From contig CAJUOK010000003.1 of assembly GCA_910588015.1 (NCBI GenBank), positions 48,193 to 112,192 of the forward strand: DNA of 64,000 nt. Reading direction: 5' to 3'. The notes beneath the pieces were generated by a model that ran no database searches, had not been told where the DNA came from, and saw nothing but the letters and a program-made list of their open reading frames with translations. The position numbers were made by a program, and so were the translations under genes. The stretch is from an uncultured Christensenellaceae bacterium (lineage in GTDB: Bacteria > Bacillota > Clostridia > Christensenellales > UBA3700). Below are positions 1-64,000 of this stretch, piece after piece. Numbering within the stretch: position 1 is the stretch's first letter; each line of letters begins with the position of its first letter.

Positions 1-3000
1 GAATCGGGAATCTCTATTTCCGTGAGAGACGCGCAATCGGCAAAAGCTTTATCGCCCACCTTTGTAACGGTATACTTTTTACCTTCGTATTCTACTTCCT
101 CCGCAATAACTACCTTTCCGCTGATTTTTTTCTTATCCTGCTCTCCCACTACCGCGCTGCCGTCGTTTAACAAATAATACTTGACTCCGTCTCTTTCTAT
201 ACCTGCAACGCAGTTCAATACGACCTGTCCGCCTCCTCGCAAATCGCTCCAACCGCTTTCCCATCCGTCGGGAATTTTATTTATTTCGCATAAAATTGCG
301 ACAGGATGTTCGTTAAGGTTAAATGCATTTCTTTCAATAAATTTTACGCTTTTTGGAATATATATTCCGTTGCATTCGCTATGCTCGAAACCGCTGTGAG
401 AGAAAGAATATTCCTTCACGCCGATTACGTCTTTGTCGTTGTATTGCTCGGGTATAACAATTATTTCCGCCTTTCCGGAACTTTTCGTAACCCAATACCC
501 CTCGTTTTCATTGTCATAGGACAGAGATAAGACGTAGCCGCGTCCGACGTACATTGTGGTCAATTCTGCTTTTGACAGTCCTACGACTATCGAACATCCC
601 AAAATAATCAAAAGGCTAAATGCAATATTAGCTCTTGCCACTTTATTTTTACCTACGCACGATGAATTTTTACCCAAACTCACCAATGCCATTATAACTA
701 TAGGCGGAACTACAAAAAAGAGCCCCAAAATAAACCAAATTGCTTGACCTCCGTACATACATACCCAAAATTCCAAAAACGGACTTATTCTCACAATTGC
801 AAGAATCATAGTCACCGTTATTGCTATTGCAAACAACACGGAGAAAGCCACCGCTACTTTATTGCTTCTTTTAATCTTGCGCTTACGCGTCGCCTGTCTT
901 TTTTTCTCGATGCTCTTCGCAACGTTTTCCTTCGCTTTTTGCGGTTGCAACTCAAGTATCCATCCTATGTCGTCTTTGAGTTGTCGACTCTTGGGGGCAG
1001 CCGCAGTGGCGAACGTCAAAGCGTATTGCCAGCGCTCGTCTTTAGTTATGTCATTGTGCAATTTATAAGTGTCTTCTTTTTTCGTGCATTTATAATCACT
1101 GAGTATTTCGTAATATGCGTCGTTTGCTTCATTAAGCAACGCCGAATATACCCTGTCAGCCAAGTTGGCGTCGACTATATCTTGCTTATCCATATAAACG
1201 CATTCGTCGAGATAATCTATGCATATCGGAAATTCGTTGAGCGATTTGATACTGTCCAAAGCGTAATACAAATTAAGATAAAGATTGTCTTGGCTTTCGG
1301 GATTCTTCTCCGTATAACTGTTGACTGCAGTAAAATAATCGTCGTCGCTCAACAGCGAGTCGACGTATCTGACAAGTCCCAACGGATTGGAAAGCGAATG
1401 ATTTACGAGACAGCGGTTGAAATAAGCGTTGTCGTCGTATTTGTCCATATCCAGCAACAAATCGTTGTATCTCGTAATAAAAGACAGTTTATCTTCGGAA
1501 AATAAAGAGTCTATAAATTCGTTGAGGTATCTGACGTATAATTCGTTTTGCTCCTTGGGTATCATCGTCAAAACAAAATCAAACAGCTTGCAACACATAT
1601 CGGTATGCGATTCAACCTTTTGACAGCACAATTCAAACAATTTATCGGCGGCAAATTGGTTGAAACCGTAAGCAAAAAGTTTGTCTTCTACCGCGGAATT
1701 ATTCTGCGCGGCGGAGCAATACGCAAATATTGCGTCGTAATCAAAATTCAAGCTTCCTTCAAAGACTTTCCACAAAGCTCCTTGATGTCCCTCGTCGGCG
1801 CTTAAAATATCCTCGTAATATTTTAAAGCCGCGCTTTTATCGATTGATTCCGCAAATTTGAGATTCATTTCGATATAACGCTCGGTGTCGTCGACGGTCT
1901 TTATAGCGACGTCGAAAATCTCGCTATCGGCGCGCTTGACGGCAAAATCAAACATAACTTTGGTCAAAGCGTCGACTGATTTTTTGGAACTTTCGGGCAA
2001 TTCTATATATTCTTTATAGGCGGAAAAATCCTTTTGCTTTTTTACCTTGTCAAAAAGCGTTTTGTAAAAAGACTTCCTGCGTTCAGATTCGCTAGACGAA
2101 GCTATCGCCTTTTCGAGATTGTCGAATCCCACCGTATTCGAATGAGAAGCGACAAATTCTTCGGCGTCTCTGCTTGCGTTTTCAGCCAAGAACAAATACC
2201 AATAAGCCTCGCTGTTGGATGGATTTTCCGCAACAAGGTTGGAACAAAATCTCTTGACGTTGTCAAAGTCGGCTCGCTTGAGAAAGTCTGCCGCAATGGC
2301 AAGCTTCGCCTTGTCGGATACGGTTATCTCCCCCTGTCCGACAGCTTCGAGCTGACGTTTGGTCACGCCTTGTTTTATGACGCTCTTTTTCTTATAAGAA
2401 GCCGTTGCGTATTCCTTGCGCGACAGCTCGGGAGCGACTTTTTTGGCATACCTGTCGACAAAATCTATTACTCTTTGCAACGCGTCGTAGGTGTTGAATT
2501 TGATACCCTGTATCTTGCCGCCTATGCCCGGCAGTCTCTCCACAATGCTGTCTGTAAATATCACGGTAAGAGAATCGCGCTGTTTTTCTTCTTGACTGAG
2601 CATATTGAGATAACGCGTATACTCGTTCTTTACCCAAGGAGTCTGCAAATAGCTCTCGTCGGTGCACACCAACAGCATACTTTGCGCGCTGTGCAAAGCG
2701 TAAAGTATCAACGCTTCGTAATCCGCGCCCGTCCTGTTCTTTATCTCCTCTTCGGAATAAAACGGCGAATATCCCGCGTCTTGCAATTTGTGATAAAGCG
2801 TATTGGCGATATGACTGTCTTCCGTGTGTCTGCCGCCGTCTTCCGTAACCTTGACGCAAATAAAACAGTCGTAATTGAGTCCGGATTTTTTCAACTCGTA
2901 AAATTGAGCGCGAATACTGTCGATTTCTTTTGCCTTGAGAGTATATTCCTTCTTTTGCTCCGGCGTGGCTAGTTCCAACGCCTTTTTGAAATTCTTGTCC

Positions 3001-3347
3001 TGCAAAAAAGACTTGTCGGTGACGTCGTGAACGATAGGCTGCATTCTGTCGTTGACGTGGTCTTTGAGATACTGCACTTGCGAACTTGCAAGCGCCATAC
3101 CCATATATGCCTCGGGCTCTTTTTTGTCAATTTCCGCCGCCTTTTGATATGCCGTATACGCTTCGTCGAATCGGCAAATGTCAAGTCCGTGCGCGCCCAA
3201 ATTCAAATACTGTTCCGCTTTGGACTGGCTTTTGGGCACAGTGTATACGCTCATACAGAATTCGCAGCGCAACACTCCGTCGACAGCTTTGGAATAATCC
3301 AGCTCTCCTCCGCAATTCTTACATTTATGTATATTATAATTATCCAT
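1..3347 (-). CDS. Large membrane protein with N-terminal zinc ribbon, TIR domain, helical/TPR-like region, 3 TM helices and C-terminal BspA-type leucine-rich repeats. Start codon at 3347; C-terminus lies beyond the window start.
   Basis: Reverse-complement translation from ATG (comp. 3345-3347; AGGGG RBS 7 nt upstream) runs stop-free to coordinate 3, about 1115 codons. N-terminus MDNYNIHKCKNCGG...LRCEFC is a zinc ribbon. Residues ~139-230 (YDCFICVKVTEDGG...LILYALHSAQSMLLVCTDESYLQTPWVKNEY) fit the TIR_2 pattern. Three hydrophobic helices follow around residue 780-880. The C-terminus has YTVTKVGDKAFADCASLTEIEIP-type BspA-like LRR repeats. It is absent from the ORF track, presumably because there is no in-window stop. 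Confidence 0.6.
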   Translation of the reverse strand, partial: MDNYNIHKCKNCGGELDYSKAVDGVLRCEFCMSVYTVPKSQSKAEQYLNLGAHGLDICRFDEAYTAYQKAAEIDKKEPEAYMGMALASSQVQYLKDHVNDRMQPIVHDVTDKSFLQDKNFKKALELATPEQKKEYTLKAKEIDSIRAQFYELKKSGLNYDCFICVKVTEDGGRHTEDSHIANTLYHKLQDAGYSPFYSEEEIKNRTGADYEALILYALHSAQSMLLVCTDESYLQTPWVKNEYTRYLNMLSQEEKQRDSLTVIFTDSIVERLPGIGGKIQGIKFNTYDALQRVIDFVDRYAKKVAPELSRKEYATASYKKKSVIKQGVTKRQLEAVGQGEITVSDKAKLAIAADFLKRADFDNVKRFCSNLVAENPSNSEAYWYLFLAENASRDAEEFVASHSNTVGFDNLEKAIASSSESERRKSFYKTLFDKVKKQKDFSAYKEYIELPESSKKSVDALTKVMFDFAVKRADSEIFDVAIKTVDDTERYIEMNLKFAESIDKSAALKYYEDILSADEGHQGALWKVFEGSLNFDYDAIFAYCSAAQNNSAVEDKLFAYGFNQFAADKLFELCCQKVESHTDMCCKLFDFVLTMIPKEQNELYVRYLNEFIDSLFSEDKLSFITRYNDLLLDMDKYDDNAYFNRCLVNHSLSNPLGLVRYVDSLLSDDDYFTAVNSYTEKNPESQDNLYLNLYYALDSIKSLNEFPICIDYLDECVYMDKQDIVDANLADRVYSALLNEANDAYYEILSDYKCTKKEDTYKLHNDITKDERWQYALTFATAAAPKSRQLKDDIGWILELQPQKAKENVAKSIEKKRQATRKRKIKRSNKVAVAFSVLFAIAITVTMILAIVRISPFLEFWVCMYGGQAIWFILGLFFVVPPIVIMALVSLGKNSSCVGKNKVARANIAFSLLIILGCSIVVGLSKAELTTMYVGRGYVLSLSYDNENEGYWVTKSSGKAEIIVIPEQYNDKDVIGVKEYSFSHSGFEHSECNGIYIPKSVKFIERNAFNLNEHPVAILCEINKIPDGWESGWSDLRGGGQVVLNCVAGIERDGVKYYLLNDGSAVVGEQDKKKISGKVVIAEEVEYEGKKYTVTKVGDKAFADCASLTEIEIPD

Positions 3348-3366
3348 ATTACCCCTGTTTACCGCT

Positions 3367-3699
3367 TCACAAAATGGCGTTTCTGTCGGCAATAACTACT
3401 TTAATCTCTTTTAGTATTTCTTCTGCGTGAGCGTCGGGTTTGCCGTCGGAGGCAACCAAAGCTCTTTTTAGACTTATAATTTGCTTATTTATGGATTTGT
3501 CGTACTCTACAACCTGCGATTTGTCGGAAGGACGCAGATACTTGAGTTGCTCTGCCGTAGCTGCAAGCTTTTCTTTAAACTCTTGACTGTCGCTTATCTC
3601 CTCTATTGCCACGTTGATAAACGACGCGTTGGTCGCGATAAGTTCTCTGTCTTCCTTGATTTTGTCTAAAGAATTGCCTCTCTTTTTGAAAAAACACAT
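3367..3699 (-). CDS. Hypothetical small protein (110 aa), likely co-transcribed with the flanking genes.
   Basis: ORF in track; 10-20 nt gaps to both neighbours on the same strand. Confidence 0.4.
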   Translation of the reverse strand: MCFFKKRGNSLDKIKEDRELIATNASFINVAIEEISDSQEFKEKLAATAEQLKYLRPSDKSQVVEYDKSINKQIISLKRALVASDGKPDAHAEEILKEIKVVIADRNAIL

Positions 3700-3709
3700 A
3701 TCCGCCTCC

Positions 3710-4735
3710 TTAAATCAACTTTCTGCCGCAACCGCAGCAAAACGCCGAATCATAGCCGTTGGCTTTGCCGCAATCGGGACAAACCACGGGATTTTTGCTT
3801 ACTCTCTTGCCGCACTTGGAGCAAAATACCGCCGTAGGCTCGTGCTCCGCTCCGCAATGCGGACAGACGTTTTGGTTTTGGGACTTTTCGTCTTTTGCGT
3901 TTTGCGATTTAAGCACTTCGTAGTAAGCAAGTTTGTCGTTGAGCTGCATATTGCGAATATACTTTTCTCTCTCCCACTGCTTGTCGTCTATACGCTCTTC
4001 TTCTTTGTATATCTTTTCGACTTTTGCCGCCGCAGCCTCCGCTTGAGCAACGCTTTCGATAGCGCGCACGTCCTCGTCGGACAAATCAAAGTCGGCTATC
4101 TTAAAATTGAGCACGCTCAATCCCCACTGTCTTTCAAACTCGGGACTCAACGCTTCTCCCATACTCTCTCCGATTGCCTTTTTGTTGGCGGTGAATTTGT
4201 CGTAAGTGAGTTTCTTTTGGCTCACCGTGTTTATGAACAAATCGGCGAACTCCGTTGCCACAGTCTCGCTGAACCTGCGTCTGAATTCGTTGAGATTGAA
4301 TTCTTTTTTTACTCCGACGACTTTGCGGAAAAACTGTTCGGGATTGGAGACGCACACGTCGAACTCGCCTCTGGCGCCCACCGAAACGACCTTTTTAGAA
4401 CCTTCGTCGCGATACTTCAGTCTGTTGGGAGTACCCCACTTGATGAGCACTCTGGTATCCTTGGGAATATAAATAACCTCGACCGAAAGTCCCGACTTCC
4501 AATTCTTAATCTCCTTTTTGTCGTCGAAAACGTCGTAAGTTCCACTCTTGTAATATCTCATATCGCCGCCGCCCTTTATGACTATGGCGTCGTGAGTGAT
4601 AGGCACTTCGAGACGCGCTTCCGAATCGGTGACTACGTCGTCGACTCTTACGAAAAGCACTTCGTTGTCGTCGAAATTTGCGTTGCAAAGGTCTTGTTGC
4701 AATTTGATTACCTGTTTTTGTTTTTTACCAAACAT
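3710..4735 (-). CDS. SPFH/band-7-like protein (COG4260-type) with C-terminal tandem zinc ribbons.
   Basis: 341 aa; C-terminus CPHCG...CSKCG...CPDCG...CCGCG gives four CxxC pairs. The N-terminal 250 aa resemble stomatin/SPFH-with-Zn-ribbon proteins. This call is from recall, not a database search. Confidence 0.45.
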   Translation of the reverse strand: MFGKKQKQVIKLQQDLCNANFDDNEVLFVRVDDVVTDSEARLEVPITHDAIVIKGGGDMRYYKSGTYDVFDDKKEIKNWKSGLSVEVIYIPKDTRVLIKWGTPNRLKYRDEGSKKVVSVGARGEFDVCVSNPEQFFRKVVGVKKEFNLNEFRRRFSETVATEFADLFINTVSQKKLTYDKFTANKKAIGESMGEALSPEFERQWGLSVLNFKIADFDLSDEDVRAIESVAQAEAAAAKVEKIYKEEERIDDKQWEREKYIRNMQLNDKLAYYEVLKSQNAKDEKSQNQNVCPHCGAEHEPTAVFCSKCGKRVSKNPVVCPDCGKANGYDSAFCCGCGRKLI

Positions 4736-4865
4736 ATTAATATCCCCGATATTTTATTATTATTTTCAAACGATTTAGACGGCAATTTCAACTTGCATAT
4801 CGCATAAAGTTGAGACTGTCCGGCTTTTTACATTAACGCAATATAAGTCTCGCTGATAATTTATT

Positions 4866-4995
4866 CCAAAAAAAGTATACTTTTACTGACCGAAATATAT
4901 TGCAAAATTATATCACGTGAGATATAATATTATTGAAAAAAATCGCCGTTTCGCGATATATTCTAATGAAGTCAGTAAAAGTATACTTTTTTTAG
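4866..4995. repeat. Perfect 23-bp inverted repeat (AAAAAAAGTATACTTTTACTGAC / GTCAGTAAAAGTATACTTTTTTT) separated by 80 bp that contain a TTGCAA-N17-TATAAT promoter-like sequence and a CACGTG-centred dyad.
   Basis: Read directly: 4868-4890 versus 4971-4993. It sits in the 420-bp AT-rich gap between the chromosomal cluster and the holin end of the phage-like element. Confidence 0.8.
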
Positions 4996-5044
4996 AAATT
5001 GCATAAAATTTTCTATTAAAATCATAAAGACAACAAAAAACAGC

Positions 5045-5072
5045 GGCAAAAAATAATTATGCCGCCGTTTAT
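5045..5072 (-). terminator. Rho-independent terminator downstream of the holin genes (minus strand: GCGGCA-loop-TGCCGC followed by TGTTTTTTGTTG).
   Basis: Reverse complement of 5045-5072 gives a 6-bp GC stem followed by a T-tract; about 90 nt after the holin stop at 5157. Confidence 0.5.
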
Positions 5073-5156
5073 ATTCTCTCGCCTATGTATAGGCGTCCTT
5101 GCCTTCGCGCAAAATACAGAACATATCAATTCTCTTTGCGCGCGGTCTTGCAAATT

Positions 5157-5393
5157 TTATTGCGCGGAGTTTTCGTCTGAATCTTCCTGTTCTTTTTCGG
5201 TAGCCGCCGTGTTTCCGCTTGCTTTGCCGCCGTTCTTTTTGAGAATTCCCGCTACAGCGAGCGCTCCCAAAAATCCCGTGACAATCTCCTGTATTAAAGG
5301 CACGTTGAATTTCAGCGCTACGCTCTGCAATATTGCCATAACGGCGCTTATCAACGATACCCAAAATTCATAACTCTTGAGTTTGGCTTTCAT
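5157..5393 (-). CDS. Holin, SPP1/XhlB-like (78 aa from the ATG at 5393; the track ORF starts earlier at 5432).
   Basis: MKAKLKSYEFWVSLISAVMAILQSVALKF...GALAVAGILKKNGG plus a charged C-tail. AGGAGG RBS 5 nt upstream of the ATG at 5391-5393. Two predicted TM segments. Confidence 0.5.
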   Translation of the reverse strand: MKAKLKSYEFWVSLISAVMAILQSVALKFNVPLIQEIVTGFLGALAVAGILKKNGGKASGNTAATEKEQEDSDENSAQ

Positions 5394-5665
5394 ACGACCT
5401 CCTTTGCCGCGCAATTGACTTTGTCTTGACATAGACTTTCTTCTCTCGCCGAATTTTCCATATACTTGCGAACTGTTCCGTTGACTTCGGCGACTTCTTC
5501 GTCGAGGTCTTTTAAATATCCGAGGTCTTGCGAAAGCGACGTTATCGTTTCTTGATACTTTTTTTCTCTCGTTCTGCTGTCTTTAAGCTCATAGATAAGC
5601 AACACGCAAAACAAAAGCGTCCAGATTCCGTCGCTTATCGCAAGCTCTATAATCTTATCCCACAT
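5390..5665 (-). CDS. bhlA: BhlA/UviB-family holin-like protein.
   Basis: MWDKIIELAISDGIWTLLFCVLLIYELKDSRTREKKYQETI matches the BhlA/UviB N-terminal TM plus coiled-coil pattern. Confidence 0.65.
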   Translation of the reverse strand: MWDKIIELAISDGIWTLLFCVLLIYELKDSRTREKKYQETITSLSQDLGYLKDLDEEVAEVNGTVRKYMENSAREESLCQDKVNCAAKEVV

Positions 5666-5666
5666 A

Positions 5667-6668
5667 TCAATTCTCCTTCTTGGCTATCTCGGTGATAAGT
5701 TTGCCGTAGTAATTGCCGAGATAGTTTTTCAACTGTCCGTTCTGTTGTAGCATTTGCAACGCGGCGTCTCGCGGTATCGACGAATAATACTCCAACGCAA
5801 GGTCGTATCTCTTTTGATAACTCTCGCCTTTTTGTCCGGCATAGCCGTATTTGTCTTCCATATTCTTGATTTCCAAAGCGTCTTTTTGCCTTTTGGCAAG
5901 CTGTTCTTCTATGGCTTTGGTTCTGTCTTCTATATACTTGGCTTCTTTTTCTTTGAGCGTATTGTTGTACTTGTCTATAGCCGCCACTTCTTTGGCTCTC
6001 TTGTCGAGCAAGCGCTCTATTTCGCTGTCGAGACGTTGAGCGTATTCCAAATCGAGATTTTGAATCGCCGTCGCCGCCTCTCCCTGCAATCTTTCAATTT
6101 CGGAATTTAGATTTTTGAGCTCCGCGCTCAATTTATCCTTAAGCGATTTGCTTTCGACTAGGCGCGAAGTTTCAGCGGCGTCGCTCTGACCTTGTTTTAT
6201 AGAAGAACGGTAAAGTCCTTTTTTGATAAGTTCTTTTTCCAATGCCTTTTGAAAATCCGCATAGTCTCTGTCTAGTTGCTCTTGCTTTTGACTATACTCG
6301 TCTTTGGCTACGTCTATCTTGGTTTCGACTCCCTCTTTCTTGGTATTCAAAGCGTCGTCGACTTTTTTCTTTTCGCCGTCAAGCAAGCCGTCGTATTTTT
6401 CTTTGGTTTTGCTCTTTATTCCCTCTTCGTCGTCGCCCGTATATTGCAGATACTCGAAAGTCTGCTCTTCTGGCAACACGTCGGAGAGGTCTTCATATCC
6501 CTCTTCGGGGTCGTATTTTATATTGTTTTTATATTCTTCTTCAAGCTCTCCAAGCTTGTCGTTAAGCTGTTTTTCTCCGTCGGCATACTGCGAAGTATCG
6601 ACTTCTTCGGGGGTCTTTTTTCCCGTAAAAAATTCTTTGACTTTTTTTGTAAAATCGTCCCAACTCAT
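5667..6668 (-). CDS. Coiled-coil, Glu/Lys-rich hypothetical protein (333 aa), phage late region.
   Basis: ORF in track; low-complexity coiled-coil composition. Confidence 0.4.
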   Translation of the reverse strand: MSWDDFTKKVKEFFTGKKTPEEVDTSQYADGEKQLNDKLGELEEEYKNNIKYDPEEGYEDLSDVLPEEQTFEYLQYTGDDEEGIKSKTKEKYDGLLDGEKKKVDDALNTKKEGVETKIDVAKDEYSQKQEQLDRDYADFQKALEKELIKKGLYRSSIKQGQSDAAETSRLVESKSLKDKLSAELKNLNSEIERLQGEAATAIQNLDLEYAQRLDSEIERLLDKRAKEVAAIDKYNNTLKEKEAKYIEDRTKAIEEQLAKRQKDALEIKNMEDKYGYAGQKGESYQKRYDLALEYYSSIPRDAALQMLQQNGQLKNYLGNYYGKLITEIAKKEN

Positions 6669-6692
6669 ATTTAACTCCTTATATTTATGAAT

Positions 6693-7064
6693 TCATTGGC
6701 TTACTTTGGCTGACCTGATTGCGCCGCTCAAACGAATACGCCCCGCCGTTATTCCTCCCGATAGAGCTATCTCTACGTTTCGCCAACCTCTTTCCAAAGA
6801 CAGCGGTCGAATGGTTATCAATCCCAATTGTCTGCCTGCGTTTTTGCCGTCGACAGTCACGTCGCATTGAGCCTCTCCGCCCTGCGACAGCGCTATTGCT
6901 TCAAGCTCCGCCTCGCCGCCTTGAGAATAAACGCGAAGACTTATCTTGCCTGCTCCGTCCGTCAACGGCATAACGAAATAATACGAGGATATTGCCGACG
7001 CAATGTGTCTTTCCAAACTGTCGGATAAATCTGCGACGGTCGATTGGATTTTCTTTATATTCAT
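6693..7064 (-). CDS. Hypothetical phage protein (123 aa).
   Basis: ORF in track, in a tight same-strand series. Confidence 0.35.
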   Translation of the reverse strand: MNIKKIQSTVADLSDSLERHIASAISSYYFVMPLTDGAGKISLRVYSQGGEAELEAIALSQGGEAQCDVTVDGKNAGRQLGLITIRPLSLERGWRNVEIALSGGITAGRIRLSGAIRSAKVSQ

Positions 7065-7073
7065 AATCTCTCC

Positions 7074-8501
7074 TTATTGCAAAAAATCTATCTCGAGTAT
7101 CGGCGGTCTTATCTCTTCGCGCATATTGTCGGAACGAATATAGAATACGAATTTGTCAGACTTGACGTATATATTTACTCTGTTTTCCGTAGGCGACAGG
7201 ATAAATTCGCGCCGCTCCCCGTTTGCCATTATTCCAAGCACGTACTGACAGCAAGCGCTGTATTCCACCGCTCTCACGACTTTAAAAATCGACGGTCTGT
7301 CAAAGTCTATCTCGCCGCTCTGCCAGTATTTTTGATACGGCGCGCCGAAATAAAGTCCGCTGCCGTCCAACTGAACGGGCGAAGCGCAATCTTGCGAAAG
7401 TCCTATGACTTTTCCCTCTCCGTAAGCCCCCACCGTCTTGAGGTCGTAGAGAGATATTCCGCGCATAAATTCCACAGATTTTTCGGCTATGTCCAATATC
7501 AAAATTGTGTTGTTGGCGCGACTTTGCGAAAACACTCCGTAGTCGCACTCTTTCTCGTCTGTAAACGACATTATATAGCGACCGTGGGCGTAACACGCCG
7601 ACGCGTCTTTGAATCCGCCGTCGAACAAACCGTCAACTCCGACGTTGATTTTCGTCACGGCATATCCGTCGAAAAGATATATCCCGTCTTGGCTTGCAAA
7701 GGCTATGTATTCGCCGCATTCTTTGACCGAATCGGCAAATATCTTCCCTCCCGACGCATATACTTTCTTCATAGAAAACTGCGTTTGGTCGGCAAATGCC
7801 GTCAACCTGTAAATGCCGTAATCGCAAAAGATATAGAGATAATTTTCAAAGCTCTTGACGGTGTTGACGCTGCCCAAAGAACCGTCGAAATTTATGTAGC
7901 CGCCTTCTTCCAGTGAAACGTTCCAATTATAAGGGTCGAAATCGTCGCTGAATCTCAAAGAATTTCGCTTTCCCTCGACGACGGCGTATATTCTCTCGTA
8001 ATGAACGCACATATCCAGTATGCGCGCGTCGGCTTGAACGTCGACCAACTCTCCGTCGGCAAGAGCTTTGAGTCCCTTCTCTCCCGAAAGCAAGAGCAAG
8101 TCTTTATCTTCGTAAAGATAATTGACTCCCACGTCGAATATTCCGTCGGTCTCTATATGCTTCCATTGAGTCTCTCCGCAAACCGTATATTCCAATCCCC
8201 CTCGGTGAGACAGCGCAAAAGCCGTTTTGAGTTGTCCGCCCAAGTCGACTTTGGTAACAAAAAGCCTTTTTTTGCCTTCGACTGACGGCATCGGCGGAAT
8301 CGCCGTTTCGTCGACTTCCAACGCGCTTATGCCCAACGGATTGATTAGAATTCCGTTTTTGAATTTAAAATTATACGCGCAATCTACGTAATCGCAAGGC
8401 AGATTTCTCGACGCCTTTGTTTCGTCGAAGCCCTTGAACCCGGACAGCAAAACTCTCTTTCGCCGAGGCTTGGCAAGAGCGTAATTTTTGTCGTAAAACA
8501 T
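7074..8501 (-). CDS. Hypothetical beta-rich phage structural-like protein (475 aa); possible receptor-binding or tail-fibre protein.
   Basis: Repeated G-x-Y-x-F-D-G-like segments (YINFDGSLG, YLFDGYAV, GLFDGGFKD). Lies between a holin pair and small phage-like ORFs. No domain recognised with certainty. Confidence 0.35.
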   Translation of the reverse strand: MFYDKNYALAKPRRKRVLLSGFKGFDETKASRNLPCDYVDCAYNFKFKNGILINPLGISALEVDETAIPPMPSVEGKKRLFVTKVDLGGQLKTAFALSHRGGLEYTVCGETQWKHIETDGIFDVGVNYLYEDKDLLLLSGEKGLKALADGELVDVQADARILDMCVHYERIYAVVEGKRNSLRFSDDFDPYNWNVSLEEGGYINFDGSLGSVNTVKSFENYLYIFCDYGIYRLTAFADQTQFSMKKVYASGGKIFADSVKECGEYIAFASQDGIYLFDGYAVTKINVGVDGLFDGGFKDASACYAHGRYIMSFTDEKECDYGVFSQSRANNTILILDIAEKSVEFMRGISLYDLKTVGAYGEGKVIGLSQDCASPVQLDGSGLYFGAPYQKYWQSGEIDFDRPSIFKVVRAVEYSACCQYVLGIMANGERREFILSPTENRVNIYVKSDKFVFYIRSDNMREEIRPPILEIDFLQ

Positions 8502-8502
8502 A

Positions 8503-9054
8503 TCAGTACCACCTTCTGGGTTTAATTTTGACGTTGCCCTTTTTTCTTACCGCAGTGCGCATATCTTCTTTGAATCTATCCGAATACATAACCGATTGCT
8601 CATACATTCCGCAAATCATACTGTATTCGGCGCATATGCCCAAAGCCAACGTCTTTGCGCCCACCGTCGGAGATATAGGACATTCTTCTTCGATATCTAC
8701 CTCCAACGGCGCGTAAGAATAAAGTACGTCTGCTCTTTTCATATCCTTGTTGGCAACGGCGCAATGCGTCGGCGTGAGATAAAAATTGGATTCCAATCCG
8801 CTGTCAGCGTCTACGACTTTGCGAATTTGCGCAGACTTGTGAAGCAAATTTTCGAGAAAAATTTTTCCGTCATCAACATCCACTCTCTCTTCTTCAAGCA
8901 AAGGCGCATACTCCGCGGCTATTTCTTGGATGACCAAATTGGCGCACTTGACAAGTAATTTCAGCTTGGGATGCTGCGCCGTTTGAGCGTTGACGCTCGC
9001 GTCTTCGTCGCCGAGATACGTCAGGCAAATCCTTATAGCTTCTTTGAGTTGCAT
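8503..9054 (-). CDS. Hypothetical phage protein (183 aa).
   Basis: ORF in track; stop/start abutting its neighbour. Confidence 0.35.
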   Translation of the reverse strand: MQLKEAIRICLTYLGDEDASVNAQTAQHPKLKLLVKCANLVIQEIAAEYAPLLEEERVDVDDGKIFLENLLHKSAQIRKVVDADSGLESNFYLTPTHCAVANKDMKRADVLYSYAPLEVDIEEECPISPTVGAKTLALGICAEYSMICGMYEQSVMYSDRFKEDMRTAVRKKGNVKIKPRRWY

Positions 9055-9069
9055 ATTCCCTCCTCAAGG

Positions 9070-9384
9070 TCACAGGCGCAGACCGCCCATAGCCTTTTCT
9101 ATTATTTCTTGCCTTTTTTGTTCTTCGACGCGGGCGTTGTTGGCGTCGATTTGCGCAAGTATCTTTTCTTTGTTTTTTACACTGCTTTGCACTGCAAAAT
9201 CCAACGCCCTTTTGTCGAGATTCTTATAAGGCAAAACTGCTTGAAAAGACGGAGACTTTGCCGAATTGTGCAATTCGTATCTGCAAGTTCCCCTGTCGTA
9301 ATAGATTTTGTAATTTTCGTCTATGCTCTTTATTCTTGCCGATATATCGAACAAATCGTCGGTTATCTCCGTCAGTCTTTCCAT
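9070..9384 (-). CDS. Hypothetical protein (104 aa).
   Basis: ORF in track. Confidence 0.35.
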   Translation of the reverse strand: MERLTEITDDLFDISARIKSIDENYKIYYDRGTCRYELHNSAKSPSFQAVLPYKNLDKRALDFAVQSSVKNKEKILAQIDANNARVEEQKRQEIIEKAMGGLRL

Positions 9385-9399
9385 AATTGCCTCTTATTT

Positions 9400-9615
9400 T
9401 CAGCTCACGGTGATACCGCTGAGTTTTGCCTGACCGATAGGCTTATCGCATATCATATCGGCGTACTTGACGAGAGTTGCACCGTAAGTTGCGCTGCCCG
9501 CCTTTTGCTTGATGACTTTGCCGTTGTCGCCCTCGAGCCACCGCTTGACCTGTGAGAAGTCTAAACAGAAATAAGGGCGATAGATAAAGGTAAAAACGGG
9601 CATCTCCCACCCCAT
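9400..9615 (-). CDS. Hypothetical small protein (71 aa or shorter); first gene of the late-like fragment.
   Basis: ORF in track; follows a strong terminator. Confidence 0.25.
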   Translation of the reverse strand: MGWEMPVFTFIYRPYFCLDFSQVKRWLEGDNGKVIKQKAGSATYGATLVKYADMICDKPIGQAKLSGITVS

Positions 9616-9621
9616 AAAAGT

Positions 9622-9652
9622 CTAGAAAAAACAAAAAAGGCTGCCCAAGGGA
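9622..9652 (-). terminator. Strong rho-independent terminator ending the cargo operon (minus strand: AGGCTGTCCC-TTG-GGCAGCCT followed by TTTTTTGTTTTTT).
   Basis: Read directly from the reverse complement of 9622-9652; it starts 17 nt after the stop of the 470-aa gene. Confidence 0.6.
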
Positions 9653-9668
9653 CAGCCTAAATTGTGAT

Positions 9669-11081
9669 TTATTTCTTATAAACAGAGAGAGTTTTCGTAA
9701 TATCGGAAGTGAGGTTTTTGCCACTCCTCTTTTTGTCGCTCGATGTTTTTGCCAAGCTGAACCAATATTTACTGCCTTTATAAACCAGTTTGTAGTGGGT
9801 ATTATCGCTCGTAATTTCAAACCCCACACGCTTTAATTCAGCCAGCTCTTTTGCGGAAAGTTCCTCGCCATCCGCAAAGACGGACTTTACCACATCGAGC
9901 ATTTCCTTGCCGTTTCCTATTATTTTATTATGCGCCAACAGGTCAGTTATAAGCTCTTTCTGCCGAGTGTCTTTTGAACCGCAGTTCGACAGTGCCTTCT
10001 GCAAAATCGACACAAGCAAATCGTGCTGTTCACCATCAAAGAACTCTGGAATGGATGAAGGTTCTATTATCGTCTGCACCGCTTCGCTTTTTGTGAGCGC
10101 AGTTTGGAGACTGTTGCACTTTGCGGTCAAAGACATATTTTCTTGAACCAAGGCAGCAATTCTCGCCTCCGCCTTTTTTAATTTTTCATCTAGGGTTTCG
10201 TTATCACCAAGTGCTTCTTCTGCCAAGGCTGCACTCTCTTTCGCTTCCTTTCGAACTTGCTCGGCGTGTAATGCTTCCCATGTAGGCGCATCCGTATCCA
10301 CGGCAGAAGTTACAAAACGCTGAACTTCATTTGCTATCTGCTTATCAAGGGGCGCGCCCAGGTATGCATTCCGCTTCCGAAACTGTCTAGGTCTTCCGCC
10401 CTTGGTGTAAATACAAACTGCACCATTGAAGGGTGTTGCGTGGTTTGCCCTATCTTTCAAAAGCCGAGTGTATTCGTTATCGCAAACCACCACATACGCA
10501 AACCCCGCAAGTTTCTTTGACAGCGTATATTCCTCTATTTCCGTTGCCCGTGTATCGAAGTATGTAGTAGCTAAAACCAACGGAAGCTCATCGTCATATT
10601 CTTCCCGTATTGCTCCCGCTATCCAGTCTATCAGCTCATTCGTAGGTTCAACGGGTTTTGAAGTTATAGGTACTTTCGGCTGTTTAAGGAAGCCGCTATC
10701 AACGAAGGAGCGTATAACATCCGTGCGCATCTCGGGAGCTTCGTCAAAACGAGTAGCATCACGGGAACAGTCAATGTGGAAATAAACTATCTTTCCAACG
10801 GAACTGCATTCAAAGATAATCTCCGTAGTCCAAGTCTGCTCGTGGAACACTTGAGCAATCTTGAAAAGCGTGTAAACTTTTCCGTCTTTTTCTATACGGG
10901 AAGTGTCCGCCGTGCAATACTCCGCTTCCAAGTGTACACCGATTTTATCAGCGCAGGCTTCAAGTTGCTCTGCCACTGCCTTGCACGGTCCAGCCTCTGT
11001 CAACCACTTATTAATAATATTGAAATACTCGCTTTCGGAAAAGGAGTCGACCATTTTAACTTTCGTAGAAACTACACGCAT
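9669..11081 (-). CDS. Hypothetical protein (470 aa), no recognisable domain; start overlaps the stop of the RNase III-like gene.
   Basis: ORF in track; acidic coiled-coil segment in the middle; last gene before the terminator. Confidence 0.5.
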   Translation of the reverse strand: MRVVSTKVKMVDSFSESEYFNIINKWLTEAGPCKAVAEQLEACADKIGVHLEAEYCTADTSRIEKDGKVYTLFKIAQVFHEQTWTTEIIFECSSVGKIVYFHIDCSRDATRFDEAPEMRTDVIRSFVDSGFLKQPKVPITSKPVEPTNELIDWIAGAIREEYDDELPLVLATTYFDTRATEIEEYTLSKKLAGFAYVVVCDNEYTRLLKDRANHATPFNGAVCIYTKGGRPRQFRKRNAYLGAPLDKQIANEVQRFVTSAVDTDAPTWEALHAEQVRKEAKESAALAEEALGDNETLDEKLKKAEARIAALVQENMSLTAKCNSLQTALTKSEAVQTIIEPSSIPEFFDGEQHDLLVSILQKALSNCGSKDTRQKELITDLLAHNKIIGNGKEMLDVVKSVFADGEELSAKELAELKRVGFEITSDNTHYKLVYKGSKYWFSLAKTSSDKKRSGKNLTSDITKTLSVYKK

Positions 11082-12137
11082 CAGTCGTTCCTCGCGTTCT
11101 CGTGATTAAGAATGGAGCGGAGCATTTCGTATGCGGCTAACCGTTTAGCTTCCTTTTTCGAGCTTGCTTCATCATAATAGCAATCTTCATATTCTTCAAT
11201 ACTACATTCGCAAGTCCATACGGGATTACCATCGTCATCGTGGTCTTCTTGGAACTCATAAATAGGAAAAGAGAAATACCCCTTTTGTGCAAGCTCCTGA
11301 AGCTGACTCACTGCCTTCTCGAGAGTGGGTTCATCAATTTCATCTTCCATCGTCCGAAGCAAACCTTGCTCGTCCAAGTAATCATACGCAAGCTCTGCCG
11401 CAGCCATTCTTGCCAGGCTCTTGGAATACCCAAAGCCAACAAACGGCGCACCATTATCTATGCGTAATTCACAAACGATATCCCCTTCGCCTTGCTCCAT
11501 ACGCCTTCTAGTTCCAACTTGTATAGAGCGCATATTGCAGTGATATTCATACCTTGAATTATAGAATTTATAAAACGGCAACTCTCCTACACGCTTCTGC
11601 TGCCACTGCTGAATAATGGAAACATAATCCTGGTCTGTGCCGAAGCCATTTTCCAAGTAACAATCAATGTGGAGCATCATTTCTACCGCATCTTGCATTG
11701 AATCCATATCCCAATCACTGTCAAGGGCAACTGCGCCGAGTATGGCTTCAAACAAGTCCTCTTTTACATTCGTTTTGGACATTATTTTTTCTGTCCCCCT
11801 TGCCCATTATCAAATAATCTGTAAAACCCATCTCATCAATGCGTTCTGCCAACATCTTACTTTCCACAAGGTGCTTCTTGAACTCCGTGAGCTTCCCCTC
11901 ATTGTGTTCACACTCGTACTCTTTGCCATCGTTGATTTCGCCGTAATACTCCGTCAAAACCTTAACGATTACCAAGTCGAGAACCTTATCGCCTATAAAC
12001 TCCAACACTTCATTGTTTTCGCCATCGTGCGTTTCTTGCGTATAACTTTTCCGCGTAAACGCTTGCTGCAACAACAATCTGTTCTTGAACTCGTACCCGA
12101 TTTGTGATTCAATTTCATCGTACTGTTCATCCTTCAT
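11081..12137 (-). pseudogene. rnc-like: RNase III homolog (catalytic domain plus two dsRBDs) split into two overlapping ORFs (11748..12137 and 11081..11782) by a frameshift at a T6/A6 homopolymer (11785-11790).
   Basis: N-ORF: IGYEFKNRLLLQQAFTRKSY...NEVLEFIGDKVLDLVIV is the RNase III signature, ending ...GKGDRKNNVQ. C-ORF: KEDLFEAILGAVALD is the second catalytic motif, followed by two dsRBD motifs (GFGYSKSLARMAAAELAYDYL and EASSKKEAKRLAAYEMLRSI). Removing one A from the A6 run joins the frames with the expected motif spacing. Confidence 0.6.
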
Positions 12138-12399
12138 AATAAAAATACCTCCTGTGTTTTTTCACAGAGGGCATAGAAAGAGCCTGACGAAATATAGACT
12201 ACGCCCTTGTAGCCTCGCCAGGCATCCACTCGATAAATGGTGTTATATAAATCACTCGTCCTTGATTCCAGTCACTTGCATAACAGGTCACAAATCCAAT
12301 ATGCTTTACATCCAACTATTTATGTCGCAATGCCTTCTCTGTACTTTCATTATATCAAACTCGACATAATCCGTCAAGGGGTATGTGCCATATTTCTCA

Positions 12400-12448
12400 A
12401 AATGTAAAAAAGTAAACGTCAAAGGAGTCGGCATTTCTGTCGACCCCT
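12400..12448 (-). terminator. Putative terminator after gene 12470..12949 (minus: AAGGGGTCG-loop-CGACTCCTT followed by a T-rich tract).
   Basis: Imperfect stem around the SalI site, followed by TGACGTTTACTTTTTTAC on the minus strand. Confidence 0.3.
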
Positions 12449-12469
12449 TCTTCATCTTTATGTATGACA

Positions 12470-12949
12470 TTAAAAGTATTCGATGCTGTCCAAGAACTCC
12501 TTAACGTTCGGCATTTCTAAAACCTCAAAGATAGTTTTAGAAAAACTTCCTTTCCTGTTTGCCATCAACTGAACGCTGACAGACACTTGGTTTTGGTTGA
12601 GTTTGTTGCGAGGGAAGTCATACCGTTCTTCGTACATATCACTGTATGCGCCACCATAATAATGCACCGATAACGCTGTACCCTTTCCGCGGGTAATAGG
12701 TTTGAAATCGCCTTTTATATGCAAATCGCAATCTCCTGCAAATTCCTCCATAGCTTCCTTTGCGGTCAACTCGGCATTTTCAAATTCTATGTCGATATAA
12801 ATTATTCCACCTTTTACTACCCGCTTATCCGACTTAAACTCTAGCAGATGCACTCCACAACCCGTAGGCTGAAGAGTAAGGTAAAAATCTTCGGGCAACG
12901 CAAACGAGATGTTTGATGCCACCAATTTACCATTTTTTACTCTTACCAT
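12470..12949 (-). CDS. Hypothetical protein (159 aa).
   Basis: ORF in track. Confidence 0.4.
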   Translation of the reverse strand: MVRVKNGKLVASNISFALPEDFYLTLQPTGCGVHLLEFKSDKRVVKGGIIYIDIEFENAELTAKEAMEEFAGDCDLHIKGDFKPITRGKGTALSVHYYGGAYSDMYEERYDFPRNKLNQNQVSVSVQLMANRKGSFSKTIFEVLEMPNVKEFLDSIEYF

Positions 12950-13094
12950 TTGTGATACTCCATTTTCGATAAAAACAGTCAGGGTTCGATATTCTTTCTC
13001 TTTCTGAAACTATCGCATTTTGATATAATTATTACAATCAGTATCTTCTCCCGCCGTCATTACTCTTTGGCGGCTTTTTTGCTGTTATCGAACG

Positions 13095-13337
13095 CTACAC
13101 AACTTCTGTGACAGTGAGTTGGAACACCTGCCCGTTTTCCATCCTCATCAACACACCCTTTGTGTTCTTCGCAAAAGTGCCGCAAAAATAGTCATCCAGC
13201 AACGGATAAATCTGCATTGCTAAATCAAACCCGTTGATTTTAGTACCTTGCATCGCTGTCTCAAACTGCTCTTTGTCTTCTTCGGTGTGAATGTAAGGTT
13301 TTCCTTCCATAACCTTTAACTCCTTAATTTTATTCAC
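13095..13337 (-). CDS. Hypothetical small protein (80 aa), divergent from the HTH regulator.
   Basis: ORF in track. Confidence 0.35.
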   Translation of the reverse strand: MNKIKELKVMEGKPYIHTEEDKEQFETAMQGTKINGFDLAMQIYPLLDDYFCGTFAKNTKGVLMRMENGQVFQLTVTEVV

Positions 13338-13360
13338 TTTTTTGCGCGCTTCAAGTGTAC

Positions 13361-13408
13361 TTCAATTATACTCTCCCATCGGCGTAACACGCAACTGAAA
13401 ATTGCGCA
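13361..13408. promoter_or_regulatory. Nested inverted repeats: a 9-bp perfect IR (CTCTCCCAT ... ATGGGAGAG) enclosing a CGCAA-N9-TTGCG IR. Candidate operator in the divergent promoter region.
   Basis: Read directly; located 38 nt upstream of the HTH regulator start. Confidence 0.4.
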
Positions 13409-13445
13409 AATGGGAGAGAATAAAATGTAGAAAAAGGACTAGTTT

Positions 13446-13889
13446 ATGGATAATTTGTCGAAACTCTCTGAAATGCTCGATTCGCTAATGTTCGAGCGCG
13501 AATTAAACCTTACGCAACTTGCCAAAGAAATAGGTATCGAAAAAGCAACCTTGAGCCGTTACCTTCACGCTTTAATGACGCCTTCCGTTGAAAATCTCGT
13601 GAAGTTAGCGGATTATTTTCAATGCACTACTGATTACCTATTGGGGAGAGAAAATGAAAACTATCCCTCTGCTTTCAAGCCGTGTCCACCGTTTTCAGAA
13701 CAGTTACTTGTATTGAAAAAACACTTTAACTGCCCTTGGTGGAATTTCTACAAAACCGCGCACATTTCAAGTTCTCGCTTTTATGAGTGGAAGAACGGCA
13801 AACGCACACCAACCCTAGATTGCATAATTTTTCTAGCAGATGGTTTCGGCTGCACTGTGGATTTCATCATTGGAAGAACGAAAATGTAA
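13446..13889 (+). CDS. Transcriptional regulator with two tandem XRE-type HTH domains.
   Basis: LTQLAKEIGIEKATLSRYLHA...VENLVKLADYFQCTTDYLLG, and a second HTH (ISSSRFYEWKNGKRTPTLDCIIFLADGFGCTVDFIIG). It is the only plus-strand gene inside the minus-strand island. Confidence 0.6.
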   Translation: MDNLSKLSEMLDSLMFERELNLTQLAKEIGIEKATLSRYLHALMTPSVENLVKLADYFQCTTDYLLGRENENYPSAFKPCPPFSEQLLVLKKHFNCPWWNFYKTAHISSSRFYEWKNGKRTPTLDCIIFLADGFGCTVDFIIGRTKM

Positions 13890-13901
13890 CTATAGATTTC
13901 T

Positions 13902-13950
13902 AGCCGTGATAAGGGGTGCTTAATCCTCTTACCACGGCTTTTCTTTCTAA
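13902..13950 (+). terminator. Rho-independent terminator after the HTH gene (AGCCGTG ... CACGGCT with a nested stem, then TTTTCTTTCT).
   Basis: Read directly. Confidence 0.45.
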
Positions 13951-14112
13951 TTCCCTTTCCACTCCACCAGATAAATCTGTATGCAGGCTGACATATAGGG
14001 CGGATGTTCCCTGTGGTTTCTTGGGCGTGGATATTTGCACTTACCACGCAGCTCCGGTGCCTTTGGAAAGGGTTATATACTCGCCGTGCAAAGCGAATAT
14101 AGCAAATTTTAC

Positions 14113-14283
14113 TTATCCATCACCTTCATTGACATTATCTTTTTTTTCGATTTCTTTATCAATCGCTTCATCGGCTTTCTTTCTGTTCATTTCCATAAAA
14201 ACTGACACAAGCAGGTCAACAAACGCTTCTTCCGAATTTGGATTATGAAACCGAAAATTAAATTGCTGTTTTTCCTTTTTCAT
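14113..14283 (-). CDS. Small ORF (56 aa), translationally coupled (ATGA) to the macrodomain gene stop.
   Basis: ATG at comp. 14281-14283 overlaps the TGA of the upstream gene. Below the 60-aa track cut-off. Product MKKEKQQFNFRFHNPNSEEAFVDLL... Confidence 0.25.
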   Translation of the reverse strand: MKKEKQQFNFRFHNPNSEEAFVDLLVSVFMEMNRKKADEAIDKEIEKKDNVNEGDG

Positions 14284-14762
14284 AATTTCCAAATTTCAAC
14301 CTGCCACTCATCTTCGGCAAACTCTTCTTCGATTATTCTCTGTACTTTTATCCAATCTCCGCCCGCAAGTCCACATCCAATATGGTCTGGAAATCCAATC
14401 TTAAACCCCTTGCCCCCAAACTTGCCGTGCGCTGAATTATAATCGTTGATTTCCGTTTTCAGCTCAATTAAGCATTTTCGGAAAGCATCGTAATCGGTAT
14501 GAATCACACCCCTGGGTCTATAATCAAACTGCGAATATAGATTAATAATGAAACGGAATTCTTGTTGAATATAAACTACATCAATCTTCCCGAGCCGATT
14601 CCCCTTGGAAGCAAACGAAGTCATAAAAACATCGTAAACCTGTGGATATTTATTTCGTATAGCTTTTGCGATGCCAGCGTTCATCACCCCTTTGCAGTTT
14701 ACCTGGTGGCATATTACATTGCAGTCGCTTGCAAGTAAATCTCCCCTTTTATACGAAACCAC
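14280..14762 (-). CDS. Macrodomain protein of the TARG1/OARD1/DarG type (ADP-ribosyl hydrolase-like), stand-alone.
   Basis: GDLLASDCNVICHQVNCKGVMNAGIAKAIRNKYPQV and IGFPDHIGCGLAGGDW align with TARG1 [27 protein letters not shown]...PRIGCGLDRL. The likely true start is a GTG at 14760-14762, 6 nt after an AAGGAGG RBS; the track ORF extends to 14828. Confidence 0.75.
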   Translation of the reverse strand: MVSYKRGDLLASDCNVICHQVNCKGVMNAGIAKAIRNKYPQVYDVFMTSFASKGNRLGKIDVVYIQQEFRFIINLYSQFDYRPRGVIHTDYDAFRKCLIELKTEINDYNSAHGKFGGKGFKIGFPDHIGCGLAGGDWIKVQRIIEEEFAEDEWQVEIWKL

Positions 14763-14763
14763 T

Positions 14764-15189
14764 TCAATCCTCCTTGGATTCCCACTCTTCTTTATAATAC
14801 CGAATATAGTCCGCCACAAGACGCGCATTAGTTGGCAATGCTGCCCTACACACCTTTTTAAATAGTTCTACGGCTCTTGCATCAAAACAAAAGCCCAGTA
14901 AGCCGTCCAGAAGCCTTGAGACTTCTTCCTCGTCCACTTTATCGCTTCTGCCCAAACGAAGGCACACGTTGGCAACTGTCGGCTCATAAAGCGACACAGC
15001 GGTTTCAACTAACCTTGACCTATTTTCTAGCAGCACTTTGATTTTATTAAGCGCCGTATAAAGACCATAGTTGAAATCGCTATCGGTTGCAGATGTGGAC
15101 TTTTCTCTTTCGATTTCTTGACTCAAATTTTCAAGTACACCAACTACTATTTTTATATTTTCATCTTGCATATTAACCTTGCCGATCAC
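14764..15189 (-). CDS. Hypothetical helical protein (141 aa), coupled to its neighbours.
   Basis: ORF in track; ATGA overlap with the upstream gene; stop is 1 nt before the macrodomain GTG. Confidence 0.4.
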   Translation of the reverse strand: MIGKVNMQDENIKIVVGVLENLSQEIEREKSTSATDSDFNYGLYTALNKIKVLLENRSRLVETAVSLYEPTVANVCLRLGRSDKVDEEEVSRLLDGLLGFCFDARAVELFKKVCRAALPTNARLVADYIRYYKEEWESKED

Positions 15190-15701
15190 CCGTGCAACAA
15201 CTTGTACACTGCATCGAATAAAACACCAAATGTCTCGTTCGTTAACGGGAGCGAAAGCACACGCTCCCCAATTTTGAATTCCACTTCAGATTTCGACTTA
15301 ACCTTTGCTCCTTCTCCAAACTGATGGTTTATCTCATCCAAGTAATCCACAAATGCTTCAAGTTCCTTTTGCTTTTCAATAGTTAGTCCTCGCATATTTT
15401 CTCCTCCATATTTCTTTTTTAATTCTTCAAATACAACTTCGCCGGGGATTAATCGCCCCGCTTTGACCTCATCCATTCCCTTCATTAATTTTTTGTATAA
15501 ATCCACCCGTTCCAAGACTTCCTCTGGCGGAAGTTTAATTGCGAACGGAATACTGCGTGTGTACACAACTTGATAAAGATAAACGGCTATTCCTGTATCA
15601 AGCGATAAGCCAAGCTCCGTGAATATTGTTTTCGCAAGCTCAAGCATATGCTTGTCAATTGTAAAAGTAGCCTTCGTTTTTTCGTTATCCTTCATTCTCA
15701 A
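15186..15701 (-). CDS. Protein with an N-terminal RelB/DinJ-type antitoxin domain and a C-terminal extension (171 aa).
   Basis: ATFTIDKHMLELAKTIFTELGLSLDTGIAVYLYQVVYTRSIPFAIKLP matches the RelB/DinJ ribbon-helix-helix consensus. No cognate toxin gene is adjacent. Confidence 0.5.
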   Translation of the reverse strand: MRMKDNEKTKATFTIDKHMLELAKTIFTELGLSLDTGIAVYLYQVVYTRSIPFAIKLPPEEVLERVDLYKKLMKGMDEVKAGRLIPGEVVFEELKKKYGGENMRGLTIEKQKELEAFVDYLDEINHQFGEGAKVKSKSEVEFKIGERVLSLPLTNETFGVLFDAVYKLLHG

Positions 15702-15987
15702 CCTCTCCTATAATCTCGAATTCCCCCTCGGAATATGTTACGGGACTGAATACAGATTTTCCAAACCCACTATTCCCCATTCGATGTAAATCAACTTCCT
15801 CGGCAACGAAAACTGGCACATATTGTGGGGTATTCTGCTCATACGGAAGAATGATTGCTGAAATCGAAACATAACCTTCAACGACTTTATAACCATCCGC
15901 ACTAACGGGTTCAGACGAAGTTGTGAAGGCATCTCGTGCCTTTACCCTTGCCCGATACTTTTTGATTGTCTTTCCATTAATCGTCAC
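15685..15987 (-). CDS. Hypothetical protein (100 aa).
   Basis: ORF in track; overlaps the downstream gene by 17 nt. Confidence 0.35.
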   Translation of the reverse strand: MTINGKTIKKYRARVKARDAFTTSSEPVSADGYKVVEGYVSISAIILPYEQNTPQYVPVFVAEEVDLHRMGNSGFGKSVFSPVTYSEGEFEIIGEVENEG

Positions 15988-15999
15988 TGCCGTACTCTC

Positions 16000-16665
16000 C
16001 TAATCGGTAATATAAATAAAGCATTTATCTCTGTTCCGCTCGTAAACGAGGAAAGGAATCTCCGCTTTAGCCAACATCTCGTTATTCACTTTTTCATAAT
16101 TGTAGGTTTGAAACCCAGGGTATAACTTTATCAATCTATCCCTTGCCTCTTTTGCGCAAAAGAAATCGGTTGTGTCATCTGCATCAAACAGCTCTTTGAA
16201 CTTGACAAGCAAGCACGGAATTTCAATGACCTCCATAAATCTCTGCTCTTCGTCAACACTGATACGCTCTTCCTTTTCGCCATCTACATAACAAATCTTT
16301 CTCCCATTCATCCAACGAAAATGAACCTTGTTAGATTTTATGCTCTCATCAGAGAACCCAAGAAACTTGTACATTTTTTCTCTGTTGATTTGGCTGATTT
16401 TTACTACCTTTTCCGAAAAAACATCCCTGGGGATTTTCGCTATGCTCTCATCCTTCAAATGAAACCGCATGATAGAATACGGGTTAAATTCGTCCCAATT
16501 ATGACCGTCTCCAAGCAATCGCTCATCATCGGAAACATTAAAATATTTAACCTTTTCCAATTCGGCTGCGGACAGCTTTTCAAATTTATAAATGTGGATA
16601 TCAACACTCATTTTTAATCGTCCTCCACGACAAGCACGTTGATAATTCCGCTGTAATAGGTACAA
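16000..16665 (-). CDS. Hypothetical protein (221 aa; the start may be the internal Met at about 16611).
   Basis: ORF in track. Confidence 0.4.
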   Translation of the reverse strand: MYLLQRNYQRACRGGRLKMSVDIHIYKFEKLSAAELEKVKYFNVSDDERLLGDGHNWDEFNPYSIMRFHLKDESIAKIPRDVFSEKVVKISQINREKMYKFLGFSDESIKSNKVHFRWMNGRKICYVDGEKEERISVDEEQRFMEVIEIPCLLVKFKELFDADDTTDFFCAKEARDRLIKLYPGFQTYNYEKVNNEMLAKAEIPFLVYERNRDKCFIYITD

Positions 16666-17435
16666 GCATCCAAAGCAACTAAACCTTCCTCGGTGTACGG
16701 CTCAAACGCCTTTTCCCAGTTCTTTCTGCTTTTGTTGGGGAACTCCTTATATTTCTGTAAAATGTGCGCCCATCCCCAGGAGCAATGCCAATGACCGCAA
16801 ACTATTGTCTTCCCAGGTTCTTTAATATTATGCTTGTGTGCAAGTTCCATCCCGTTAAACCAACGAGCCTCTTCCCACTGTTCTTCGCTTGCGCTTCGCC
16901 AGTCTGCGTTATACTTGTACTTCGTAGCCTTGGGATTATTAGGATACACGCTTTTTTCAACCATGCAAGGAATCCATCCGTGGACGAAAATATAATGCTC
17001 GGTTTCGAAGTAGTTTTTCATCGCCGGGATGATTGTTTTGATAAACGGCGTGTTCACCATTTTAGTTACAAATTTCAATGGGTTATGCATAACATCATAG
17101 TCCGACATTTTCACGAGCTGTTCGCAAGTGTCAATTGTGCCGTTGCTGTAATGATGCGAATCACGGAACCGAAAGGTATAAAATCCTATATTAATAATCA
17201 AATCAAGAATTAAGTCCTCGTGGTTGCCTTTAATAAGGATAACCTTGTCCATTTCCATCAGTTCCAATATGTACTTCTGAAGCTGAACCGCCTCGGGGCC
17301 TCTATCCATTAAATCCCCACAAACAATCAATTTATGGTTTTCATCTTTGGGGTTGAACCCTTTTTCATTCAGTGCGTTAATCAATTCATAATAATAGCCG
17401 TGAACATCGGCAACAACAAAATACTTCATTCTCAT
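16614..17435 (-). CDS. Calcineurin-like metallophosphoesterase, PPP-family Ser/Thr phosphatase (lambda-PPase-like).
   Basis: Motifs ADVHG, GDLMDRG and GNHE at canonical spacing. Confidence 0.7.
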   Translation of the reverse strand: MRMKYFVVADVHGYYYELINALNEKGFNPKDENHKLIVCGDLMDRGPEAVQLQKYILELMEMDKVILIKGNHEDLILDLIINIGFYTFRFRDSHHYSNGTIDTCEQLVKMSDYDVMHNPLKFVTKMVNTPFIKTIIPAMKNYFETEHYIFVHGWIPCMVEKSVYPNNPKATKYKYNADWRSASEEQWEEARWFNGMELAHKHNIKEPGKTIVCGHWHCSWGWAHILQKYKEFPNKSRKNWEKAFEPYTEEGLVALDACTYYSGIINVLVVEDD

Positions 17436-17439
17436 CCTT

Positions 17440-17898
17440 TCAATTCTTTATATCTTTAAAATTTCCATAGGTACATTTACTTGCACATTCTTTGCAATAA
17501 TAAGTAATATACCCCACAGACTCCTTCGTTGCTCTCTTTCCGCAAATGATGCAAGTTCGCCGTGAAAGCTCAACGTACCTTTTCTGCCAAGCGTAATATG
17601 CATTAGAAACCGATTCTGGGCAACCATTGTCATACCACCGCAAGGTTCCATATTTTTCTTTTATTTGAGTGATGCGATACACATCCAACCCGCCGCCTTT
17701 TACAAGGATTTCTTTGAGTTCTCTACACATCTGCAATCCAAAGGCAATACACCAACCATCTGGCAAATCATCTAGCTCGGTGTATGAATAATCGTAATCA
17801 TCCGGTACATTCCCCGTCCAACGATTCCGTGGCAATAGAAAAGGAAATTCCGCTATGAGAGCCTTATTCTCTTCAATTGCCTCCTTACCGCGCATCAC
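17440..17898 (-). CDS. Cys-rich hypothetical protein (152 aa).
   Basis: ORF in track; C-terminal CxxC...C...C cluster. Confidence 0.4.
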   Translation of the reverse strand: MMRGKEAIEENKALIAEFPFLLPRNRWTGNVPDDYDYSYTELDDLPDGWCIAFGLQMCRELKEILVKGGGLDVYRITQIKEKYGTLRWYDNGCPESVSNAYYAWQKRYVELSRRTCIICGKRATKESVGYITYYCKECASKCTYGNFKDIKN

Positions 17899-19015
17899 TT
17901 CTTACCTCAAAAATATATTTCAAAACAGTGTCCATCGAAGGCTTGTACTCTCTCATTGCTGACACTGCTTCCTCCGCTGTACTATAACCCTGAACCAAAA
18001 TAAAAGCCAGTGTTTTCAACTCTCTTTTATCACCGCCCAACCTAGCCACAATTTGATTATGGTTCGCATCGAATATCTGTACCCAGTCATCGGTTTCCAC
18101 TTTTCGATACCTTATCAGCCAAACATCTGCCGATGCACATAGCAAGAACCTATCGTTATCACGGAGAATAATCTGCGTAAGCAAAGCCGAATGAAACTTC
18201 AAATCATAAGTCTCGCCATTTGAGTCTGTGTATTGCAGTTCAAACCCATCTAAATACCCAAAGGTCTCTTTAAGAAACTGAACTTCTCGAACCAACTCTT
18301 CATTCCGTAAAGAGAACGCATTTTTCTCGTATTGGTACTCATTTGGCAAATCCTCGATAAACTTCGTAAGGTTTTTTTCGCTGCCATACAGCGTTTCCGT
18401 GGTATCTGCATTCAGCTTCGTTTTAATGGTAATTGCGCCATATCTAGGGGGCAATCCATTATCGAATGGATTCTGCATCCACTCATCCAAATCAAAGCCC
18501 CATTTCTCCTCACAAAACTCGTCCCGATATGTTTCTCGAAGCCACGCCATCTTGTCTTTCATTTGGCATATTATGGGGGCAATGTCAAAATCCGAGTAAA
18601 TCTGTGCGCCTTTTAGAATATCTAAAATTTCATTACCCCAAACCCAGGTATCATATTTATCATCGTCATCCAGTTCGCTCCCTACTTTGCTATACGAAAT
18701 CATCAAGCGATCATCTTTTAAGAAATGATTTGTATGCATATTGGGAACGTATTTCAACGCCTTGATTCCCTTGGAAGAAAGATAACCGAACCGTTTATAA
18801 TACCGCCCGTAAACAAACAACTCGGGCAGTTCGGAAGCATACAGCTTCGTTCTCCCATAGTTGGCGGCAAGCAGCGTTCCATCATTGCTTCCCACATACC
18901 GATAATTTCCATCGACACGTTTGAAATCATGTAAAAAATATAAATGACCTCTTACTCTCTTTTTCATTTTTCTACCCATCTCCGAATACATCCTCAAAAA
19001 ACCGATTCCAGTCAA
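17885..19015 (-). CDS. Hypothetical protein (376 aa).
   Basis: ORF in track. Confidence 0.4.
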   Translation of the reverse strand: MTGIGFLRMYSEMGRKMKKRVRGHLYFLHDFKRVDGNYRYVGSNDGTLLAANYGRTKLYASELPELFVYGRYYKRFGYLSSKGIKALKYVPNMHTNHFLKDDRLMISYSKVGSELDDDDKYDTWVWGNEILDILKGAQIYSDFDIAPIICQMKDKMAWLRETYRDEFCEEKWGFDLDEWMQNPFDNGLPPRYGAITIKTKLNADTTETLYGSEKNLTKFIEDLPNEYQYEKNAFSLRNEELVREVQFLKETFGYLDGFELQYTDSNGETYDLKFHSALLTQIILRDNDRFLLCASADVWLIRYRKVETDDWVQIFDANHNQIVARLGGDKRELKTLAFILVQGYSTAEEAVSAMREYKPSMDTVLKYIFEVRSDAR

Positions 19016-19724
19016 GTGCCGATAAATTATTGTATCGCGCTTCTGCTTCCTGTTCCGTTTTATAACTTGTATCTATTACACCTAGCAAGTTCTGTATCGT
19101 TTTTCCTTTAATTTTTAGAACGCCGGGGAAACCCCAAATCATATCCCCCAACGCAACCCACCTTTTATGCGGAATAAGCTCATCCTTATACCTCGGGTTC
19201 GTTGCCGTGACCCAATACACAATATAAAACTGCTTACCTAATTTGACGAGGGCAACTCTACCTACAGCCTTGCTTATACGACATTTATAATAAAAACCAT
19301 ACGAGTTTTCGTATGTATAGCTAATCCTCTCGAATTCGAGGGGTTTTTCCTTTATCAATTTAGTTGGACGAGCAAATCTGGTAACACACTGCCCCGCGTG
19401 ATAGATGATTTTTCTCTCACCTGCAACAAAATGTTCAAAGGTGTTCCGCTCCTCTTCTAACTGTTCCTCGGCAGCATTATCAAGCACGGCTCGAAAATCA
19501 TCCAACGTGCCAAAATATAACTTTGTAAATGAAGTACAGCTCGGGGCTGCGTAATCATCTAGCTCGAAGGCATAGAGTTGCTTTTTAGAGTCCATAATTA
19601 TAATCCTTGCTAAATTATAGCATAATAAAAGTAGCGAAAATCGACACCAATGAAAATGTAATTGAAAATCGCCAAAATGTAAAAAAGTATGCCAAATCAA
19701 CCGACAGTTTATGCCCTTGACCAT
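18972..19724 (-). CDS. Hypothetical protein; the likely start is the internal Met (MDSKKQ, about 19598), preceded by an AAGGA RBS and a TATAAT.
   Basis: ORF in track; a TATAAT -10 is found in the reverse complement of 19625-19640. Confidence 0.4.
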   Translation of the reverse strand: MVKGINCRLIWHTFLHFGDFQLHFHWCRFSLLLLCYNLARIIIMDSKKQLYAFELDDYAAPSCTSFTKLYFGTLDDFRAVLDNAAEEQLEEERNTFEHFVAGERKIIYHAGQCVTRFARPTKLIKEKPLEFERISYTYENSYGFYYKCRISKAVGRVALVKLGKQFYIVYWVTATNPRYKDELIPHKRWVALGDMIWGFPGVLKIKGKTIQNLLGVIDTSYKTEQEAEARYNNLSALDWNRFFEDVFGDG

Positions 19725-19760
19725 CGGTGTATTGCTTTCAATATGTTGTTAGCCGTAGAA

Positions 19761-20126
19761 TTATCGTGAGTTCTTGCGCTTGGAAAGGAAATGATACTCC
19801 CTCATCGCCCTCTTCACCGAACTCGCACATTCAATCATAACCCGACGTTCGTATGGAGAGCAGTCGTGAAATAAGGCATCATATTCCTTAATATCCACAA
19901 CGAGGTAGTCGTTCAAACTCTCCGCCAAAAGCATATCCGTAGTTACCCCCAAGGCATTAGCAATAAGTATGAGCGTGTCAAGGCTCGGACTTTTAATCCC
20001 GCTCTCTATGTAACTGACATAAGTCGGAGTTTTGTCTATAATCTCCGACAACTTTGCTTGCGACAACCCCTTTTTCTTGCGAATTGTCTGAATTCTTTTA
20101 CCCAAAAGAATATAATTGAGTGCCAT
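19761..20126 (-). CDS. cI-like repressor (XRE-family HTH, 121 aa).
   Basis: KKKGLSQAKLSEIIDKTPTYVSYIESGIKSPSLDTLILIANALGVTTDMLL; divergent from a cro-like gene across an operator-bearing spacer. Confidence 0.65.
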   Translation of the reverse strand: MALNYILLGKRIQTIRKKKGLSQAKLSEIIDKTPTYVSYIESGIKSPSLDTLILIANALGVTTDMLLAESLNDYLVVDIKEYDALFHDCSPYERRVMIECASSVKRAMREYHFLSKRKNSR

Positions 20127-20180
20127 TTTGAATTACCTCCAAAAATTTTGTTATCTCAATTATAGTCCGCAGTAGATATT

Positions 20181-20252
20181 ATCGTCTATGGTAGATTTCA
20201 AATATCGCCTATAGATGATAAAATTGTAATGATAATATGCTCCATAGGCGAA
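20181..20252. promoter_or_regulatory. Three operator-like copies of ATCGYCTATRG: 20181-20196 forward, 20204-20219 forward, 20237-20252 inverted. Divergent promoters include TTCAAA-N17-TAAAAT for cro and a TATAAT for cI.
   Basis: Read directly in the 130-bp cI-cro spacer. Confidence 0.45.
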
Positions 20253-20265
20253 GGAGGTGCTTGTA

Positions 20266-20628
20266 ATGGATGAGATTATAGATTCAAACCAACTCAAAGA
20301 AATTGGGCAGCGCATTCGTTCTGCACGACTCGCCGCGGGACTCACACAATCGGATTTAGCCTTCTCCGCAGACATTCGAACTTCGCACATCAGTGATATT
20401 GAACTTGGCAAGAAGCAATTAAGCATCCTTACCTTTTGTAAAATTATAGAAGCACTTCGAGTTTCGGCGGACGAAATCCTCCGCCCCAACACTCCAGAGG
20501 TCAACCGTATTTATCAAAACGAATTCTCGCAGTTGCTTCAAGACTGCACCCCCACGGAAATTGAGTCGCTTCTCAAAATCGTAAAAGAGATAAAAACCTC
20601 TCTGCATAACAAAACTGATAATGACTAG
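20266..20628 (+). CDS. Cro-like / XRE-family HTH regulator (start at the ATG after AAGGAGG; the track begins at GTG 20257).
   Basis: LKEIGQRIRSARLAAGLTQSDLAFSADIRTSHISDIELGKKQLSILTFCKIIEAL. Confidence 0.6.
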   Translation: MDEIIDSNQLKEIGQRIRSARLAAGLTQSDLAFSADIRTSHISDIELGKKQLSILTFCKIIEALRVSADEILRPNTPEVNRIYQNEFSQLLQDCTPTEIESLLKIVKEIKTSLHNKTDND

Positions 20629-20654
20629 GAAGGTTCGCTGTCCTAGTTTTTTTC
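20625..20654 (+). terminator. Rho-independent terminator after cro (CTAGGA-loop-TCCTAG followed by TTTTTTT).
   Basis: Read directly. Confidence 0.55.
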
Positions 20655-20911
20655 TGGGTTCTATTTATTTTAACATCTGCGCGAATTTTCCCGTGAATAC
20701 ATTTGTCAAGTTTTCCCCGTCAAATTCCATCTCTTTTTTGACATTTGTATAATTCTTCATTGAGTGGACGTCTATTCCACTCTTTTTCTTTTTGAAAACT
20801 CAATCTTTTTTGCTTTTTATAAACTAGTGGTTTATGTACTTGACCGCTGGTTTATTCTTTTTTTCCGCGGGTGCTTTTATAATGGTCATAGTTTTAACTT
20901 AAGAGGTAACT

Positions 20912-21565
20912 ATGGCAAACGAAATAAAAAGCACAACCCCTGACAAAACCGATAACCTTGATGCAACCGAGATTGAACTAGTCAATAAATTTAACGAAAT
21001 AGCAAGAACCCCACAATTATTTTTTTCAGCAGATACCTCGTCCGAACGGGCAAAGAAAATCGCACAACACAAAGTGTGGTTGAGTAGCATCCGTCACGAG
21101 TTCCCTAGCCCCGCCACTCATTTTAAGGTCGGTGTTTATATTCGTTATTTCAACCAAACCAAGTACGATGATTACTTGGAAACCCATAAGGCTATGTTTA
21201 TGGACGCCATCTCGCTCTGCCCCAACTGGGAGTTCGTTGGCTACTACATTGATGAAGGATCAACTGCACCCAATATGGAAACCGCTGCCGAATGGTCTCG
21301 GCTTCTCAACGATGCCACGGAAGGAAAGGTTGATTTAATCATCACCCAAAAAGTCTCCAATGTATCAAAGAAAATTCACGAAGTTACCCTTTGCGCAAGA
21401 TTGCTTGCTGCAATGGAACACCCCGTTGGTATCTACTTCCTTTCCGAAGATATTTATACCTTGGCTTCGTATTATCAACACGATTTGAGAGATACATTCT
21501 TTTTACCCAATAACGACACGGAGGCGTTGCCCGAAGGAACAGATAAAAAAGGCTTACTGAAATGA
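20912..21565 (+). CDS. Resolvase-catalytic-domain paralog lacking the catalytic serine; predicted inactive.
   Basis: KVGVYIRYFNQTKYDDY...CPNWEFVGYYIDEGS...GKVDLIITQKVSNVSK aligns with the next gene (RVGIYVRVSTDDVRQ...HPNWTLIKIYPDEGISG...GKLDLIITKSVSRFARN). The motif Ser is replaced by Phe and the SRFAR motif is lost. ATGA overlap with the recombinase start. Confidence 0.55.
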   Translation: MANEIKSTTPDKTDNLDATEIELVNKFNEIARTPQLFFSADTSSERAKKIAQHKVWLSSIRHEFPSPATHFKVGVYIRYFNQTKYDDYLETHKAMFMDAISLCPNWEFVGYYIDEGSTAPNMETAAEWSRLLNDATEGKVDLIITQKVSNVSKKIHEVTLCARLLAAMEHPVGIYFLSEDIYTLASYYQHDLRDTFFLPNNDTEALPEGTDKKGLLK

Positions 21566-23469
21566 TAGATACCCAAAGAAAAGAAGAACGAGAACGGAAA
21601 AAAGATAAAACCCGTAAACGAATGCACGTCGAGATTGACCCCGAGAATTATGAGTACACCCCGGCGAAAAAAGCTATCGATTATTACGATAATAACACAC
21701 CCCAGCGTGTAGGAATTTACGTCCGTGTTTCAACCGATGATGTCAGACAAACCACCTCTTTTGAATTGCAAAAACAATATTATGAGGAATTCGTCCAGAA
21801 GCATCCAAATTGGACGCTCATTAAAATATACCCCGATGAAGGTATAAGCGGTACTTCCCTCCGCCATCGTGATCAGTTCAATCAAATGATTTCAGACAGT
21901 CGAGCGGGAAAACTCGACCTTATAATCACAAAGAGCGTTTCCCGTTTTGCAAGAAATGTCGTTGACTGTATTGGATTGCCCCGCGACCTTGCGGAGCTGA
22001 AACCACCTGTCGGCGTTTTCTTTGAGTCCGAAGCAATCTTCTCGCTCAATGATGATTCACAAATGGCATTGTCTTTCGTTGCTACTATGGCGGAAGAAGA
22101 ATCGCATACCCGTAGCCGCAGTATGGAAACCTCTCTCCGTATGCGATTAGACCACGGTATTCCCCTCACGCCCAAATTGCTCGGTTATATGCACGATGAA
22201 GATGGCAACCTCATAATCAACCCCGAGGAAGCCCCCACAGTCAAGCTCGCTTTTTATATGTATCTTTACGGATATTCCACGCAGCAAATTGCGGACACTT
22301 TCAATGAGCTTCAGCGCAAATCATACCTTGGAAATGTCAAATGGACATCAAGCGGAATTGTGCAGATTTTAAGAAACGAACGGCACTGCGGTGATGTAAT
22401 CACAAGAAAAACTTTCACACCAAACTACCGCGACCACAAGTCAGTGCGAAACCGCGGAGAACGTCCTCAAAGCACATACCGCAAGCATCACGAAGGAATT
22501 GTATCAAGAGATGATTTCATTGCTGTGCAACGGATGTTGGATAACGCCAAGTACCGCAATAAATCATTTCTGCCAGAACTGCGTGTCATTGAAAGCGGCA
22601 TATTGAAAGGCTTTGTGGTAATCAATCCTAGATGGGCAGGGTTCAAAGAGCAAGATTATTATGAAGCAGCGCAAAGCGTGTACAAGCCTAGCAACGAACA
22701 GTCCGATACACTTGAACTTCCCCCGGCAGAAATACCTATCCCCATTGAAGCAGGAGACTTTGATTTGCGAGGCTTTGAAATAACCCGTTCAGAGTTCTTT
22801 GATAGCAACCAACGCCCCAGCATTACATTTGCGGAAAAGAAGATAAAATTCAGCACAGACTGCGTTCGCAAATTCGGTAACAACAACTATGTCGAACTTC
22901 TCATCAACCCTATTGAAAAGAAATTTGCCGTAAGAACCACAACCAAGGAAAATCGTCAAGCGGTTATCTGCTCACAGTTAGATGCAAGAAAATACCTACC
23001 AAAGACAATATCCGCTTCCGCTTTCAGCGATACCATCTTTTCAATTTTCGGTTGGAACCCCGAATGCAAATACCGCATCATCGGTTCACTTTACGAAGAA
23101 GGCAACCAAATCGCCTATATCTTCGACACCGACAATTCCGAGATTTTTTTTAAGTCTTATGTGTTAACAAGCCAGGAAGCAAACGAAGCTGGCGGTAAAA
23201 CAGGTATCCAACCTTATACTCCTTCTGGGAAACGCATCCGTGCAATACCGCAAGAATGGACGAACTCGTTCGGTAAACCCTACTACCAACACGAACAGAC
23301 TCTCGCTGCGTTAGCCGCACAAAGTGAAGCCGATTGGCAAATCCGAATGGAAGGACAGCTCGTTGAGACGGGCAGAAAAATAAATGTGACTGGCTTTGAA
23401 GATTTGAAGCAGTACATAAACCAAGAATTAAATGGCACACTGCCACAGGAGGTAAACCCTAATGAGTGA
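21562..23469 (+). CDS. Large serine recombinase (635 aa) with an extra C-terminal domain (recombinase D).
   Basis: VRVSTDD catalytic motif, KSVSRFARN, recombinase domain; C-terminal about 230 aa homologous to the downstream ORF. Confidence 0.8.
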   Translation: MIDTQRKEERERKKDKTRKRMHVEIDPENYEYTPAKKAIDYYDNNTPQRVGIYVRVSTDDVRQTTSFELQKQYYEEFVQKHPNWTLIKIYPDEGISGTSLRHRDQFNQMISDSRAGKLDLIITKSVSRFARNVVDCIGLPRDLAELKPPVGVFFESEAIFSLNDDSQMALSFVATMAEEESHTRSRSMETSLRMRLDHGIPLTPKLLGYMHDEDGNLIINPEEAPTVKLAFYMYLYGYSTQQIADTFNELQRKSYLGNVKWTSSGIVQILRNERHCGDVITRKTFTPNYRDHKSVRNRGERPQSTYRKHHEGIVSRDDFIAVQRMLDNAKYRNKSFLPELRVIESGILKGFVVINPRWAGFKEQDYYEAAQSVYKPSNEQSDTLELPPAEIPIPIEAGDFDLRGFEITRSEFFDSNQRPSITFAEKKIKFSTDCVRKFGNNNYVELLINPIEKKFAVRTTTKENRQAVICSQLDARKYLPKTISASAFSDTIFSIFGWNPECKYRIIGSLYEEGNQIAYIFDTDNSEIFFKSYVLTSQEANEAGGKTGIQPYTPSGKRIRAIPQEWTNSFGKPYYQHEQTLAALAAQSEADWQIRMEGQLVETGRKINVTGFEDLKQYINQELNGTLPQEVNPNE

Positions 23470-24199
23470 TGATGTAACCAAGAAAGTCGAAATCGAATCC
23501 GTGCCTTATGACATGGGAAACAGCGCACCTACTTTGCGTGAGGACGATGAGCTTTTGGATATGGGTGAAGAGTTTAATTTTGACGATTTCCAAGTCGTGA
23601 GACGAGAATTCTTTGCACATCTCCACGAGCCTTCCGTGTCGTTTAACAACTGCAAGTTCTATGTCAATTCGGCTTGCCTTACAAGGTTTCCCGATTCGGG
23701 CTATGCGCAAGTGCTTGTTAATAGCTCCAAAAAAATACTTGCTCTCCGCCCTTGCAACGAAGGTTCTCGTGACTCTTTTATGTGGTGTACCGATGCCAGC
23801 AAAGGCAAGCGTAAACCCAAGCCTATAACCTGCAAGCTGTTCTTTGCAAAAATCGTTGAGCTTATGGGTTGGAATCCCGACTATCGTTACAAACTGCTCG
23901 GCAAGCTCATCCACGCTAATGGCGAGTACCTTATAGCATTTGACTTGACTTCCACGGAAGTTTATCAGAAGACTTTCCCCGAAGGCACAAAGCCGAAGGT
24001 GTCGAGAACGCCTGTGTTCCCTTCGGATTGGCAAGACCAGTTTGGCTTGCCGTTCAACGAGCATCGTCAGTCTATGCAAATCAATATCTTTGACGGTTAC
24101 GCAATCTACGCCGTTAAGGAAGCAGAAAAAACCGATAACCCCCAAACCAGTAATACCGAGGAAACCCCCTCCCTCACTGTTGCAGTCAGCGAGGAATAA
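23462..24199 (+). CDS. Stand-alone paralog of the C-terminal domain of recombinase D (245 aa).
   Basis: FGWNPECKYRIIGSLYEEGNQIAYIFD...PYTPSGKRIRAIPQEWTNSFGKPYYQHEQT aligns with MGWNPDYRYKLLGKLIHANGEYLIAFD...VSRTPVFPSDWQDQFGLPFNEHRQS. Start overlaps the recombinase stop. Confidence 0.5.
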   Translation: MSDDVTKKVEIESVPYDMGNSAPTLREDDELLDMGEEFNFDDFQVVRREFFAHLHEPSVSFNNCKFYVNSACLTRFPDSGYAQVLVNSSKKILALRPCNEGSRDSFMWCTDASKGKRKPKPITCKLFFAKIVELMGWNPDYRYKLLGKLIHANGEYLIAFDLTSTEVYQKTFPEGTKPKVSRTPVFPSDWQDQFGLPFNEHRQSMQINIFDGYAIYAVKEAEKTDNPQTSNTEETPSLTVAVSEE

Positions 24200-24240
24200 C
24201 CCTTTTCAAAGGAGAATTAAATCATACGGAGGAGATATCA

Positions 24241-24633
24241 ATGATTAAACCAACAACTCCCACAACAATATCCATAGACTTAAAAAAATACAGAATACGC
24301 ATTCACAAATCGACAATTCACTTGCTGGGAGATCCCAAATACATCCAACTGCTCGTTAAACCCGCAAGCAGTCAAGTTGCAATTCGCGCCGTAGAAAAAG
24401 AAACCCGCGGAGACCAGAACTTCAAAGTCGATTCAAAGCGAATGAAATCGGATAATTCATACGAGCTATACAGCCAAACATTTATAACCAAGCTCTGCAG
24501 CATTGTTGAAGGGCTGGAACACAACTACACCTATCGCCTTACGGGTGAAATCATAGAATCACAGAAAGTGGCTTTATTTTCGCTGAAAACCATCAGTCGT
24601 GTCGAGCCTACGGAGACGGACGATGAACAGTAA
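24241..24633 (+). CDS. Hypothetical protein (130 aa).
   Basis: GGAGG RBS; overlaps the next gene. Confidence 0.4.
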   Translation: MIKPTTPTTISIDLKKYRIRIHKSTIHLLGDPKYIQLLVKPASSQVAIRAVEKETRGDQNFKVDSKRMKSDNSYELYSQTFITKLCSIVEGLEHNYTYRLTGEIIESQKVALFSLKTISRVEPTETDDEQ

Positions 24634-25570
24634 GCCGATAATCTTAAAAATAGACAATAACTTCAAAACGCTCATACGTCCGTTACGCAAACAAGAGTAT
24701 CGACAGCTTGAGTCTAACATTCTTCAAGATGGCTGCCGTGAAGCAATTATCACCTGGAACGGTATCATTATTGACGGACACAATCGTTATGAAATATGCC
24801 ATAAGCATCAGATTCCCTTCGAAGTTCACGAGATGGACTTCGAGTCCCGTGAAGATGTTATTGCGTGGATATGCGCCAATCAGCTCGGCAGACGGAACAT
24901 AAGCGAGGAAACCCGCCACTTCCTAATCGGTATGCAGTACGAAACCGAGAAGATGATTGCAGGTAGGAAAAAGCAAGAAGGTGAAAACCCGTTCAGTGGT
25001 CTACCTCTCGAAACAGACTATCATCCCTCCCGCCATGTAACCGCAGAGCGGATTGCAAAAGAAAACAATATTTCTTTCGGCTCGGTTCAAAAATATGCCA
25101 TTTATGCTCGTGCTATTTCCGAAATACAGCGTAAATGTCCCGACTTGGTGCCATTAATTTTATCTGGTAACTGCAGAGTTTCACATAACTACATTGTGGA
25201 TATTTCCAGGCTTTCCCCAGAAGAACTTCAAGAGTTGGCGAAACGTTTAGAAAAGGAAAACAAACCCTACCTTCGGTTCAGCAACACACGAGCAATAATA
25301 CAAGAAAATATTGAGAAAGCACTCAACGCTCCCGTCCAACCCTCTCAACCTTCCGTTAAGGATATGCCGACATTTGACCCTGATGCTTCCGTTACTGAAC
25401 TCACACTTACAATCCCCTCTTGGCTCGGTTCTATGAAACGCACAAACGAGCATACGGATTTCAATATCGTGTCCAATACCGCAAAAGCCAAATTAACTAC
25501 GCTCTTACAGGAGTTCGAAAAAACTCTCGTAGATATGATTTCAAAAATGGAGAAACCTACCGATGAATGA
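24599..25570 (+). CDS. ParB N-terminal (ParB/Srx) domain protein with a C-terminal HTH-like region.
   Basis: IITWNGIIIDGHNRYEICHKHQIP carries the ParBc DGHxR motif. Confidence 0.5.
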   Translation: MSSLRRRTMNSKPIILKIDNNFKTLIRPLRKQEYRQLESNILQDGCREAIITWNGIIIDGHNRYEICHKHQIPFEVHEMDFESREDVIAWICANQLGRRNISEETRHFLIGMQYETEKMIAGRKKQEGENPFSGLPLETDYHPSRHVTAERIAKENNISFGSVQKYAIYARAISEIQRKCPDLVPLILSGNCRVSHNYIVDISRLSPEELQELAKRLEKENKPYLRFSNTRAIIQENIEKALNAPVQPSQPSVKDMPTFDPDASVTELTLTIPSWLGSMKRTNEHTDFNIVSNTAKAKLTTLLQEFEKTLVDMISKMEKPTDE

Positions 25571-26483
25571 ATTTAGCTATTTCGTTCCCAATGTGCATTT
25601 TGAGCAAATACCAATCAAGAACCTTGTATCCAACCAGGAATACCAACGCAATCTCTCCCGCGCTCATATCAATCGTGCTGCGGCACATTTCGATTTATAC
25701 CAAATCAACCCCGTTAAAGTAAGTCGGCGTGATGGCATCAATTATGTATTCAATGGACAGCATACCATAGAAATAGTTGCACTCGTCTCCGGCTCTCGTG
25801 ATACACCCGTTTGGTGTATGATTTACGATGACCTTTGCTACGAACATGAAGCGGACATCTTTGCCAACCAAATGAAATATGTCAAAGCTCTCTCCGCATA
25901 CGAAATTTTTATGGCAAACATCGAAGCGGGCAACGATGACCAGCTTATGATTCGAGACTTGGTCGAGTCATATAACTTAAAGGTCAGTGCCGCCAAAGCA
26001 CCTGGTAATATCTGCGCCATATCCGCTCTTGAGATGATATTCACTCGCTATGGTTACCACTGCCTTAACCGCGTCCTTCGTTTAATCATTGGAGCCTGGG
26101 AAGGCGATGAAAACTCATTCAGCGCAAACATAATGAAGGCGGTTGCTAAATTGGTCATTGTTTATGGCGATATGCTCGATGATGAGATGTTTAAGGAAAA
26201 GCTCGGTGCAATATCCATCAAGTCTCTTTCTCGAACCGCCAAGGAAATACGCTCTGGTTCGCTCGGCTATGCTGAAGCAATGGTAATTGAATACAACGGA
26301 AAAAAGAAAACATCGGCGGGTAGGCTTCCTATCAGTATGCTCTATGCCAAAAGTCTCGCCTCTCTCGATGCGGTTATTGAAAATGAAACGCCCTACGAAG
26401 TCAACGATGACACCGTGGAGAAAGCACGAACCGATGAAACCGATGCTGATGACGATACCGAAGTCAACGATGATGAAGAATAA
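25563..26483 (+). CDS. Second ParB N-terminal domain-like protein (306 aa) with an acidic C-tail.
   Basis: NQEYQRNLSRAHINRAAAHFD...VFNGQHTIEIVAL (DGQHR-like); the stop codon overlaps the 26-bp palindrome. Confidence 0.45.
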   Translation: MNEFSYFVPNVHFEQIPIKNLVSNQEYQRNLSRAHINRAAAHFDLYQINPVKVSRRDGINYVFNGQHTIEIVALVSGSRDTPVWCMIYDDLCYEHEADIFANQMKYVKALSAYEIFMANIEAGNDDQLMIRDLVESYNLKVSAAKAPGNICAISALEMIFTRYGYHCLNRVLRLIIGAWEGDENSFSANIMKAVAKLVIVYGDMLDDEMFKEKLGAISIKSLSRTAKEIRSGSLGYAEAMVIEYNGKKKTSAGRLPISMLYAKSLASLDAVIENETPYEVNDDTVEKARTDETDADDDTEVNDDEE

Positions 26484-26508
26484 ATGCGCTAAAATTTTAT
26501 GCGCATTT
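26483..26508. repeat. 26-bp near-palindromic motif AATGCGCTAAAATTTTATGCGCATTT; an identical second copy lies at 57153-57178.
   Basis: Exact 26/26 identity read in both places; 7-bp arms (AATGCGC/GCGCATT) around a palindromic TAAAATTTTA core. Confidence 0.75.
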
Positions 26509-26516
26509 ACAACTCA

Positions 26517-26578
26517 ACCATAACAGAGAAAAGTCCGCTGTCTCCGCTTGGAAGCATAGTGGACTCTGTTTTTAGTTT
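26517..26578. terminator. Probable bidirectional terminator between the convergent ParB-like operon and recombinase C.
   Basis: CAGAG...AGTCC-loop-GGACT-CTG followed by TTTTTAGTTTTT on plus; T-rich on minus too. Confidence 0.4.
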
Positions 26579-26590
26579 TTATAAATTACC

Positions 26591-28114
26591 CTATTTCTTT
26601 CCCCAGACCTTCTCATAAACCACTTCGTCTATCTCATCCTCCTTGTTGTGATAGTAATAAGTTTTGACCTTGGCAACTTGCCCGTTTGTCAATAAAAACT
26701 CAAAGTTCTCTCTGCCATAAATTGTTATCTTCTTGACAACTGCCTTGAAGATTTCAGGATCGAACTCCGTCAACTCGGTTGGTCGCATAATAACCTTGTT
26801 ATATCTTCGTAGGTCGTTTTCGGCTTCGATATTCATAGCATTTGTACGCAGCAGTTCCTTTCGCCTATCTTCCGCTCTGACGATTTGATTCAACAGTCGG
26901 TTATACTCGCCCTCCACAGGCCCCTCCAACAGCCCCTTGGCTTGAAGTTGAAGGTATGTGCGTTCCTGTGCAAGAAGCCTATCCAACTCGGCGTTAAACG
27001 CCACCAGTTCGCCCGACAAAGGCATCTCTACCAACCGCCGTTTTGTCCCTCGTAAGTCATTGAAAATCCTTATAAAAATGTTCTGCAATGTCTGCAACCG
27101 AACGCTAGGACTTTCACATTTTCGGAAACGCTCTTCATCGTGTCCACCGCAGACAAATCGATATTGCTGTCCATTTGTGAAACGCCTTGTGTAAGCGTGT
27201 CCGCACTTACCACACCGAATTGGAACTCCTTCAAGTGGGTTGTCCCCTTTCGGCTGAAAGACATCTACTTTCGTTTGCTTTTGCCTTACTTCATTTGCTC
27301 TTTCCCAAAGCTCCCTACTCACAATAGGCTCATGGTGGTTTTCAACATAGTATTGAGTTATCTGCCCCGTATTCTTTACCGCTCGACCATTCAGCAAGAC
27401 TCGCTTTTCCATCAAGCAGTCCCCTTTATACTTCTCATTCTTGATATAGTAAAGTATCGTTGAAGGCTTGAATGTTTTCCCCGTTGAGGTTCGTATGCCT
27501 TCTCGGTTCAGCTTTTGGCAAATAAGCGTGGAATGTCCCGTATCCGCATACTCTTCAAATATTCGTTTAATAATAGGCGCTTGAACTGGGTCGGGTACAA
27601 GTTCACCATACTCTAACTTATAGCCGTAGGGTGTGTTAGGGTTTAGTATCATCATCCCCTTTTCATACCTACGCTGAAACCCCCATCGTACCGATTCGGA
27701 AACATCCTCCGCTTCTTCCTGTGCCACGTGTGCCATTGTTACGAGTATGATATTATTCCTATCCTTAAGGGTATCAATGTTTTCTTGCTCGAAATAAACG
27801 GATACTTTTAGTTCTGTCAGCCGAGCGATGGCTCTCACGATGTCAAGCGTGTTCCTTCCAAATCGTTTGATTGACTTGCAGAGTATTCGATCTACAAGTC
27901 CCAGTTCACAATCGGTCAGCATTTGCAAGAAAGCCTCACGCCGATTCAAGTACCTACCGCTTATTCCGTTATCGACGTATATTCCGCAGTTAACCATATG
28001 CGGAGTCGTATCCATTACCTCGTTGAAGTGCCGAATTTGCGATTCCAGACTGACCGTTTGGTCTTCTGTACTAACTCTAACATACGCTGCCGTTCGATAT
28101 CGTTGTTCGCTCAT
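26591..28114 (-). CDS. Large serine recombinase C (507 aa), paralog of A.
   Basis: AAYVRVSTEDQ, KSIKRFGRN, zinc-ribbon recombinase domain (CGKCGH...C), C-terminal coiled coil. Confidence 0.8.
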   Translation of the reverse strand: MSEQRYRTAAYVRVSTEDQTVSLESQIRHFNEVMDTTPHMVNCGIYVDNGISGRYLNRREAFLQMLTDCELGLVDRILCKSIKRFGRNTLDIVRAIARLTELKVSVYFEQENIDTLKDRNNIILVTMAHVAQEEAEDVSESVRWGFQRRYEKGMMILNPNTPYGYKLEYGELVPDPVQAPIIKRIFEEYADTGHSTLICQKLNREGIRTSTGKTFKPSTILYYIKNEKYKGDCLMEKRVLLNGRAVKNTGQITQYYVENHHEPIVSRELWERANEVRQKQTKVDVFQPKGDNPLEGVPIRCGKCGHAYTRRFTNGQQYRFVCGGHDEERFRKCESPSVRLQTLQNIFIRIFNDLRGTKRRLVEMPLSGELVAFNAELDRLLAQERTYLQLQAKGLLEGPVEGEYNRLLNQIVRAEDRRKELLRTNAMNIEAENDLRRYNKVIMRPTELTEFDPEIFKAVVKKITIYGRENFEFLLTNGQVAKVKTYYYHNKEDEIDEVVYEKVWGKK

Positions 28115-28141
28115 TTCTACCTCCTATTTTTGGTATGACAC

Positions 28142-28170
28142 ACATTACCAAAATCACGCCATATAGTCCA
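28142..28170 (-). promoter_or_regulatory. Promoter of recombinase C: CGCTGGACT-N17-TAATGT.
   Basis: Same architecture as five other promoters in the window. Confidence 0.45.
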
Positions 28171-28238
28171 GCGAATTGCCCCAAACAAGCGAAAAGAGCA
28201 GACAGCATTTTGCCATCTGCCCTTCGCTATCAAACGCC

Positions 28239-29852
28239 TCATTCGATTGAATCGGTTATTGTGATGCCGCAACCGAAATCATAGGTTAATTCCTTTCCGT
28301 CAACTGTAACTCGGTTTACAATTTTGCGGAACATATCCCCATCAAACTCCGTCAGTTTTCCTTTCTCTGCAACCATATCCCATAACGCCTGGAATCGGTC
28401 ATTCGTATGTTCAAGGTCAACTACTTGCAGCGAACGCTTTTTCTGCTCTTGCTTTAGTGCTTCTATTTCGGTGATGAGCTGTTCTCTTTCACGCTCCCCG
28501 CCAATAAGGTCTTCGGCTGTTTGAGCAGTTTTAACCGCCTTGACAAGCTGTCTTTCCTTGGAAGCTATCTTCTTTGCAAGTTCATCGTTCGCTTGGTCAG
28601 CAAGCCGTTCGGTCAGCGTTTCTTGAATGCTCTCGGTTATTTTCTTGACCATTCCTTCCTTATCTTCGATGAGCATATTGACCACTCGAACGAAGGAATC
28701 GTACAGCTCCGATTCTTTGACCGCTAACTGTGTGCATACCGAGTTCCCATTCAGTTTGTGGTTTGAGCAAGTCCAAGTTTTTATATACTTATCACCGCAT
28801 TGATACCCGTGCCTACGGAAAATGCAACCGCATTGATAGCAGTACACCTTGCTCGATAAAGGATACTTTGAAGAATAACCGCCCCTACCCGATTTAGTGC
28901 AAGACCGTAAGCTACGGCGGTATTCCATTTCACGCTTTACCCTTTCGAACATCTCATCGCTGATTATTGGCTCGTGGTCATCTTCGACATAGTATTGCTG
29001 CGAGTCGGCAGATGCTGCCCGCTTCTTTTGAACCCAAGGTCTTACGATTGTTTTCTGCAGGAGGGCATCGCCTATGTACTTTTCATTCTGCAACATCCCT
29101 TCTATAGTGCTTTCGTCCCATCTATCCAATCCAGAAGGAGACTTGATGTTCCGCCGCTTCAATTCCTCACTTATCAGTCTGAAACTCAACCCCGAGAGGT
29201 ATAGCTCGAATATGAGTCGTACCACTTCCGCTTGCTCTTTGTTGATAACATACTCGTGGTTGAGGACATCATATCCATAGGTCTTTGCTTTTCTTACAAA
29301 CCCTTGCTCGTTTCTGCGTTGGATACCCCAATTCACGCTATCGCTCAAGCTGTCTGATTCTTCCTGGGCGATTGATGCGTACATTGTCAGCATAAAGTTG
29401 GTTCGCTTATCATCTTGCAGACTGTTGAGCTTTTCCTTTTCAAACACCACGGGGATACGTTTCTCTCGCAACTGCTCTATGATGGTCAAACTGTCCAGCA
29501 CATTTCGAGCGAAACGGCTGACCGACTTGACGAGTATCATATCTATCTTTCCGTCCAGCGCATCTTTTATCATCTCACGAAACTTCGCCCTCTTTTTCAT
29601 ACTTCGTCCCGAGATGCCTTCATCAGCATAAACGCCAACCATCTCCCAGTTGGGGTTGCTTAAAATGAGCCTTGTGTAATACTCCATTTGGGACTTGAAA
29701 CTCGTCTGTTGTTCTTCTCTGCCCGTGGATACCCTGGCATAGGCTGCAACTTTCTTTTTTTGCATTATTATGGGCGAATCATCATCCACAAACAATCGTC
29801 TTGAGTTTGTTGCAGGGATTACCCTTATTTTTCTTTCATCTTTCATCAGCAC
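28239..29852 (-). CDS. Large serine recombinase B (about 510-537 aa), TnpX/TndX-like subfamily, related to D.
   Basis: AAYARVSTGREEQ, KSVSRFARN; start overlaps the end of A. Confidence 0.8.
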   Translation of the reverse strand: MLMKDERKIRVIPATNSRRLFVDDDSPIIMQKKKVAAYARVSTGREEQQTSFKSQMEYYTRLILSNPNWEMVGVYADEGISGRSMKKRAKFREMIKDALDGKIDMILVKSVSRFARNVLDSLTIIEQLREKRIPVVFEKEKLNSLQDDKRTNFMLTMYASIAQEESDSLSDSVNWGIQRRNEQGFVRKAKTYGYDVLNHEYVINKEQAEVVRLIFELYLSGLSFRLISEELKRRNIKSPSGLDRWDESTIEGMLQNEKYIGDALLQKTIVRPWVQKKRAASADSQQYYVEDDHEPIISDEMFERVKREMEYRRSLRSCTKSGRGGYSSKYPLSSKVYCYQCGCIFRRHGYQCGDKYIKTWTCSNHKLNGNSVCTQLAVKESELYDSFVRVVNMLIEDKEGMVKKITESIQETLTERLADQANDELAKKIASKERQLVKAVKTAQTAEDLIGGEREREQLITEIEALKQEQKKRSLQVVDLEHTNDRFQALWDMVAEKGKLTEFDGDMFRKIVNRVTVDGKELTYDFGCGITITDSIE

Positions 29853-31384
29853 ACCTCCGTAACTGCTTTTATGTCAATAGATTGTATTTCATCTTCGCTT
29901 GTTGCCCAGTAGATGATACTCACATATGCTACCTCGCCCGAAGCCAGGTGGAATGCAAGGTGTTCTCTGTCCACTACAACGATTCGGCGTACTATCTGCT
30001 CGAACACTTTTTCATCGAACTCGGTCAGTTTGCCAGTCCGCATTACCGCAGAATTGTAAACCTTCAAATCGTTTTGAGCCTTCACGTTTTGTCCGTTGGT
30101 CTCCAACATAGCCTTCTTCTGTTCTTCTGCCTTGACGATGCGGTTGAGCAGTTTTCTGTACTCTTCCTCAATCTCACCGTGAAGCAATCCCCTAGCTTGG
30201 AGCTGAAGGTATGTCTTTTCTTGGTTGAGCATTCGTGTAATCTCGTTATCGAGTTCTCGAACCTCATCTGTTACTTGCATCTCCATCAAGGTCTTTCGCT
30301 TGCCTTCTATCATATTAAAGATTGCAACGAACACCCGCTCGAGTGTTTCCAACTTGACACTCTCGCTTCTGCAAGCATTCATTCCTCGGCTGCTTTTAAG
30401 GTAGCAACCATACCTTGTTTTCTTATCAGACCGCTTTATTCGTTGAAAGTTATGTCCGCACTTTCCGCACACGATTTTTCCCTTAAACGGGTCGAACTCT
30501 CTGTTCTCGGCTCGAACATACTCCGATGTCTTATGCCTTTCTATCATCCGTTGGCAAGTATCCCATAGCTCTCGGCTAACAATCGGTTCGTGGTCGTTCT
30601 CGACATAGTATTGTTGAGCTTCGCCCATATTCTTTATTTTCTTGCCATCAGCCACCACATACTTTTGGAGCATCGCATCTCCCTTGTACTTTTCATTTTT
30701 GATTATATAAAGGATTGTGCTTGCCAAGAACTGCCGTCCGTGCGCTGTGGTATATCCATCCTTATTTAATCGTCTCGCTATCTCCGCCGTGCCGATTCCC
30801 TTTGCGTAACTCTCATAAATGCGCTTGACGATTTTCGCTTCATCTGGCACGACAACTAATTGCCCATCTTCGTTGAACTTGTACCCGAGAGGTGTATTGG
30901 GGTTGACTATCAACTGCCCTTGCTCGAACCGCTTCTTGAAAGTCCATTTGATTGCTTCGGATTTTTCCTCATATTCCTCTTGCGCTATCTGCGCCATGGT
31001 AACAAGCAGAATATTGTTGCGGTCATTGATGGTATGCAAATTCTCTTGTTCGAAATACACTGGGATGTTCAGCTCTGTCAGCCTTGTAACCGCCCTTATT
31101 GTATCCAAAGTGCATCGTCCAAACCTCTTTATCGATTTGCATAAAATGAAATCAATCTTATGCAACTCCGCATCTTGCATCATCCGCTTGAAGTCCTTTC
31201 TTGCCCCAATGAATCGTCCGCTTATTCCGTTGTCGATGTAGCAACCGCAGTTTACCATTAGCGGGTCTGCATCCATCACTTCATTAAAGTATCGAACTTG
31301 CGATTCCAGGGATACTTCTTGCCCATAGTTTTTGCTGACTCGGCAATAAGCAACCGTTCGTTTTTTTGATTCGTCCATTGGCAT
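29846..31384 (-). CDS. Large serine recombinase A (about 512 aa from ATG 31384; the track GTG start is at 31411).
   Basis: AYCRVSKNYGQE, KSIKRFGRC, CGKCGH zinc ribbon; AGGAGG RBS 5 nt before the ATG at 31382-31384. Confidence 0.8.
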   Translation of the reverse strand: MPMDESKKRTVAYCRVSKNYGQEVSLESQVRYFNEVMDADPLMVNCGCYIDNGISGRFIGARKDFKRMMQDAELHKIDFILCKSIKRFGRCTLDTIRAVTRLTELNIPVYFEQENLHTINDRNNILLVTMAQIAQEEYEEKSEAIKWTFKKRFEQGQLIVNPNTPLGYKFNEDGQLVVVPDEAKIVKRIYESYAKGIGTAEIARRLNKDGYTTAHGRQFLASTILYIIKNEKYKGDAMLQKYVVADGKKIKNMGEAQQYYVENDHEPIVSRELWDTCQRMIERHKTSEYVRAENREFDPFKGKIVCGKCGHNFQRIKRSDKKTRYGCYLKSSRGMNACRSESVKLETLERVFVAIFNMIEGKRKTLMEMQVTDEVRELDNEITRMLNQEKTYLQLQARGLLHGEIEEEYRKLLNRIVKAEEQKKAMLETNGQNVKAQNDLKVYNSAVMRTGKLTEFDEKVFEQIVRRIVVVDREHLAFHLASGEVAYVSIIYWATSEDEIQSIDIKAVTEVC

Positions 31385-31409
31385 ATATCCTCCTTTTTTA
31401 GTATGACAC

Positions 31410-31438
31410 ACATTACCATAGAACCAAAACTATATCCA
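31410..31438 (-). promoter_or_regulatory. Promoter of recombinase A: CGCTGGATAT-N17-TAATGT.
   Basis: Read directly; shares the CTGGA -35 region with the moron-array promoters. Confidence 0.45.
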
Positions 31439-31499
31439 GCGATGTGGCCCCAATATTTAGACTTTTTACGGATTAACCGAGAGATTTCTGCGTGTCCTT

Positions 31500-31538
31500 A
31501 AAGAGTAAAAAAGAGATGTGCGGAAATTACTCCGCACA
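31500..31538 (-). terminator. Rho-independent terminator (minus: GTGCGGA-GTAATT-TCCGCAC followed by ATCTCTTTTTTACTC).
   Basis: Read directly; the stop codon of the upstream small ORF lies in the loop. Confidence 0.45.
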
Positions 31539-31688
31539 CCCACTTTCTATCTCGTATTTCTTTTTTAATTTTGCTTCAATCGAGTCAAATTCCTCGGTGG
31601 TAATTATCCCCTTTCTCATAAGATTAAGGACGATTCCCACCGCACAATTGAACTCGATTGTTTTGACTGCTACCTGTTCACTGTCCAT
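31527..31688 (-). CDS. Small ORF (53 aa) with a strong RBS (GGAAGGAGG), between the PAPS-reductase-like gene and recombinase A.
   Basis: MDSEQVAVKTIEFNCAVGIVLNLMRKGIITTEEFDSIEAKLKKKYEIESGCAE. Below the track cut-off; has its own terminator. Confidence 0.35.
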   Translation of the reverse strand: MDSEQVAVKTIEFNCAVGIVLNLMRKGIITTEEFDSIEAKLKKKYEIESGCAE

Positions 31689-31709
31689 AAACGTCCTCCT
31701 TCCAACCTT

Positions 31710-32543
31710 TCAGTGCGTTGTTTTATCGCTTATTTGCTTCCATCTGAAAGCGGTATTCTTGGGCAGTAAACCACGCTCCTCCATCGAGAAGCGATTGTCG
31801 AAATCGTGAAGGGTATGCCCATCCCCCTTAAACGATACGGGACTATCCGTGTCCCACTTTAAAAGTAATGCCCAATACTCTGGGTAGTTTTTCCTCAACA
31901 ACCGAAGTTGCTCGATTGATTGATTATGGCAGAACCAACATCCGCCCCTGGCAGCACTCGTATAGATGGGACTCAATAAGTCATTCTCTTCGCACCAGGT
32001 TCTGCACATCGCTTCTGTCCAGCCATACTCAACGAGCGGACTGCGCTTCGTTTCCGATAAATTATGATATCTGCGCGGTTCGTCTGCCGCAATGCCGATA
32101 TAGGTAACCGCATCCTTTTGAACCCTTTCCAGAACTCCAACTTTCAACCTTGAATTGCACCAGTTGCCTTTCTGTAAAGGAAACCCGTATATCTTCCCAC
32201 GATTACGGCTTCTCTTGCCGTTGCACACATAATAAAAATAATCTTCATAGCTATGCGGTGCGCTTATGTGTTCAACTGATATGCCGTACTTGTCAAGGAT
32301 TATGGCATCCGCCTTTTTCTTGAATTCCATCATCGGCGGAAGGTCTGCCGGGATGTCTTTGGTTGCCATAATCTCGACGTGTACGATTCTGTCAAGCGGT
32401 AGGCTATTGCGGTGAATAACTTCAAGCATTGCCAAGCTGTCTTTGCCGTAGCTTATGCTTGCTATGTATTCCATACTCGCTCTCCGTCCACTTACTGATT
32501 TTTCAAAAGGTTGATGGTGCTTTCGATTTGGTTCGTCAGCCAC
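31710..32543 (-). CDS. PAPS reductase-like / DndC-like PP-loop ATP-pyrophosphatase family protein.
   Basis: SYGKDS PP-loop and CWFC-type cysteine pairs; overall PAPS_reduct family pattern. Confidence 0.7.
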   Translation of the reverse strand: MADEPNRKHHQPFEKSVSGRRASMEYIASISYGKDSLAMLEVIHRNSLPLDRIVHVEIMATKDIPADLPPMMEFKKKADAIILDKYGISVEHISAPHSYEDYFYYVCNGKRSRNRGKIYGFPLQKGNWCNSRLKVGVLERVQKDAVTYIGIAADEPRRYHNLSETKRSPLVEYGWTEAMCRTWCEENDLLSPIYTSAARGGCWFCHNQSIEQLRLLRKNYPEYWALLLKWDTDSPVSFKGDGHTLHDFDNRFSMEERGLLPKNTAFRWKQISDKTTH

Positions 32544-32872
32544 CCATCAAGGTTGCCGTAGGTCGAGGAGATGTATTCTTTAACATCATCCCCGAGTTGT
32601 GAAAGTGCTATATCCTTCGCCTTTGACAGAGCCGTTTTCTGCGCTTCAGCATTGAAAGAGCCGCTTGCTTTCAAGCTCTCCACATACGTTTGAAATACGC
32701 TTCTAACTGCATTAAGTACGATAGTCGTTGCCGTAGTCAGCAAGGCTGCTGCCTTTTCATTCTTGACCTTTGTGCCGATGTACTGTATGAGCTTCGTTCC
32801 TGCCCAAGTAATAAGCGGTAGCAACACTGTGGTCACTACCACCGAAATCACGTTTATTAAGATGTCGTTCAT
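32492..32872 (-). CDS. Holin (two N-terminal TM helices).
   Basis: MNDILINVISVVVTTVLLPLITWAGTKLIQYIG...ALLTTATTIVLNAV; directly follows the tail-associated genes. Confidence 0.5.
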   Translation of the reverse strand: MNDILINVISVVVTTVLLPLITWAGTKLIQYIGTKVKNEKAAALLTTATTIVLNAVRSVFQTYVESLKASGSFNAEAQKTALSKAKDIALSQLGDDVKEYISSTYGNLDGWLTNQIESTINLLKNQ

Positions 32873-32882
32873 TTTGTACCTC

Positions 32883-33182
32883 CTAGTTGTCCGAAATCTG
32901 CTCGATTAAAAATTCATCAAGCTCTTTGTTTACCGAAGTGTAATCAGCGAGAGCGTGTTTGAGTTCGCCGTTCGTCTTCCCATCACGGATTGCGATGGCG
33001 TTGGCTTCCGTAAGCTCTCCTATCGCCTTGATACTTTTTAAGATGAGAATGTTCTCCTGCCTGTGCGCTTCGTTCCGCTTGTTTTCTTTATCCTCGTGGC
33101 GTTTTATGTACCTTTGCACCAAGAACACCACTACGCCGCTTATAACGCTTGCACATACGCTTATAACGATTGATACAACCAT
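32883..33182 (-). CDS. Small membrane protein (N-terminal TM plus coiled coil), possible lysis accessory.
   Basis: MVVSIVISVCASVISGVVVFLVQRY... Confidence 0.35.
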   Translation of the reverse strand: MVVSIVISVCASVISGVVVFLVQRYIKRHEDKENKRNEAHRQENILILKSIKAIGELTEANAIAIRDGKTNGELKHALADYTSVNKELDEFLIEQISDN

Positions 33183-33184
33183 AA

Positions 33185-33649
33185 TCAGTCCTCCTCAAAT
33201 TCTATGATTTCCGAAAGCAACAGCATATCGGTTGCCGTAGGAAAATCCGCCGCCGTTCTGAAATCGCTTTCACGGATAGTTACGACAGGAATTTCGTCCA
33301 CTTCCGTTTCGTTTAGCTTGGCAATCTCCGCATCGAAGGCGGCTTTTGATTTTGCGTCCTTGAGCTTTAATCTCCCGCCATCTACGAACACAAGCTGTCC
33401 GTTCTCGGTTTTTTCGGCATAAGCGTCAACCGCTTTCTGCTCCTGGGTGGAATAGAACTCATATTCCTCGTCCACCCGTTTTTTCAGTTTGACAAGCTCA
33501 CGCAGTATTTTGTAACTGGTGAAGTGCGTGTCCGTGAGTTTCGCAAGAGCATCTCGCGCTTGCATTACGTTGATAAGTTTCATTTTTTTATCCTCCATTT
33601 TAATTAAGCCAGATTGGTGTATTCGGCACGACTTTGGTTTCAGTAACAT
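33185..33649 (-). CDS. Hypothetical phage protein.
   Basis: ORF in track. Confidence 0.35.
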   Translation of the reverse strand: MLLKPKSCRIHQSGLIKMEDKKMKLINVMQARDALAKLTDTHFTSYKILRELVKLKKRVDEEYEFYSTQEQKAVDAYAEKTENGQLVFVDGGRLKLKDAKSKAAFDAEIAKLNETEVDEIPVVTIRESDFRTAADFPTATDMLLLSEIIEFEED

Positions 33650-33974
33650 TGAGCCAGGCTTCGTACCATTCGTCCAGCTCTGCCTTTTGCGCTTCAGTCA
33701 AGCGGTCATACCACAATGCGCCACGGTTGATAACCGAGAAGCACTCATCTTCTCGCCTATGCCGTAGCGCATTCAGTTCCGACCTTGCTTTGAATTCGTC
33801 TGCTTTTGCTTTGTACTCATCGGTCTTGGTGTAGTCCACAAAGAACAATGCCCCGTTATATCCGTTGACAATTTGATACTTTGTGCTTTCCATCGACTTG
33901 CACTTGTCGTTAAACTTCTCGAAACCATCCTCGATGATTTCTTGGTTCTCGTTTTGTAAATAGTAAATTTTCAT
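33600..33974 (-). CDS. Hypothetical phage protein (124 aa).
   Basis: ORF in track. Confidence 0.35.
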   Translation of the reverse strand: MKIYYLQNENQEIIEDGFEKFNDKCKSMESTKYQIVNGYNGALFFVDYTKTDEYKAKADEFKARSELNALRHRREDECFSVINRGALWYDRLTEAQKAELDEWYEAWLNVTETKVVPNTPIWLN

Positions 33975-33976
33975 AA

Positions 33977-36900
33977 TTAACTCCCGTAAATAAGGCAGAA
34001 AAACCCATTAGATAGTGTGCTGGTGTCGCAGATGACATAAACCGTTGTTCCTGAAATATATACACCATAACGAGACACTCCATTTATGAGATTTTTGTCA
34101 CCGCTCAAACTACCACTCGAGCCAGGCGTACTTTTCTCTCGCGGAATAACTATTGCACCCGAGACGCTCGTCAAACCATGAGTTGAACTTGTTATCGAAA
34201 CACGAGAGTCATTAGCAACACTACTGTAATAAGTCCAGAAGTAGAACTTATGCCCAACAAGGTCATAGGTTTTTCCATTGTAAGCATTTCTTAAGCGCCA
34301 TGTCCCTCCATAGTAACTGTCATACACAAGCTCGGCAAGCGTGTGGCTGGCAAAGCGCAAATATGCGCCCCACTCATACTGCGCTGCATACGGAGATTTC
34401 ATATAGCTTCGGCTGATGCCCAAGATGAACGGAGCTACACTTCCTACCGTTGAGCCTTGGTCTACATAATACGACTGAATGGAATATGTCGTTATGCAGC
34501 CTTCTGCTATCGTAGTATTGCCGTTACTTGAATAACTCGTCCTCTTTTGATAGCTCGGTTGGATTTTTATTCCGCAATAAACGCTCGAAGTGTAAGATGA
34601 GATGGTTATTGCGCTATGCGATAAAGACCATCCTCTTGAACCAAGCGATTCCTGATACCTACTGTAGCAGTTGTTCGCACCAAGGTATGTTGTATAGTTC
34701 CCGCTCGTAATTTGGATTGATGAACCACCGCTTGCGTTGGTAAGACTGCTTGAGTTAATCGTGAACCCACCTATCGTTCCGCTCGTAGCAGTTATCGTTC
34801 CCGAAATCTCTGCGTTCGTTGCATAGAGTTTGCCCGCCGCAGTTACATAGAAAGTTCCTGCACCCAAGCCAATACCATCCGTGCCAAGATAGACTCCTGT
34901 ATTTGCATCGCTGTATGTTGTTTTGGTTTTGTAGATTTTATTGGTCGAAATAGTGAATCCACCTATCGTACCACTCGGCGCAGACAGCTTTCCGCTGAAA
35001 ACCGCCGTTGATGCTTTATCGATTCGCAGCCCCGGCAGATTTATGTAGTAATTGCTGTCGTTATAGTTGGCGGAAATATAGTAGCTACTGTTGCCACCAA
35101 AATACAGATATCCGTCAATCGTGAGGTTTCCTATCGAACCGCTTGTAGCATCTATCGCACCCACCACCGACAGACCAGAGCTTGTTATCGACATCACAGT
35201 GCTTGCGTTCGAATACACATAAAAGCCTGTTGACTTCAACACCCAACCGAAAGACGAGGAACTGCTCCCGTAGGTTTCATCAACCTTCTTCGCCACTTCC
35301 GCCGAAATCTGCGTAGTCGTTTGCTTTAGCGTTGAAAGTTCCGATGTTACAGACACGAGCTTTCCCTCAGCAGTAGTAACTCTTGTCGTAACCGCCGAAA
35401 CACTGCTCGTCAGTCCATCAACGTTACTCTCGAGCGTTGCTTGCTTCGTTGTTAGCGTTTTAACGCTAGCCGTAAGATTACCCACGTTGCCAGCTAAAAC
35501 GCCTACATCCGATGCCAAACCATCCACTGCAGTCTGCGCATTATCTGCCGTGGTTTGAGCTTTATCGGCAGAGGTTTGAGCTTGATTTGCGGAGGTCTGT
35601 GCTTTGTTAGCAGAAGTTTGAGCTTGGTTTGCAGTAGATTGCGCTTGATTCGCTGCCGTTTCTACCTTTTCCACTGTTTCGGTTGTGGCGTAGGCTTTCA
35701 ACACCACTTCGCCAGTATCCAAGTTCCAGAACGATGAATTATCTACAGATGATATCGTCCCAGCCTTGATAATGTTCGCAACCAAAGTCCCCGAGGAAAT
35801 AAAGTCCGCTACTATCCTCCCGTCTGCCGTGATAGCAGTTTCGTAGGGGCCATTGTAACCCTTGCTTGAAAAGCCGAGTCCGTTGACGTTCCAACGCCAA
35901 ACATTCACCGCATCCTCTATCTTCGGTGCATCCAAGATAAGCAATTCATAAGGCTGCCCCGTTTCAGTGTACGTATGCAAAACTACATATCCGCCCGTCT
36001 GTCCTGTCAAAAGGTCAGTTGCTTTGCGGATAGCAGAATTAATCAGCATCGGCACTCTGTTAGCAGAAGCGTTTGCTTTGTCAATGACTTTTTCAAGTTC
36101 CTCGGTACTCTGCTTTATCGTGTTCATAAGGTTTGCCTTTGCCGAACCCAACGAAACAGAAGTGTACTTCTCCGCTAACGTGTTATATACTGTTTTGATG
36201 ACCTTTGCTTTAGCGGTAACGCCCAATACCGAGTGCTTAATGGTTACAGTGTCGCATAGCGATAGCCGTTCCATAACCGCAGCATACTCGGGCTGTTGCC
36301 ACAAAGGTTCAAATGAAATTGTTATGTTTGGAACGGGTGCATCGAGCGAATGGCTTTCAATGTACGAAAGCGTTTTATTTCGAAGCATCTCTTCCGTGAT
36401 TAAAGTCCCATCTTCGAACGAGTCCGTCAAATCAAGGATTAAAGTTTTCTTGTGTAGTAGCTGACTGTTCTCAATGGGGACAGTTGTCTCGGGAAGCGTT
36501 ATCAGCGTTTCCTCATCTTCTTCGTTTTTCATAAAAGCGAACGGCAGCACTTCGGTATAAACCTCACTGTCCTCGCTCTCATGGCTAAACTTCGTCAGGT
36601 TCTTACCGTACTCGATAACGACATCGGTGTGTTCCCCGCGACCTTGATGATGCTTGATTTCAAAGTTGTCCCACTCGTATTCCCCGCCCCACAACGAAAG
36701 CACTGAACCTTCTTCGCCACCCAAACAAGCTCTTATGCTCTTGGGTTTCTTAACGGAAAAGTCCTTTGCTGCAGAATAGTCAGTTTGGAATGTAAAGTTG
36801 TGTGGTGTTGTTGCATTAGCGAGGACATATTCCATCGCCATTTGCGGTGTGATCGCTTTCCGCTCAAATGGCATAATTCCCACACCCGAAAGGTCGTAGG

Positions 36901-37189
36901 AAATATGCTGTGCGTACACAGTTATCGTTCCGTTTATCGGGAGCGATATTTTATAGATACGAAACGCCTGTGCCGCCTTGGTATCGTTCGGCTTCGCTTT
37001 GATTATCCTGTCTTTGCGTATTTCGTTGTACAGCCGACCACTTGACGGATATTGCAGTTTGCACTCGAATGTACCATTGCGTTCTTCCGTAACCTCACAA
37101 GTGAGCGTTTCCGTCAATGCCCCAATTCCAAACGTGCTGAAATCGGTGACATCTGCTTTAAATAAAATCGGTATCATAAGCACACCCAC
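33977..37189 (-). CDS. Tail-associated endopeptidase / tail fibre protein (1070 aa) with collagen-like AQTSAN repeats.
   Basis: Position after Dit; N-terminal Prophage_tail-like region; central repeats TANQAQTSANKAQTSANQAQTSADKAQTTADNAQT; Ser/Thr/Gly-rich C-terminus. Confidence 0.6.
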   Translation of the reverse strand: MGVLMIPILFKADVTDFSTFGIGALTETLTCEVTEERNGTFECKLQYPSSGRLYNEIRKDRIIKAKPNDTKAAQAFRIYKISLPINGTITVYAQHISYDLSGVGIMPFERKAITPQMAMEYVLANATTPHNFTFQTDYSAAKDFSVKKPKSIRACLGGEEGSVLSLWGGEYEWDNFEIKHHQGRGEHTDVVIEYGKNLTKFSHESEDSEVYTEVLPFAFMKNEEDEETLITLPETTVPIENSQLLHKKTLILDLTDSFEDGTLITEEMLRNKTLSYIESHSLDAPVPNITISFEPLWQQPEYAAVMERLSLCDTVTIKHSVLGVTAKAKVIKTVYNTLAEKYTSVSLGSAKANLMNTIKQSTEELEKVIDKANASANRVPMLINSAIRKATDLLTGQTGGYVVLHTYTETGQPYELLILDAPKIEDAVNVWRWNVNGLGFSSKGYNGPYETAITADGRIVADFISSGTLVANIIKAGTISSVDNSSFWNLDTGEVVLKAYATTETVEKVETAANQAQSTANQAQTSANKAQTSANQAQTSADKAQTTADNAQTAVDGLASDVGVLAGNVGNLTASVKTLTTKQATLESNVDGLTSSVSAVTTRVTTAEGKLVSVTSELSTLKQTTTQISAEVAKKVDETYGSSSSSFGWVLKSTGFYVYSNASTVMSITSSGLSVVGAIDATSGSIGNLTIDGYLYFGGNSSYYISANYNDSNYYINLPGLRIDKASTAVFSGKLSAPSGTIGGFTISTNKIYKTKTTYSDANTGVYLGTDGIGLGAGTFYVTAAGKLYATNAEISGTITATSGTIGGFTINSSSLTNASGGSSIQITSGNYTTYLGANNCYSRYQESLGSRGWSLSHSAITISSYTSSVYCGIKIQPSYQKRTSYSSNGNTTIAEGCITTYSIQSYYVDQGSTVGSVAPFILGISRSYMKSPYAAQYEWGAYLRFASHTLAELVYDSYYGGTWRLRNAYNGKTYDLVGHKFYFWTYYSSVANDSRVSITSSTHGLTSVSGAIVIPREKSTPGSSGSLSGDKNLINGVSRYGVYISGTTVYVICDTSTLSNGFFCLIYGS

Positions 37190-37902
37190 CTTGGTATGAT
37201 TTCAATACTCGTTATTGCACCTTCAAACGCTATCGTATTTCTGCCGGGGTAAAGGATAGGAAACCCTTCTCCGCTTACAGTGTCATTCTTCGTTTGCGTA
37301 TCGTGATAGAAATTCATCTGCTCACTGTCAGCTTCCGTAAAACCATTGAGCGTTTTGAAAGTCCATATTTTATTCGAGGTATCCGACTGAATGATAAGTG
37401 TTCCTTCGCCCCTTCCATTTACCTTTATGTACGGCTTTGCATTGAATGGATACGGGTTGATAAGCGTGAGAGTTTCTGTACTTTCTATCTTGCGTTGCCC
37501 TTCGTTCGAATACCTAAACGGATAACAGGAAAAGTAAATCGTGAAAGTTCCTATTCTTCTACACTGCTCGGCAATATCCAGTTTGTTGCTGATTACTGCC
37601 TTGCGGAAAAAGAGCTTGTCGTAGCTATCCGTTAAAACATGGTATCTGTCAGGTTCGGTATAGAGCCACGCCTTTATAGCAGTCAATTTTTCGCCAAGCG
37701 CGTCAATACTCTTTGCCGGCACAAAGCAAGTGTAAGATACAGTTGCGTTCGAAAACCGTCCGCTCGGCACTAGCAGTTCTCCATCCCTACCAGGTATGGA
37801 AACACTGCTGATGTCGTACTTCGGCGCTGAATATATGCTCTTGGACTGTATGCGGATGCCCATATCCGCTGACGATATTCCGTTGTAAGTGAATTGAATC
37901 AT
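37174..37902 (-). CDS. Distal tail protein (Dit, siphovirus tail component).
   Basis: Position between the TMP and the tail endopeptidase; size 242 aa. Confidence 0.55.
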   Translation of the reverse strand: MIQFTYNGISSADMGIRIQSKSIYSAPKYDISSVSIPGRDGELLVPSGRFSNATVSYTCFVPAKSIDALGEKLTAIKAWLYTEPDRYHVLTDSYDKLFFRKAVISNKLDIAEQCRRIGTFTIYFSCYPFRYSNEGQRKIESTETLTLINPYPFNAKPYIKVNGRGEGTLIIQSDTSNKIWTFKTLNGFTEADSEQMNFYHDTQTKNDTVSGEGFPILYPGRNTIAFEGAITSIEIIPRWVCL

Positions 37903-40640
37903 TATGCGAATACTGCTCCTTTTCTTTTCATAAAATTGCCCGCCGTTTCCATTATTTCGTTAGTTAGGTCGGCTATATCCTCGCTCGAATAGTTATTGAA
38001 TTGGTCGATGTAGAGTTGAATGGTTATTCCGCTGTTCCCTGCAATCGCACCGCTTTGCACCCCGCTTGTTACGCTTGAAACATTGAAGTCCGTAGGAACT
38101 CCTGACATATACGCATTTAGGTCATTGAACACCGAATTCAAATCTTCGGTCATCGCATTTGCGCTGTCGATTACATCCCCGGCGGTCTCGTCAATTCCAA
38201 CCGCAAGTCCCTCCATAAGCATATCGCCTATGAACGCCATCTTTTTAGAAGGCGAGTGAATTCCGAAGAAGTTCTTGATTCCATTCCACAGGTTTTTCGC
38301 CCAACCGCTGACCTTATCCCAAATCCATCCCGCAAGGCTCTGAATTCCTTCCCATAATCCACGCACAAGGTTTGCACCGATTTCTACGAATGAACTGATG
38401 CCTTGCGCAAATCCGTTGACGAGAGCTTTGATGATTTGAGGAACTGCCTTCACAAGCTCCACGATTATTTGAGGAAGATTGGCAATCAGCGACAAGAACA
38501 GTTGAATGCCCGCCTGGATAAGTTGCGGAATCGAGCCGAGGATGGCTTCGATAATTCCGTTTATAATTTGCGGAATTGCTTCTACTATCGCCGTTATTAT
38601 TTCGGGCAAAGCCGCCACAAGCGAAATTAAAAGCTGAATACCCGCTTGTATAATCAAAGGAATTGCACCGATAACCGCATCGATTATCCCCGATATAATC
38701 TGGGGTATAGCACCCACAATTGCAAGGATGATGTCTGGCAACGCTCCTATGAGCGCAGTCAGCAATTGTATCCCCGCATCAATAATGAGCGGTATTGCGG
38801 TCAGCACGGCTTCGATTATCCCCGAAATAATCTCGGGAATTACCGCAACAATGGCTTCTATGATTTCAGGCAGTGCCGCCACGAGCGAAGTCAAAAGCTG
38901 TATGCCCGCATCAATTATCTCCGGGATTGCCCCAAGAATAAAATTGACTATTGCTAGAATAATTTCGGGCAGTGCTTTGATGATTATAGGGATTGCATCA
39001 AGGATACCTTGCGCCACTCCCTTTATAAGCTGAAGCACCGCCTTTAAAATCGTAGGCAGATTGTTGATGAGCGTCTTGGCAACTTGCATTATCACTTGCA
39101 CAACGGCTGGTATCAGCTTCGGCATTGCCTTTGCAAGACCCTCGACAAGCGTTTCTATAACTTTCAGCGCCGCATCGATAAACAGCGGAAGTTGGTCGAT
39201 TATTCCGTCCACCAACGCAAGAACCAACTGCAACGCCCCGTCCGCAATCTGCGGTAAGGCGGAAATCAGTCCGTTGAGAATGGTAAAGATTATCTGCGAA
39301 ACTGCGCTCATTATCATCGGCAAATTATCAACGATAGCCTTGCCAAATGAGCCAACAACGGACACTATCAAGTCCAAAATCTGCGGAACATACTGCATCA
39401 CAGTGTTCAGTGCTTTCGGTAAAATATCACTTATGACATCAGCCATTTTACTGATGTCCCCACCACATTCATTTATCCCTTTCGCAAAGTCCCCTAGAAG
39501 GTCAACCCCTGCGCCAGAGAGCTGTGTTAATATGGGAAGCAATACTGTACCGAGAGCGTTCTTCGCTGCTGTTGCGCCCGTGGTTAGTTTTTGAAGTTGG
39601 TCATCGTATGCGCCATAAGCCGAAAGCGTATCGTCCGAAAGGACATAACCCGCCTTTCGGGCTTCTTCGCCAAGCTCTGCCATTTTACCCGCACCCGCCG
39701 TTATTAACGGATTGAGTTCCTGTGCCGACTTGCCGAGTATCTGCATTGCAATAGCATCGCGCTCGGTTTCGTTTTCTATCTTGCCCAGTGCTTCGATTAC
39801 TTCCCAATAAACGGTATCGCTATCTCGAAGATTACCTTCCGCATCCAATGCCGAAACTCCCAGTTTCTCGTAGGCTTCAACAGAGAGCTTCGTTCCATCC
39901 TGTACGGCTTTCATGCTCTTTATCTGCTTCGCCATTGACTTGGTCAGCGTTTCGGTTGAGACATCGATAAGCTCCGCCGCATACATATACTCTTGCAATT
40001 TATCCGTAGCAATGCCTGTTACAGTTGATTCGGTAAGTACAGTATCAGCATAGGCAGCACCTTCCCTTGTCATATCGACCAGTGCTTTGCCCGCCGCTAT
40101 TGCGGCAGCGGAAACGGCAGCAAAGGCGGCTGTAATTGCACCAGCCACACCTTTACATACGCTGCCGAGAGCTTCCATCTTGGGCGAAGATTCGTCCGCT
40201 TGATTACCAGCGTCCTCAATTTCATCGCCCATTTTATCAGCAGATTTTTTCGCATCGTCCATTCCCGAACTTGTGTTATCAAGAGCCGACTTGTTTTGCT
40301 TCAGCTCTTTTTCCATTCCGTTCAGTTCTGCTTGCGCATTATTAAGTTGTACTTGCCAAGCCTGGGTTCGCTTGTCCGTTTCGCCAAATGACGATGCAGC
40401 ATTTTGGAGTGCCGAACGCAAAACTTCAATCTTCTGCTTCTGGGCTTCGATTGACTTTTCCAGCACTTCGTTCCGTGCCGTTAGCGCCTGGGCGGATTGG
40501 TCGTTCTTGTCGAACTGACTATCCACTAGCTTCATTTCCGAACCTAGCACCTTGAAGGCTTGGTTTATCTCGGAAAGTTGAGACTTGAACTCTTTCTCGC
40601 CTTCAAGCCCTATCTTTAAGCCGAAATTCTCCAATGCCAT
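37902..40640 (-). CDS. Tail tape measure protein (912 aa).
   Basis: Long helical protein with about 9 tandem repeats (AIPEIIDAGIQLLTSLVAALPEII...). Follows the G/GT chaperone pair. Confidence 0.75.
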   Translation of the reverse strand: MALENFGLKIGLEGEKEFKSQLSEINQAFKVLGSEMKLVDSQFDKNDQSAQALTARNEVLEKSIEAQKQKIEVLRSALQNAASSFGETDKRTQAWQVQLNNAQAELNGMEKELKQNKSALDNTSSGMDDAKKSADKMGDEIEDAGNQADESSPKMEALGSVCKGVAGAITAAFAAVSAAAIAAGKALVDMTREGAAYADTVLTESTVTGIATDKLQEYMYAAELIDVSTETLTKSMAKQIKSMKAVQDGTKLSVEAYEKLGVSALDAEGNLRDSDTVYWEVIEALGKIENETERDAIAMQILGKSAQELNPLITAGAGKMAELGEEARKAGYVLSDDTLSAYGAYDDQLQKLTTGATAAKNALGTVLLPILTQLSGAGVDLLGDFAKGINECGGDISKMADVISDILPKALNTVMQYVPQILDLIVSVVGSFGKAIVDNLPMIMSAVSQIIFTILNGLISALPQIADGALQLVLALVDGIIDQLPLFIDAALKVIETLVEGLAKAMPKLIPAVVQVIMQVAKTLINNLPTILKAVLQLIKGVAQGILDAIPIIIKALPEIILAIVNFILGAIPEIIDAGIQLLTSLVAALPEIIEAIVAVIPEIISGIIEAVLTAIPLIIDAGIQLLTALIGALPDIILAIVGAIPQIISGIIDAVIGAIPLIIQAGIQLLISLVAALPEIITAIVEAIPQIINGIIEAILGSIPQLIQAGIQLFLSLIANLPQIIVELVKAVPQIIKALVNGFAQGISSFVEIGANLVRGLWEGIQSLAGWIWDKVSGWAKNLWNGIKNFFGIHSPSKKMAFIGDMLMEGLAVGIDETAGDVIDSANAMTEDLNSVFNDLNAYMSGVPTDFNVSSVTSGVQSGAIAGNSGITIQLYIDQFNNYSSEDIADLTNEIMETAGNFMKRKGAVFA

Positions 40641-40646
40641 TTTGCG

Positions 40647-41224
40647 TTCACCTCCTTTTTAGATTCCATCGGGTATGATGTCATCTATGAACACCTCTAC
40701 CTTCGGTTTTGAAATTCCGTAGTATTGCTTGTGGCATTCCCATAAATCCAATAGTAAGCCGAAAGGCATCAGCCAAACTTCGTCTTGCGTTAGGTGTAAA
40801 TGCGCCAAGCCATAATAAAGTAGACGAGTAAACAACTCAACGTCATTTACCCGTCCACCCCGTTTTTTGATTCTTCGCTCTCCACGTTACGTCTTGTACC
40901 TTTGAAAAGACACTGCGTTATCGCATCCTTGAAAGTTGCAAGGTCGGTGGGAGTCGTTAACAACTCCACTTCTTCCTCGGTAAGAAGCTGTTTTTCGTTG
41001 CCCTTGTTGCGAAGATTGAAAATAAGAATCGCTTGATTCGCAAGGGTTACGATAAGCCACACGACTTCGTCAAGTGCTTGTTCAAAGTTCTCACTCTTCA
41101 TCAGCTTCTCGCCCAGGTTTTCCAAACCGCCGTAACGACCAGCGATTGCCTTTGTTGCCTTTGTCGTAAGGATGAGTTCATAATCCTTGCCGCCGATATT
41201 AATGCTTACAGCTCTCTCGTCCAT
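40647..41224 (-). CDS. Tail assembly chaperone pair (G: 40847..41224; GT extension to about 40647 via a -1 frameshift at A_AAA_AAC).
   Basis: Zero frame ends ...EESKNGVDG*. The heptamer AAAAAAC (comp. 40862-40868) sits 4 codons before the stop. The -1 frame continues about 70 codons to a TAA at about 40647, just before the TMP RBS. Confidence 0.55.
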
Positions 41225-42072
41225 CAGTTGCCTCCTCCGCCACTATGACTGCGTGTGGTTGTAGTAGATGTATTGCCTGTCTCTTCTTCATCGTTTCTTT
41301 CCGCTTCGGGTAATCCGCCGAGACCCAAAGGAACATCCGTATCATCTCCCTCTTCCGTTACCCGTCCAGGCTCATCGATAAAACTGCCGCTCCCCGAGTT
41401 ATCTGTTTCCGTTGTAGGTGTCGTACCGCCATTGGTATCCGTTTTATTTGCTGAATTTGCGGCTACTCCGCCGCTTGCTTCGCTGCCTGTCGTGGATGTT
41501 CCATAACTCGGTTCATACACCTCGTCATACCACTTGTTAACTACCGCAGCGTTTTCCGCCGATTCGGTAACCTCTGCTTTCCAAGGATGATTTTTCTTTC
41601 CGTCAAGTTTATTCCTACGAAAGATAGTGCCTTCGATAGTCGGCGTCTGGAAAGAAATCGAATCGCCCTTTGTAGCAAGGTTGGTCGCAGGCACACCGAA
41701 CAGCACTCTGTAAAGCCAATAATACTTATACTTTCCGTTCGCCTTTTTTGCTCTGAAACCTACCGCTACATATTTTGCGGTATCTTCGGAACCCGAAATA
41801 AGCACACCCTTATTGTCGAGCGTTGCTCCAACAAGGTCTGCCGCTACCTCGTGTCCTATATCATCCACGCCGAGCGAGAGTGTTCCGCTTTTGAACTCTT
41901 TGACCGCTTCCGCCTGTCCGTCATCGGCATAGAGCGTGGCTTCGTTGAGTTCAACCGACAAGTCCGCCGAGATTGCTTTTGCAAGCTGCTTCGGCTTTCC
42001 GTAGGTTTCGTTGCCGTTTGCATCCTCGGTAATATCGGCATAGAAAAGTTTATCAAGACCGATTGTTGCCAT
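41224..42072 (-). CDS. Major tail protein (phi13-family-like).
   Basis: Position; MATIGLDKLFYADITEDANGNETYGKP...; Thr/Gly-rich C-terminus. Confidence 0.7.
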   Translation of the reverse strand: MATIGLDKLFYADITEDANGNETYGKPKQLAKAISADLSVELNEATLYADDGQAEAVKEFKSGTLSLGVDDIGHEVAADLVGATLDNKGVLISGSEDTAKYVAVGFRAKKANGKYKYYWLYRVLFGVPATNLATKGDSISFQTPTIEGTIFRRNKLDGKKNHPWKAEVTESAENAAVVNKWYDEVYEPSYGTSTTGSEASGGVAANSANKTDTNGGTTPTTETDNSGSGSFIDEPGRVTEEGDDTDVPLGLGGLPEAERNDEEETGNTSTTTTRSHSGGGGN

Positions 42073-42075
42073 TTT

Positions 42076-42420
42076 TTAGTCCTCCATTATTTCGTAATTT
42101 TTAGCTACGTCGATTGTGTACTGATGGTAGCCTACACCAGTATCAAAACCGTTATATCTCCTACCCGTGATACAGAAATCTGCGGATAGGAGTTTAGCGG
42201 TTATTTTGTTTTTGAGTTTAATATAGTTTTCTTTAGAAAAAAGCGTTATGCGCAGTTCTTGCAAATCGGTCTGCGGCATATCATCTGCGTTAAGCGGAAA
42301 TGTATCCGTCAGCGGTACTAACACGATATAGGTATCGGGTGCTTCGCTCTTGAATACACCCGTCTCTATGGGAATGCCGAGAGCTTTTAACACTTCGTTG
42401 GTATCTTCGAGAATGTTCAT
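42076..42420 (-). CDS. Tail component / tail completion protein.
   Basis: Position and size. Confidence 0.4.
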   Translation of the reverse strand: MNILEDTNEVLKALGIPIETGVFKSEAPDTYIVLVPLTDTFPLNADDMPQTDLQELRITLFSKENYIKLKNKITAKLLSADFCITGRRYNGFDTGVGYHQYTIDVAKNYEIMED

Positions 42421-42827
42421 AGCTTCTTTATCTCCTTTTCGAGCGTGTCAACCATAGTATCGATGCACTGTGATTTGCTTTGACTTTTAGCGGGTTTTAG
42501 AAAAGGTCTTGCTGGCTGATTATATTTCCCGTATTCGAGAATGTTTGCAACCATCGCATTCGAGCTGCCGTCCTTTCTCGGCTCGTCAAAACCGAGCTTT
42601 ATGTTCGGATTGCCTTCTCTGTCCAACCGCACTCCCGACAAACCAAGTGCTGATACAAGCTCTCCTGAACTTTGACCGCTCAATACCGAGTTAAGATTGC
42701 TCCGCGTCTTTTGCAGAACCACTTCGCCACCAGCTTGAAGCACTTTCTCGCTGACCTCGTCCATATGGCTTCCTAACGCAGATATCTTTTTGAGAAAATC
42801 TTCGGGGAGCTTGTATGTGCATTTAGC
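42417..42827 (-). CDS. HK97 gp10-like tail-component protein (the track ORF extends spuriously to 43118).
   Basis: MAKCTYKLPEDFLKKISALGSHMDEVSEK...; gene order. Confidence 0.5.
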   Translation of the reverse strand, partial: AKCTYKLPEDFLKKISALGSHMDEVSEKVLQAGGEVVLQKTRSNLNSVLSGQSSGELVSALGLSGVRLDREGNPNIKLGFDEPRKDGSSNAMVANILEYGKYNQPARPFLKPAKSQSKSQCIDTMVDTLEKEIKKL

Positions 42828-43158
42828 CATTTGATGCCTCCACACGTTTTGCGAGGACTTCCGTGTACATATTCCGCCCTTTGACATTTTCAACGGAAAG
42901 GATATCGTAACGACTGCCTTCGCAGAGAATATAATGCTTTGTAGTAACTTTAAGATTTGGTATCCGCCGAAACCGAAACAGCTCCGTAGCCTCCGTAAAA
43001 GCCGCCAGATTCGCCCAACGTTCGCTTCCGTGCCGACCTTCGACAAACACTCGCATCTCGGCAACAACCGCCACAGTTTTGAAATTAAAGCCTTCTTTGT
43101 CGATGTCTTCCCTTTCAATGCAGAGTTGTGCTTTCTTATTCATTAACCCCAGTGCCAT
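42823..43158 (-). CDS. Head closure / head-tail adaptor.
   Basis: Position; 111 aa. Confidence 0.4.
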   Translation of the reverse strand: MALGLMNKKAQLCIEREDIDKEGFNFKTVAVVAEMRVFVEGRHGSERWANLAAFTEATELFRFRRIPNLKVTTKHYILCEGSRYDILSVENVKGRNMYTEVLAKRVEASNG

Positions 43159-43160
43159 GG

Positions 43161-43487
43161 TTACACCTTCCAGTCTCTATCTAAAATCAAGAGCCGATTT
43201 ACAGTGTTCCAAACCTCCGCTGCCGCTTGGGGAGAGTTAGCGAAAAAGCCTGCCGTAGAGCCATCCCTACTTTCGTAGAAATGGCTGGCAAGCATTACCA
43301 CACCTTGGGTGGTCGTTTCGCTCATTTCGTTGGTTTTATAGTAGTCGCGCTCCAAGTGCTGATAGCTTTCGGCATAGGATATGGCGGCAGCAATGTAAGC
43401 GCAGATGATTCCGTCATCATCGGTAAAGTCGATTATTAAATTTTTCTTGACTCGCTCTAAAATTGCGTTATCTTCCATTACTGCCAC
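43161..43487 (-). CDS. gp6-like head-tail connector.
   Basis: Position after the capsid gene; 108 aa. Confidence 0.55.
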   Translation of the reverse strand: MAVMEDNAILERVKKNLIIDFTDDDGIICAYIAAAISYAESYQHLERDYYKTNEMSETTTQGVVMLASHFYESRDGSTAGFFANSPQAAAEVWNTVNRLLILDRDWKV

Positions 43488-43502
43488 CTCCTATGTGATT
43501 GC

Positions 43503-44712
43503 TTACGAACCCGCCTTAATCTGTAAAATCTTGACGGCTTCGGGAAGCACAAGTCTTGCATCGACTCTCTTGGTTGCCAAGAAGCCAATCTGTCCCCTGT
43601 CTGCATAGAGTTCGTTGAGACGTTTGAAAGTGATGCCCGTTCTGTCCCCAATCCAATAGTAGGAAAGGTCACCGAACGCAATAACCTTCGCACCCGCCGC
43701 TACGCCGGGGATGGAGTTCGTAGTGTACACGGGTCTGCCGAGAAGCGTATCGGGAAGTCCGACTTGCAACGAAGGCTGCCAGATGTACTGCTTGTTCTCG
43801 TCCTTGAGTTTTCTTACCGCCTGGATGGTAGTATCGTTCAAAAGCCATACAGCTTTCTTGCGGTAAGGTGCGCGTAAACTGTGATAAAGGTCGATAAGTT
43901 CGTCAGCCGTAATGGTTGCGCCTGCCGTGGTTACGCCGACTTCGCCGCCTTCCTTCTCATCGAAAATACCGAACGGTCTGTCCGTACCCGTACCCGATAC
44001 AAACGCATCTTCCTCTGCGTTGGAAATCTGCCTCGCAAACTCCTGACTGAAATACGATTCAAGGTCGAATGCCGAGTCGTTCAAGAGTTCTTCCGAAACC
44101 TTAATGAGCGCAGTCAGTTTGTGTGCGCCGATGGACTTCTCGGAAAACTTGTGCGTGGTCTCGGGAATCTGTGCGCCTTCGTCCGTCCACGATGCCGCGC
44201 CGTGCGCCGAGACAACGGGAATCTTGTGTGCGCCCGATGCCGTTTCAAAGACGTGCGCAAGTTTGCGGATAATGAGCGTGTCGTTCAGCCCGTCAACGAG
44301 CGTTCTCTCGAAAGTGTCGGGTACAAGGAAACCGCCATCGGCGTCCGTGCCTTCCGACAAAGCGTTCAAAACATCCGCCGAGGGCATTTTGCTGCGCATA
44401 GCGTTCCAGAAGTTCTTTTTATAACCCTTGGATGCTCTGCCCTTCTTCTCGTCTTCCTCGGCGGTTGCCGTCATAGGCTTGCCCGTCAAAGGTGCTGCAA
44501 CGGGTTTGTTGAGTTCCGCCTCGATTGCTTCCTTGCGTTCTCTGCGCTTGATTTCGGTGGTTAAATCCTCGAGGTCTTTTTCCATCTTGTTGTAGGTGGC
44601 ATCGTCTTCCGCCGAAAGCACACCATTGTCGTTTGCGTGGGTGTCAAGGAACGACTCCATTGCACTCCACAGTTTTGCCCTGCTGTCTCTTAATTCAGCG
44701 ATAGTTTTCATT
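43503..44712 (-). CDS. Major capsid protein, HK97 family (ATG at 44712 with GGAGG RBS).
   Basis: Size and position after the protease; HK97-like sequence pattern. Confidence 0.75.
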
Positions 44713-44728
44713 TTTAATTCCTCCAAAA

Positions 44729-45475
44729 TTAAATAAATTTTTTGATTTTTTGAAGCTCACTCATAAGCTCCGAGATTTTCCGTCCCTGGGGAACGGGTTC
44801 GTCAGTTGTTGCATTTTTTGCAACTACTGACATTGCCTTGTCTTTCGTTACCTTGGCGGTTATTCTGCCCCACAGTGCGTTGTCCGTCTCCTTGGTGGAA
44901 AACATAAACGGCTCGGCGGCGGTTTTCTTTTCGTCTTCCAAAATACCGTCCGCAAAACCAAGCTCTACTGCTTTTCTTACATTCATCCACGTTTCGTTTT
45001 CCATAAGGTGGGAAAGCACTGCTCTCGACTGTCCCGTCTTAATTTCGTAAGCATTGATGATGGACTGTTTCACTTCTTCCAACAGGTCGATGGCTTTCTG
45101 CATATCGTTGTGATCACCGAACGCCGCAGTCGAAGGATTGTGAATCATCATAAGCGCCGTGGGACTCATCAACACCTTCGTTCCAGCCATAGCGATTACG
45201 CTTGCCGCCGAAGCCGCGATTCCGTCAATCTTGACAGTGACTTCCCCTGCATAGTCCATAAGCATCGAGTAAATTTGGCTTGCTGCTACGCAATCTCCGC
45301 CGGGACTGTTAATCCATATCGTGACTGCGCCGCTTCCTGCGTTCAACTCGTCCTTGAACATTTGCGGAGTAATGTCATCGTCAAACCACGACTCATCCGC
45401 TATCGTTCCGTTAAGCTCAAGAACTCTCTCGGGTGTTTCGCCGTCTTGGTTTTTCCAATTCCAAAACTTCCTCAT
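44729..45475 (-). CDS. ClpP-like (S14) prohead protease.
   Basis: GSGAVTIWINSPGGD...AASAASVIAMAG...MMIHNP. Confidence 0.7.
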   Translation of the reverse strand: MRKFWNWKNQDGETPERVLELNGTIADESWFDDDITPQMFKDELNAGSGAVTIWINSPGGDCVAASQIYSMLMDYAGEVTVKIDGIAASAASVIAMAGTKVLMSPTALMMIHNPSTAAFGDHNDMQKAIDLLEEVKQSIINAYEIKTGQSRAVLSHLMENETWMNVRKAVELGFADGILEDEKKTAAEPFMFSTKETDNALWGRITAKVTKDKAMSVVAKNATTDEPVPQGRKISELMSELQKIKKFI

Positions 45476-46733
45476 TGTCTGTCTCCTTTTCGTTATTTTT
45501 ATCTGCATAAGCACCTGCTTTTTCAAGCGGGAGCATATTGCCGTTTACTAGGTATAAGTCCCCGCCTTGCTCGGGCGATAACTTATCCAAGTCCTCAAGT
45601 TCCCGTATATCGTTTGCCGACATCCCGCCGTTCTGCCTTGCGATTGCATATCCGTTCATTCGGCTTTGGTAATCTCCACGCAACAAGCCTTCAAGGTTGA
45701 ATTTGAAGAAGTATCGCTTCTTCTCATCTTCCGAAAGCAGTGAGCGCGAAAGCGACTGTTCCCAACGAACTACCCACGGGTCAAGTGTGTATTTTACAAA
45801 CTCAAGGCTCTGTTGCTCGATATTAGAAAAGCTCGACTTTTCAAGGTCTCCAACCATATGCGGTGGCACTCTGAAAATTCGAGCTATTTCGTTGATTTGG
45901 AATTTACGGGTTTCAAGGAACTGCGCTTGCTCCGGCGAAATGGAAATCGGCGTGTACTTCATTCCTTCTTCAAGGACTGCTACTTTGCCCGAGTTACCGC
46001 TTCCGCCAAATTGCGACTGCCACGCTTCCCGAACCCTAGTCGGGTCTTTAATCGTGCCGGGATGTTCCAACACACCCGAAGGTGCTGCGCCGTTCGCAAA
46101 AAACTTACTGCCAAACTCCTCTGTCGCAATTGCCAAACCGATAGCGTTTTTTGCCATTGCTATAGGACTATACCCCACCAAACCATCAAAACCGAGTCCA
46201 GGAATATGCAAGACATCCTTTGGTTCAAGCACAACGGACGAGCCGTTCATCGTGTTCGGTTCGCAGTCGCTGCGTGTGTAGGTATAATAGAGTTTTCCGT
46301 TCTCGTCCCTATCCACCGACATCTTGTTCGGCATCAATGGATACAACGCAATTATCTCGCCCTTTCCGTTGCGGATTATCTGCGCATACGCATTTCCCCA
46401 AAGTAACAAGTGAGTCATCAGCGTTTCCCTGAAAACGAAAGAACTCATCTCGGGGTTCGGTTCATCGTGTAGCAAGTGGTACAAATTACTGTCGATTGCT
46501 TTCTCTTTCGAGCCGTCTTCCTTGTATCGGTAAAAGTGCAAAGGTAACCCCGCTACCGCTTCCGAAAGAATTCTTACGCAAGCATATACCGCAGTCATTT
46601 GCATTGCGCTGCGTTCGGTTACCGATTTGCCCGAGGACGAATTGCCCATAAAAAAGGTAAAGCTACTACCGACTGTCCTATCTTCGACCTTGGGTGCATC
46701 CCTCGACTTTTTTCTGTTCTTGAAAAGTCCCAT
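45417..46733 (-). CDS. Portal protein, HK97 family.
   Basis: Size 438 aa; position after TerL. Confidence 0.75.
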   Translation of the reverse strand: MGLFKNRKKSRDAPKVEDRTVGSSFTFFMGNSSSGKSVTERSAMQMTAVYACVRILSEAVAGLPLHFYRYKEDGSKEKAIDSNLYHLLHDEPNPEMSSFVFRETLMTHLLLWGNAYAQIIRNGKGEIIALYPLMPNKMSVDRDENGKLYYTYTRSDCEPNTMNGSSVVLEPKDVLHIPGLGFDGLVGYSPIAMAKNAIGLAIATEEFGSKFFANGAAPSGVLEHPGTIKDPTRVREAWQSQFGGSGNSGKVAVLEEGMKYTPISISPEQAQFLETRKFQINEIARIFRVPPHMVGDLEKSSFSNIEQQSLEFVKYTLDPWVVRWEQSLSRSLLSEDEKKRYFFKFNLEGLLRGDYQSRMNGYAIARQNGGMSANDIRELEDLDKLSPEQGGDLYLVNGNMLPLEKAGAYADKNNEKETDNEEVLELEKPRRRNTRESS

Positions 46734-46742
46734 AATCTCTCC

Positions 46743-48341
46743 TTAAATAAAAATTAGCCCACGGCTGTCATAGATTGATTCGGTTGATGCCCCGTTGCGT
46801 ATTGCTCTGTCCAGAGCCATAACGGTTGCAACCGCTCCGTCTATTTTTTCCGTTGACTTTGATTTGTCCATTTTTATGTTCCCGGCAGGGTCTGTGCGAA
46901 CGCATACATTATCCATCATCCAATGCAGCACTGGCTGACCATTGTGGCGGATTTTCTTGCCAAGCACCAAGTTCATCAGTTCTTTGGTTGCAGGACTCAT
47001 ATCCTTAAACCCCTGCCCAAACGGGATGACAGTGAAACCGAGGTTCTCAAGGTTCTGTGTCATTTGAACTGCACCCCATCGGTCAAAGGCGATTTCCTTT
47101 ATGTTGTATTTCTTGCCAAGCTCATCAATGAAATTCTCGATGAACCCGTAATGGATAACGTTGCCTTCCGTGGTCTGTATATATCCTTGCTGTTCCCAGA
47201 TATCATACGGCACATGGTCTTTTGCAACTCTCCGCTCCAAGTTCTCCTCGGGTATCCAGAAGAACGACAAGATGTAATAATTTTCATCCGTATCCGTTGG
47301 CGGAAACACCAACACAAACGCCGTAATATCGGTTGAGGACGAAAGGTCAAGTCCGCCGTAACACACTCTGCCTTCCAAGCTCTCGGGCGAGAAATCCGCC
47401 TTACACGCCTCCCACTTTTCCATTGGCATCCAACGCACCGCTTGCTTTACCCATTGATTCAATCGCAACTGTCGGAAGGTGTTCTCCTCGGCTGGGTTCT
47501 GCCGCGCCGATTCAAACGCCACTCGAACCTTGTCGATGCCTACTGTTATGCCAAGACTGGGGTTCGCTTTTTTCCATACTTTTGGATCCGTCCAGTCATC
47601 ATTTTCGTCTGCCCCATATATTACGGGATAGAAGGTTGAGTCTAGTTTTCTGCCTAGAATAATGTCCTTGGCTTTTTGGTGTGTTTCGTAGCAGATGGAT
47701 TTTGTATCCGTTCCCGCAGTCGTGATTAAAAAGTACAGCGGTTGCATTCGAGCATCGCCAGAGCCTTTGGTCATAACATCAAACAGCTTTCTGTTCGGTT
47801 GGGTGTGCAACTCATCGAACACAACGCCGTGAATATTGAAACCATGCTTGCTGTACGCTTCCGCCGAAAGAACTTGATAGAAGCTGTTCTTCGGCAGATA
47901 GATTATACGCTTGCTTGCCGTGAGTATCTTGCACCGCTTGTTCAAAGCAGGACACATCCGAATCATATCGGCAGCGACTTCAAAGACAATCGATGCTTGC
48001 CCTCTGTCCGCTGCACAACCATAAACTTCGGCTCGTTCCTCACCATCTCCGCAAGTAAGCAAAAGGGCAACAGCCGCCGCCAACTCGCTCTTGCCCATCT
48101 TCTTCGGTATTTCTATGTACGCAGTATTAAACTGCCGATACCCGTTCGGCTTGATGATTCCAAAAAGGTCTCGAATTATCTGTTCTTGCCAATCGATAAG
48201 TTCAAACGGCTCTCCCGCCCATGTGCCTTTCGTATGACATAGGCACTGTATGAAATTGACCGCATAGTCCGCCGCCGACTTGTCATATACGGAGTCCTTG
48301 GCTTTGAACTTGGTCGGCACATATTTCTTTAGCTTTCTCAA
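46743..48341 (-). CDS. terL: Terminase large subunit.
   Basis: 532 aa; Walker A-like KKMGKS; Terminase_1 pattern; nuclease C-terminal half. Confidence 0.85.
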   Translation of the reverse strand: MRKLKKYVPTKFKAKDSVYDKSAADYAVNFIQCLCHTKGTWAGEPFELIDWQEQIIRDLFGIIKPNGYRQFNTAYIEIPKKMGKSELAAAVALLLTCGDGEERAEVYGCAADRGQASIVFEVAADMIRMCPALNKRCKILTASKRIIYLPKNSFYQVLSAEAYSKHGFNIHGVVFDELHTQPNRKLFDVMTKGSGDARMQPLYFLITTAGTDTKSICYETHQKAKDIILGRKLDSTFYPVIYGADENDDWTDPKVWKKANPSLGITVGIDKVRVAFESARQNPAEENTFRQLRLNQWVKQAVRWMPMEKWEACKADFSPESLEGRVCYGGLDLSSSTDITAFVLVFPPTDTDENYYILSFFWIPEENLERRVAKDHVPYDIWEQQGYIQTTEGNVIHYGFIENFIDELGKKYNIKEIAFDRWGAVQMTQNLENLGFTVIPFGQGFKDMSPATKELMNLVLGKKIRHNGQPVLHWMMDNVCVRTDPAGNIKMDKSKSTEKIDGAVATVMALDRAIRNGASTESIYDSRGLIFI

Positions 48342-48433
48342 GTAGCCTTGCCTCCCTTTCTATTTTTGCAAAAGAAAAAGCCGACCTTGTCAGTCGACCT
48401 TTCGTTTGATGTTTTCTTTTTTTCGTTATTCCG

Positions 48434-48757
48434 TCAAATAGCTATCTTGCCCTTTTTAACGTGTCTATCCACTTGCCGTAGGTATTCAATCATATCGTGA
48501 ATTCGGTAGTCCTTGTTTTTGTCGGCTATCAATCGTTCCTGAACCAAGAACCATCTCATCGTTTCCGAAATGTCCGCGCTTCTCGCCAGTATCGCTTTTT
48601 TCAGCTTTTCAGTTACCACCTCGCCACCGCAGTTGGGTTGGACAGCATCGATGTACTCTAGTAGCGTCTCACGAACTTCCGCCGCCTTTATTCCTTTCAC
48701 TTCTTGTGCTTTGTAGTGCATACCCTCACCTCTTGTTTTTATTTTCGTAGTCAGCAA
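48434..48757 (-). CDS. Hypothetical small phage protein.
   Basis: ORF in track. Confidence 0.35.
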   Translation of the reverse strand: MLTTKIKTRGEGMHYKAQEVKGIKAAEVRETLLEYIDAVQPNCGGEVVTEKLKKAILARSADISETMRWFLVQERLIADKNKDYRIHDMIEYLRQVDRHVKKGKIAI

Positions 48758-48923
48758 TCGCTGCTATGATTTCTGCTTTCTCCGCTTCCGAAACACCTGC
48801 GATATCCAACGCTTCACGAGTTCCGCAAAGCGGGCAGATTTCTTGGTGATTATCGAACCTTGAAATCGCAGGTCGCGCCGTGTAGGTCTTTCCGCATTTC
48901 GGGCAAGTCCTGGTCGTTTCCAT
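48726..48923 (-). CDS. Zinc-ribbon small protein (the track ORF extends to 48995).
   Basis: METTRTCPKCGKTY...CPLCG. Confidence 0.4.
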   Translation of the reverse strand: METTRTCPKCGKTYTARPAISRFDNHQEICPLCGTREALDIAGVSEAEKAEIIAAIADYENKNKR

Positions 48924-48933
48924 TCCACACCTC

Positions 48934-49161
48934 CTAGTTGTAATCGTAAGCGATGATGTCAAAGGCATCACGCTGTTCGGTGTTGCTCGGCTCAATGTTC
49001 CAAGCCTTATCGTAGCTCGTTATCACCTTGCCCTTACACTTAATGGTCAGCTTCGCAATTTTTCCGCCCTCAATGCCGTACTTCGATTTTCTGCTGTACT
49101 GCATCCCTTCGTAGTGGTAGCCGTTGTTGTTTACGATTACAAAACCTTTGAACGCTTTCAT
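48934..49161 (-). CDS. Small protein with a GIEGG(K/R)I(A/S)KLTIK motif, paralog of the next gene's C-terminus.
   Basis: YGIEGGKIAKLTIKCKGKVITSYDKAWNIEP versus FGIEGGRISKLTIKNERTGKEVVNYDRGWDIQP. Confidence 0.45.
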   Translation of the reverse strand: MKAFKGFVIVNNNGYHYEGMQYSRKSKYGIEGGKIAKLTIKCKGKVITSYDKAWNIEPSNTEQRDAFDIIAYDYN

Positions 49162-49173
49162 CTCGCCACCTCG

Positions 49174-49617
49174 TTAATTGAAGTTGCGAAGCACCCAGTC
49201 GAGTGCTGCTTGCGCTGACTTGGTCTTGGGTTGAATGTCCCAACCCCTGTCGTAGTTTACGACTTCCTTGCCCGTGCGCTCGTTCTTGATGGTTAGCTTG
49301 GAAATCCTACCGCCCTCAATACCGAACTCCGAACCTTCGTCAAACCGCTTAATCCAAAAGCGGAAGGTGCAGCCCGCAATTTGAAGTCTGCCATCGTTCC
49401 AAGGGCTGTCATCGTTGGGTTTGCGTTCCTCTTGGTAGCAAGGAACATAAAAGGTTTCTTCTTTGCCGTTGATAACCAAGTGGACTGACCTGGGGTTCTG
49501 AAGTCCCCCAGCCGTTCCCGTTACGGAGCCAAGCGAAAGAACCTCGGCGTTTCCGTGCTTCTGCGCTATCTTTTGCAGGCTTGCTATATACTCGTTTAAG
49601 GTTACAAATTTTTTCAT
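49174..49617 (-). CDS. Hypothetical protein (147 aa) with a C-terminal GIEGG-motif domain.
   Basis: ORF in track; AGGAG RBS; own promoter and terminator. Confidence 0.45.
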   Translation of the reverse strand: MKKFVTLNEYIASLQKIAQKHGNAEVLSLGSVTGTAGGLQNPRSVHLVINGKEETFYVPCYQEERKPNDDSPWNDGRLQIAGCTFRFWIKRFDEGSEFGIEGGRISKLTIKNERTGKEVVNYDRGWDIQPKTKSAQAALDWVLRNFN

Positions 49618-49654
49618 TTTGAACTCCTTTTGAGGGGGGCTTCCCTCTCCGTTT

Positions 49655-49790
49655 TGTAGGTGTATATTAACTCTAAAACGAATATATATCCAGTGATATG
49701 CGCCACTATTATGCAGATATTTAATTATTTTTTCGGGTTTTTTGCACTACTCTTTCAACGAAAAAACCACCCTTTCGGGTGGCTCTATTT
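49655..49790 (-). promoter_or_regulatory. Repeat unit R1: terminator hairpin (AGCCACCCGAAAGGGTGG followed by TTTTTT, about 49761-49786) plus promoter CACTGGATAT-N17-TAATAT (49655-49683).
   Basis: Read directly; about 140-bp unit repeated four times between 49.6 and 51.3 kb. Confidence 0.5.
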
Positions 49791-49797
49791 TGCCTTT

Positions 49798-50124
49798 TTA
49801 TTTCTTAATTACGGCGGTGTATCGTGCGTAATCATAACCCTCGCTTTCAACCAGAACGCTGATTTTGCTGCCCCTTGCGGTTACTTTTATGCAATGCCAT
49901 ATTCCGTTTTCGTCCACCTTCATTATGCCGCTGTTCACTTTGATAAAATCCTTATCTTCGAGGAAGTTATCGCAGAACGCTGCGAACTCGGTGGGTGTTA
50001 AAGTAATGGTCTTTTCGACAACAATCTCGCGCTTGGGTTTTTCCCCACTGTAGCAATTAATGCATTCTTTAGCTGCTTCCCAGTCTTCTACGCTATCTGC
50101 CTTTCTTATCATGTATGCTTTCAT
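49798..50124 (-). CDS. Hypothetical protein (108 aa).
   Basis: ORF in track; GAAGGAG RBS; own promoter and terminator. Confidence 0.45.
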   Translation of the reverse strand: MKAYMIRKADSVEDWEAAKECINCYSGEKPKREIVVEKTITLTPTEFAAFCDNFLEDKDFIKVNSGIMKVDENGIWHCIKVTARGSKISVLVESEGYDYARYTAVIKK

Positions 50125-50156
50125 TTCACTTTCTCCTTCGCTTTTTGTATGTGTAT

Positions 50157-50262
50157 ATTAACTCTAATACACATATATATCCAGTGAATTTTGGCATTAT
50201 TTTGAAGAATAATTTATTTATTTTTTAACGAAAAAACCACCCTTTTGAGGTGGTCATTTCCG
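50157..50262 (-). promoter_or_regulatory. Repeat unit R2: terminator (50230-50260) plus promoter TTCACTGGATAT-N17-TAATAT (50157-50185).
   Basis: Read directly. Confidence 0.5.
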
Positions 50263-50286
50263 TTGGTATTTGGTTCGTTCCTGGCA

Positions 50287-50679
50287 TTAGCTTCCGAAAA
50301 GAATTCTGCCCGTTTCGAGAACTTCGTAGTCGTGCAGCACTTCAATGATTCGAGTGATGTCATCGTATTCGTCCTCGGCATACTCGCTCAATTCGTCCCA
50401 CCATCTGCTCCTCAAAACCTCGCGCCTTTCAACCTTTCCAACCGAGCCGAGGTTGCTGTTGTAGGCTTCGGGGTTGTAGGTCGCTGCCTCTGCGTTGAAG
50501 GCATCTTTCAACTTCAACCAAAGTGCGTGTGCCTTGCGGTAGGTCTCGGGGTTCGTTACCCCAGTCTTCTTGGCTACCGAGCCAACTCCAAAGGTGGGGA
50601 ACTTTACCACCGTATCAATGTTTGCGATTACTTCCTCTGCTGTTTTCCATTCGTATTTGTAGGTCTTGGGTGCTTTCAT
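50287..50679 (-). CDS. Hypothetical protein (130 aa from the ATG at 50679).
   Basis: GAAGGAG RBS; the track ORF extends upstream through the repeat. Confidence 0.45.
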   Translation of the reverse strand: MKAPKTYKYEWKTAEEVIANIDTVVKFPTFGVGSVAKKTGVTNPETYRKAHALWLKLKDAFNAEAATYNPEAYNSNLGSVGKVERREVLRSRWWDELSEYAEDEYDDITRIIEVLHDYEVLETGRILFGS

Positions 50680-50711
50680 TTTTGTTTGTCTCCTTCGCTT
50701 TTTGTAGGTGT

Positions 50712-50840
50712 ATATTACCTCTAACTCACTTATATATCCAGTGAATTTTGGCACTATTTCGAAGAATTATTAGTTTATTTTTAGCCTTTTTTTGCACCCT
50801 TTTCTGCAACGAAAAACCACCCTTTCGGGTGGCTAAAGTC
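50712..50840 (-). promoter_or_regulatory. Repeat unit R3: terminator (50810-50836) plus promoter (50712-50740).
   Basis: Read directly. Confidence 0.5.
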
Positions 50841-50864
50841 AAGGATATTACGGGGTCAATGCGA

Positions 50865-51245
50865 TTAGAGCTTGTCGGAACAGTAGGTCTTTCCGCTACG
50901 TAGATCGATGAGAATTTCGACATACCTGTCTCGTTCTGAACCTTCGCTGCCAAGAACGCATTCCTCATAGAAGTCGATGGCTTCCTGCCTGTCGTCAAAG
51001 GTGCGGTCTTTGCCGTAGTTGTGGACGATGACATAGTTCAGCTTTTTGCAGATGTCTTCGCCATATGCAACATTCAAACTGCTGCCGTTGTCCCACTTGA
51101 CCATTATTGAGCCGATGTCATCAACCCCTCTCACTGTCCCTTTGGTGCCGATGGGCGGTGCTTGCTCATCTTCCATTTTTTCAAGCACCACCCTTGCCCC
51201 TACAGGAAACTGCTGACGAAGGCTTTCAAGTTCTCTGGTGTTCAT
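50865..51245 (-). CDS. DUF4314-like small protein.
   Basis: GTKGTVRGVDDIGSIMVKWDNGSSL pattern; call from recall. Confidence 0.45.
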   Translation of the reverse strand: MNTRELESLRQQFPVGARVVLEKMEDEQAPPIGTKGTVRGVDDIGSIMVKWDNGSSLNVAYGEDICKKLNYVIVHNYGKDRTFDDRQEAIDFYEECVLGSEGSERDRYVEILIDLRSGKTYCSDKL

Positions 51246-51263
51246 ATTGCTTCCTCCATTTTT

Positions 51264-51292
51264 AAGTATGCGTATATTAACTCTAAACGGAA
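51264..51292 (-). promoter_or_regulatory. Repeat unit R4: promoter only (CGCTGGATAT-N17-TAATAT), upstream of the DUF4314 gene.
   Basis: Read directly. Confidence 0.5.
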
Positions 51293-51318
51293 ATTATATC
51301 CAGCGATAATTGCAAGAA

Positions 51319-53730
51319 TTATGCTTCTTTTTCATAGAGCTTTGCAATTGCTCTCAACACATATTTGACACAAGGTAATGCCACCCCGTTACCCCACAGC
51401 TTATACTCCGCTGCGTCGGAATACGGGTCTTTTATGTACGAAATAATCTGCGACCTGGTCTTCGGTTTTATTGCACTCCCTGTTGTCAAACGATAGGTTT
51501 CAAACACCTCCGTCCAGAACTCTATATCTTCTTCCATAGGTTCTGCGATGCCAAGGTTGCGACACCAATCGCTAGGGAAACCTTGAAGTTTTGCGCATTC
51601 GGTTGGTGTGAGCCTACGCACGGAATAATCCGCGCCGACCATTCCGTTATGATAGCCGGGGCAAGTGCCGTTCAACACGGTGTTCCCCTTGTTCTTCAGC
51701 ACATACCTACCCACATCACGACTTGCGCTAGGATCGAATCCGTAAGGCTCGACAACCGCCCCCGGACCTTTCGCCATAAGCGGAGGTTCGAGTTCTTCTT
51801 CAAAGGACGGTTTGAACTTTGCGTTTGTACCTTGGTTGAAAGCATCACGCCCCACCCCATAGCTCGGTGCGTTTATGACATTGGGGTCTTTGTAATCCCT
51901 AGCCATAAGCGTAGGCGATTTCTCTTTCTCTACATCAGTGTAGCTTCCCGTTGTCATGCAGTAAACGGCAGGTTCACCACCGTGCGTACAAGTCAAGGTC
52001 GGTGCCTGGTTTTTTGGAACATTGCAAGCCGACTTCCCTCCGCCTTGGTCTACTGCGTAAACTTCATCGCTACTGTCGGAAGGGACGTGTTCTTCCACCA
52101 CGGCAATTCCGCCTTGGTTACAAGTGGGGTTTCCGCCGTTCCCGTCAAGCGTTCTCGAAGTTTCCGCTTCGTAGACTCCGCTGTTAGGGTTGCTCGACTT
52201 CATTGAGTTGCTGTCCTTTGCGCAAATGCCAAAGGTGCGCTGAATCACGCAGTTGAAGTTGTCCTTGTCGGGCATCCGTTGATTGCCACCTGCGTTCTGC
52301 TTTGTGAGCGTGGGCGAAATTTGTCCACCATCCCAATTGCAAGGTTCAAAGAGCGTCTGGTCGTTATTGCAAGCAAGCGTAGCCGATTTGTCTTTTTGAA
52401 TCAACGGCCCCTTGCCACCACCTTCACAGCCACTGCGGATTTTCATCAGAAGCGGAACACTGTTTTTTCTATTTTCAGAATCGACCACAAAAGGCTGATT
52501 GTTTCCACCCATACCATAAGTCGATGCTACTGTAGGTGCAACTTTTAACGGCCCCCTATATCTTGTGTCTTGACTGTGATTCTCATAAACCTCGGGTAGC
52601 TCATTATCAGTTTGTTCTTCGTTTAAAACAAGCGGAACATTCCCTCCGCCTGTTCCCATTCGAGAAGTGAGCGTTTGAACTTTGCCATCCTCTGCAATTT
52701 TTACTCGGCTGTCCGTAGGATGGTTTTCCAATGCCACCGCTGCCGGGACTTTCCCCGCTCGTATCGTGGGTGATGTTTCTTCTTCGTAGCCAATGCTCCT
52801 GGACTGCGCTGAATGCTCGGTATTGAAACCCGCCGCCATAACACACGGAGGATGGTGCGCTTCTGCGCGAAGTGCCGCAACCTTGTCTTTGGTTACGCCC
52901 ATTCGGCTTCCGCCTTGGTCGTTGAGAACCACTCCGTTTCTGCCAGAGGACATTCCGCAGTTCACACCGAGCGTTGCTTCAACATCGCCCGTTACGCTTC
53001 CGTTATACCCATCGAAGCCTGCCGCTCGAGCGCAAGTTTCAGCACCTCTGGCAGTTCCTTCCCTCGTATCGCTGCTCTCCGCAAAATCCCTTGACACGCC
53101 TTCGGACTCAAATAGTATTTTGCCTGCACATTCGCTTCCAAAATCTGCGACAAGGTAGATTCTGCGACGTCTTTGAGGGACTCCGAAGTATTGCGCATCG
53201 ATTGTGCGCCAGGCGAGAGAGTAACCGTTTCCCACGATTTCTCCCGCATAAGTCCACTTCCCGTCTGCAGGTTCAGGTATAAGTATTTCTGGTTCTTTAA
53301 CGGAGCAGACTGCTTCGAGAACCGAGCGGAAGTCTTGTCCCTTGTTGGAGCTGAATGCTCCGGGGACGTTTTCCCAAACAATGAACCTTGGATATTTTCC
53401 ATTTGTTTTACTCCTCATTTCTTTGATGATGCGTATGGCTTGGTAGAAAAGGTTTGACCGCTCTCCGTTTTCCAAACCCGCACGTTTTCCCGCAACAGAT
53501 AAATCTTGGCAAGGCGAACCGAAAGTGATTATGTCCACGGGTTCAACCTCGCCACCATCTATCTTGGAAACATCCCCGTAGTGCTTCACATTGGGGAAGT
53601 GCTTATTCGTTACGGCAATCGCAAACGGCTCGATTTCGGACTTCCACTTGGGTTCAATGCCGCAAAGCACTCCCCCAAGCGGAAAGCCACCCGAGCCATC
53701 AAACAGACTGCCCAGTGTTAACTTCTTCAT
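51319..53730 (-). CDS. DNA (cytosine-5)-methyltransferase, unusually long (803 aa) with an extended multi-TRD variable region.
   Basis: Motif I LFDGSGGF, IV GSPCQDLS, ENV (IVWENVPG), IX-X RRLTPTECAKLQGFP. About 550 aa between ENV and motif IX with Gly-rich linkers and repeated (P/S)TL(T) elements. Confidence 0.85.
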   Translation of the reverse strand: MKKLTLGSLFDGSGGFPLGGVLCGIEPKWKSEIEPFAIAVTNKHFPNVKHYGDVSKIDGGEVEPVDIITFGSPCQDLSVAGKRAGLENGERSNLFYQAIRIIKEMRSKTNGKYPRFIVWENVPGAFSSNKGQDFRSVLEAVCSVKEPEILIPEPADGKWTYAGEIVGNGYSLAWRTIDAQYFGVPQRRRRIYLVADFGSECAGKILFESEGVSRDFAESSDTREGTARGAETCARAAGFDGYNGSVTGDVEATLGVNCGMSSGRNGVVLNDQGGSRMGVTKDKVAALRAEAHHPPCVMAAGFNTEHSAQSRSIGYEEETSPTIRAGKVPAAVALENHPTDSRVKIAEDGKVQTLTSRMGTGGGNVPLVLNEEQTDNELPEVYENHSQDTRYRGPLKVAPTVASTYGMGGNNQPFVVDSENRKNSVPLLMKIRSGCEGGGKGPLIQKDKSATLACNNDQTLFEPCNWDGGQISPTLTKQNAGGNQRMPDKDNFNCVIQRTFGICAKDSNSMKSSNPNSGVYEAETSRTLDGNGGNPTCNQGGIAVVEEHVPSDSSDEVYAVDQGGGKSACNVPKNQAPTLTCTHGGEPAVYCMTTGSYTDVEKEKSPTLMARDYKDPNVINAPSYGVGRDAFNQGTNAKFKPSFEEELEPPLMAKGPGAVVEPYGFDPSASRDVGRYVLKNKGNTVLNGTCPGYHNGMVGADYSVRRLTPTECAKLQGFPSDWCRNLGIAEPMEEDIEFWTEVFETYRLTTGSAIKPKTRSQIISYIKDPYSDAAEYKLWGNGVALPCVKYVLRAIAKLYEKEA

Positions 53731-54991
53731 TTTCGTTTAACTCCTTCACGAGTTCCTTGTAAGGTATCTGCTGTCCGCCACGGATGCAGTAAACGTTCTC
53801 GGCATCGTTGGTGTTCTCCACATACCTGCGCAAGATGACCGATGCGTACTTTTCGTCAAGTTCCATCGTGTAGCAAATGCGGTTAGAAAGTTCGCAAGCC
53901 ATAAGCGTAGAACCACTCCCACCAAAGGTATCCACCACGATTGCGTTTTCCTGCGTTGAGTTCTTCAACGGATAGGAAAGCAAATCAAGCGGTTTACTGG
54001 TGGGATGGTTCTCGTTGCGCTTCGGCTTTTTGAAGTTCCAAATCGTAGTCTGCTTTCTGTCGGAATACCAACTGTGCTTGCCGTTTTTAAGGAAGCCGTA
54101 CAGCACAGGCTCGTGCTGCCATTGATAGTCACTGCGCCCAAGAACGAGCGAGTCCTTAACCCATATGCAGCACCCCGCTAGGTGGAAGCCTGCGTTGGAG
54201 AATGCGTTACGGAAATTCAAACCTTCGGTGTCAGCGTGGAAAACATATCCCGCCGCCCCCGGTTCTGCGTGTGCGACCATATTCTTGAAAGCCGCAAGCA
54301 AGAAGTTGTAAAACTCCTCGTTCTTGAGCGAGTCGTTCTGTATTTTCAGTCCGCTCGATGATGTGAACGATACTCCGTAGGGCGGGTCGGTAAGGATAAG
54401 GTTTGCCTTCTTCCCGTCCATCAGAAGGTTGACATCGGCTTCGTTGGTTGCATCGCCGCAGACAAGTCTGTGCCTTCCGACAACCCACACATCACCACGC
54501 TCAACGAAGGATGCCTTCTCGAGTGCTTCCGTAAGGTCATAGTCATCGTCTTCCACTTCGGCTTTAACGTCCGCAAAAAAGTCTGCGAGTTCCTTTTCGT
54601 CAAAACCCGTAAGACCAAGGTCGAAGTTGAGACCTTCCAACTCCTGCAATTCCACACGCAAGAGTTCTTCATCCCAACCCGCATCAAGCGCCATTCGGTT
54701 GTCCGCCAAAATGTATGCTTTCTTTTGCGCTTCGGTGAGATGGTCAACGAACACGCACGGTACTTCTTTGATGCCTTCCGCTTTCGCCGCCATAACTCTG
54801 CCGTGTCCTGCTATGATGGTCAAATCCCTATCAACGATGACTGGGTTAATGAAGCCGAACTCACGCAGCGAAGAACGCAGTTTCAAAATCTGCTCCTGGC
54901 TGTGGGTTCTGGCATTGTTCGCATACGGCACGAGCTTATCGGTTGCGACAAGCGTGAGTTCGGTAGTCGTATTCATTACACCAACCCCCAC
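53699..54991 (-). CDS. ParB-N-terminal nuclease domain fused to a DNA N6-adenine/N4-cytosine methyltransferase.
   Basis: N-terminal ParBc (IIAGHGR); MTase DPPY motif and SAM-binding region. Confidence 0.8.
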   Translation of the reverse strand: MGVGVMNTTTELTLVATDKLVPYANNARTHSQEQILKLRSSLREFGFINPVIVDRDLTIIAGHGRVMAAKAEGIKEVPCVFVDHLTEAQKKAYILADNRMALDAGWDEELLRVELQELEGLNFDLGLTGFDEKELADFFADVKAEVEDDDYDLTEALEKASFVERGDVWVVGRHRLVCGDATNEADVNLLMDGKKANLILTDPPYGVSFTSSSGLKIQNDSLKNEEFYNFLLAAFKNMVAHAEPGAAGYVFHADTEGLNFRNAFSNAGFHLAGCCIWVKDSLVLGRSDYQWQHEPVLYGFLKNGKHSWYSDRKQTTIWNFKKPKRNENHPTSKPLDLLSYPLKNSTQENAIVVDTFGGSGSTLMACELSNRICYTMELDEKYASVILRRYVENTNDAENVYCIRGGQQIPYKELVKELNENEEVNTGQSV

Positions 54992-55758
54992 TCTGCAAAC
55001 TTCTCGAAACCGCCAAGGTCGAAGATGAACTCCCTAGCAATCTCCACGATTTCGTTATAAGGTTTTCCGTCTATGTACTCGTCCCCGATTGCACAGCACA
55101 GTTCCACAGGTACTCCCGTTTCCTGTGCTTTAATGAATGCATACACATTCACGCTCACATCCGCCTTCGACAAGTCCTTACCATGCAAGCCACCACCCGT
55201 TACCGAGTCCGCCATATCCGAGCCGAGCTTGCGGTTGGTTGCGCCCGTGTCAACATCAGTGCCACCAAACCAATCTCCAAGCGGATTGACCTCTGCCGTT
55301 TTATACTTGCTTGAAAGTTCCGTGCTTCTCGCTTGGCTTTGGCAAATAATGAGCCTTTCGCCATTCAGGATGTATTTCCCGTCAGTGGGATACGCAGCAT
55401 AGATTTCTCTTGCCACTCTTGCGAGTTCTTTCTGTTCCTTTGTAAGCGGTACACCCCTGAATATGCCGTTGTCACCGCAGCGGAAACCATCCGCCTGGTT
55501 CTCTGCGAGATGCTTGTCTTGCGGCACTTCAACATAATCCACAGCGACATTACCCGCAATGCGTTTTACGAGTTCCTTGACTTCCGACGTTGCCAAGCAC
55601 ACCGAACTTTCTGCGATTATATGGCACTTGCCGTGTCCGATAAGGACTTCAACCGCAATCTTGGGATTGTCCTGGTTCTTGTACGCAAGGTCAACTATCG
55701 CTCCCGCAATTCGGTCTGCCACCTTATCGGGATGACTAGGGTTTACTTTTTCAAACAT
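54976..55758 (-). CDS. metK-like: Truncated MetK-like S-adenosylmethionine synthetase homolog (260 aa).
   Basis: SHPDKVADRIAGAIVD versus MetK GHPDKIADQISDAVLD; DTGATNRK...GGGLHGKDLSKADVS versus MetK DCGLTGRK...GGGAFSGKDPSKVDRS. About 120 aa shorter than canonical MetK. Confidence 0.65.
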   Translation of the reverse strand: MFEKVNPSHPDKVADRIAGAIVDLAYKNQDNPKIAVEVLIGHGKCHIIAESSVCLATSEVKELVKRIAGNVAVDYVEVPQDKHLAENQADGFRCGDNGIFRGVPLTKEQKELARVAREIYAAYPTDGKYILNGERLIICQSQARSTELSSKYKTAEVNPLGDWFGGTDVDTGATNRKLGSDMADSVTGGGLHGKDLSKADVSVNVYAFIKAQETGVPVELCCAIGDEYIDGKPYNEIVEIAREFIFDLGGFEKFAEWGLV

Positions 55759-55760
55759 TG

Positions 55761-56303
55761 TTACTTCCTCCTGGTGTTAAGTAATCTTTCCATCAAATCG
55801 TCCTGTGGGTTCGCGCCCGAATAATCAACCGTGCAGTTGTCCTTGACGATTTGATAAATTTCATTCCATTGCCTTATGGCTTGGTTCATGTACTGAATGC
55901 CAATATTAATGAACGGCGAAGGTATCGGCTTACCCGTGGTAGGATGCCTACCGAGCATACCGAGTTGGTTCGTCATCTCCTCGCACTGAATCCATCTCGC
56001 AGCGCAGACAGCGTATCGCTCAATAAGTTGCGGAGACACAATTGCCGTGCATCCTATCTTCTTCAACCACTGCCAAGTTTCAGTGTAGATTTCCTTGGCT
56101 TGCAGTTCACCACCGTCTCTCTGCTTTGCGGAAAGGAACTCGTGGGGTTCGGGCATCTCCACACCTTCTGTGTCGGGAATATCCAGAACCTTAATTGTTT
56201 TGCCACTGCCTTCTGCAAGTTTATCAATGGCAGGCTTCGGCTTTCTGCCAGCACCATTTCTTGCACCGCCTTTTCCGCCGATATTATTCGATTTTGTTGG
56301 CAC
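55761..56303 (-). CDS. terS: Terminase small subunit (P27-family-like).
   Basis: GGARNGAGRKPK N-terminus and position; from recall. Confidence 0.55.
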   Translation of the reverse strand: MPTKSNNIGGKGGARNGAGRKPKPAIDKLAEGSGKTIKVLDIPDTEGVEMPEPHEFLSAKQRDGGELQAKEIYTETWQWLKKIGCTAIVSPQLIERYAVCAARWIQCEEMTNQLGMLGRHPTTGKPIPSPFINIGIQYMNQAIRQWNEIYQIVKDNCTVDYSGANPQDDLMERLLNTRRK

Positions 56304-56473
56304 AAAGCCACCTCCTTTCTCTCGCCCAAAGGCATCGAAATTGTGACCTTTGAGCGGGAATTATTTTGGAAATCAGCTAGGCTTTAATTACCCTTTTGAT
56401 TTCGACGTTTTTGCGTAAGAAACCCCACGCCGATGCCCAAATAAAAAATCGTAGAGATTTGACCGCCCTACCC

Positions 56474-56869
56474 CTAACGCTCGGAAGGATGACGGTCACC
56501 AAGTTCGATATGGATTTTATTGTGGCAACTTCTGCACAAACTCATTAAGTTGCTGTCTGCATTCGAGCCGCCTCGGTTGACGGGTAAAATGTGGTGAACT
56601 TCTTCCACAGGTGTCAGCCGCCCTTCTGCAAGGCATCTCTCACAAAGCGGATGCGCTTTGACGTACCTTGCACGGATGCGCTTCCATTCTCGTCCATACT
56701 TCTTGTTGTGGTCGGAACTGCGCTGATATTTGTTGTAGCTGTTCACCGCCTGGCTCTTGTGCTTTGCACAGTAGGTTTCGTCCGTAAGATTTGGACAGCC
56801 AGGGAAGGCGCACGGTTTTTTCGGTTTGTGCGGCATACTGCCCTCCTTCATAGTTCGCGAAAAAAACAT
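56474..56869 (-). CDS. HNH endonuclease.
   Basis: CxxC ... HHILPVNRGGSNADSNLMSLCRSCHNKIH. Confidence 0.75.
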   Translation of the reverse strand: MFFSRTMKEGSMPHKPKKPCAFPGCPNLTDETYCAKHKSQAVNSYNKYQRSSDHNKKYGREWKRIRARYVKAHPLCERCLAEGRLTPVEEVHHILPVNRGGSNADSNLMSLCRSCHNKIHIELGDRHPSER

Positions 56870-56925
56870 CTCCTATTATGGAGAGCAGAATTATCTGTTC
56901 TACTACCACAATAGGAGGTGCCGTT

Positions 56926-57105
56926 ATGGACACGATTTTTGAAATAAAAATCAAGTCGTTAGAAGTTGCTATTGATAGACAAGCGTTGCGTATTCTGCAC
57001 AACGGAAGCCAGGTATTCAAAATCAGCCACATTGAAATCAAATCACTGGCTCTGCTCGTCATCAATAAGGTAAAGCAACTTCAAGAAAGCAAAGAAATCC
57101 AATAA
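56926..57105 (+). CDS. Small plus-strand ORF (59 aa) with an AGGAGG RBS.
   Basis: ATG at about 56926 after ATAGGAGGTGCCGTT; followed by a hairpin and the 26-bp palindrome. Confidence 0.3.
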   Translation: MDTIFEIKIKSLEVAIDRQALRILHNGSQVFKISHIEIKSLALLVINKVKQLQESKEIQ

Positions 57106-57152
57106 ATAATTAAGGGGTGCGGTTAATTCCGTTCCCCTTGATTATTACTCAG

Positions 57153-57178
57153 AATGCGCTAAAATTTTATGCGCATTT
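57153..57178. repeat. Second copy of the 26-bp palindromic motif (see 26483-26508).
   Basis: Identical sequence, downstream of a small plus-strand ORF in the prophage. Confidence 0.75.
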
Positions 57179-57270
57179 CCATTGCATAGAAAAAGGCTCG
57201 TGAGCTTTCGCCCACAAGCCTCTGTGTGATTTTCCACGATACCATTTTAACATAAGGAAAGGTATCTCAC

Positions 57271-57393
57271 AAGTACCATCAAGTGCCACTCAGGCACCAT
57301 ATAAGTACCATTGAGTGCCGACTTTCTAAAATACTGTTCGCATTCAACAATTTTCTACAATCTTGGGAATAAAATTCATACAATCTTGGGAAT
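57271..57393. repeat. Two pairs of direct repeats (AAGTACCATCAAGTGCC at 57271 and 57303; ACAATCTTGGGAAT at 57357 and 57380) in a 340-bp non-coding region.
   Basis: Read directly; iteron- or activator-site-like. Confidence 0.6.
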
Positions 57394-57411
57394 TACTTTG
57401 TGTTTTCAGAA

Positions 57412-57440
57412 AAAACCGCACCCTTTCAAGTGCGGTTCGG
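57412..57440 (-). terminator. Rho-independent terminator after the Phd-ParE operon (ACCGCAC-TTGAAAGG-GTGCGGT followed by TTTTTTCTG).
   Basis: Read directly; the same sequence family as the R1-R3 terminators. Confidence 0.55.
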
Positions 57441-57447
57441 TTGTTGA

Positions 57448-57771
57448 TTAAGTTATCTTCTTCAATACCCTTGTGTAATCTTTCTTGCCATTGAACACAG
57501 CGTTGATATAGACCTTCGCTAAAGACTCATCAACCGTATAGAAAATCAAATACTCTTTATGTACCAGAAACCTATACCCTGAACTCGACAAAGTCCTATC
57601 CTTTGGTATCGCCCCTGACATAGGAAAATCCACAAGTCTTGCACACTGGTCCGTTAGTTCTCTGACAAATCGCTTTGCAATTTCTTTATTCTTTGACTCT
57701 TCTGCGATATAAACTGCAATGTCTCTTAAATCCGATTTCGCTGTATCGGTGAATTCTATCGTATATTTCAT
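57448..57771 (-). CDS. ParE/RelE-family toxin.
   Basis: 107 aa; KYTIEFTDTAKSDLRDIAVYI...; downstream of and overlapping a Phd/YefM gene. Confidence 0.65.
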   Translation of the reverse strand: MKYTIEFTDTAKSDLRDIAVYIAEESKNKEIAKRFVRELTDQCARLVDFPMSGAIPKDRTLSSSGYRFLVHKEYLIFYTVDESLAKVYINAVFNGKKDYTRVLKKIT

Positions 57772-58064
57772 AATTCGATTTTATCAATATCCCTCAAGAT
57801 ATCTTCCACCGCCGAACTCATCGGTTGCACTCTGCCAAGTTTGATATCATCTTGCGCTTGAGCCAAGTGTGCGTAAAGTTGCAATCTTTCTTGCATCTCT
57901 GCTATTTGACGCTGTTGTTCCAAAAAGTCATTATGACTCATCAGCACAGTATCTTCACGCCCATTGACGGTTATCGCCACTGGATGCTGATGCGCTATTG
58001 CCGCTATCTGTGCATAGTTCGTCCTTATATCCTTTGAAGGTCTAATCGAGATTTCTCCGCTCAT
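57768..58064 (-). CDS. Phd/YefM-family antitoxin.
   Basis: 98 aa; IRTNYAQIAAIAHQHPVAITVNGREDTVLMSHNDF. Confidence 0.65.
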   Translation of the reverse strand: MSGEISIRPSKDIRTNYAQIAAIAHQHPVAITVNGREDTVLMSHNDFLEQQRQIAEMQERLQLYAHLAQAQDDIKLGRVQPMSSAVEDILRDIDKIEL

Positions 58065-58244
58065 AATTTCACCTCGCTTTATTTGGTAGTCATATTATAC
58101 CCTAATTTGACAACCTTGTCAATAGTATTTTATGCAAAAAACAAAAAAATAAGCACCGCATAACAGATTAAACGAGAATCTCTCATCGCCCCTGCCTCAA
58201 ACGGTGCTTAAAAATAGTATATTCAAAAACGACAACTATGTCAA

Positions 58245-58727
58245 TCATTCTGGAACTACTATTTTGCTTATTGCCTCCCTATGCCATCGCATTGCAGTCG
58301 TCTTTGCGATAGAGAGTTTTGCACAGACCATCCCCCACTCTAAATCTTGCAAATATCGAAGTATCAACAGTGCCTTGTAATCTTCGTTTGACAATTCTTC
58401 GATTACGCTTGTTATTTCGGCTTGAAGATTATCACGCTGTTCTTTCAGCTTTTCAACTTTCTCTTCAAGTTCGAGAACCTTATGCACCATTTTCGTAAAC
58501 GGCGCATCAGTGCTTCGACTTCTGCTTACCCTCGGTTCGTCATTTGAGGAACTTGACGGAGAGCAAGACAGTTCTCTATAAAAGCCGATATTCGTTTCTA
58601 GCTTTGCTATCTGCCGCCCAAGCACTGCTGCCTGCGACAAGTATTCCTCCTTTGTCATTACTTCTCTAACTCCTTCAATTTTGCTATGAACTTCGATTGC
58701 GGAATAATCGATAAATCGAGAAACCAT
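58245..58727 (-). CDS. Phage transcriptional regulator with a sigma-70 region-4-like HTH (ArpU/DUF1492-like); candidate late activator.
   Basis: C-terminus YKALLILRYLQDLEWGMVCAKLSIAKTTAMRWHREAISKI. Confidence 0.4.
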   Translation of the reverse strand: MVSRFIDYSAIEVHSKIEGVREVMTKEEYLSQAAVLGRQIAKLETNIGFYRELSCSPSSSSNDEPRVSRSRSTDAPFTKMVHKVLELEEKVEKLKEQRDNLQAEITSVIEELSNEDYKALLILRYLQDLEWGMVCAKLSIAKTTAMRWHREAISKIVVPE

Positions 58728-58891
58728 CCACTTTTTGCAAAGTCCATTATGCTCTCCATTTCTGCTTCGGCTTTTTTCCGCATTATCGAGCCTTCGGGGT
58801 AGGTCTTATGTATTTTCACGCACTGTTTATAGTCCGTTAGTGCTTGCATCACGATTGCTGCCGCCAAACCTCTAACTCCTACGCTATCCAT
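58658..58891 (-). CDS. Hypothetical small protein.
   Basis: ORF in track. Confidence 0.3.
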   Translation of the reverse strand: MDSVGVRGLAAAIVMQALTDYKQCVKIHKTYPEGSIMRKKAEAEMESIMDFAKSGWFLDLSIIPQSKFIAKLKELEK

Positions 58892-59354
58892 TGTTGATAA
58901 CCTCCTCCGTGAATTTGCCTAGCTGATTTACTTCAATGAGTATTCCACATTCGTCTTCGTACACCCAGCTCTTTTCCGCAGTCTCTCTTACAACCTGCGC
59001 ATCGTCTATCCAAAACCCTACTTCCGTCATACAGTCCTTGAGCATTTTTTCGAGATTGTCGGTATCGGGTTTCGTTATCCGCCACTCGTTAGCCTTATGC
59101 GACTTGCCTTTCGGAAACCGCCACGAGACTTTCAGCTCAATTGCACCCTCCATCGGTTCTTGCGGTTTGAAAGGTCGCAAATGCCGGATTATTTCCGCTT
59201 GCGCAACCTTGACATTTTCGGGTTTATAGAAAAAAGGTCTACCGCGCACTATTTTGACCTTGCGTTCTTGCGCCGTTACTGTCGGCGGAATCATAAAGAG
59301 AAAAATCTTCATTTCTGTTGCCTCCTTGTTTTTTTCAGAAAGGTTAAGAGCCAA
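58884..59354 (-). CDS. rusA: RusA-like Holliday junction resolvase.
   Basis: KPDTDNLEKMLKDCM (D-x-D-N motif); size. Confidence 0.6.
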   Translation of the reverse strand: MALNLSEKNKEATEMKIFLFMIPPTVTAQERKVKIVRGRPFFYKPENVKVAQAEIIRHLRPFKPQEPMEGAIELKVSWRFPKGKSHKANEWRITKPDTDNLEKMLKDCMTEVGFWIDDAQVVRETAEKSWVYEDECGILIEVNQLGKFTEEVINNG

Positions 59355-59492
59355 TAAACGGGAGGTGCTTGGGGATAGGACGGACTTTGAGTCCTATCCT
59401 ACAACCCCTCTCCGTATTGGCGGCGTCAGTTGCTATTTATAAGCCCTTTCTGCCAGTTTTTTCTGCCGCCAAAATTGCGCCTTCTGCCAATA

Positions 59493-61493
59493 TCACTTTT
59501 TGCGAGTTATTAAGCCTTTATGAGTCGCATATTCATCTGCGAATTCCGTAACTCTCGCTCGTACCGTCCGCTCGGCTATACCCAAGTATTCCGCTATTGT
59601 CGATGCCGGGCAAGTTCCATCAATTGAAACGTTTATATCAAAGGCTCTGTCGAACTCCTCCTTACGAAGCTCTGGTGTCTGCTTGCGCTTACCGCTCTTT
59701 GTAAGATTACTTTTGGGGTCTCCTTCGCTATATAAGCCGCCAAGTATGCCTTGCTCATCAACTCGGTGAATCGGGTATTCGAACCAGAAGTTGCGAGGCT
59801 TGAAGTTCGGGAACTCTCGAAGTGAGCATTCTAATCGCCAAGCCGTAGAGTTGAGATTATCGGCATTTTCGTTCAAGAACTCTTCGCTAGTTTCGAGCTG
59901 AATCATATCGAGTTGCGCATCGGGGTCTCTTGCGAAAACTCCACTGCCGGATGCTCTGTCCATTGCCTTTTTATAGCCTTGCGCGCCCTTCGAATGGTGA
60001 TGGCAGTAAATTGTAGCGCATCCAGAAACTTGGCAGATTTTATCAAACTGATTACAGAACTGCCCCATTTCAGAAGCGTTATTTTCATCCCCAGTAATGA
60101 CTTTATAAATGGGGTCGATTATGACCGCATCAAAGTGCTGACTGCTTACCCTTCGCAGCAGTTTCGGTACAAGCTTGTCAAGCGGTACGGCGTGACCGCG
60201 CAAATTCCAGATGTAAATATCATTTGGGTATTGCGGCTTGATATTCTGTGCCTTATAAATTTCCGAAAAGCGGTTGATGCACGATGCAGGGTCTATTTCG
60301 AGATTGACATATATGACCTTGGATTTCTTACACTCGAAACCGAGCCATTTCTTGCCTTCCGCCATTGCCACAGCAAGCTCCATCAATAGAAACGACTTAC
60401 CCGCTTTGGACGAACCCGAAATGAGCATTTTATGTCCGCAACGCAGAACGCCCTTGATGAGTTCGTCCGGCAGCTTCGGCGGATTTTCGAGTGCTTCACC
60501 GAGTAGCGTGAAAGCGGGCAATTCGTCATCCGCACCTTCGACATAGTCGAGCCAATCTACCCAAGACCGCCTTCCTATATTCGTTGCAATAAGCGTTTGC
60601 ATCTGCCCGTTCCGCGTAACCCCAGGCATACGAGAAAGCCGAGACGGATTTCTGTTCTGCTTGTCTACCTTCAGTCCGTTCTTTTCAAGATAGTCGTAAA
60701 GGAAATCGACACGCTTACGATATTCTTCGTAGTTTTCTGCATCCACCCTCACAATAGCGTGAAGGCTCTTTCCACCAGAGTGCGTGAGCGTTGCAATCGG
60801 TAATTCGAGCTTGCGGTAAAGCGCATCTTGCTCGGGTATCGGCATATCATCGCTTTCTACAAGCGCATAGGAAAACCGAGTAACGTTTTCGTTTTTAACG
60901 CCCATTCCATCAAGCGGATTAAATCGCACCCAGGCACCGCAGTCCTTTTTCCAATCCCCAATGGTTGCACCGAGGTCGTTCGGGTACTTGCGGATTTGCG
61001 CAATAAGTTCCGCTGCCGTGCGGTCATATACGCCCTTGCTCGGCATCCATTTGCCTTCGTTGTCTTTCCAGACATCATTTGAAACATAGCCAACCAGGTC
61101 ATTGGGTTCAAACAAGGTTTCAAGAAACTTTATAAGCTGTTCTGCCGGGGACTGCGTTTTCGGCAATTCGTATGTTACCCCGTCCCCGTCATACTCAATG
61201 ACATCGTTCCAGTCCATACACCCATCGCCTTCAAAGGCGTGAGGTGTGAACCCGCGCTCTTTCGCCATCTGCACTATCGTTCCGCCCGACACTGGTTTTG
61301 CCGAACCCGTGAAAGACTTCCACTTTCTCTCGCACTCGCCAGGCTTATACCGCTTGTCCGCTTGACTCCAACTATCCCAAACAGTCCAGTCGTAGCCTTC
61401 GGTCTTTAACGCCATACCAACCTGCACCCATTCTTCATAAGAAGTCGATGCCGCATCAATGTATTTCAGTGCTTCGAGAATGTTGTTTTCCAT
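59493..61493 (-). CDS. Primase-helicase (PriCT_2 N-terminus, prim-pol domain, P-loop NTPase C-terminus).
   Basis: YEEWVQVGMALKTEGYDW; LTHSGGKSLHAIVRV; GSSKAGKS Walker A. Confidence 0.75.
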   Translation of the reverse strand: MENNILEALKYIDAASTSYEEWVQVGMALKTEGYDWTVWDSWSQADKRYKPGECERKWKSFTGSAKPVSGGTIVQMAKERGFTPHAFEGDGCMDWNDVIEYDGDGVTYELPKTQSPAEQLIKFLETLFEPNDLVGYVSNDVWKDNEGKWMPSKGVYDRTAAELIAQIRKYPNDLGATIGDWKKDCGAWVRFNPLDGMGVKNENVTRFSYALVESDDMPIPEQDALYRKLELPIATLTHSGGKSLHAIVRVDAENYEEYRKRVDFLYDYLEKNGLKVDKQNRNPSRLSRMPGVTRNGQMQTLIATNIGRRSWVDWLDYVEGADDELPAFTLLGEALENPPKLPDELIKGVLRCGHKMLISGSSKAGKSFLLMELAVAMAEGKKWLGFECKKSKVIYVNLEIDPASCINRFSEIYKAQNIKPQYPNDIYIWNLRGHAVPLDKLVPKLLRRVSSQHFDAVIIDPIYKVITGDENNASEMGQFCNQFDKICQVSGCATIYCHHHSKGAQGYKKAMDRASGSGVFARDPDAQLDMIQLETSEEFLNENADNLNSTAWRLECSLREFPNFKPRNFWFEYPIHRVDEQGILGGLYSEGDPKSNLTKSGKRKQTPELRKEEFDRAFDINVSIDGTCPASTIAEYLGIAERTVRARVTEFADEYATHKGLITRKK

Positions 61494-63088
61494 TATGCCT
61501 TCGCTCCTTCGGGTACATATTTAGAGGGGTCAATGCCACGGGGCAAGAACCATCTGTTATTTGCAATTCTTGTTATCATCTTGCTTGCCGCTTCGAAACT
61601 CCAAGTACCCACATGGTAGAAACCGTAACGTTCCAAACAGCGTATCTGCTTCGGCGTTGCAAGTCCCTCAAACTGCCGAGTTTTCAGCTTGTCGATGATA
61701 AGCGTTGCTAAACCACAGTTCGTTACGCTCTCGGGATAGATGCCGTGCATTTCAAGGTAATCGAGCTGCCGTTCCGTGGGCGGAGACATCTCCCAAGCGA
61801 AGGTCGGCGTGTAATTTGCCAAGTCCTCCGCAGCAATCGAAAGCGCATATTGTATGGGGTCAACCAACTTTCTCTGACGCTTCTTCATAGCTTCAAGCTC
61901 ACGAGCAAGGCTCTCTTCCCTTTCACGGATGACATCGCTCTCCGCTTCATCCTCCGCAGCGATTAGGTCGATACCGCTCTCGTTGTCCATCATTTTTTTA
62001 TCGATGCGAGCGGCAATCTGCTCGTCTTTTGAAATAAGCGCCGAAGGTCTACAAAGGTCGTGCCGTTCTGTCATCCAAAGGAAATCAAGCAAAAGAAGCT
62101 CTTTCTTGTTGGGAGACAGTCGCATTCCCCGTCCGACCATTTGTTGGTATAAACTGCGAACCTTCGTAGGTCGTAACACAATGATGCAGTCTACACTGGG
62201 GCAGTCCCAACCTTCCGTCAGCAACATCGAATTACAAAGCACATCGTATTCGCCGTCTTCAAAGTTTTTGAGTATTTTGTCTCTATCTTTGCTTGCGCCA
62301 TTGACCTCGGCAGCTCGGAAGCCGTGAACATTCAACAGCTCACAGAAATTCTGCGATGTTTTGACGAGCGGTAGGAAAACCACTGTCTTTCTGCCCTTGC
62401 AATAGTTCAACATTTCAAGAGAGATTTGGTTTAAGTAAGGTTCAAGCGCACTGCCGATTTCGCCAACAGCATAGTCCCCGTTGGAAAATCCGACATTCGC
62501 AATATCCAATTCCAAAGGAATCATCTGTGCTTTTACAGGGCAAAGGAATTTGTCTCTTACCGCCTGGTTGAGTGTGTACTCAAACGCCTTGCTGTCGAAA
62601 AACTTACCGAGACTCTTTTGGTCTGCTCTGTCCGGGGTTGCCGTAACGCCGAGAACCTTTGCGGTATCGAAATAGCCGAGTATGCGTTGGTAGCTTTCGC
62701 TCATACAGTGATGAGCTTCGTCCACTACTATCAAATCGAAGTAGTCCTTGGGAAACTTCGCCAGCCTTCGCTCCTGACACAACGTTTGCACCGATGCCAC
62801 CGTTACTCGCTCGAATCTGCCAAGCGAAGTTGACTCGGCTTTTTCAAGCGCAGTGTCCAACCCACAAGCGAACTTCAATTTGTCCGATGCTTGGTCGAGC
62901 AACTCTCCGCGGTGTGCAAGGATAAGTGCGCGCTTCCCATTCAAGACACTACTTTCTACTACTTTCGCAAATACTATCTTGTTACCCGTACCCGTAGGAA
63001 GCACAACCAAAGTATGGTTATGCCCCCTTTGGAATTCGTCGGATACGGCTTGGATAGCACTCGACTGATAAGGTCGAAGTTCTATCAT
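61493..63088 (-). CDS. DEAH-box superfamily-2 helicase.
   Basis: LPTGTGNK (Walker A), VVDEAHH, helicase C motifs. Confidence 0.8.
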   Translation of the reverse strand: MIELRPYQSSAIQAVSDEFQRGHNHTLVVLPTGTGNKIVFAKVVESSVLNGKRALILAHRGELLDQASDKLKFACGLDTALEKAESTSLGRFERVTVASVQTLCQERRLAKFPKDYFDLIVVDEAHHCMSESYQRILGYFDTAKVLGVTATPDRADQKSLGKFFDSKAFEYTLNQAVRDKFLCPVKAQMIPLELDIANVGFSNGDYAVGEIGSALEPYLNQISLEMLNYCKGRKTVVFLPLVKTSQNFCELLNVHGFRAAEVNGASKDRDKILKNFEDGEYDVLCNSMLLTEGWDCPSVDCIIVLRPTKVRSLYQQMVGRGMRLSPNKKELLLLDFLWMTERHDLCRPSALISKDEQIAARIDKKMMDNESGIDLIAAEDEAESDVIREREESLARELEAMKKRQRKLVDPIQYALSIAAEDLANYTPTFAWEMSPPTERQLDYLEMHGIYPESVTNCGLATLIIDKLKTRQFEGLATPKQIRCLERYGFYHVGTWSFEAASKMITRIANNRWFLPRGIDPSKYVPEGAKA

Positions 63089-63102
63089 TTAGCACCTCGC
63101 TA

Positions 63103-63582
63103 TTAGAACGGGATGTCCCCATCGTCATCGCAAACGACAAGATTATCGATTGCCGTGAAAAAATCGGGATTGTAATCGTAGAACTTATCGATGTCGTTGA
63201 TGGTTTTTTCCTCGCCGCTATTGTTGGTATAGGTTCTCTGCTTGAAATGCGCTCTGCCCTTGCTGCCGACAACCTTATTCCAGTCCATAACGAGCTTTTC
63301 GCCCGCTTTCTTCTGTCCAATGCAACGGAAGAAGGATGCAATACGCCATTCGAGCGTTCTGTAAAGCAGTAAGTCGAACCTTACCACGCAAACGCCTTCT
63401 TTCGTCTTGACTTGCACGGTAATCGTTGCCTTGTTGCAAGCGGGAACTTTCTGTCCGCCGGGGAATCTGCCGCGCTCGAAGTTTGTAACGATGAAGTTGT
63501 AATCGCCCTCTTCAAGCAATACGAACTCCTGTCCGTCCGATTCGATGGTATCGTTCCAATCCATCATGTTCTTGTCTTCCAT
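63103..63582 (-). CDS. Hypothetical phage replication-module protein.
   Basis: ORF in track. Confidence 0.4.
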   Translation of the reverse strand: MEDKNMMDWNDTIESDGQEFVLLEEGDYNFIVTNFERGRFPGGQKVPACNKATITVQVKTKEGVCVVRFDLLLYRTLEWRIASFFRCIGQKKAGEKLVMDWNKVVGSKGRAHFKQRTYTNNSGEEKTINDIDKFYDYNPDFFTAIDNLVVCDDDGDIPF

Positions 63583-64000
63583 TATTCGTTTCCTCCGTTA
63601 TTGTTTTCTTTGATTGTTTGCACGATTTTTTTGAAATTGGGAATCACCCAACGATTGAAAAATTCGGGAGCGTATTCTTCAAGGATAGTCCCTTCGGGAT
63701 AGTGTCCCTTGGAAACCACAAGGCTTTCAAGCTGACCTTCCGTGATGCCGCTGTCCGCCACGAGTTTCTTGACCTTTTCTACAAGGTTCTCTGCCTTCAG
63801 TTCTTCCTTCTTGGGTGTATTTTTCTTTGTGGGGACATCGGTGAAAAGATGTGCGATTGCCGCAAAGTCAAGGTCAAGCTCGTCGGGAAGGTCAAATCTG
63901 TTTTTCGCATCCCAGCACGGGTTGTGAGTCGTGTACATTACACGCTTGCCGCCTTGCGCTTTCTTTGCGTTATTTTCCGTAGTAACTACGAAAGTCTTAT
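63582..64000 (-). CDS. Hypothetical protein, N-terminus beyond the window end (the reading frame is open to 64000).
   Basis: The frame of the 63582..63938 ORF stays stop-free up to the window edge. Confidence 0.35.
   Translation of the reverse strand, partial: KTFVVTTENNAKKAQGGKRVMYTTHNPCWDAKNRFDLPDELDLDFAAIAHLFTDVPTKKNTPKKEELKAENLVEKVKKLVADSGITEGQLESLVVSKGHYPEGTILEEYAPEFFNRWVIPNFKKIVQTIKENNNGGNE

What the first reader, a model, noticed from the sequence alone, without database searches (positions are those of the whole stretch)
14113..15987. Translationally coupled five-gene cluster containing a solo TARG1/DarG-type macrodomain and a RelB/DinJ antitoxin-domain protein, with no toxins
The macrodomain aligns with TARG1 and DarG over both the N-terminal GDL...C...G.G(I)A block and the C-terminal IGCGL block, but lacks the DarT-binding C-terminal domain of DarG. 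It is coupled to its neighbours by overlaps: GTG 6 nt after an AAGGAGG inside the upstream stop region, and ATGA overlaps on both sides. Two antitoxin-type domains with no cognate toxins inside a prophage suggest decoys. One would act as an anti-DarT or general ADP-ribosylation eraser, the other as a RelE/YafQ-family toxin neutraliser, countering host TA-based defences. An alternative is that one of the unknown partners (100 aa, 141 aa, 56 aa) is a novel toxin.
Basis: partly seen in the sequence, partly recalled or inferred. Interest (0 to 1): 0.7.

Follow-up and report, generated by a model that had tools for sequence, protein, structure and literature searches.

The report
Phage ADP-ribose eraser plus orphan antitoxin domain
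The tail of a gut-Clostridia prophage's early operon encodes a stand-alone ADP-ribose-removing enzyme of the family that phages T4 and PhiKZ use to undo DarT DNA modification, plus an optional toxin-less RelB-like domain; this is a new example of a recently described counter-defence, not a new kind of system.

Summary
The five minus-strand ORFs, their tight packing, the solo macrodomain, the RelB/DinJ-like domain and the lack of any recognisable toxin are all real. They are not a discrete unit. They are the last five genes of a ten-gene, tightly packed early operon that follows the Cro-like gene of a serine-recombinase prophage.

The macrodomain best matches PHROG 335, as do T4 Tk.4 and PhiKZ gp104, the two proteins named AdfM (anti-DarT2). 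The DarG/TARG1 catalytic lysine is Gln78 here. This is not a dead site: Gln is near-invariant in the subfamily, T4 Tk.4 and BT1257 also carry it, and in SCO6735 the equivalent Gln85 is essential for thymidine-ADP-ribose hydrolysis.

The RelB-like module is a true homolog, though below curated cut-offs. Its nearest phage relative sits in a complete relBE pair. Here it has no toxin, is absent from one sister operon variant, and is always fused in frame to the next gene.

The 135/141-aa helical protein is the only neighbour that recurs beside a macrodomain elsewhere. I found no toxin fold in any partner.

Verdict: the anti-ADP-ribosylation reading is well supported but already known. The RelE-decoy reading is possible but untested.

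The parts
14280..14762 (-). Stand-alone Gln-type ALC1-like macrodomain (160 aa, GTG start), an AdfM / PHROG 335 family ADP-ribosyl glycohydrolase. Key residues are N22, Q78 and the motifs HQVNC and IGCGLAGGDW.
   Evidence: Family and structure-database matches: PHROG 335 7e-43; NCBIfam DarG 2.2e-15 over 2-146/338; PADLOC DarG 4.4e-18. PDB by profile: BT1257 3e-17, Mtb DarG 9.5e-16, Poa1p 2.4e-12, SCO6735 1.1e-10, TARG1 4e-9. Pairwise: T4 Tk.4 E 1e-11, PhiKZ gp104 E 2e-7. Conservation among the nearest representatives: Q78 in 137/139, N22 in 139/139.
14764..15171 (-). All-helical 135-aa protein (141 aa if the GTG at 15189 is used). It is lineage-restricted and is the only neighbour that recurs beside a macrodomain in another phage-like lineage. 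Function unknown; candidate macrodomain partner.
   Evidence: Its family contains only relatives of 64% identity or more. AF2 model: five helices, pLDDT 72.8, pTM 0.43. No Foldseek PDB match. A remote homolog overlaps the 3' end of the macrodomain gene in L067/L091/L102 (tblastn 6e-7; hhalign 95.4% probability, E 1.8e-8).
14113..14283 (-). 56-aa ORF that overlaps the macrodomain stop by ATGA. It is conserved after the macrodomain in all three operon variants. Function unknown.
   Evidence: (57-65% identity to the V2/V3 counterparts). No family hit.
15396..15695 (-). R module: the N-terminal 100 aa of the 169-aa ORF. It is a RelB/DinJ/ParD-type ribbon-helix-helix antitoxin homolog without a cognate toxin and without its own stop codon.
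   Evidence: NCBIfam RelB_ParD 3.6e-10 (covering 1-82 of 83 model positions) and RelB_DinJ 4.4e-7; all 5 family members hit, best 1.6e-13. Pfam RelB 0.011. phrog_2737 5.9e-12. DinJ structures are the best, non-significant, PDB hits. The nearest phage homolog is paired with a RelE toxin. The module is absent from variant V3.
15186..15395 (-). C module: the C-terminal 69 aa of the 169-aa ORF. It is preceded by its own Shine-Dalgarno sequence and ATG (GGAGGAGAAAATATG). In other phages it is fused to gene A instead. Function unknown.
   Evidence: No family hit. The AF2 model of this part is poor, pLDDT about 40.
15685..15987 (-). Gene A (100 aa), a beta-rich small protein of a gut-phage family. 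It usually stands alone at about 97 aa, ending ...IIGEVE.
16000..19595 (-). Upstream part of the same tightly packed early operon: 207 aa, 364 aa, 152 aa (Cys-rich C-terminus), 273-aa calcineurin-like metallophosphoesterase (16614-17435) and 203 aa.
   Evidence: Gene gaps of -14 to +12 nt. Metallophos 2.4e-16. NinI-like phosphatase PHROG 2.3e-29. The same order appears in L001-L010.
19761..23469 (.). Lysogeny switch and integrase of the prophage: Cro-like HTH (19761-20126, -), CI-like HTH (20257-20628, +), a 217-aa ORF and a 635-aa large serine recombinase (21562-23469, +).

Best explanation
The region is the distal end of the early lytic operon, immediately downstream of the Cro-like gene, of a temperate phage that integrates by a serine recombinase into gut Clostridia.

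Macrodomain. The 160-aa macrodomain is an AdfM-type orphan antitoxin-like enzyme: a stand-alone ALC1-like-class ADP-ribosyl glycohydrolase of the Gln-type subfamily (SCO6735 / BT1257 / T4 Tk.4). I infer that it is made early after infection or induction. I infer that it removes ADP-ribose placed on thymidine in single-stranded phage DNA by host DarT2-type transferases, and possibly other ADP-ribose adducts, so that replication can proceed. It acts on the product of the toxin, so it needs neither a DarT-binding domain nor a cognate toxin. Gln78 and Asn22 would position the distal ribose and a catalytic water, as proposed for SCO6735.

Helical protein. The translationally coupled 135/141-aa helical protein is a probable accessory partner of unknown role.

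RelB/DinJ-like module. It is an optional, recently acquired toxin-less antitoxin domain fused to the next small gene. It most likely either sequesters RelE/ParE-family toxins of the host or of rival phages, or acts as a ribbon-helix-helix DNA-binding and dimerising domain.

What is shown: homology, motif conservation, operon position, optionality, absence of recognisable toxins. What is inferred: the substrate, the anti-DarT role, and every function proposed for the partners.
For: Family membership. The window macrodomain, T4 Tk.4 and PhiKZ gp104 all have PHROG 335 as best hit (7e-43, 1.3e-65 and 8.2e-43). A T4 Tk.4 knockout sensitises T4 to DarTG2 (bioRxiv 10.1101/2025.11.20.689424). PhiKZ gp104 removes DarT2 ADP-ribose from DNA (PMC13309987).

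Active site. Q78 aligns with DarG K80 and PhiKZ K78. T4 Tk.4 has the same NLY(S/T)QF motif. SCO6735 Gln85 occupies that position, Q85A is inactive, and the enzyme cleaves dT-ADPr DNA and protects against DarT (PMC9411070). Q78 is kept in 137/139 and N22 in 139/139 of the nearest representative clusters.

Association with DNA ADP-ribose reversal. One relative is a macro+NADAR+RNase H fusion (P0262). NADAR genes lie within about 1.5 kb of the macrodomain gene in 5 of 80 viral loci and 2 of 80 genome loci. NADAR is the anti-DarT1 enzyme AdfN (PMC11825919).

Solo enzyme family. There are 7988 representative clusters, mostly 150-165 aa, and 1332 phage records.

Early-operon position. The operon lies 165 nt downstream of the Cro-like gene, in a ten-gene packed operon conserved in L001-L010.

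R module. Homology; a complete relBE pair in the nearest phage homolog; optional and fused.

Helical partner. It recurs beside a macrodomain in a second lineage.
Against: - No biochemical or genetic test was possible.
- I could not check whether hosts of this prophage carry DarT2.
- Identity to the validated AdfM proteins is low (24-25%). The Gln-type subfamily also includes chromosomal proteins of unknown role (BT1257), and the class includes the yeast ADP-ribose-1''-phosphate phosphatase Poa1p, so substrate specificity is not fixed by homology.
- Pfam Macro and NCBIfam DarG scores are below curated cut-offs.
- For the R module there is no evidence of toxin binding. Its in-frame fusion to unrelated domains, and its absence in variant V3, fit a dispensable or regulatory role equally well.
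- The macrodomain/helical-protein association was seen in only two lineages.
Confidence: 0.6

Rival explanations
1. Nucleotide or RNA-repair housekeeping. The macrodomain acts as a Poa1p-like ADP-ribose-1''-phosphate phosphatase, or as a scavenger of free ADP-ribose derivatives. It would work with the upstream calcineurin-like phosphoesterase, for example downstream of RNA 2'-phosphotransferase-type repair or in clearing NADase products, rather than on modified DNA.
For: Yeast Poa1p is a significant PDB hit (7.6e-7 with the single sequence, 2.4e-12 with the profile). Phage homologs are annotated 'Poa1p-like', 'Appr-1-p processing' or 'phosphatase'. A Metallophos gene lies in the same operon, and one lies within 4 kb of the macrodomain gene in 9 of 80 viral loci and in the L067-type element.
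Against: No RNA ligase, kinase or Tpt1 was found in the operon. At the Gln78 position Poa1p has Ser, whereas the window shares Gln with T4 Tk.4 and SCO6735. The 'phosphatase' labels are carried-over annotation, not tests. T4 Tk.4, which carries that same label, behaves as an anti-DarTG2 factor.
Confidence: 0.12
2. Writer-eraser pair within the phage. The macrodomain is the antidote or regulator for an ADP-ribosyltransferase encoded by the same element, which would be one of the unannotated ORFs. This would be analogous to DarTG, with the phage itself doing the ADP-ribosylating.
For: In the L067/L091/L102 element a DUF3990 gene (Pfam 9.9e-42; listed in Pfam's ART clan, PMC7955679) sits divergently upstream of the Metallophos...macro-helical operon. 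Several window ORFs have no annotation at all.
Against: No ART-clan or DarT hit for any ORF of the window's element in Pfam or PADLOC. The 141-aa partner is all-helical, which is not an ART fold. The large solo family and the T4 and PhiKZ precedents do not require a phage-borne writer.
Confidence: 0.08
3. A cryptic toxin-antitoxin or addiction module. The RelB-like domain neutralises a novel toxin among A, C, the 141-aa protein or the 56-aa protein. The cluster would then serve prophage maintenance or abortive infection rather than counter-defence.
For: The R module matches a full-length antitoxin model (1-82 of 83). It is translationally coupled to unknown small ORFs. Its nearest phage homolog is part of a real relBE pair.
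Against: R is absent in variant V3, yet A, C, the 134-aa protein and the 59-aa ORF are all present there. A occurs alone in other phages. No toxin family hit and no toxin-like fold. The genes lie in the lytic early operon, not the lysogeny module.
Confidence: 0.07
4. The RelB-like module is only a ribbon-helix-helix DNA-binding and dimerisation domain that regulates the early operon or tethers its fused partner to DNA. It would have no role against toxins.
For: The best-supported part of the homology is the RHH core (DinJ alignments over positions 12-63). The module is always the N-terminal domain of a fusion, R-C or R-ASCH. This resembles the modular build of DNA-binding regulators.
Against: The match extends over the whole antitoxin model, including the C-terminal toxin-binding half. 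No operator-like repeats were seen in the region.
Confidence: 0.3

Closest known systems
AdfM (anti-DarT factor macro): T4 Tk.4 (bioRxiv 10.1101/2025.11.20.689424) and PhiKZ gp104 (PMC13309987)
   Same: All are phage-encoded, stand-alone macrodomains of about 155-162 aa in the DarG-like class. All have the same best PHROG family, 335. None has a DarT-binding domain or an adjacent toxin. The conserved Asn is present in all. The window and T4 Tk.4 share the Gln-type motif NLY(S/T)QF.
   Different: Identity is only 24-25%. PhiKZ gp104 is Lys-type, like DarG. Here the host is a temperate Clostridia prophage rather than a virulent T-even or jumbo phage. Here the gene is coupled to a helical partner gene. 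No activity data exist for this protein.
SCO6735 (Streptomyces coelicolor) and BT1257 (Bacteroides thetaiotaomicron), Gln-type ALC1-like macrodomains (PDB 5E3B, 2FG1)
   Same: All are solo macrodomains. Gln replaces the TARG1/DarG catalytic Lys. BT1257 is the best PDB hit (3e-17 by profile) and SCO6735 scores 1.1e-10. SCO6735 hydrolyses thymidine-linked ADP-ribose on DNA and protects against DarT (PMC9411070).
   Different: Those two are chromosomal bacterial genes, not phage early genes. The longer Lys-rich mobile loop of SCO6735 was not examined here.
DarG antitoxin of DarTG2
   Same: The macrodomain is homologous to the DarG N-terminal domain (NCBIfam 2.2e-15, PADLOC 4.4e-18).
   Different: No C-terminal DarT-binding domain, no adjacent DarT gene, Lys80 replaced by Gln, and a score far below the equivalog cut-off (56.8 against 250 bits).
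AdfN (T4 30.3), an orphan NADAR antitoxin-like enzyme (PMC11825919)
   Same: The same logic applies: a phage carries the enzymatic half of a DarTG system, without the toxin, to erase the modification. NADAR and Gln-type macrodomains are fused or adjacent in some relatives.
   Different: A different fold and a different base specificity (guanine rather than thymine).
RelB/DinJ-RelE type II toxin-antitoxin pairs, e.g. the pair in Acutalibacteraceae phage NatCom_991
   Same: The R module is homologous over the full antitoxin length. The NatCom_991 homolog scores above the RelB_DinJ cut-off.
   Different: There is no RelE/ParE/YafQ gene here. R has no stop codon of its own and is fused to an unrelated 69-aa domain, or to an ASCH domain in variant V2. 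Scores are below curated cut-offs.

Membership tests
ALC1-like macrodomain class (TARG1 / DarG / SCO6735 / BT1257 / Poa1p) | Whole-domain sequence similarity to solved members | tested here: met
   By profile: BT1257 3e-17, Mtb DarG 9.5e-16, Poa1p 2.4e-12, Taq DarG 1.2e-11, SCO6735 1.1e-10, TARG1 4e-9. The single sequence gives the same set of hits.
ALC1-like macrodomain class (TARG1 / DarG / SCO6735 / BT1257 / Poa1p) | Conserved ADP-ribose-binding Asn and Gly-rich loops | tested here: met
   N22 in HQVNC is kept in 139/139 relatives. GVMxxGIA and IGCGL(A/G)GGDW are near-invariant.
TARG1 / DarG Lys-type enzymes | Catalytic lysine (TARG1 K84, DarG K80, PhiKZ AdfM K78) | tested here: not met
   Gln78 occupies this position in the HMMER, BLASTP and MAFFT alignments.
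Gln-type subfamily (SCO6735 / BT1257 / T4 Tk.4) | Gln at the position of the catalytic Lys | tested here: met
   Q78 here. Q is present in 137/139 of the nearest representatives and in T4 Tk.4, BT1257, Geobacillus E3 gp183 and the SPbeta-like protein. SCO6735 Gln85 is equivalent to DarG K80 according to PMC9411070; I did not see the SCO6735 alignment residue by residue.
Gln-type subfamily (SCO6735 / BT1257 / T4 Tk.4) | Hydrolysis of thymidine-linked ADP-ribose on ssDNA | not testable with these tools
   Needs an enzyme assay.
AdfM (phage anti-DarT factor macro) | Phage-encoded stand-alone macrodomain in the same homology family as T4 Tk.4 and PhiKZ gp104 | tested here: met
   PHROG 335 is the best hit for all three. 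Pairwise E-values are 1e-11 and 2e-7. The prophage context is shown.
AdfM (phage anti-DarT factor macro) | Protects the phage against DarTG2 and neutralises DarT2 toxicity | not testable with these tools
   Needs a genetic or co-expression test.
DarG antitoxin (DarTG2) | C-terminal DarT-binding domain | tested here: not met
   The protein is 160 aa and matches only positions 2-146 of the 338-position model. It scores 56.8 bits against a cut-off of 250.
DarG antitoxin (DarTG2) | Adjacent DarT (ADP-ribosyltransferase) gene | tested here: not met
   No DarT or ART-clan hit for any neighbouring or operon ORF.
RelB/DinJ(/ParD) type II antitoxin | Ribbon-helix-helix antitoxin domain that matches the family models | tested here: inconclusive
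   The matches are significant but below curated cut-offs: RelB_ParD 3.6e-10 (39.9 bits against 60), RelB_DinJ 4.4e-7 (30 against 45.65), Pfam RelB 0.011 (16.1 against 22.4). DinJ structures are the best PDB hits, at E 0.09-0.66.
RelB/DinJ(/ParD) type II antitoxin | Cognate RelE/ParE/YafQ toxin gene in the same operon | tested here: not met
   No toxin family hit for A, C, the 141-aa protein or the 56-aa protein. For contrast, the NatCom_991 homolog is followed by a RelE_StbE gene (30.2 bits against a cut-off of 27.9).
RelB/DinJ(/ParD) type II antitoxin | Small stand-alone protein of about 80-100 aa | tested here: not met
   The module has no stop codon of its own. It is fused in frame to the 69-aa C domain here and to an ASCH domain in variant V2.
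RelB/DinJ(/ParD) type II antitoxin | Binds and neutralises a toxin; autoregulates its operon | not testable with these tools
   Needs co-expression, pull-down and EMSA.

The most novel reading that the evidence does not exclude
The macrodomain and the translationally coupled 135/141-aa helical protein form a two-gene 'split DarG-like' counter-defence unit: an eraser enzyme plus a separate protein that binds or blocks the host ADP-ribosyltransferase. Separately, the RelB-like module is a mobile, stop-codon-less decoy-antitoxin cassette. It inserts at the ribosome-binding site and ATG of early phage genes and is expressed as an N-terminal fusion to neutralise RelE-family abortive-infection toxins of hosts or rival phages.
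Probability: 0.1. Interest if true: 0.65.

Novelty: new member of a known kind. Interest (0 to 1): 0.33.

Why it matters
If the assignment holds, AdfM-type erasers of DNA ADP-ribosylation extend from virulent T-even and jumbo phages of Proteobacteria to abundant temperate phages of human and animal gut Clostridia. The macrodomain protein of this element was called on hundreds of metagenome contigs.

It also shows that the Gln-type active site, which a naive catalytic-residue check would score as dead, is the dominant form in phages.

The toxin-less RelB-like module and the recurring helical partner give two concrete, cheap experiments on possible new anti-toxin factors. As things stand, the central idea (a phage orphan antitoxin-like enzyme against DarT) has already been published.

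Tried and rejected
- DNA match to known phages: megablast of window 10000-22000 against the phage collection found nothing.
- Relatives of the 141-aa protein: single-sequence pattern scans found none in IMG/VR. The family is narrow.
- Close macrodomain relatives in species-representative genomes: none. The alignment-based scan worked.
- Relatives of the R module in IMG/VR: none.
- Structure of the 141-aa protein: a helical bundle of modest confidence. No Foldseek PDB match better than E 0.3, including no DarG C-terminal-domain hit.
- HMM built from the 141 family plus its L102-type relatives, run against all ORFs of 80+ macrodomain loci: it found only the three loci already known.
- Hidden ART or DarT in the element: Pfam and PADLOC on all larger ORFs gave nothing.
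- RNA families: none.
- Repeats: nothing meaningful.
- Promoter and terminator scans: at background level for promoters.
- Regulation of the nearby phage RNase III by the macrodomain, as YmdB does in E. coli: considered and rejected. YmdB is a MacroD-type protein, the 'RNase III inhibitor' label on PDB 5m3i is carried-over annotation for Mtb DarG, and nothing links the two genes beyond proximity.
- An apparent 45% identity between A-C and R-C over 156 aa: rejected as a BLAST extension artefact. Only the C parts are truly similar.
Full report
**What is in the sequence**

On the minus strand of 14113-15987 there are five ORFs:
- A, 100 aa, 15685-15987, GTG start.
- R-C, 169 aa, 15186-15695.
- A helical protein, 141 aa from the GTG at 15189, or 135 aa from the ATG at 15171. 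Most homologs use the ATG.
- A macrodomain, 160 aa, 14280-14762.
- A 56-aa ORF, 14113-14283.

The macrodomain starts at a GTG six bases after AAGGAGG, and the upstream TGA stop lies in between. Relatives start at the same residue, so the 182-aa ATG alternative is unlikely. The macrodomain and 56-aa genes overlap by ATGA. A and R-C overlap by 11 nt. R-C and the helical gene overlap by GTGA only if the less likely start is used.

**Context**

The genes are not a free-standing cluster. The same proteins occur on hundreds of metagenome contigs. The ten contexts I read were identical in gene order: a 635-aa large serine recombinase, a divergent CI-like/Cro-like HTH pair, then ORFs of 207, 364, 151, 271 (Metallophos), 203, 100, 169, 141, 160 and 56 aa. 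After these come a convergent HTH gene, an RNase III gene, a 470-aa gene and then variable cargo.

In the window all ten genes from the 207-aa ORF to the 56-aa ORF have gaps of -14 to +12 nt, beginning 165 nt after the Cro-like gene. So this is the distal half of the early lytic operon of a temperate phage. The window is 99.95% identical to a MAG contig over 15.2 kb. Related proteins are labelled Clostridia bacterium. The macrodomain's closest species-level relatives are Eubacteriales, Christensenella and Clostridia MAGs. A second prophage, with three tandem serine recombinases, occupies 26.6-64 kb.

**The macrodomain: family**

Pfam Macro is below threshold (16.9 bits against 22), but other models are clear:
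- PHROG 335, 7e-43.
- NCBIfam DarG, 2.2e-15 over model positions 2-146 of 338.
- PADLOC DarG, 4.4e-18.

A family profile hits only ALC1-like-class structures: BT1257 3e-17, Mtb DarG 9.5e-16, Poa1p 2.4e-12, Taq DarG 1.2e-11, SCO6735 1.1e-10, TARG1 4e-9. The family is very large and mostly made of solo proteins. There are 7988 representative clusters at E up to 1e-3, 1332 phage records and more than 534 IMG/VR contigs.

**The macrodomain: active site**

The catalytic lysine of DarG (K80), TARG1 (K84) and PhiKZ gp104 (K78) is Gln78 here. This is not decay. Gln is present in 137 of the 139 nearest representatives, Asn22 in all 139, and the HQVNC and IGCGL(A/G)GGDW motifs are near-invariant. BT1257, Geobacillus virus E3 gp183, an SPbeta-like phage protein and T4 Tk.4 share the Gln.

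For SCO6735 the literature shows three things (PMC9411070). Gln85 sits at the lysine position. Q85A abolishes activity. The enzyme removes thymidine-linked ADP-ribose from DNA and protects against DarT.

**The macrodomain: what is already known**

Two 2025-2026 papers independently named phage solo macrodomains AdfM:
- T4 Tk.4: its deletion sensitises T4 to DarTG2 (bioRxiv 10.1101/2025.11.20.689424).
- PhiKZ gp104: it removes DarT2 ADP-ribose from DNA (PMC13309987).

Both have PHROG 335 as best family, as does the window protein. Pairwise E-values to the window protein are 1e-11 for T4 and 2e-7 for PhiKZ. The concept of orphan antitoxin-like enzymes was established for NADAR/AdfN (PMC11825919).

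Gene association points the same way. One relative is a macro+NADAR+RNase H fusion. NADAR genes lie within about 1.5 kb of the macrodomain gene in 5 of 80 viral loci and 2 of 80 genome loci.

I therefore file the protein as a new, Gln-type member of the AdfM kind. Its substrate is inferred, not shown.

**The RelB-like protein**

Residues 11-92 of the 169-aa ORF match the whole RelB_ParD antitoxin model (3.6e-10) and RelB_DinJ (4.4e-7). All five family members hit these models, but below curated cut-offs. DinJ structures are the best, non-significant, PDB hits.

The nearest phage homolog, in Acutalibacteraceae phage NatCom_991, scores above the RelB_DinJ cut-off. It is followed, with a 4-nt overlap, by a RelE/StbE toxin gene. 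So the family normally lives in complete relBE pairs, and the window copy is truly toxin-less.

The module (R) is also optional and fused. Three variants of the operon exist:
- W: A | R-C | 141.
- V2: A | R-ASCH | 130.
- V3: A-C | ASCH | 134, with no R at all.

DNA comparison places R exactly between A and the ATG of C. It is flanked by two copies of the SD+ATG context and has no stop codon of its own. C keeps a strong internal SD+ATG. These facts fit a recent cassette acquisition. They do not show whether R binds a toxin, binds DNA, or both.

**The other partners**

- A belongs to a family of about 97-aa stand-alone genes in gut phages. These occur without any macrodomain nearby.
- C and the 56-aa ORF have no detectable relatives outside this phage group.
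- The 135/141-aa protein is all-helical (pLDDT 73, pTM 0.43) and has no structural match.
- No ART or DarT gene was found anywhere in the element.

The one positive lead concerns the 141 family. It has a remote homolog (hhalign 95.4% probability, E 1.8e-8) that overlaps the 3' end of the macrodomain gene in a different phage-like operon of Roseburia and other Clostridia. That operon also carries a Metallophos gene upstream and a DUF3990 (ART-clan) gene divergently. The macrodomain and the helical protein thus recur together in two lineages, in opposite gene order. A wider HMM search over 80+ loci found no further cases.

**Mechanism and rivals**

The most likely account is this. The early-expressed macrodomain erases ADP-ribose from phage ssDNA modified by host DarT2-type transferases. 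It uses the SCO6735-type Gln/water mechanism and needs no toxin-binding domain because it acts on the product. I put about 0.85 on its being an active ADP-ribosyl hydrolase and about 0.55-0.6 on an anti-DarT2 role specifically.

Rivals for the macrodomain or cluster:
- A Poa1p-like phosphatase or ADP-ribose scavenging role together with the Metallophos enzyme (0.12).
- An antidote to a phage-borne transferase (0.08).
- A cryptic toxin-antitoxin module (0.07).

For the R module, a toxin decoy and a plain ribbon-helix-helix regulator or dimeriser are about equally plausible.

**Verdict**

The five-gene unit and the novel-toxin idea are not supported. This is a new member of a known kind, of modest interest.

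Noticed in passing
window 15396-15695 (R module); L011 8001-8654; L015 1595-2445: The RelB-like module behaves like an in-frame cassette. It is absent in one operon variant, fused to the 69-aa C domain in the window, and fused to an ASCH domain in another variant. It is flanked by duplicated SD+ATG contexts (GGAGAGGTTGAGAATG ... GGAGGAGAAAATATG; the empty site reads GGAGAAGTAGAAAAAATG). In the R-less variant, A and C form one 167-aa ORF.
   Followed up: yes
window 11081-12137 (-): The phage RNase III gene (353 aa, with a dsRBD, intact in L001-L010) is split into two overlapping ORFs of 129 and 233 aa in the window. This corresponds to the single gap in the 15.2-kb alignment with L006. It is a frameshift, a pseudogene or a sequencing error.
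   Followed up: partly
L067, L091, L102 (Roseburia intestinalis and other Clostridia contigs): A different phage-like operon carries a Metallophos gene, a Gln-type macrodomain and an overlapping remote homolog of the window's 141-aa protein. Divergently upstream lie a DUF3990 gene (Pfam ART clan) and an HTH protein. This may be a writer/eraser arrangement.
   Followed up: partly
P0262, P0192, P0205 (relatives); L119, L130, L132, L139, L148, L043, L099: Gln-type macrodomains occur fused to NADAR+RNase H and to YpsA/SLOG domains. Separate NADAR genes lie within about 1.5 kb of the macrodomain gene in several viral and genome loci. This suggests combined anti-DarT1/anti-DarT2 islands.
   Followed up: partly
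window 26591-31411 (-) and 31700-64000: Three tandem large serine recombinase genes (507, 537 and 521 aa) sit at the end of a second prophage, whose structural and tail genes fill the rest of the window. This element lies directly next to the one studied.
   Followed up: no
window left of about 9540; L001-L010 beyond position about 15200: Homology among otherwise near-identical prophages stops just after the 470-aa gene. The region beyond it is variable cargo: type I RM subunits, WYL, DNA methyltransferases, AAA_5, or portal/terminase modules, depending on the contig. This looks like a recombination or defence hot spot. The 470-aa protein has a weak PADLOC HEC-07 hit (3.7e-9).
   Followed up: no
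window 3710-4735 (-), 5390-5665 (-), 25563-26483 (+): An SPFH/Band-7 protein with a C-terminal zinc ribbon, a BhlA-family holin and a DUF6551 protein. None of them is connected to the finding.
   Followed up: no
L025 2010-2852 (Geobacillus virus E3 gp184): The gene immediately upstream of that phage's Gln-type macrodomain is annotated 'toxin-antitoxin-like protein' and contains an ORF6N domain (8e-18).
   Followed up: no
window 13446-13889 (+): The 147-aa HTH protein convergent with the operon end resembles CapH-type regulators in PADLOC (2e-9).
   Followed up: no

Follow-up and report, generated by a model that had tools for sequence, protein, structure and literature searches.

A conserved recombinase-ParB operon beside the lysis/lysogeny switch of a Ca. 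Heliusvirales prophage

The window, the whole stretch of 64,000 nucleotides that was analysed, holds a temperate phage of the Ca. Heliusvirales, a widespread gut prophage. Adjoining its lysis/lysogeny switch are six tightly packed plus-strand ORFs (O1 to O6, positions 20912-26483), which are the conserved plus-strand (lysogeny-side) module of the phage. They encode one serine recombinase with a full catalytic set, three non-catalytic proteins copied from its domains, and two proteins of the ParB fold. The operon is tentatively read, with a probability of about 0.4, as encoding an autoregulated recombinase complex of the lysogeny side that decoy paralogs control and whose substrate and output are putative. 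An earlier sequence-only reading had already paired the recombinase with dead copies of its own domains and with two ParB/Srx-fold proteins, and this picture holds, the copies being either catalytically dead or DNA-binding-only. It knew of no described system of this kind, and a literature search likewise found no paper describing the six-gene recombinase-ParB architecture.

Operon organization and conservation

The O1-O6 gene order is repeated in about 50 loci fetched from genomes of Clostridia/Bacillota, and Ca. Heliusvirales phage records show it too. Close gene coupling is kept across these loci, as first proposed; a gap of 41 nt divides O3 from O4, and therefore not all junctions overlap or abut as had been claimed. 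The sequence-only reading had named two findings that would speak against it, a catalytic Ser at another position in O1 and an operon not conserved elsewhere. As the architecture recurs in some 50 further loci and O1 has no alternative Ser, both objections fall. The best conserved members are O2, O3 and O6. O2 and O6 keep about 47-80% identity from locus to locus, against about 30-40% for matches of large serine recombinases (LSRs), a difference in keeping with a substrate that is conserved and internal to the phage. In NatCom_43249, a complete genome, hardly any plus-strand genes exist besides O2-O6, which diverge from an HTH/ImmA-like block.

The serine recombinase and the copies of its domains

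Judged from its sequence, O2 (21562-23469, plus strand, 635 aa) is a serine recombinase that descends from a large serine integrase and remains catalytically competent. It matches the Pfam Resolvase and Recombinase domains and PDB 3g13 (E 1e-29), and its NCBIfam, PHROG and PDB matches group it with LSR integrases and Ccr recombinases. Residues R55, S57, D92, S96, G97, R128 and R131 are kept in 49/49 aligned orthologs, and this invariance argues for real catalysis. The N-terminal half thus resembles phiC31, Bxb1, A118, SPbeta SprA and CcrA/B in having both domains and all catalytic residues; O2 reaches about 41% identity with the adjacent LSRs and, like such integrases, is found in the lysogeny region of a temperate phage. 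Unlike them, it is co-encoded with dead or partial paralogs and carries a novel C-terminal domain of about 200 aa. A Pfam search of O2 gave no zinc-ribbon match, unlike for the three neighbouring LSRs, and no C-terminal HTH_7 domain reaching threshold; the zinc-ribbon/coiled-coil control module is replaced by the new beta-rich domain.

O1 (20912-21565, plus strand, 217 aa) is a dead paralog of the catalytic domain, sharing 30% identity with that of O2 over 114 aa (E 4e-19). A deletion removes the nucleophile Ser, and the SRFAR motif is changed to SNVSK, which bears out the earlier description of O1. In an alignment of 42 orthologs (52-70% identity) all lack the nucleophile Ser and have Asn in place of R128. 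Conserved Ser columns occur at 149, 152 and 178 only, none of them at the nucleophile position. O1 itself is missing from the clade comprising L001, L047, L048, L049 and L052, and this dispensability is an observation against a decoy-paralog complex.

O3 (23462-24199, plus strand, 245 aa) is a stand-alone copy of the C-terminal domain of O2, as had been proposed, and aligns to O2 residues 399-581 with 26% identity (E 3e-26). O4 (24241-24633, plus strand), previously noted as a small protein, is indeed small (130 aa) but is more than that, being a minimal third copy of the same domain core (BLASTP against O2, E 3e-6; hhalign against the O3 family, probability 94%, E 1e-7, 98 columns). The domain common to the O2 C-terminus, O3 and O4 weakly resembles MraZ and B3 domains.

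The ParB-fold proteins

The claim of two proteins with ParB N-terminal domains is upheld for O6 by sequence, and for O5 by its fold model and not by Pfam ParB_N. O6 (25563-26483, plus strand, 306 aa, 58-78% identity) is a ParB/DndB-like DUF6551 protein scoring 111 bits against a cut-off of 26.8, and it matches a PHROG annotated 'ParB-like partition protein'. O5 (24623-25570, plus strand) is, on the strength of an AF2 model (pLDDT 80), a ParB-fold protein with helical DNA-binding-like regions. Its mechanical ORF begins at GTG 24599; the ATG at 24623 gives 315 aa, the length at which homologs are called. Foldseek matches the model to 5k5d (pNOB8-like ParB-N, E 6e-5), Myxococcus ParB, Noc and Caulobacter ParB. 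O5 itself has no Pfam match, ParB_N being reached by 2 of 28 orthologs at E ~0.1, and its profile is unrelated to that of O6. The pair is comparable to orphan proteins of the ParB-CTPase fold from prophages and plasmids, such as KorB, Noc and DUF6551 fusion proteins; no ParA partner is seen among the ORFs scanned. It differs from them in that O5 falls below Pfam ParB_N detection and has GHNRYEI instead of GERRxRA as its box II equivalent. DUF6551 fusion proteins are reported to bind CTP or ATP (bioRxiv 10.1101/2025.10.10.680097). Orphan ParB-like proteins are reported to be frequent in prophages.

The switch region and the upstream palindrome

One arm of the switch is HTHm (19761-20126, minus strand), an XRE-family HTH protein (Pfam HTH_3, E 3e-17) encoded by the first gene of the minus-strand early operon; this HTH gene adjoins the O1-O6 operon in most loci. 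The divergent region that follows (20127-20256) has promoter-like hexamers on both strands and three copies of TCGYCTATRG, read from the sequence as putative operators. A second XRE-family HTH gene, HTHp (20257-20628, HTH_3 E 1.8e-12), lies on the plus strand like the operon and is syntenic with it in most loci. After it, a terminator scan places a GC-rich hairpin with a T-run (20762-20782, plus strand), and comparable hairpins lie upstream of the palindrome described below in other loci.

This conserved palindrome (20819-20855), ATAAACC-N4-GTCAA-(3-5 nt)-TTGAC-N4-GGTTTAT, is a candidate for an operator or accessory site serving the operon. It is present once in the window versus 0.01 expected, and in nearly all loci it precedes O1 by about 40-60 nt or, in the clades without O1, precedes O2 by about 60 nt. 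It is conserved across clades and its arms co-vary. The centre varies from 3 to 5 nt, reaching 6 to 8 nt in the O1-less clades, and the sequence folds as an RNA hairpin (-16.8 kcal/mol, z -3.55) followed by a U-run; the palindrome's main role may therefore be as an attenuator or terminator, or as operator for the neighbouring HTH protein. The variable, RNA-hairpin-forming centre is also a point against a decoy-paralog complex. Clade L001/L047 has a different palindrome in the same place. NatCom_43249 has neither the palindrome nor the HTH gene, a further observation against such a complex. A TATAAT sequence (20878-20883, plus strand), read as a putative -10 promoter box, lies 22 nt after the palindrome, a spacing shared by 15 of the 25 distinct upstream regions. 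A weak -35 position adjoins the palindrome.

The downstream terminator, canonical recombinases and prophage ends

Between the convergent O6 and the nearest LSR gene is a terminator region (26482-26581) of two hairpins with A/T runs, consisting of a palindrome at 26482-26508 and a hairpin with a T-run at 26523-26581. The palindrome had been taken for a parS-like site. It exists, but that assignment is rejected: most loci have a hairpin after O6, its sequences are unrelated between loci, and it behaves as a terminator. Beyond it, three canonical LSRs of 507, 537 and 521 aa (26591-31411, minus strand) all carry Resolvase, Recombinase and Zn_ribbon_recom domains and are 30-41% identical to LSRs in relatives.

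The sequence-only idea of an integration-excision-maintenance module fits the position of the operon, adjacent to the HTH switch and also, in a number of loci, at the prophage edge. That idea is tempered by the left junction of the window prophage, mapped at 9541/9542, about 11 kb from the operon. The junction adjoins a 470-aa gene block that in L083-L086 directly follows the LSR genes, and therefore O2 is probably not the main integrase.

A possible mechanism and its alternatives

The O1-O6 operon can be read as a single nucleoprotein recombination machine. The palindrome would serve as operator or accessory site, with the shared C-terminal domain making the contact. At this site O3 and O4 might compete with O2, or bridge it, by analogy with the DNA-binding domain shared by Mu repressor and MuA or with resolvase subunits at accessory res sites. 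O1 could cap or modulate the interfaces of the O2 catalytic domain. Acting together, O1, O3, O4 and the palindrome would stand in for the missing coiled-coil control and make the operon autoregulated. O5 and O6 would load onto the DNA close by, either as nucleotide-switch clamps or as organisers. The likely output would be control of a lysogeny-tied recombination step of the phage genome, such as excision control or monomerisation/cyclisation, primary integration being more likely the task of the neighbouring LSR trio. The heteromer or directionality role suggested earlier for the O1, O3 and O4 paralogs is conjectural. A point against the machine as read here is that several loci have host genes beginning 0.5-1 kb beyond O6 and no other recombinase close to them, which would suit an integrase role for O2 as well.

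Alternatively, O2 could be a true prophage integrase/excisionase with O1, O3 and O4 as directionality factors, the sole integrase in phages without the adjacent LSR trio and one of several in the window. This is unlikely, even though O2 groups with LSR integrases and Ccr recombinases and host genes begin about 0.4-2.5 kb after O6, with no canonical LSR between, in several loci, including L045 (RecD2), L050 (FeoB), L049/L052/L074 (comM) and L012, where six intact ORFs are flanked on both sides by host genes. A stretch comprising HTH, O2-O6, three small ORFs and the end of the element recurs at 92-95% identity in three bacterial families; it measures 7.8 kb in L048/L049 and less in L052, where the small ORFs are missing. 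In two different targets it stops at one and the same nucleotide. The window phage, at its left end, also shares GGTCAAG, in similar register, with a palindrome arm. However, the circular map of L084-L086 runs LSRs, 470-aa block, 2.5 kb, O6, so integration beside the 470-aa gene would leave the operon and the LSRs at opposite prophage ends with O2 not needed. The same right-end segment is also present in L075 and L076, where there is no O-module within 6.7 kb, and it bears no resemblance to the palindrome. Integrases that track different attB sites are far less conserved than O2, and O2 lacks the zinc-ribbon/coiled-coil module by which LSRs distinguish attP from attB.

Less probable is a multimer/concatemer resolution and segregation system for a replicating or episomal phage genome, with O2 as resolvase at the upstream palindrome and O5 and O6 as orphan ParB-type segregation or condensation proteins. 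As in Tn3/gamma-delta res-tnpR, pSM19035 beta recombinase and RK2 parCBA, the recombinase gene adjoins a single conserved palindrome overlapping its own promoter region. The ParB-fold partners, the absence of a coiled-coil directionality module from O2 and the high conservation of both proteins and palindrome agree with resolution, and contigs of about 50-51 kb hold the module at differing positions, as circular permutation would give. Against it, a crossover site would not tolerate the varying palindrome centre, no ParA was seen among the ORFs scanned, and the phage is found integrated (234-337 kb contigs, chromosomes). The module is moreover absent from 72,556 plasmid records, save distant DUF6551 homologs and one distant O3-like match.

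It is similarly improbable that the operon is mainly a transcriptional silencing, immunity or superinfection-exclusion module, in which ParB-like clamps and AbrB-like DNA binders are the working parts and recombination by O2 is secondary. The operon does lie beside the HTH switch on the strand opposite to almost all other phage genes, its palindrome adjoins the weak -35 position and keeps a constant distance to the -10 box, and the shared domain weakly resembles MraZ and B3 domains. KorB, a ParB relative, is a CTP-dependent repressor and offers a precedent. However, every O2 catalytic residue is invariant in the 49 orthologs, PADLOC defence models find no match in the module, and its synteny is fixed within its lineage, unlike that of variable defence cargo. 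The inversion or diversity-generating switch first offered as an alternative is very improbable: DNA invertases are among the serine recombinases without a coiled-coil module and O2 matches PHROG 125 'DNA invertase', but the conserved palindrome is single-copy in the window, the 19-32 kb interval has inverted repeats that are short, imperfect and inside coding sequence, with no convincing pair, and no locus compared has the region in the alternative orientation.

Relationship to known systems

In the Tn3/gamma-delta TnpR, pSM19035 beta and RK2 parCBA ParA resolvase systems a serine recombinase gene likewise directly follows a single palindrome abutting its promoter, and control comes from extra non-catalysing subunits. 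By analogy, such control in the operon would fall to separate genes, O1, O3 and O4, and not to more copies of the same protein. The variable palindrome centre and the lack of an HTH_7 match at threshold in O2 set the operon apart from these systems, and resolution is putative here. Mu repressor c and MuA transposase share a DNA-binding domain, and Tn5 Inh is a truncated transposase inhibitor. As in these cases, a stand-alone copy of the DNA-binding/regulatory part of a recombinase lies beside a switch and could plausibly compete at the same site; unlike the DDE transposases, O2 is a serine recombinase, and there is no sequence relationship. Cluster A mycobacteriophages are reported to have an integrase or parABS, ParA included, as alternatives at the same locus (PMC12714336). 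Recombinase and ParB-type genes thus occupy a prophage-inheritance position there as well; unlike in those cassettes, the O1-O6 operon joins its recombinase and ParB-fold genes, without ParA, in a single operon.

A serine recombinase accompanied by copies of its own domains

The six-gene operon O1-O6 encodes a recombinase derived from the large serine recombinases (LSRs) together with separate paralogs of its domains. The recombinase, O2 (21562-23469, + strand, 635 aa), matches the Pfam Resolvase (PF00239, E 5.7e-22) and Recombinase (PF07508, residues 221-327, E 7.5e-21) domains, as LSR integrases do. In an alignment of catalytic residues comprising 42 distinct O1 orthologs, 49 distinct O2 orthologs and the three neighbouring LSRs, R55, S57, D92, S96, G97, R128 and R131 are kept in 49 of 49 O2 proteins. 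Unlike LSR integrases, O2 has no zinc ribbon (no Pfam match to the zinc beta-ribbon/coiled-coil PF13408, which is present in all three neighbouring LSRs) and carries a region, residues 399-581, homologous to O3 and O4. It also differs from the small serine recombinases of the resolvase/invertase type in its length of 635 aa, in the absence of a Pfam match to the C-terminal HTH_7 at E <= 0.01, and in that the conserved palindrome occurs once in the 64 kb, where those enzymes use two sites per replicon (a res pair or an inverted hix/gix pair).

O1 (20912-21565, + strand, 217 aa) had been described in the sequence-only reading as a catalytic-domain paralog without the nucleophile, and this is borne out: it is 30% identical to the O2 catalytic domain (E 4e-19), the nucleophilic Ser is deleted and SRFAR has become SNVSK. 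The Ser is missing, and Asn stands at the position of R128, in all 42 O1 orthologs, and the Pfam Resolvase score of 22.2 falls just under the cut-off of 23.3. There is no alternative catalytic Ser, as the only conserved Ser columns (149, 152 and 178) lie off the nucleophile position. Because O1 is 52-70% identical across loci, it is a maintained pseudo-enzyme and not a decaying gene. O3 (23462-24199, + strand, 245 aa) aligns to O2 residues 399-581 (E 3e-26) and is a paralog of the O2 C-terminal domain, as first supposed. O4 (24241-24633, + strand, 130 aa) is small, as had been said, but not merely small: it is a third copy of the core common to O3 and the O2 C-terminus (O2, E 3e-6 by BLASTP; O3 family, probability 94% and E 1e-7 by hhalign). 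O3, O4 and O5 have no Pfam match. The domain common to O2, O3 and O4 can be likened to the one common to the Mu repressor and transposase, and is a tentative candidate for the swapped-hairpin beta-barrel of the AbrB/SpoVT/MraZ DNA binders; apart from it, the folds encoded by the operon are already known.

The last two + strand genes, O5 (24599-25570 from a GTG, with an ATG at 24623 that is backed by homologs and gives 315 aa) and O6 (25563-26483, 306 aa), had been taken for two proteins with ParB N-terminal domains. This stands for O6, a DUF6551 protein, and for O5 at the level of its modelled fold, but O5 lies below Pfam ParB_N detection, with no match for the window protein and matches at E about 0.1 for 2 of 28 orthologs. 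O6 matches DUF6551 (PF20188) over residues 25-252 with 111.3 bits against a gathering cut-off of 26.8, as well as PHROG 1033, annotated as a ParB-like partition protein, and, weakly, a DGQHR/DndB-like family. Fusion proteins of ParB-CTPase and DUF6551 are reported to bind CTP or ATP (preprint, bioRxiv 10.1101/2025.10.10.680097). An AlphaFold (AF2) model of O5 built from 44 homologs (pLDDT 80) was matched by Foldseek to 5k5d (E 6e-5 over about 250 columns) and then to 7bnk, 7nfu and 6t1f, the top matches being the pNOB8-like ParB-N, Myxococcus and Caulobacter ParB, and Noc. In the model, the ParB N-terminal fold of O5 leads into a helical, DNA-binding-like region. PDB sequence and profile searches of solved structures gave no ParB or other meaningful match for either O5 or O6. 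The two are not mutual paralogs, their profiles having no detectable relation (hhalign probability 0.08).

Organization and distribution of the operon

All six genes had been read as overlapping or abutting. Four junctions do overlap, by 4 to 35 nt, but O3 and O4 are separated by a 41-nt gap. Coupling is equally tight in relatives, and the search of other genomes that the sequence-only reading had called for found the operon at 54 genome loci and in 19 phage records. The genome loci belong to Christensenellaceae, Oscillospiraceae, Lachnospiraceae, Erysipelotrichaceae, Finegoldia, Anaerotignum and others. The phage records are Coprococcus phage NatCom_10489 and 18 more; 16 of the 19 are exemplars of Ca. 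Heliusvirales and the remaining three, which lack annotation, are fragments of fecal 'Bacteriophage sp.'. The genes keep one order and orientation throughout, with two divergent XRE-type HTH genes 5′ of the operon and, downstream, usually two to three convergent canonical LSRs followed by lysis and tail genes. O1 is absent from one clade (loci L001, L047, L048, L049 and L052). Between loci O2 and O6 are about 47-80% identical, and LSR matches about 30-40%. In the complete genome NatCom_43249 the + strand genes are almost solely O2-O6. About 2000 protein clusters make up the O3 family and about 2650 the O5 family, almost all with a label no better than 'hypothetical protein'; the few recorded names are generic ('recombinase family protein', 'integrase', 'hypothetical protein').

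DNA sites flanking the operon

A conserved palindrome, ATAAACC-N4-GTCAA-(3-5 nt)-TTGAC-N4-GGTTTAT (20819-20855), occurs once in the window against an expectation of 0.01. It lies directly 5′ of O1 in nearly all loci and directly 5′ of O2 in the O1-less L048, L049 and L052; in clade L001/L047 the equivalent place is taken by an unrelated palindrome. Its arms co-vary between loci, and a TATAAT box is found exactly 22 nt 3′ of it in 15 of 25 distinct versions. The GC-rich, terminator-like hairpin of the upstream HTH gene precedes the palindrome and is separate from it. Since the length of its centre varies between loci and, as RNA, it also forms a hairpin with a U-run behind it, the palindrome is taken as an operator, accessory site or attenuator and not as a proven crossover site. 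The G.U bias of its arms (30 against 16) does not discriminate between an RNA and a DNA role. A search for its binder by co-variation with palindrome type yielded no protein that put L048 with the window type over L001/L047. The NatCom_43249 record (L087, PV036411) starts 9 nt past the palindrome end point in the 97%-identical L088 (PV036422) and is without the HTH gene and most of the palindrome, both present in L088; the palindrome may mark a break that arose by recombination or in assembly. Three copies of TCGYCTATRG between the divergent HTH genes (20127-20256), distinct from this palindrome, are likely switch operators.

The parS-like site that had been placed after O6 does not hold up. 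The palindrome at 26482-26508 is followed by a hairpin and T-run; most loci have some hairpin there, its sequence differs between them, and it looks like a terminator. The sequence 3′ of O6 is a terminator region between convergent genes. No known RNA family was found in the 19.5-27 kb part of the window at E <= 0.1.

Possible roles of the operon

The products of O1-O6 would work together as one recombination machine encoded in the lysogeny region. O2 would be an active LSR-derived enzyme whose built-in coiled-coil control has been lost, joined by O1, O3 and O4 as separate, non-catalytic copies of the catalytic and C-terminal domains and by two ParB-fold proteins, with all six expressed from a promoter abutting the conserved palindrome. 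From this comparative analysis we would put at roughly 0.4 the probability that the paralogs regulate O2 at the palindrome, that the operon is autoregulated and that its output is a lysogeny-linked recombination step and not primary integration. The control elements of serine recombinases are normally intrinsic (the coiled-coil, accessory-site subunits), and the proposed control by paralogs is akin to that by resolvase accessory subunits.

That O2 is instead the prophage integrase appears unlikely. In some loci the operon lies at the prophage edge and O6 is followed by host genes, including RecD2, FeoB and comM. Identical copies of the window phage stop sharply at 9541/9542, where the left junction reads …GAGCCAC/CGCTTGACCTGTGAG… (also in L062 and L077-L083) and the phage side starts with CGCTTGACCTGTGAG. 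This junction adjoins a block of genes for a 470-aa protein, RNase III and a 129-aa protein. The IMG/VR relatives have the same block directly after the LSR genes, and in L084-L086 O6 follows 2.5 kb beyond it. Integration beside the 470-aa gene would put the operon and the LSRs at opposite ends of the prophage, which explains the loci with host genes after O6 without invoking O2. The copies occur in at least four different flanks, among them the inside of another prophage's TerL-like gene, a gene encoding …VKR/WLEG… and a position 5′ of a 49-aa ORF that neighbours host PFK/PPK. With its own RBS, ATG and 21 codons, the phage end reads in frame into the interrupted gene. The 7-mer GGTCAAG, present both at the phage end and in the palindrome arm, is a lead of low weight. 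Searches of IMG/VR and the fetched loci with the end sequences found neither attP nor the right prophage end.

Three tandem canonical LSRs (507, 537 and 521 aa) lie at 26591-31411, each of them with a zinc ribbon, and relatives have two to three. The early minus-strand operon includes a calcineurin-like phosphoesterase (16614-17435). The recombination directionality factor of Bxb1, gp47, belongs to the calcineurin-like phosphoesterase superfamily, so the window protein could be such a factor for the LSR trio.

Isolated copies of the operon are ambiguous as support for a self-sufficient O2 integrase. A block made up of HTH, O2-O6, three small ORFs and an element end (7.8 kb in L048 and L049) is 92-95% identical across three families. 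The same block (L048, 7510-15316) recurs at 90-95% identity in Erysipelotrichaceae, Eubacteriales, Finegoldia and the metagenome contig L074; it sits in comM in three cases among L048, L049, L052 and L074, and its O2 (cluster of P0166) shares at least 90% identity with that of Peptostreptococcus equinus. This suggests either a very wide range of hosts or an exchange of modules. An autonomous transposon in L048, L049 and L052 is a weakened proposal: the left flanks are homologous methyltransferase-like genes, suggesting a mosaic prophage, and the right-end segment also occurs in L075 and L076 without the O-module. In Anaerotignum neopropionicum DSM 3847 (L012, 6054-12946) two HTH genes and an intact O1-O6 lie among ordinary host genes: those for an AraC regulator, a permease and nitronate monooxygenase precede or follow them at one end, and AMP-binding, condensation and MFS genes flank the opposite end. 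The 20 kb examined contain no further phage gene, and direct or inverted repeats around the island do not exceed chance.

A system for resolution and segregation is rather improbable; no ParA partner was seen among the ORFs scanned. The plasmid partition module was rejected as a candidate, as no plasmid record carries the operon; DUF6551 homologs and a single O3-like match, all of them distant, were the only plasmid hits. A role in silencing or immunity is improbable to the same degree. Known defence systems were likewise rejected, none of the six proteins matching a PADLOC model. The inversion switch also considered in the sequence-only reading is very unlikely: the palindrome is single in 64 kb, with no second site, and the suggested inverted-repeat search, over 19-32 kb, gave no meaningful or convincing pair.

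The combination of genes was not found in the papers searched, in keeping with the view that the architecture is undescribed. That the operon is a distinct serine-recombinase machine, in which O2 is controlled by the separate O1, O3 and O4 and coupled to O5 and O6 as nucleotide-switch ParB-fold proteins, the whole being a core lysogeny-control or genome-maintenance device, is a tentative and somewhat doubtful proposal. If true, this would be a core device of one of the most prevalent phage orders of the human gut, and solving it would explain how Heliusvirales prophages are retained or set free. The operon would, in addition, be a natural case of a serine recombinase under the control of decoy copies of its own domains, of relevance to engineers of large serine integrases, and would give the orphan ParB-CTPase fold a recombinase-linked role. 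Ca. Heliusvirales phages have been described as ancient and as widespread in the human gut (PMC11283538); the words recombinase, integrase, ParB, resolvase and lysogen are all absent from the text of that paper.

Other genes of the window

The block with the 470-aa gene (9669-12369) lies far left in the window prophage versus between the LSRs and O6 in L084-L086; compared with L083-L086, the surroundings of the attachment region are extensively rearranged. The RNase III gene of the block (11081-12137) appears split into two ORFs of 129 aa and 233 aa, the latter with the dsRBD only, versus a single 353-aa ORF in L062 and L077-L082; the split may be a frameshift or a pseudogene. Positions 1-9541, outside the Heliusvirales prophage, encode DUF7934, a BhlA-type holin and an SPFH/zinc-ribbon protein, and sister contigs of this region a 1870-aa TIR/LRR protein. 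This looks like another phage-like or defence-bearing element hosting the prophage insertion. Products of the replication/late region at about 51-58 kb (and of L067) include a ParB_N-N6_N4 methyltransferase fusion and an 803-aa Dcm-type methyltransferase, together with a SAM synthetase fragment, an HNH protein and a PhD/ParE toxin-antitoxin pair. Past the window end lies a LexA-like/UmuC/YolD cassette.

Follow-up and report, generated by a model that had tools for sequence, protein, structure and literature searches.

Small-gene array, recombinases and the six sites

The window, that is, the whole stretch of 64,000 nucleotides that was analysed, carries an array of small genes ahead of terL and the large serine recombinase genes A, B and C, all on the minus strand. 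Each array unit is terminated by its own terminator. Array gene 1 (50865-51245) encodes a 126-aa protein with a DUF4314 domain (Pfam E = 2.3e-30) and PHROG matches of unknown function (phrog_2431 and phrog_3782); it is followed by an intrinsic terminator at 50815-50834, formed by GCCACCCGAAAGGGTGG and then a U-run (-15.6 kcal/mol, z = -3.2; repeat families D10 and D11). Array gene 2 (50287-50679, 130 aa) has no family match in Pfam or PHROG, and a terminator scan places its intrinsic terminator at 50235-50255 (repeat family D10). Array gene 3 (49798-50124) encodes a 108-aa DUF6329 protein (Pfam E = 6.1e-10; phrog_21303) and ends at 49757-49785 in the same GCCACCCGAAAGGGTGG hairpin as gene 1 (D10, D11). 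The last unit (48434-49617) comprises four genes, which encode a DUF7678 protein of 147 aa (49174-49617), a second DUF7678 protein of 75 aa (48934-49161), a zinc-ribbon protein of 65 aa (48726-48923) and a 95-aa protein (48434-48721). A weak terminator-like hairpin (48381-48393) closes it just before the start of terL at 48341. Recombinases A (29846-31384) and B (28239-29852) overlap by 7 nt in an operon spanning 28239-31384 and contain the Pfam Resolvase, Recombinase and Zn_ribbon_recom domains; their similarity to CcrB and XisF is below threshold. Recombinase C (26591-28114) is also assigned by Pfam.

The motif CTGGAYWW-N16-TAATRT matches exactly six times in the window, always on the minus strand (28142-28171, 31410-31439, 49664-49693, 50155-50184, 50712-50741 and 51274-51303). 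The mean expected by chance is 0.00, and none of 100 dinucleotide-preserving shuffles contained a match. Read as hexamers, the sites consist of TGGATA (TGGACT at the 28142 site), 17 nt, and TAATAT or TAATGT. An A-rich leader, a GGAGG-type Shine-Dalgarno sequence and an ATG follow every site, with the Shine-Dalgarno sequence and start codon 22-40 nt downstream. The sequence-only reading, which had proposed a shared promoter design with this spacing and strong ribosome-binding sites ahead of four small genes and of recombinases A and C, is thus borne out, though three of its intervals (49655-49683, 50157-50185 and 51264-51292) were off by 2-10 nt and it named no strand.

Each site lies in a stretch of about 57 nt that matches a common family profile. 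In P1, the cassette of the DUF4314 gene (51259-51315; E = 3.3e-9), the -35 TGGATA is located at 51302-51297 and the -10 TAATAT at 51279-51274, followed by a predicted start A near 51267, a GGAGG Shine-Dalgarno and the ATG at 51245. P2 (50697-50753; E = 5.5e-12), for the 130-aa gene, and P3 (50140-50196; E = 1e-11), for the DUF6329 gene, have TGGATA at 50740-50735 and 50183-50178, TAATAT at 50717-50712 and 50160-50155, predicted starts near 50705 and 50148, and ATG codons at 50679 and 50124, respectively. P4 (49649-49705; E = 6e-13) heads the four-gene unit with TGGATA at 49692-49687, TAATAT at 49669-49664, a predicted start near 49657 and a 40-nt leader to the ATG at 49617. The cassette of the recombinase A-B operon (31395-31451; E = 5.2e-7) has TGGATA at 31438-31433 and, preceded by TGG as an extended -10, TAATGT at 31415-31410; its predicted start is at 31404-31402. 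Recombinase A starts at the ATG at 31384, and the listed GTG at 31411 falls inside the -10 box. The most diverged copy and weakest profile match (E = 0.0013) belongs to recombinase C (28127-28183), with TGGACT at 28170-28165, TAATGT at 28147-28142, again with TGG before it, and the ATG at 28114.

The six copies are not six independent events: the four array copies are parts of a repeated intergenic unit of 90-130 nt, and the recombinase A and C copies are accompanied by paralogous 5' coding sequence (repeat families D1, D2, D6, D10 and D11).

Promoter geometry and the -35 alleles

The geometry of the sites is that of a canonical sigma-A promoter, with TGGATA at -35 to -30, a 17-bp spacer and TAATAT at -12 to -7. 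Also in keeping with sigma-A, G is invariant at -14, A is conserved where the start is predicted, and AAAT-n-A lies immediately upstream of the -35 box. Bacillota sigma-A promoters with a partial extended -10 share the placement of the -35, the spacer length, T-12, A-11 and T-7, as well as G-14, a purine start 7 nt downstream and A-rich sequence upstream of the -35. The six sites nevertheless match the promoter consensus at only 8/12 positions and were missed by a generic promoter scan. We infer promoter activity, sigma-A dependence and the start site; the sites are probably sigma-A promoters, all belonging to a single portable cassette for gene expression that is conserved over about 57 nt. 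Its 5' part consists of the A-rich block AAAT-n-A (-42 to -37), a -35 box C-T-(T/G)-G-(A/C)-T-A-(T/A) and the 17-bp spacer; its 3' part supplies G-14, the -10 TAATAT, a predicted start at the conserved A, an A-rich unstructured leader and a strong Shine-Dalgarno sequence.

Conservation that runs into the transcribed leader, together with a small hairpin in one leader, could also suggest that the element is a structured RNA or the gene of a small RNA and not a promoter. A search of Rfam gave no match up to E = 1, the hairpin is not significant (z = -0.44), and the conserved blocks are split by an unconstrained spacer and have no complementary partners, which leaves this reading extremely improbable.

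The -35 box is off consensus and nonetheless conserved with its flanks, as the sequence-only reading had recognised; what it had taken for the mark of a special factor appears to be a one-base variant of a sigma-A box. Among 80 distinct cassettes collected by the -10 and leader alone, the -35 hexamers include TTGATA (28), TGGATA (26), TTGCTA (14), TGGCTA (6) and TTGCAA (2). In the same register TTG forms are about as frequent as TGG forms, so TGGATA is best read as a normal TTGATA sigma-A box carrying the G allele at position -34, a polymorphism in an ordinary -35 element. Two near-identical cassettes (L146 and L028) differ solely in T or G at -34, and the homologous promoter reads TTGCTA in Streptococcus phage Javan630 and in NatCom_38182. 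Within the same prophage, the promoter of a PhdYeFM/ParE toxin-antitoxin pair (58082-58122, minus strand) is a canonical relative of the cassette, with a perfect TTGACA-17-TATAAT and the cassette leader TAATATGACTACCAAA in the same register. The alleles thus range from TGGATA through TTGATA to TTGACA, as in sigma-A promoters. G at -34 would most likely weaken or tune the promoter; G-14, together with the upstream A-tract, may partly offset this.

This allele spectrum bears directly on the proposal of a dedicated factor, in which sigma region 4 is replaced or helped at CTGGATAT by a phage protein, either a sigma-region-4-like regulator or some other, that turns on the recombinases and the array jointly, much as T4 MotA/AsiA or lambda CII at PI. 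The candidate named by the sequence-only reading (58245-58727, minus strand) is not ArpU-like: it has no ArpU-family match and is by Pfam a DUF1492 protein, of the LtrB late-activator family (PMC3753634). The conserved non-consensus -35 would fit such a factor, Pfam Sigma70_r4 matches relatives of the protein in NatCom_991 and Javan630 above its threshold, and Ltr proteins need no other phage factor to activate promoters (PMC3753634). However, TTG alleles occupy the same position in about half of the unbiased sample, and a canonical TTGACA promoter stands before the same leader elsewhere in this prophage. The DUF1492 proteins of phages with an identical motif are only 26-35% identical, helix-turn-helix included, and phi1207.3, with its four cassettes, lacks a DUF1492 homologue (best E = 0.32) and has an unrelated ORF at the corresponding position. 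Tested as the reader of the cassette, the DUF1492 regulator was found unlikely on these grounds, and a dedicated phage factor is improbable.

The late promoters that depend on LtrB/DUF1492, RinA or ArpU proteins (PMC3753634) resemble the cassette in the kind of phage, the weak -35 and the DUF1492 gene in the window. Ltr proteins act upstream of terS (PMC3753634), and their targets are regulator-specific, in contrast to a cassette that stays the same while the regulators diverge and that also occurs in a phage lacking DUF1492. Upstream of HNH/terS, where DUF1492 would be expected to act, the layout is another one: the repeats are phage-specific and CTGGATAT is absent. Compared with the lambda CII promoters (PI, PRE and PaQ), the cassette shares a poor -35 at an integrase promoter common to other genes of one regulatory class, but it has no TTGC-N6-TTGC-like repeat straddling the -35, and many of its alleles are TTG forms close to consensus. 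The analysis identified no CII-like factor for it.

Distribution and conservation across phages

The cassette was found in more than 100 viral contigs and in roughly 100 prophages from Clostridia and Streptococcus, phi1207.3 and phi-m46.1 among them. Across 185,579 species genomes, a motif search found only 98 stretches with the cassette, nearly all prophage-like and with Clostridia and Bacilli as hosts; the cassette is therefore not a host regulon. Its users would be widespread temperate phages of the Ca. Heliusvirales type in gut Clostridia and streptococci, including the streptococcal phi1207.3/phi-m46.1 group.

At least 21 unrelated protein clusters lie downstream of cassettes, serine recombinases of other phages among them. 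The complete phage NatCom_991 has three cassettes between terS and terL and one before a recombinase, and a family-profile search found none in its early/replication half. The four cassettes of phi1207.3 are of the TGG type and lie far from its recombinases, with none in front of them. The cassette may serve genes outside the early and late operons, namely stand-alone accessory 'morons' between terS and terL and large serine recombinases at the prophage end. Their expression is probably independent of the lytic cascade and probably also takes place in the lysogen, and it is plausible that a common promoter class lets the recombinases and the array be co-expressed. Phage morons are autonomous promoter-gene-terminator units inside late operons (PMC3594210). 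The array agrees with them in its single unknown or accessory genes, individually provided with promoter and terminator, which sit between terS and terL in late-operon orientation; it differs in having one homologous promoter cassette for all units, recombinase genes included.

At positions free of the search patterns, 59 non-redundant cassettes have G-14 in 59/59, the predicted start A in 54/59 and AAAT at -42 to -39 in 45-54/59, with an A-rich leader and Shine-Dalgarno after the predicted start. C-36, T-31 (consensus C), TAATAT rather than TATAAT and the -42 to -37 block are near-invariant from streptococcal to clostridial phages, in estimates partly shaped by the search patterns that collected the sites. 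Unlike plain sigma-A promoters, the cassette keeps fixed deviations (G/T-34, T-31, TAATAT and C-36) across phages of different host classes, and the leader and Shine-Dalgarno sequence belong to the conserved unit. This conservation is tighter than a minimal sigma-A promoter needs, and an extra DNA-binding protein could impose it.

Such a protein would be a conserved phage or host repressor or activator bound to an operator, AAATgACTkGATAT, overlapping the -35 of a sigma-A promoter; this would make the cassettes a true regulon, whose activity might, for example, be switched on or off by lysogeny. Conservation past the hexamers (-42 to -36, -29 to -27 and the first transcribed bases) across host classes, and the restriction of the cassette to one functional gene class, are consistent with an operator. 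The conserved block, however, has no dyad or direct-repeat symmetry, the spacer is unconstrained, position -34, in the midst of the putative site, is free to be T or G, and no regulator gene was identified as common to all carriers. The A-rich -40 region is the expected look of an UP-like element, and homogenisation by recombination could account for the high identity. An operator is thus rather unlikely. The cassette is a real feature, but of an ordinary kind.

Mosaic junctions and possible accessory-gene exchange

Cassettes often mark mosaic junctions. In pairs of sites whose cores are at least 85% identical, neither flank is shared in 219 cases, the downstream flank alone in 169 and the upstream flank alone in 32. 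Since the same cassette fronts many unrelated genes, it may offer shared homology for the exchange of accessory genes between phages, and we infer a role in gene shuffling from this arrangement. The PeSL of T4-type phages, which are composite terminator/early-promoter motifs (PMC2839356, PMC4122927), are likewise short conserved regulatory cassettes that recur at variable-gene borders within a plastic region, with unrelated genes behind one cassette and interphage homology that often starts or stops there. The cassette differs in its temperate siphovirus-type phages, Gram-positive hosts and unrelated sequence, and a terminator part is present in only about one-fifth of cases (21 of 94 non-redundant cassettes have the terminator-plus-promoter composite upstream).

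The coincidence of mosaic junctions with cassettes, the three to four large serine recombinase genes nearby and the repeats flanking single-gene cassettes could also suggest integron-like recombination sites, where gene cassettes would be inserted, excised or inverted by the serine recombinases. All copies, however, have one orientation and a fixed distance to the Shine-Dalgarno sequence and ATG, with conserved blocks exactly at -35 and -10 at 17-bp spacing. The middle of the element is its least conserved part, with no imperfect dyad around a central dinucleotide, and the phi1207.3 cassettes lie away from the recombinases. Recombination sites are thus very unlikely, and a sigma-A promoter cassette at which homologous exchange may occur is preferred. 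In the relative L126, whole genes are inserted directly after two cassettes, and the indel junctions fall at the Shine-Dalgarno sequence and leader, outside the motif.

The promoter cassette and the genes behind it

Six sites in the window share one promoter design. A pattern search of the whole 64-kb window with CTGGAYWW-N16-TAATRT returned six matches, all on the minus strand, and none of 100 dinucleotide-preserving shuffles of the window contained a match. Two of the sites precede the genes of large serine recombinases C (28142-28171) and A (31410-31439). The other four head the units of a small-gene array, in front of the DUF7678 gene (P4, 49664-49693), the DUF6329 gene (P3, 50155-50184), the 130-aa gene (P2, 50712-50741) and the DUF4314 gene (P1, 51274-51303). 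The six copies of a shared design claimed by the sequence-only reading were all located by this search, and nowhere else in the 64 kb; three of its intervals were displaced by 2-10 nt. Written as hexamers, the sites comprise TGGATA (TGGACT at one site), 17 nt and TAATAT or TAATGT, and each is followed by an A-rich leader, a GGAGG-type ribosome-binding site and an ATG. This promoter and leader element of ~57 nt is termed the cassette here. The six copies are not independent of one another: the four array copies are part of a 90-130-nt intergenic repeat unit that includes the GCCACCCGAAAGGGTGG terminator, and the recombinase A and C copies are accompanied by paralogous 5´ coding sequence.

The prophage that carries the cassettes spans from ~26.6 kb to the window end. 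Among annotated phages, it is closest to 'Ca. Heliusvirales' phages of human faecal origin (the NatCom series) and to Streptococcus prophages (PMC11283538). On the minus strand, genes for a helicase, a primase, RusA, a DUF1492 regulator, a PhdYeFM/ParE pair, HNH and terS (55761-56303) are followed by two methyltransferase genes (one ParB-methyltransferase and one C5-methyltransferase) and the array. Behind the array lie terL (46743-48341), portal, head, tail and lysis genes and then three serine recombinases. Recombinase A (ATG at 31384, minus strand) forms an overlapping operon with recombinase B, and recombinase C (ATG at 28114, minus strand) has its own promoter. The three large serine recombinase genes stand in tandem at the prophage end (26591-31384, minus strand), with A and B overlapping. 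Window positions 1-26.5 kb belong to a different mobile element with a fourth large serine recombinase (21562-23469, plus strand), and a search of this part for host housekeeping genes and promoters found no housekeeping genes.

The four small array genes (DUF4314, a 130-aa orphan, DUF6329 and DUF7678) are functionally uncharacterised, and their units have sequence features of morons, i.e. autonomous accessory transcription units inside a prophage. Each has its own promoter, three of the four units are closed by a GC hairpin with a U-run, and gene content varies among syntenic relatives: the terS-terL interval is filled by different genes in the comparison phages NatCom_9287, NatCom_991, NatCom_38182 and Javan630 and in the related locus L126. 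Since only a weak hairpin with a U-run (48381-48393, minus strand) separates the P4 unit from terL, P4 may read into the structural genes; otherwise, late transcription must cross the three strong array terminators. This weak hairpin is also kept in L126 (2487-2512). The DUF7678 domain (phrog_4709) occurs in two adjacent genes of the window (48934-49161 and 49174-49617); L126 has a single DUF7678 gene and an unrelated 118-aa gene.

The anatomy of the cassette was read from 59 non-redundant copies at positions that the search had left free. AAAT-n-A is conserved directly 5´ of CTGG, a G lies two bases 5´ of TAATAT in 59/59 copies, and an A seven bases 3´ of TAATAT, inside TAC, is present in 54 of the 59 and is the predicted +1. 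An A-run and then GGAGG are conserved 3´ of the predicted start, and the spacer between the boxes carries almost no information. With the conserved A as +1, TAATAT occupies -12 to -7, TGGATA -35 to -30 and AAAT-n-A -42 to -37, and the invariant G at -14 is half of an extended -10. Judged by these positions, the cassette has the usual arrangement of a housekeeping-sigma promoter, with an A-tract on its upstream side. All six window sites have T-12, A-11 and T-7 in the -10 box and a 17-bp spacer, within the 17 ± 1 bp expected of such promoters. Rfam gave no match for the whole window at the gathering threshold or for 48300-58300 at E up to 1, and no significant RNA structure was found in the leader.

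The -35 box and the candidate regulator

The TGGATA box of the window sites, at -35 to -30, matches TTGACA at four of six positions, and the sequence-only reading had taken this poor -35 as a mark of special recognition. An unbiased sample of -35 boxes was obtained by gathering cassettes on the -10 and leader only (GKTAATATRYRNNTACMAAAA), with the -35 unconstrained; this DNA scan was chosen because a single-protein search with DUF7678 returned L126 alone, too few loci for an unbiased upstream sample. In the 80 distinct family sequences obtained, TTGATA fills the -35 register 28 times, TGGATA 26 times, TTGCTA 14 times and TGGCTA 6 times, with TTGCAA (2), TTGAAT (1) and TTGCAT (1) as rarer hexamers. 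In some otherwise near-identical cassettes, T versus G at -34 is the sole difference. TTGCTA also occurs in the homologous promoters of NatCom_38182 and Streptococcus phage Javan630. TTGATA matches TTGACA at five of six positions, and the toxin-antitoxin promoter of the same prophage (58122-58094, minus strand) has TTGACA itself, in a perfect TTGACA-17-TATAAT arrangement that shares TAATATGACTACCAAA, in register, with the cassette family. The allele spectrum, the T/G pairs and the toxin-antitoxin promoter identify TGGATA as one allele of an ordinary -35 box rather than a distinct recognition element; TTG alleles hold the same register in the sample anchored on the -10 and leader.

We know of no consensus for sigma-H, -E, -F, -G, -K, -D, -54 or ECF factors that fits both boxes and their spacing when compared by eye. 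The nearest is presumably that of sigma-H, which has GGAWWW in common with the cassette; the cassette -10 is TAAT and not GAAT, and the spacing is off. To our knowledge, the DnaA box does not fit the cassette either. The cassette reveals no new transcription mechanism.

The protein encoded at 58245-58727 (minus strand) had been proposed as a dedicated, ArpU-like factor for these promoters. It belongs to Pfam DUF1492 (E = 3.6e-9), the LtrB family of late activators, for which activation of a promoter preceding terS has been shown (PMC3753634). Its NCBIfam matches were limited to sub-threshold sigma70-ECF and RinA models, with no ArpU model among them, so that DUF1492/LtrB replaces the earlier family label. 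A Protein Data Bank sequence search with this protein gave insignificant matches only. The corresponding proteins of three NatCom phages share 26-35% identity with it and diverge in the C-terminal helix-turn-helix as well, and two of these three phages carry a motif identical to that of the window. The complete genome of the streptococcal phage phi1207.3 contains four TGG-type cassettes; a five-member DUF1492 profile detected no homologue among its ORFs (best E = 0.32), and the ORF that occupies the corresponding regulator position is unrelated to the window protein.

The six sites stand downstream of terS or before recombinases, and not on the upstream side of terS at the head of the late operon, where an LtrB/ArpU-dependent late promoter would be expected. 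The motif stays constant where regulators are divergent or missing instead of co-varying with a cognate regulator. The region upstream of HNH/terS (57189-57319, minus strand) has its own promoter and lacks the cassette motif. In the window and the three NatCom phages, this region combines a good -10, no -35 and phage-specific direct repeats with a strong hairpin terminator ~15-25 nt past the predicted start, and CTGGATAT is absent from it in all four. The divergence of the regulators, the different design upstream of terS and the lack of a homologue in phi1207.3 make the DUF1492 protein an unlikely reader of the motif. The proposal of a dedicated factor such as this protein is therefore not upheld: the same motif stands beside regulators of 26-35% identity and, in phi1207.3, without one. 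We consider it improbable that a further DNA-binding protein helps to keep the cassette so unusually tightly conserved.

Distribution and possible gene exchange

The cassette is also present in NatCom_9287 and NatCom_991, likewise between terS and terL. In NatCom_991, it additionally precedes a recombinase ('DNA invertase') gene, and the early, replication and lysogeny half of this phage is without it. An exact-pattern scan found at least 120 stretches in a viral contig collection, many holding 2-4 copies, and only 98 stretches in one genome per species of 185,579 species. The latter scan comprised 113 sites, of which ~100 clearly belong to the family; these come without exception from Clostridia or Streptococcus. 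A 59-nt consensus matches 71 deposited phages, 70 of them streptococcal, including phi1207.3, phi-m46.1 and phi-SsUD.1. This restricted distribution indicates a feature of a phage lineage and not a host regulon, for which ~100 copies in 185,579 genomes are too few. At least 21 unrelated protein clusters are encoded downstream of cassettes, among them a 225-aa protein, an amidoligase, DUF7678, a 120-aa protein, DUF4314, serine recombinases and many orphans.

The cassette is better conserved than the surrounding genes and is often the point at which homology between phages begins or stops. Among site pairs from different loci whose 57-nt cores are at least 85% identical, 1057 share both flanks, 219 share neither, 169 share the downstream flank only and 32 the upstream flank only. 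L126 is ~80% identical to window 48300-50545 and carries whole extra genes directly behind two cassettes, with the insertion junctions at the repeated AAGGAGA ribosome-binding sequence. Of 94 non-redundant cassettes, 21 are preceded at no more than 160 nt by a terminator-like hairpin, compared with 29 of 422 control positions. In the window's array, three of the four copies combine a stem-loop terminator with the promoter. PeSLs are composite terminator/promoter motifs through which genes are shuffled in T4-type phages (PMC2839356, PMC4122927). The cassette resembles them in its placement, at homology borders and before unrelated genes, as the flank counts and the 21 downstream clusters indicate.

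The cassette is a real finding of an already known kind. It is probably a lineage-specific sigma-A promoter and leader for genes outside the early and late operons, with a strength variant at -34 and use as an exchange patch. It would serve recombinases and accessory 'morons', as well as the toxin-antitoxin pair through its canonical form; the choice between T and G at -34 would set promoter strength, and a homology patch for gene exchange would be its secondary role. A more far-reaching but less likely possibility is a self-contained mobile expression module that defines a separate, cascade-independent transcription class and acts as a homologous 'linker' for swapping accessory genes. Such a module would consist of an UP-like tract, a tunable sigma-A promoter (with T/G as a 'dial' at -34), a leader, a Shine-Dalgarno sequence and often a terminator, and its class would hold the recombinase, toxin-antitoxin and accessory genes of Heliusvirales-type phages. 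Exchange would link phages of streptococci, among them the phi1207.3/phi-m46.1 group with its resistance genes, to those of gut Clostridia, and the module, if real, would be to temperate phages of Gram-positive hosts what the PeSL system is to T4.

No description of the cassette was found in the literature searched, which included the Heliusvirales paper and a search on phi1207.3 promoters, and within this scope it is apparently undescribed. In the human gut, prophages of the Ca. Heliusvirales type rank with the most prevalent phages, and genes for resistance to macrolides and tetracycline occur in their relatives from streptococci. The cassette provides a simple sequence tag for the accessory genes of these prophages, which are candidates for anti-defence or lysogenic-conversion functions, together with a concrete hypothesis on cargo exchange among such phages. 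It would also be a portable promoter ready for use in gut Clostridia, which are difficult to manipulate.

The late-promoter and toxin-antitoxin surroundings

Upstream of HNH/terS, two 17-nt direct repeats, GGCACTyrATGGTACTT, are located at 57319-57303 and 57287-57271 (minus strand), and a late promoter, TTGTGA-17-TGtTAAAAT, follows 3´ of them at 57272-57244 (minus strand). A 13-bp GC hairpin with a U-run (57220-57189, minus strand; -27.8 kcal/mol, z = -6.4) lies ~15 nt past the predicted late start. An equivalent layout is found in the NatCom phages (L002 19495-19600, L003 16810-16940 and L001 17110-17230). The likeness of this layout to lambda PR'/tR' hints that LtrB-controlled late transcription may involve terminator read-through. 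Repeats of GCACTAAATTGGTACTAAATT in phi1207.3 (25008-25083; L296 4575-4650), which are followed by a TGTGATATACT extended -10 and, immediately after it, the first cassette, resemble the late-promoter repeats of the window. A regulator shared by these repeats was considered and dropped, the equivalent phi1207.3 ORF being unrelated.

The PhdYeFM-type antitoxin (57768-58064, minus strand) and ParE/RelE-type toxin (57448-57771, minus strand) genes lie behind two near-perfect sigma-A promoters (58244-58216 and 58122-58094, minus strand). The palindrome TTGACAAGGTTGTCAA, which overlaps a -35 in this promoter region, probably serves as an operator for autoregulation. Just past the toxin gene terminator and before the late promoter region, ATTCCCAAGATTGTA occurs in two direct copies (57350-57392, minus strand), a possible site for packaging or for a regulator. 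An ORF of 75 aa (56878-57105, plus strand), which has a strong Shine-Dalgarno sequence, runs antisense within the late-operon leader region and matches no PHROGs family. In the tail region, the 1070-aa and 912-aa genes contain short periodic DNA repeats (35560-35649 and 38422-38996), which comprise 21-nt units and units 33-132 nt apart.
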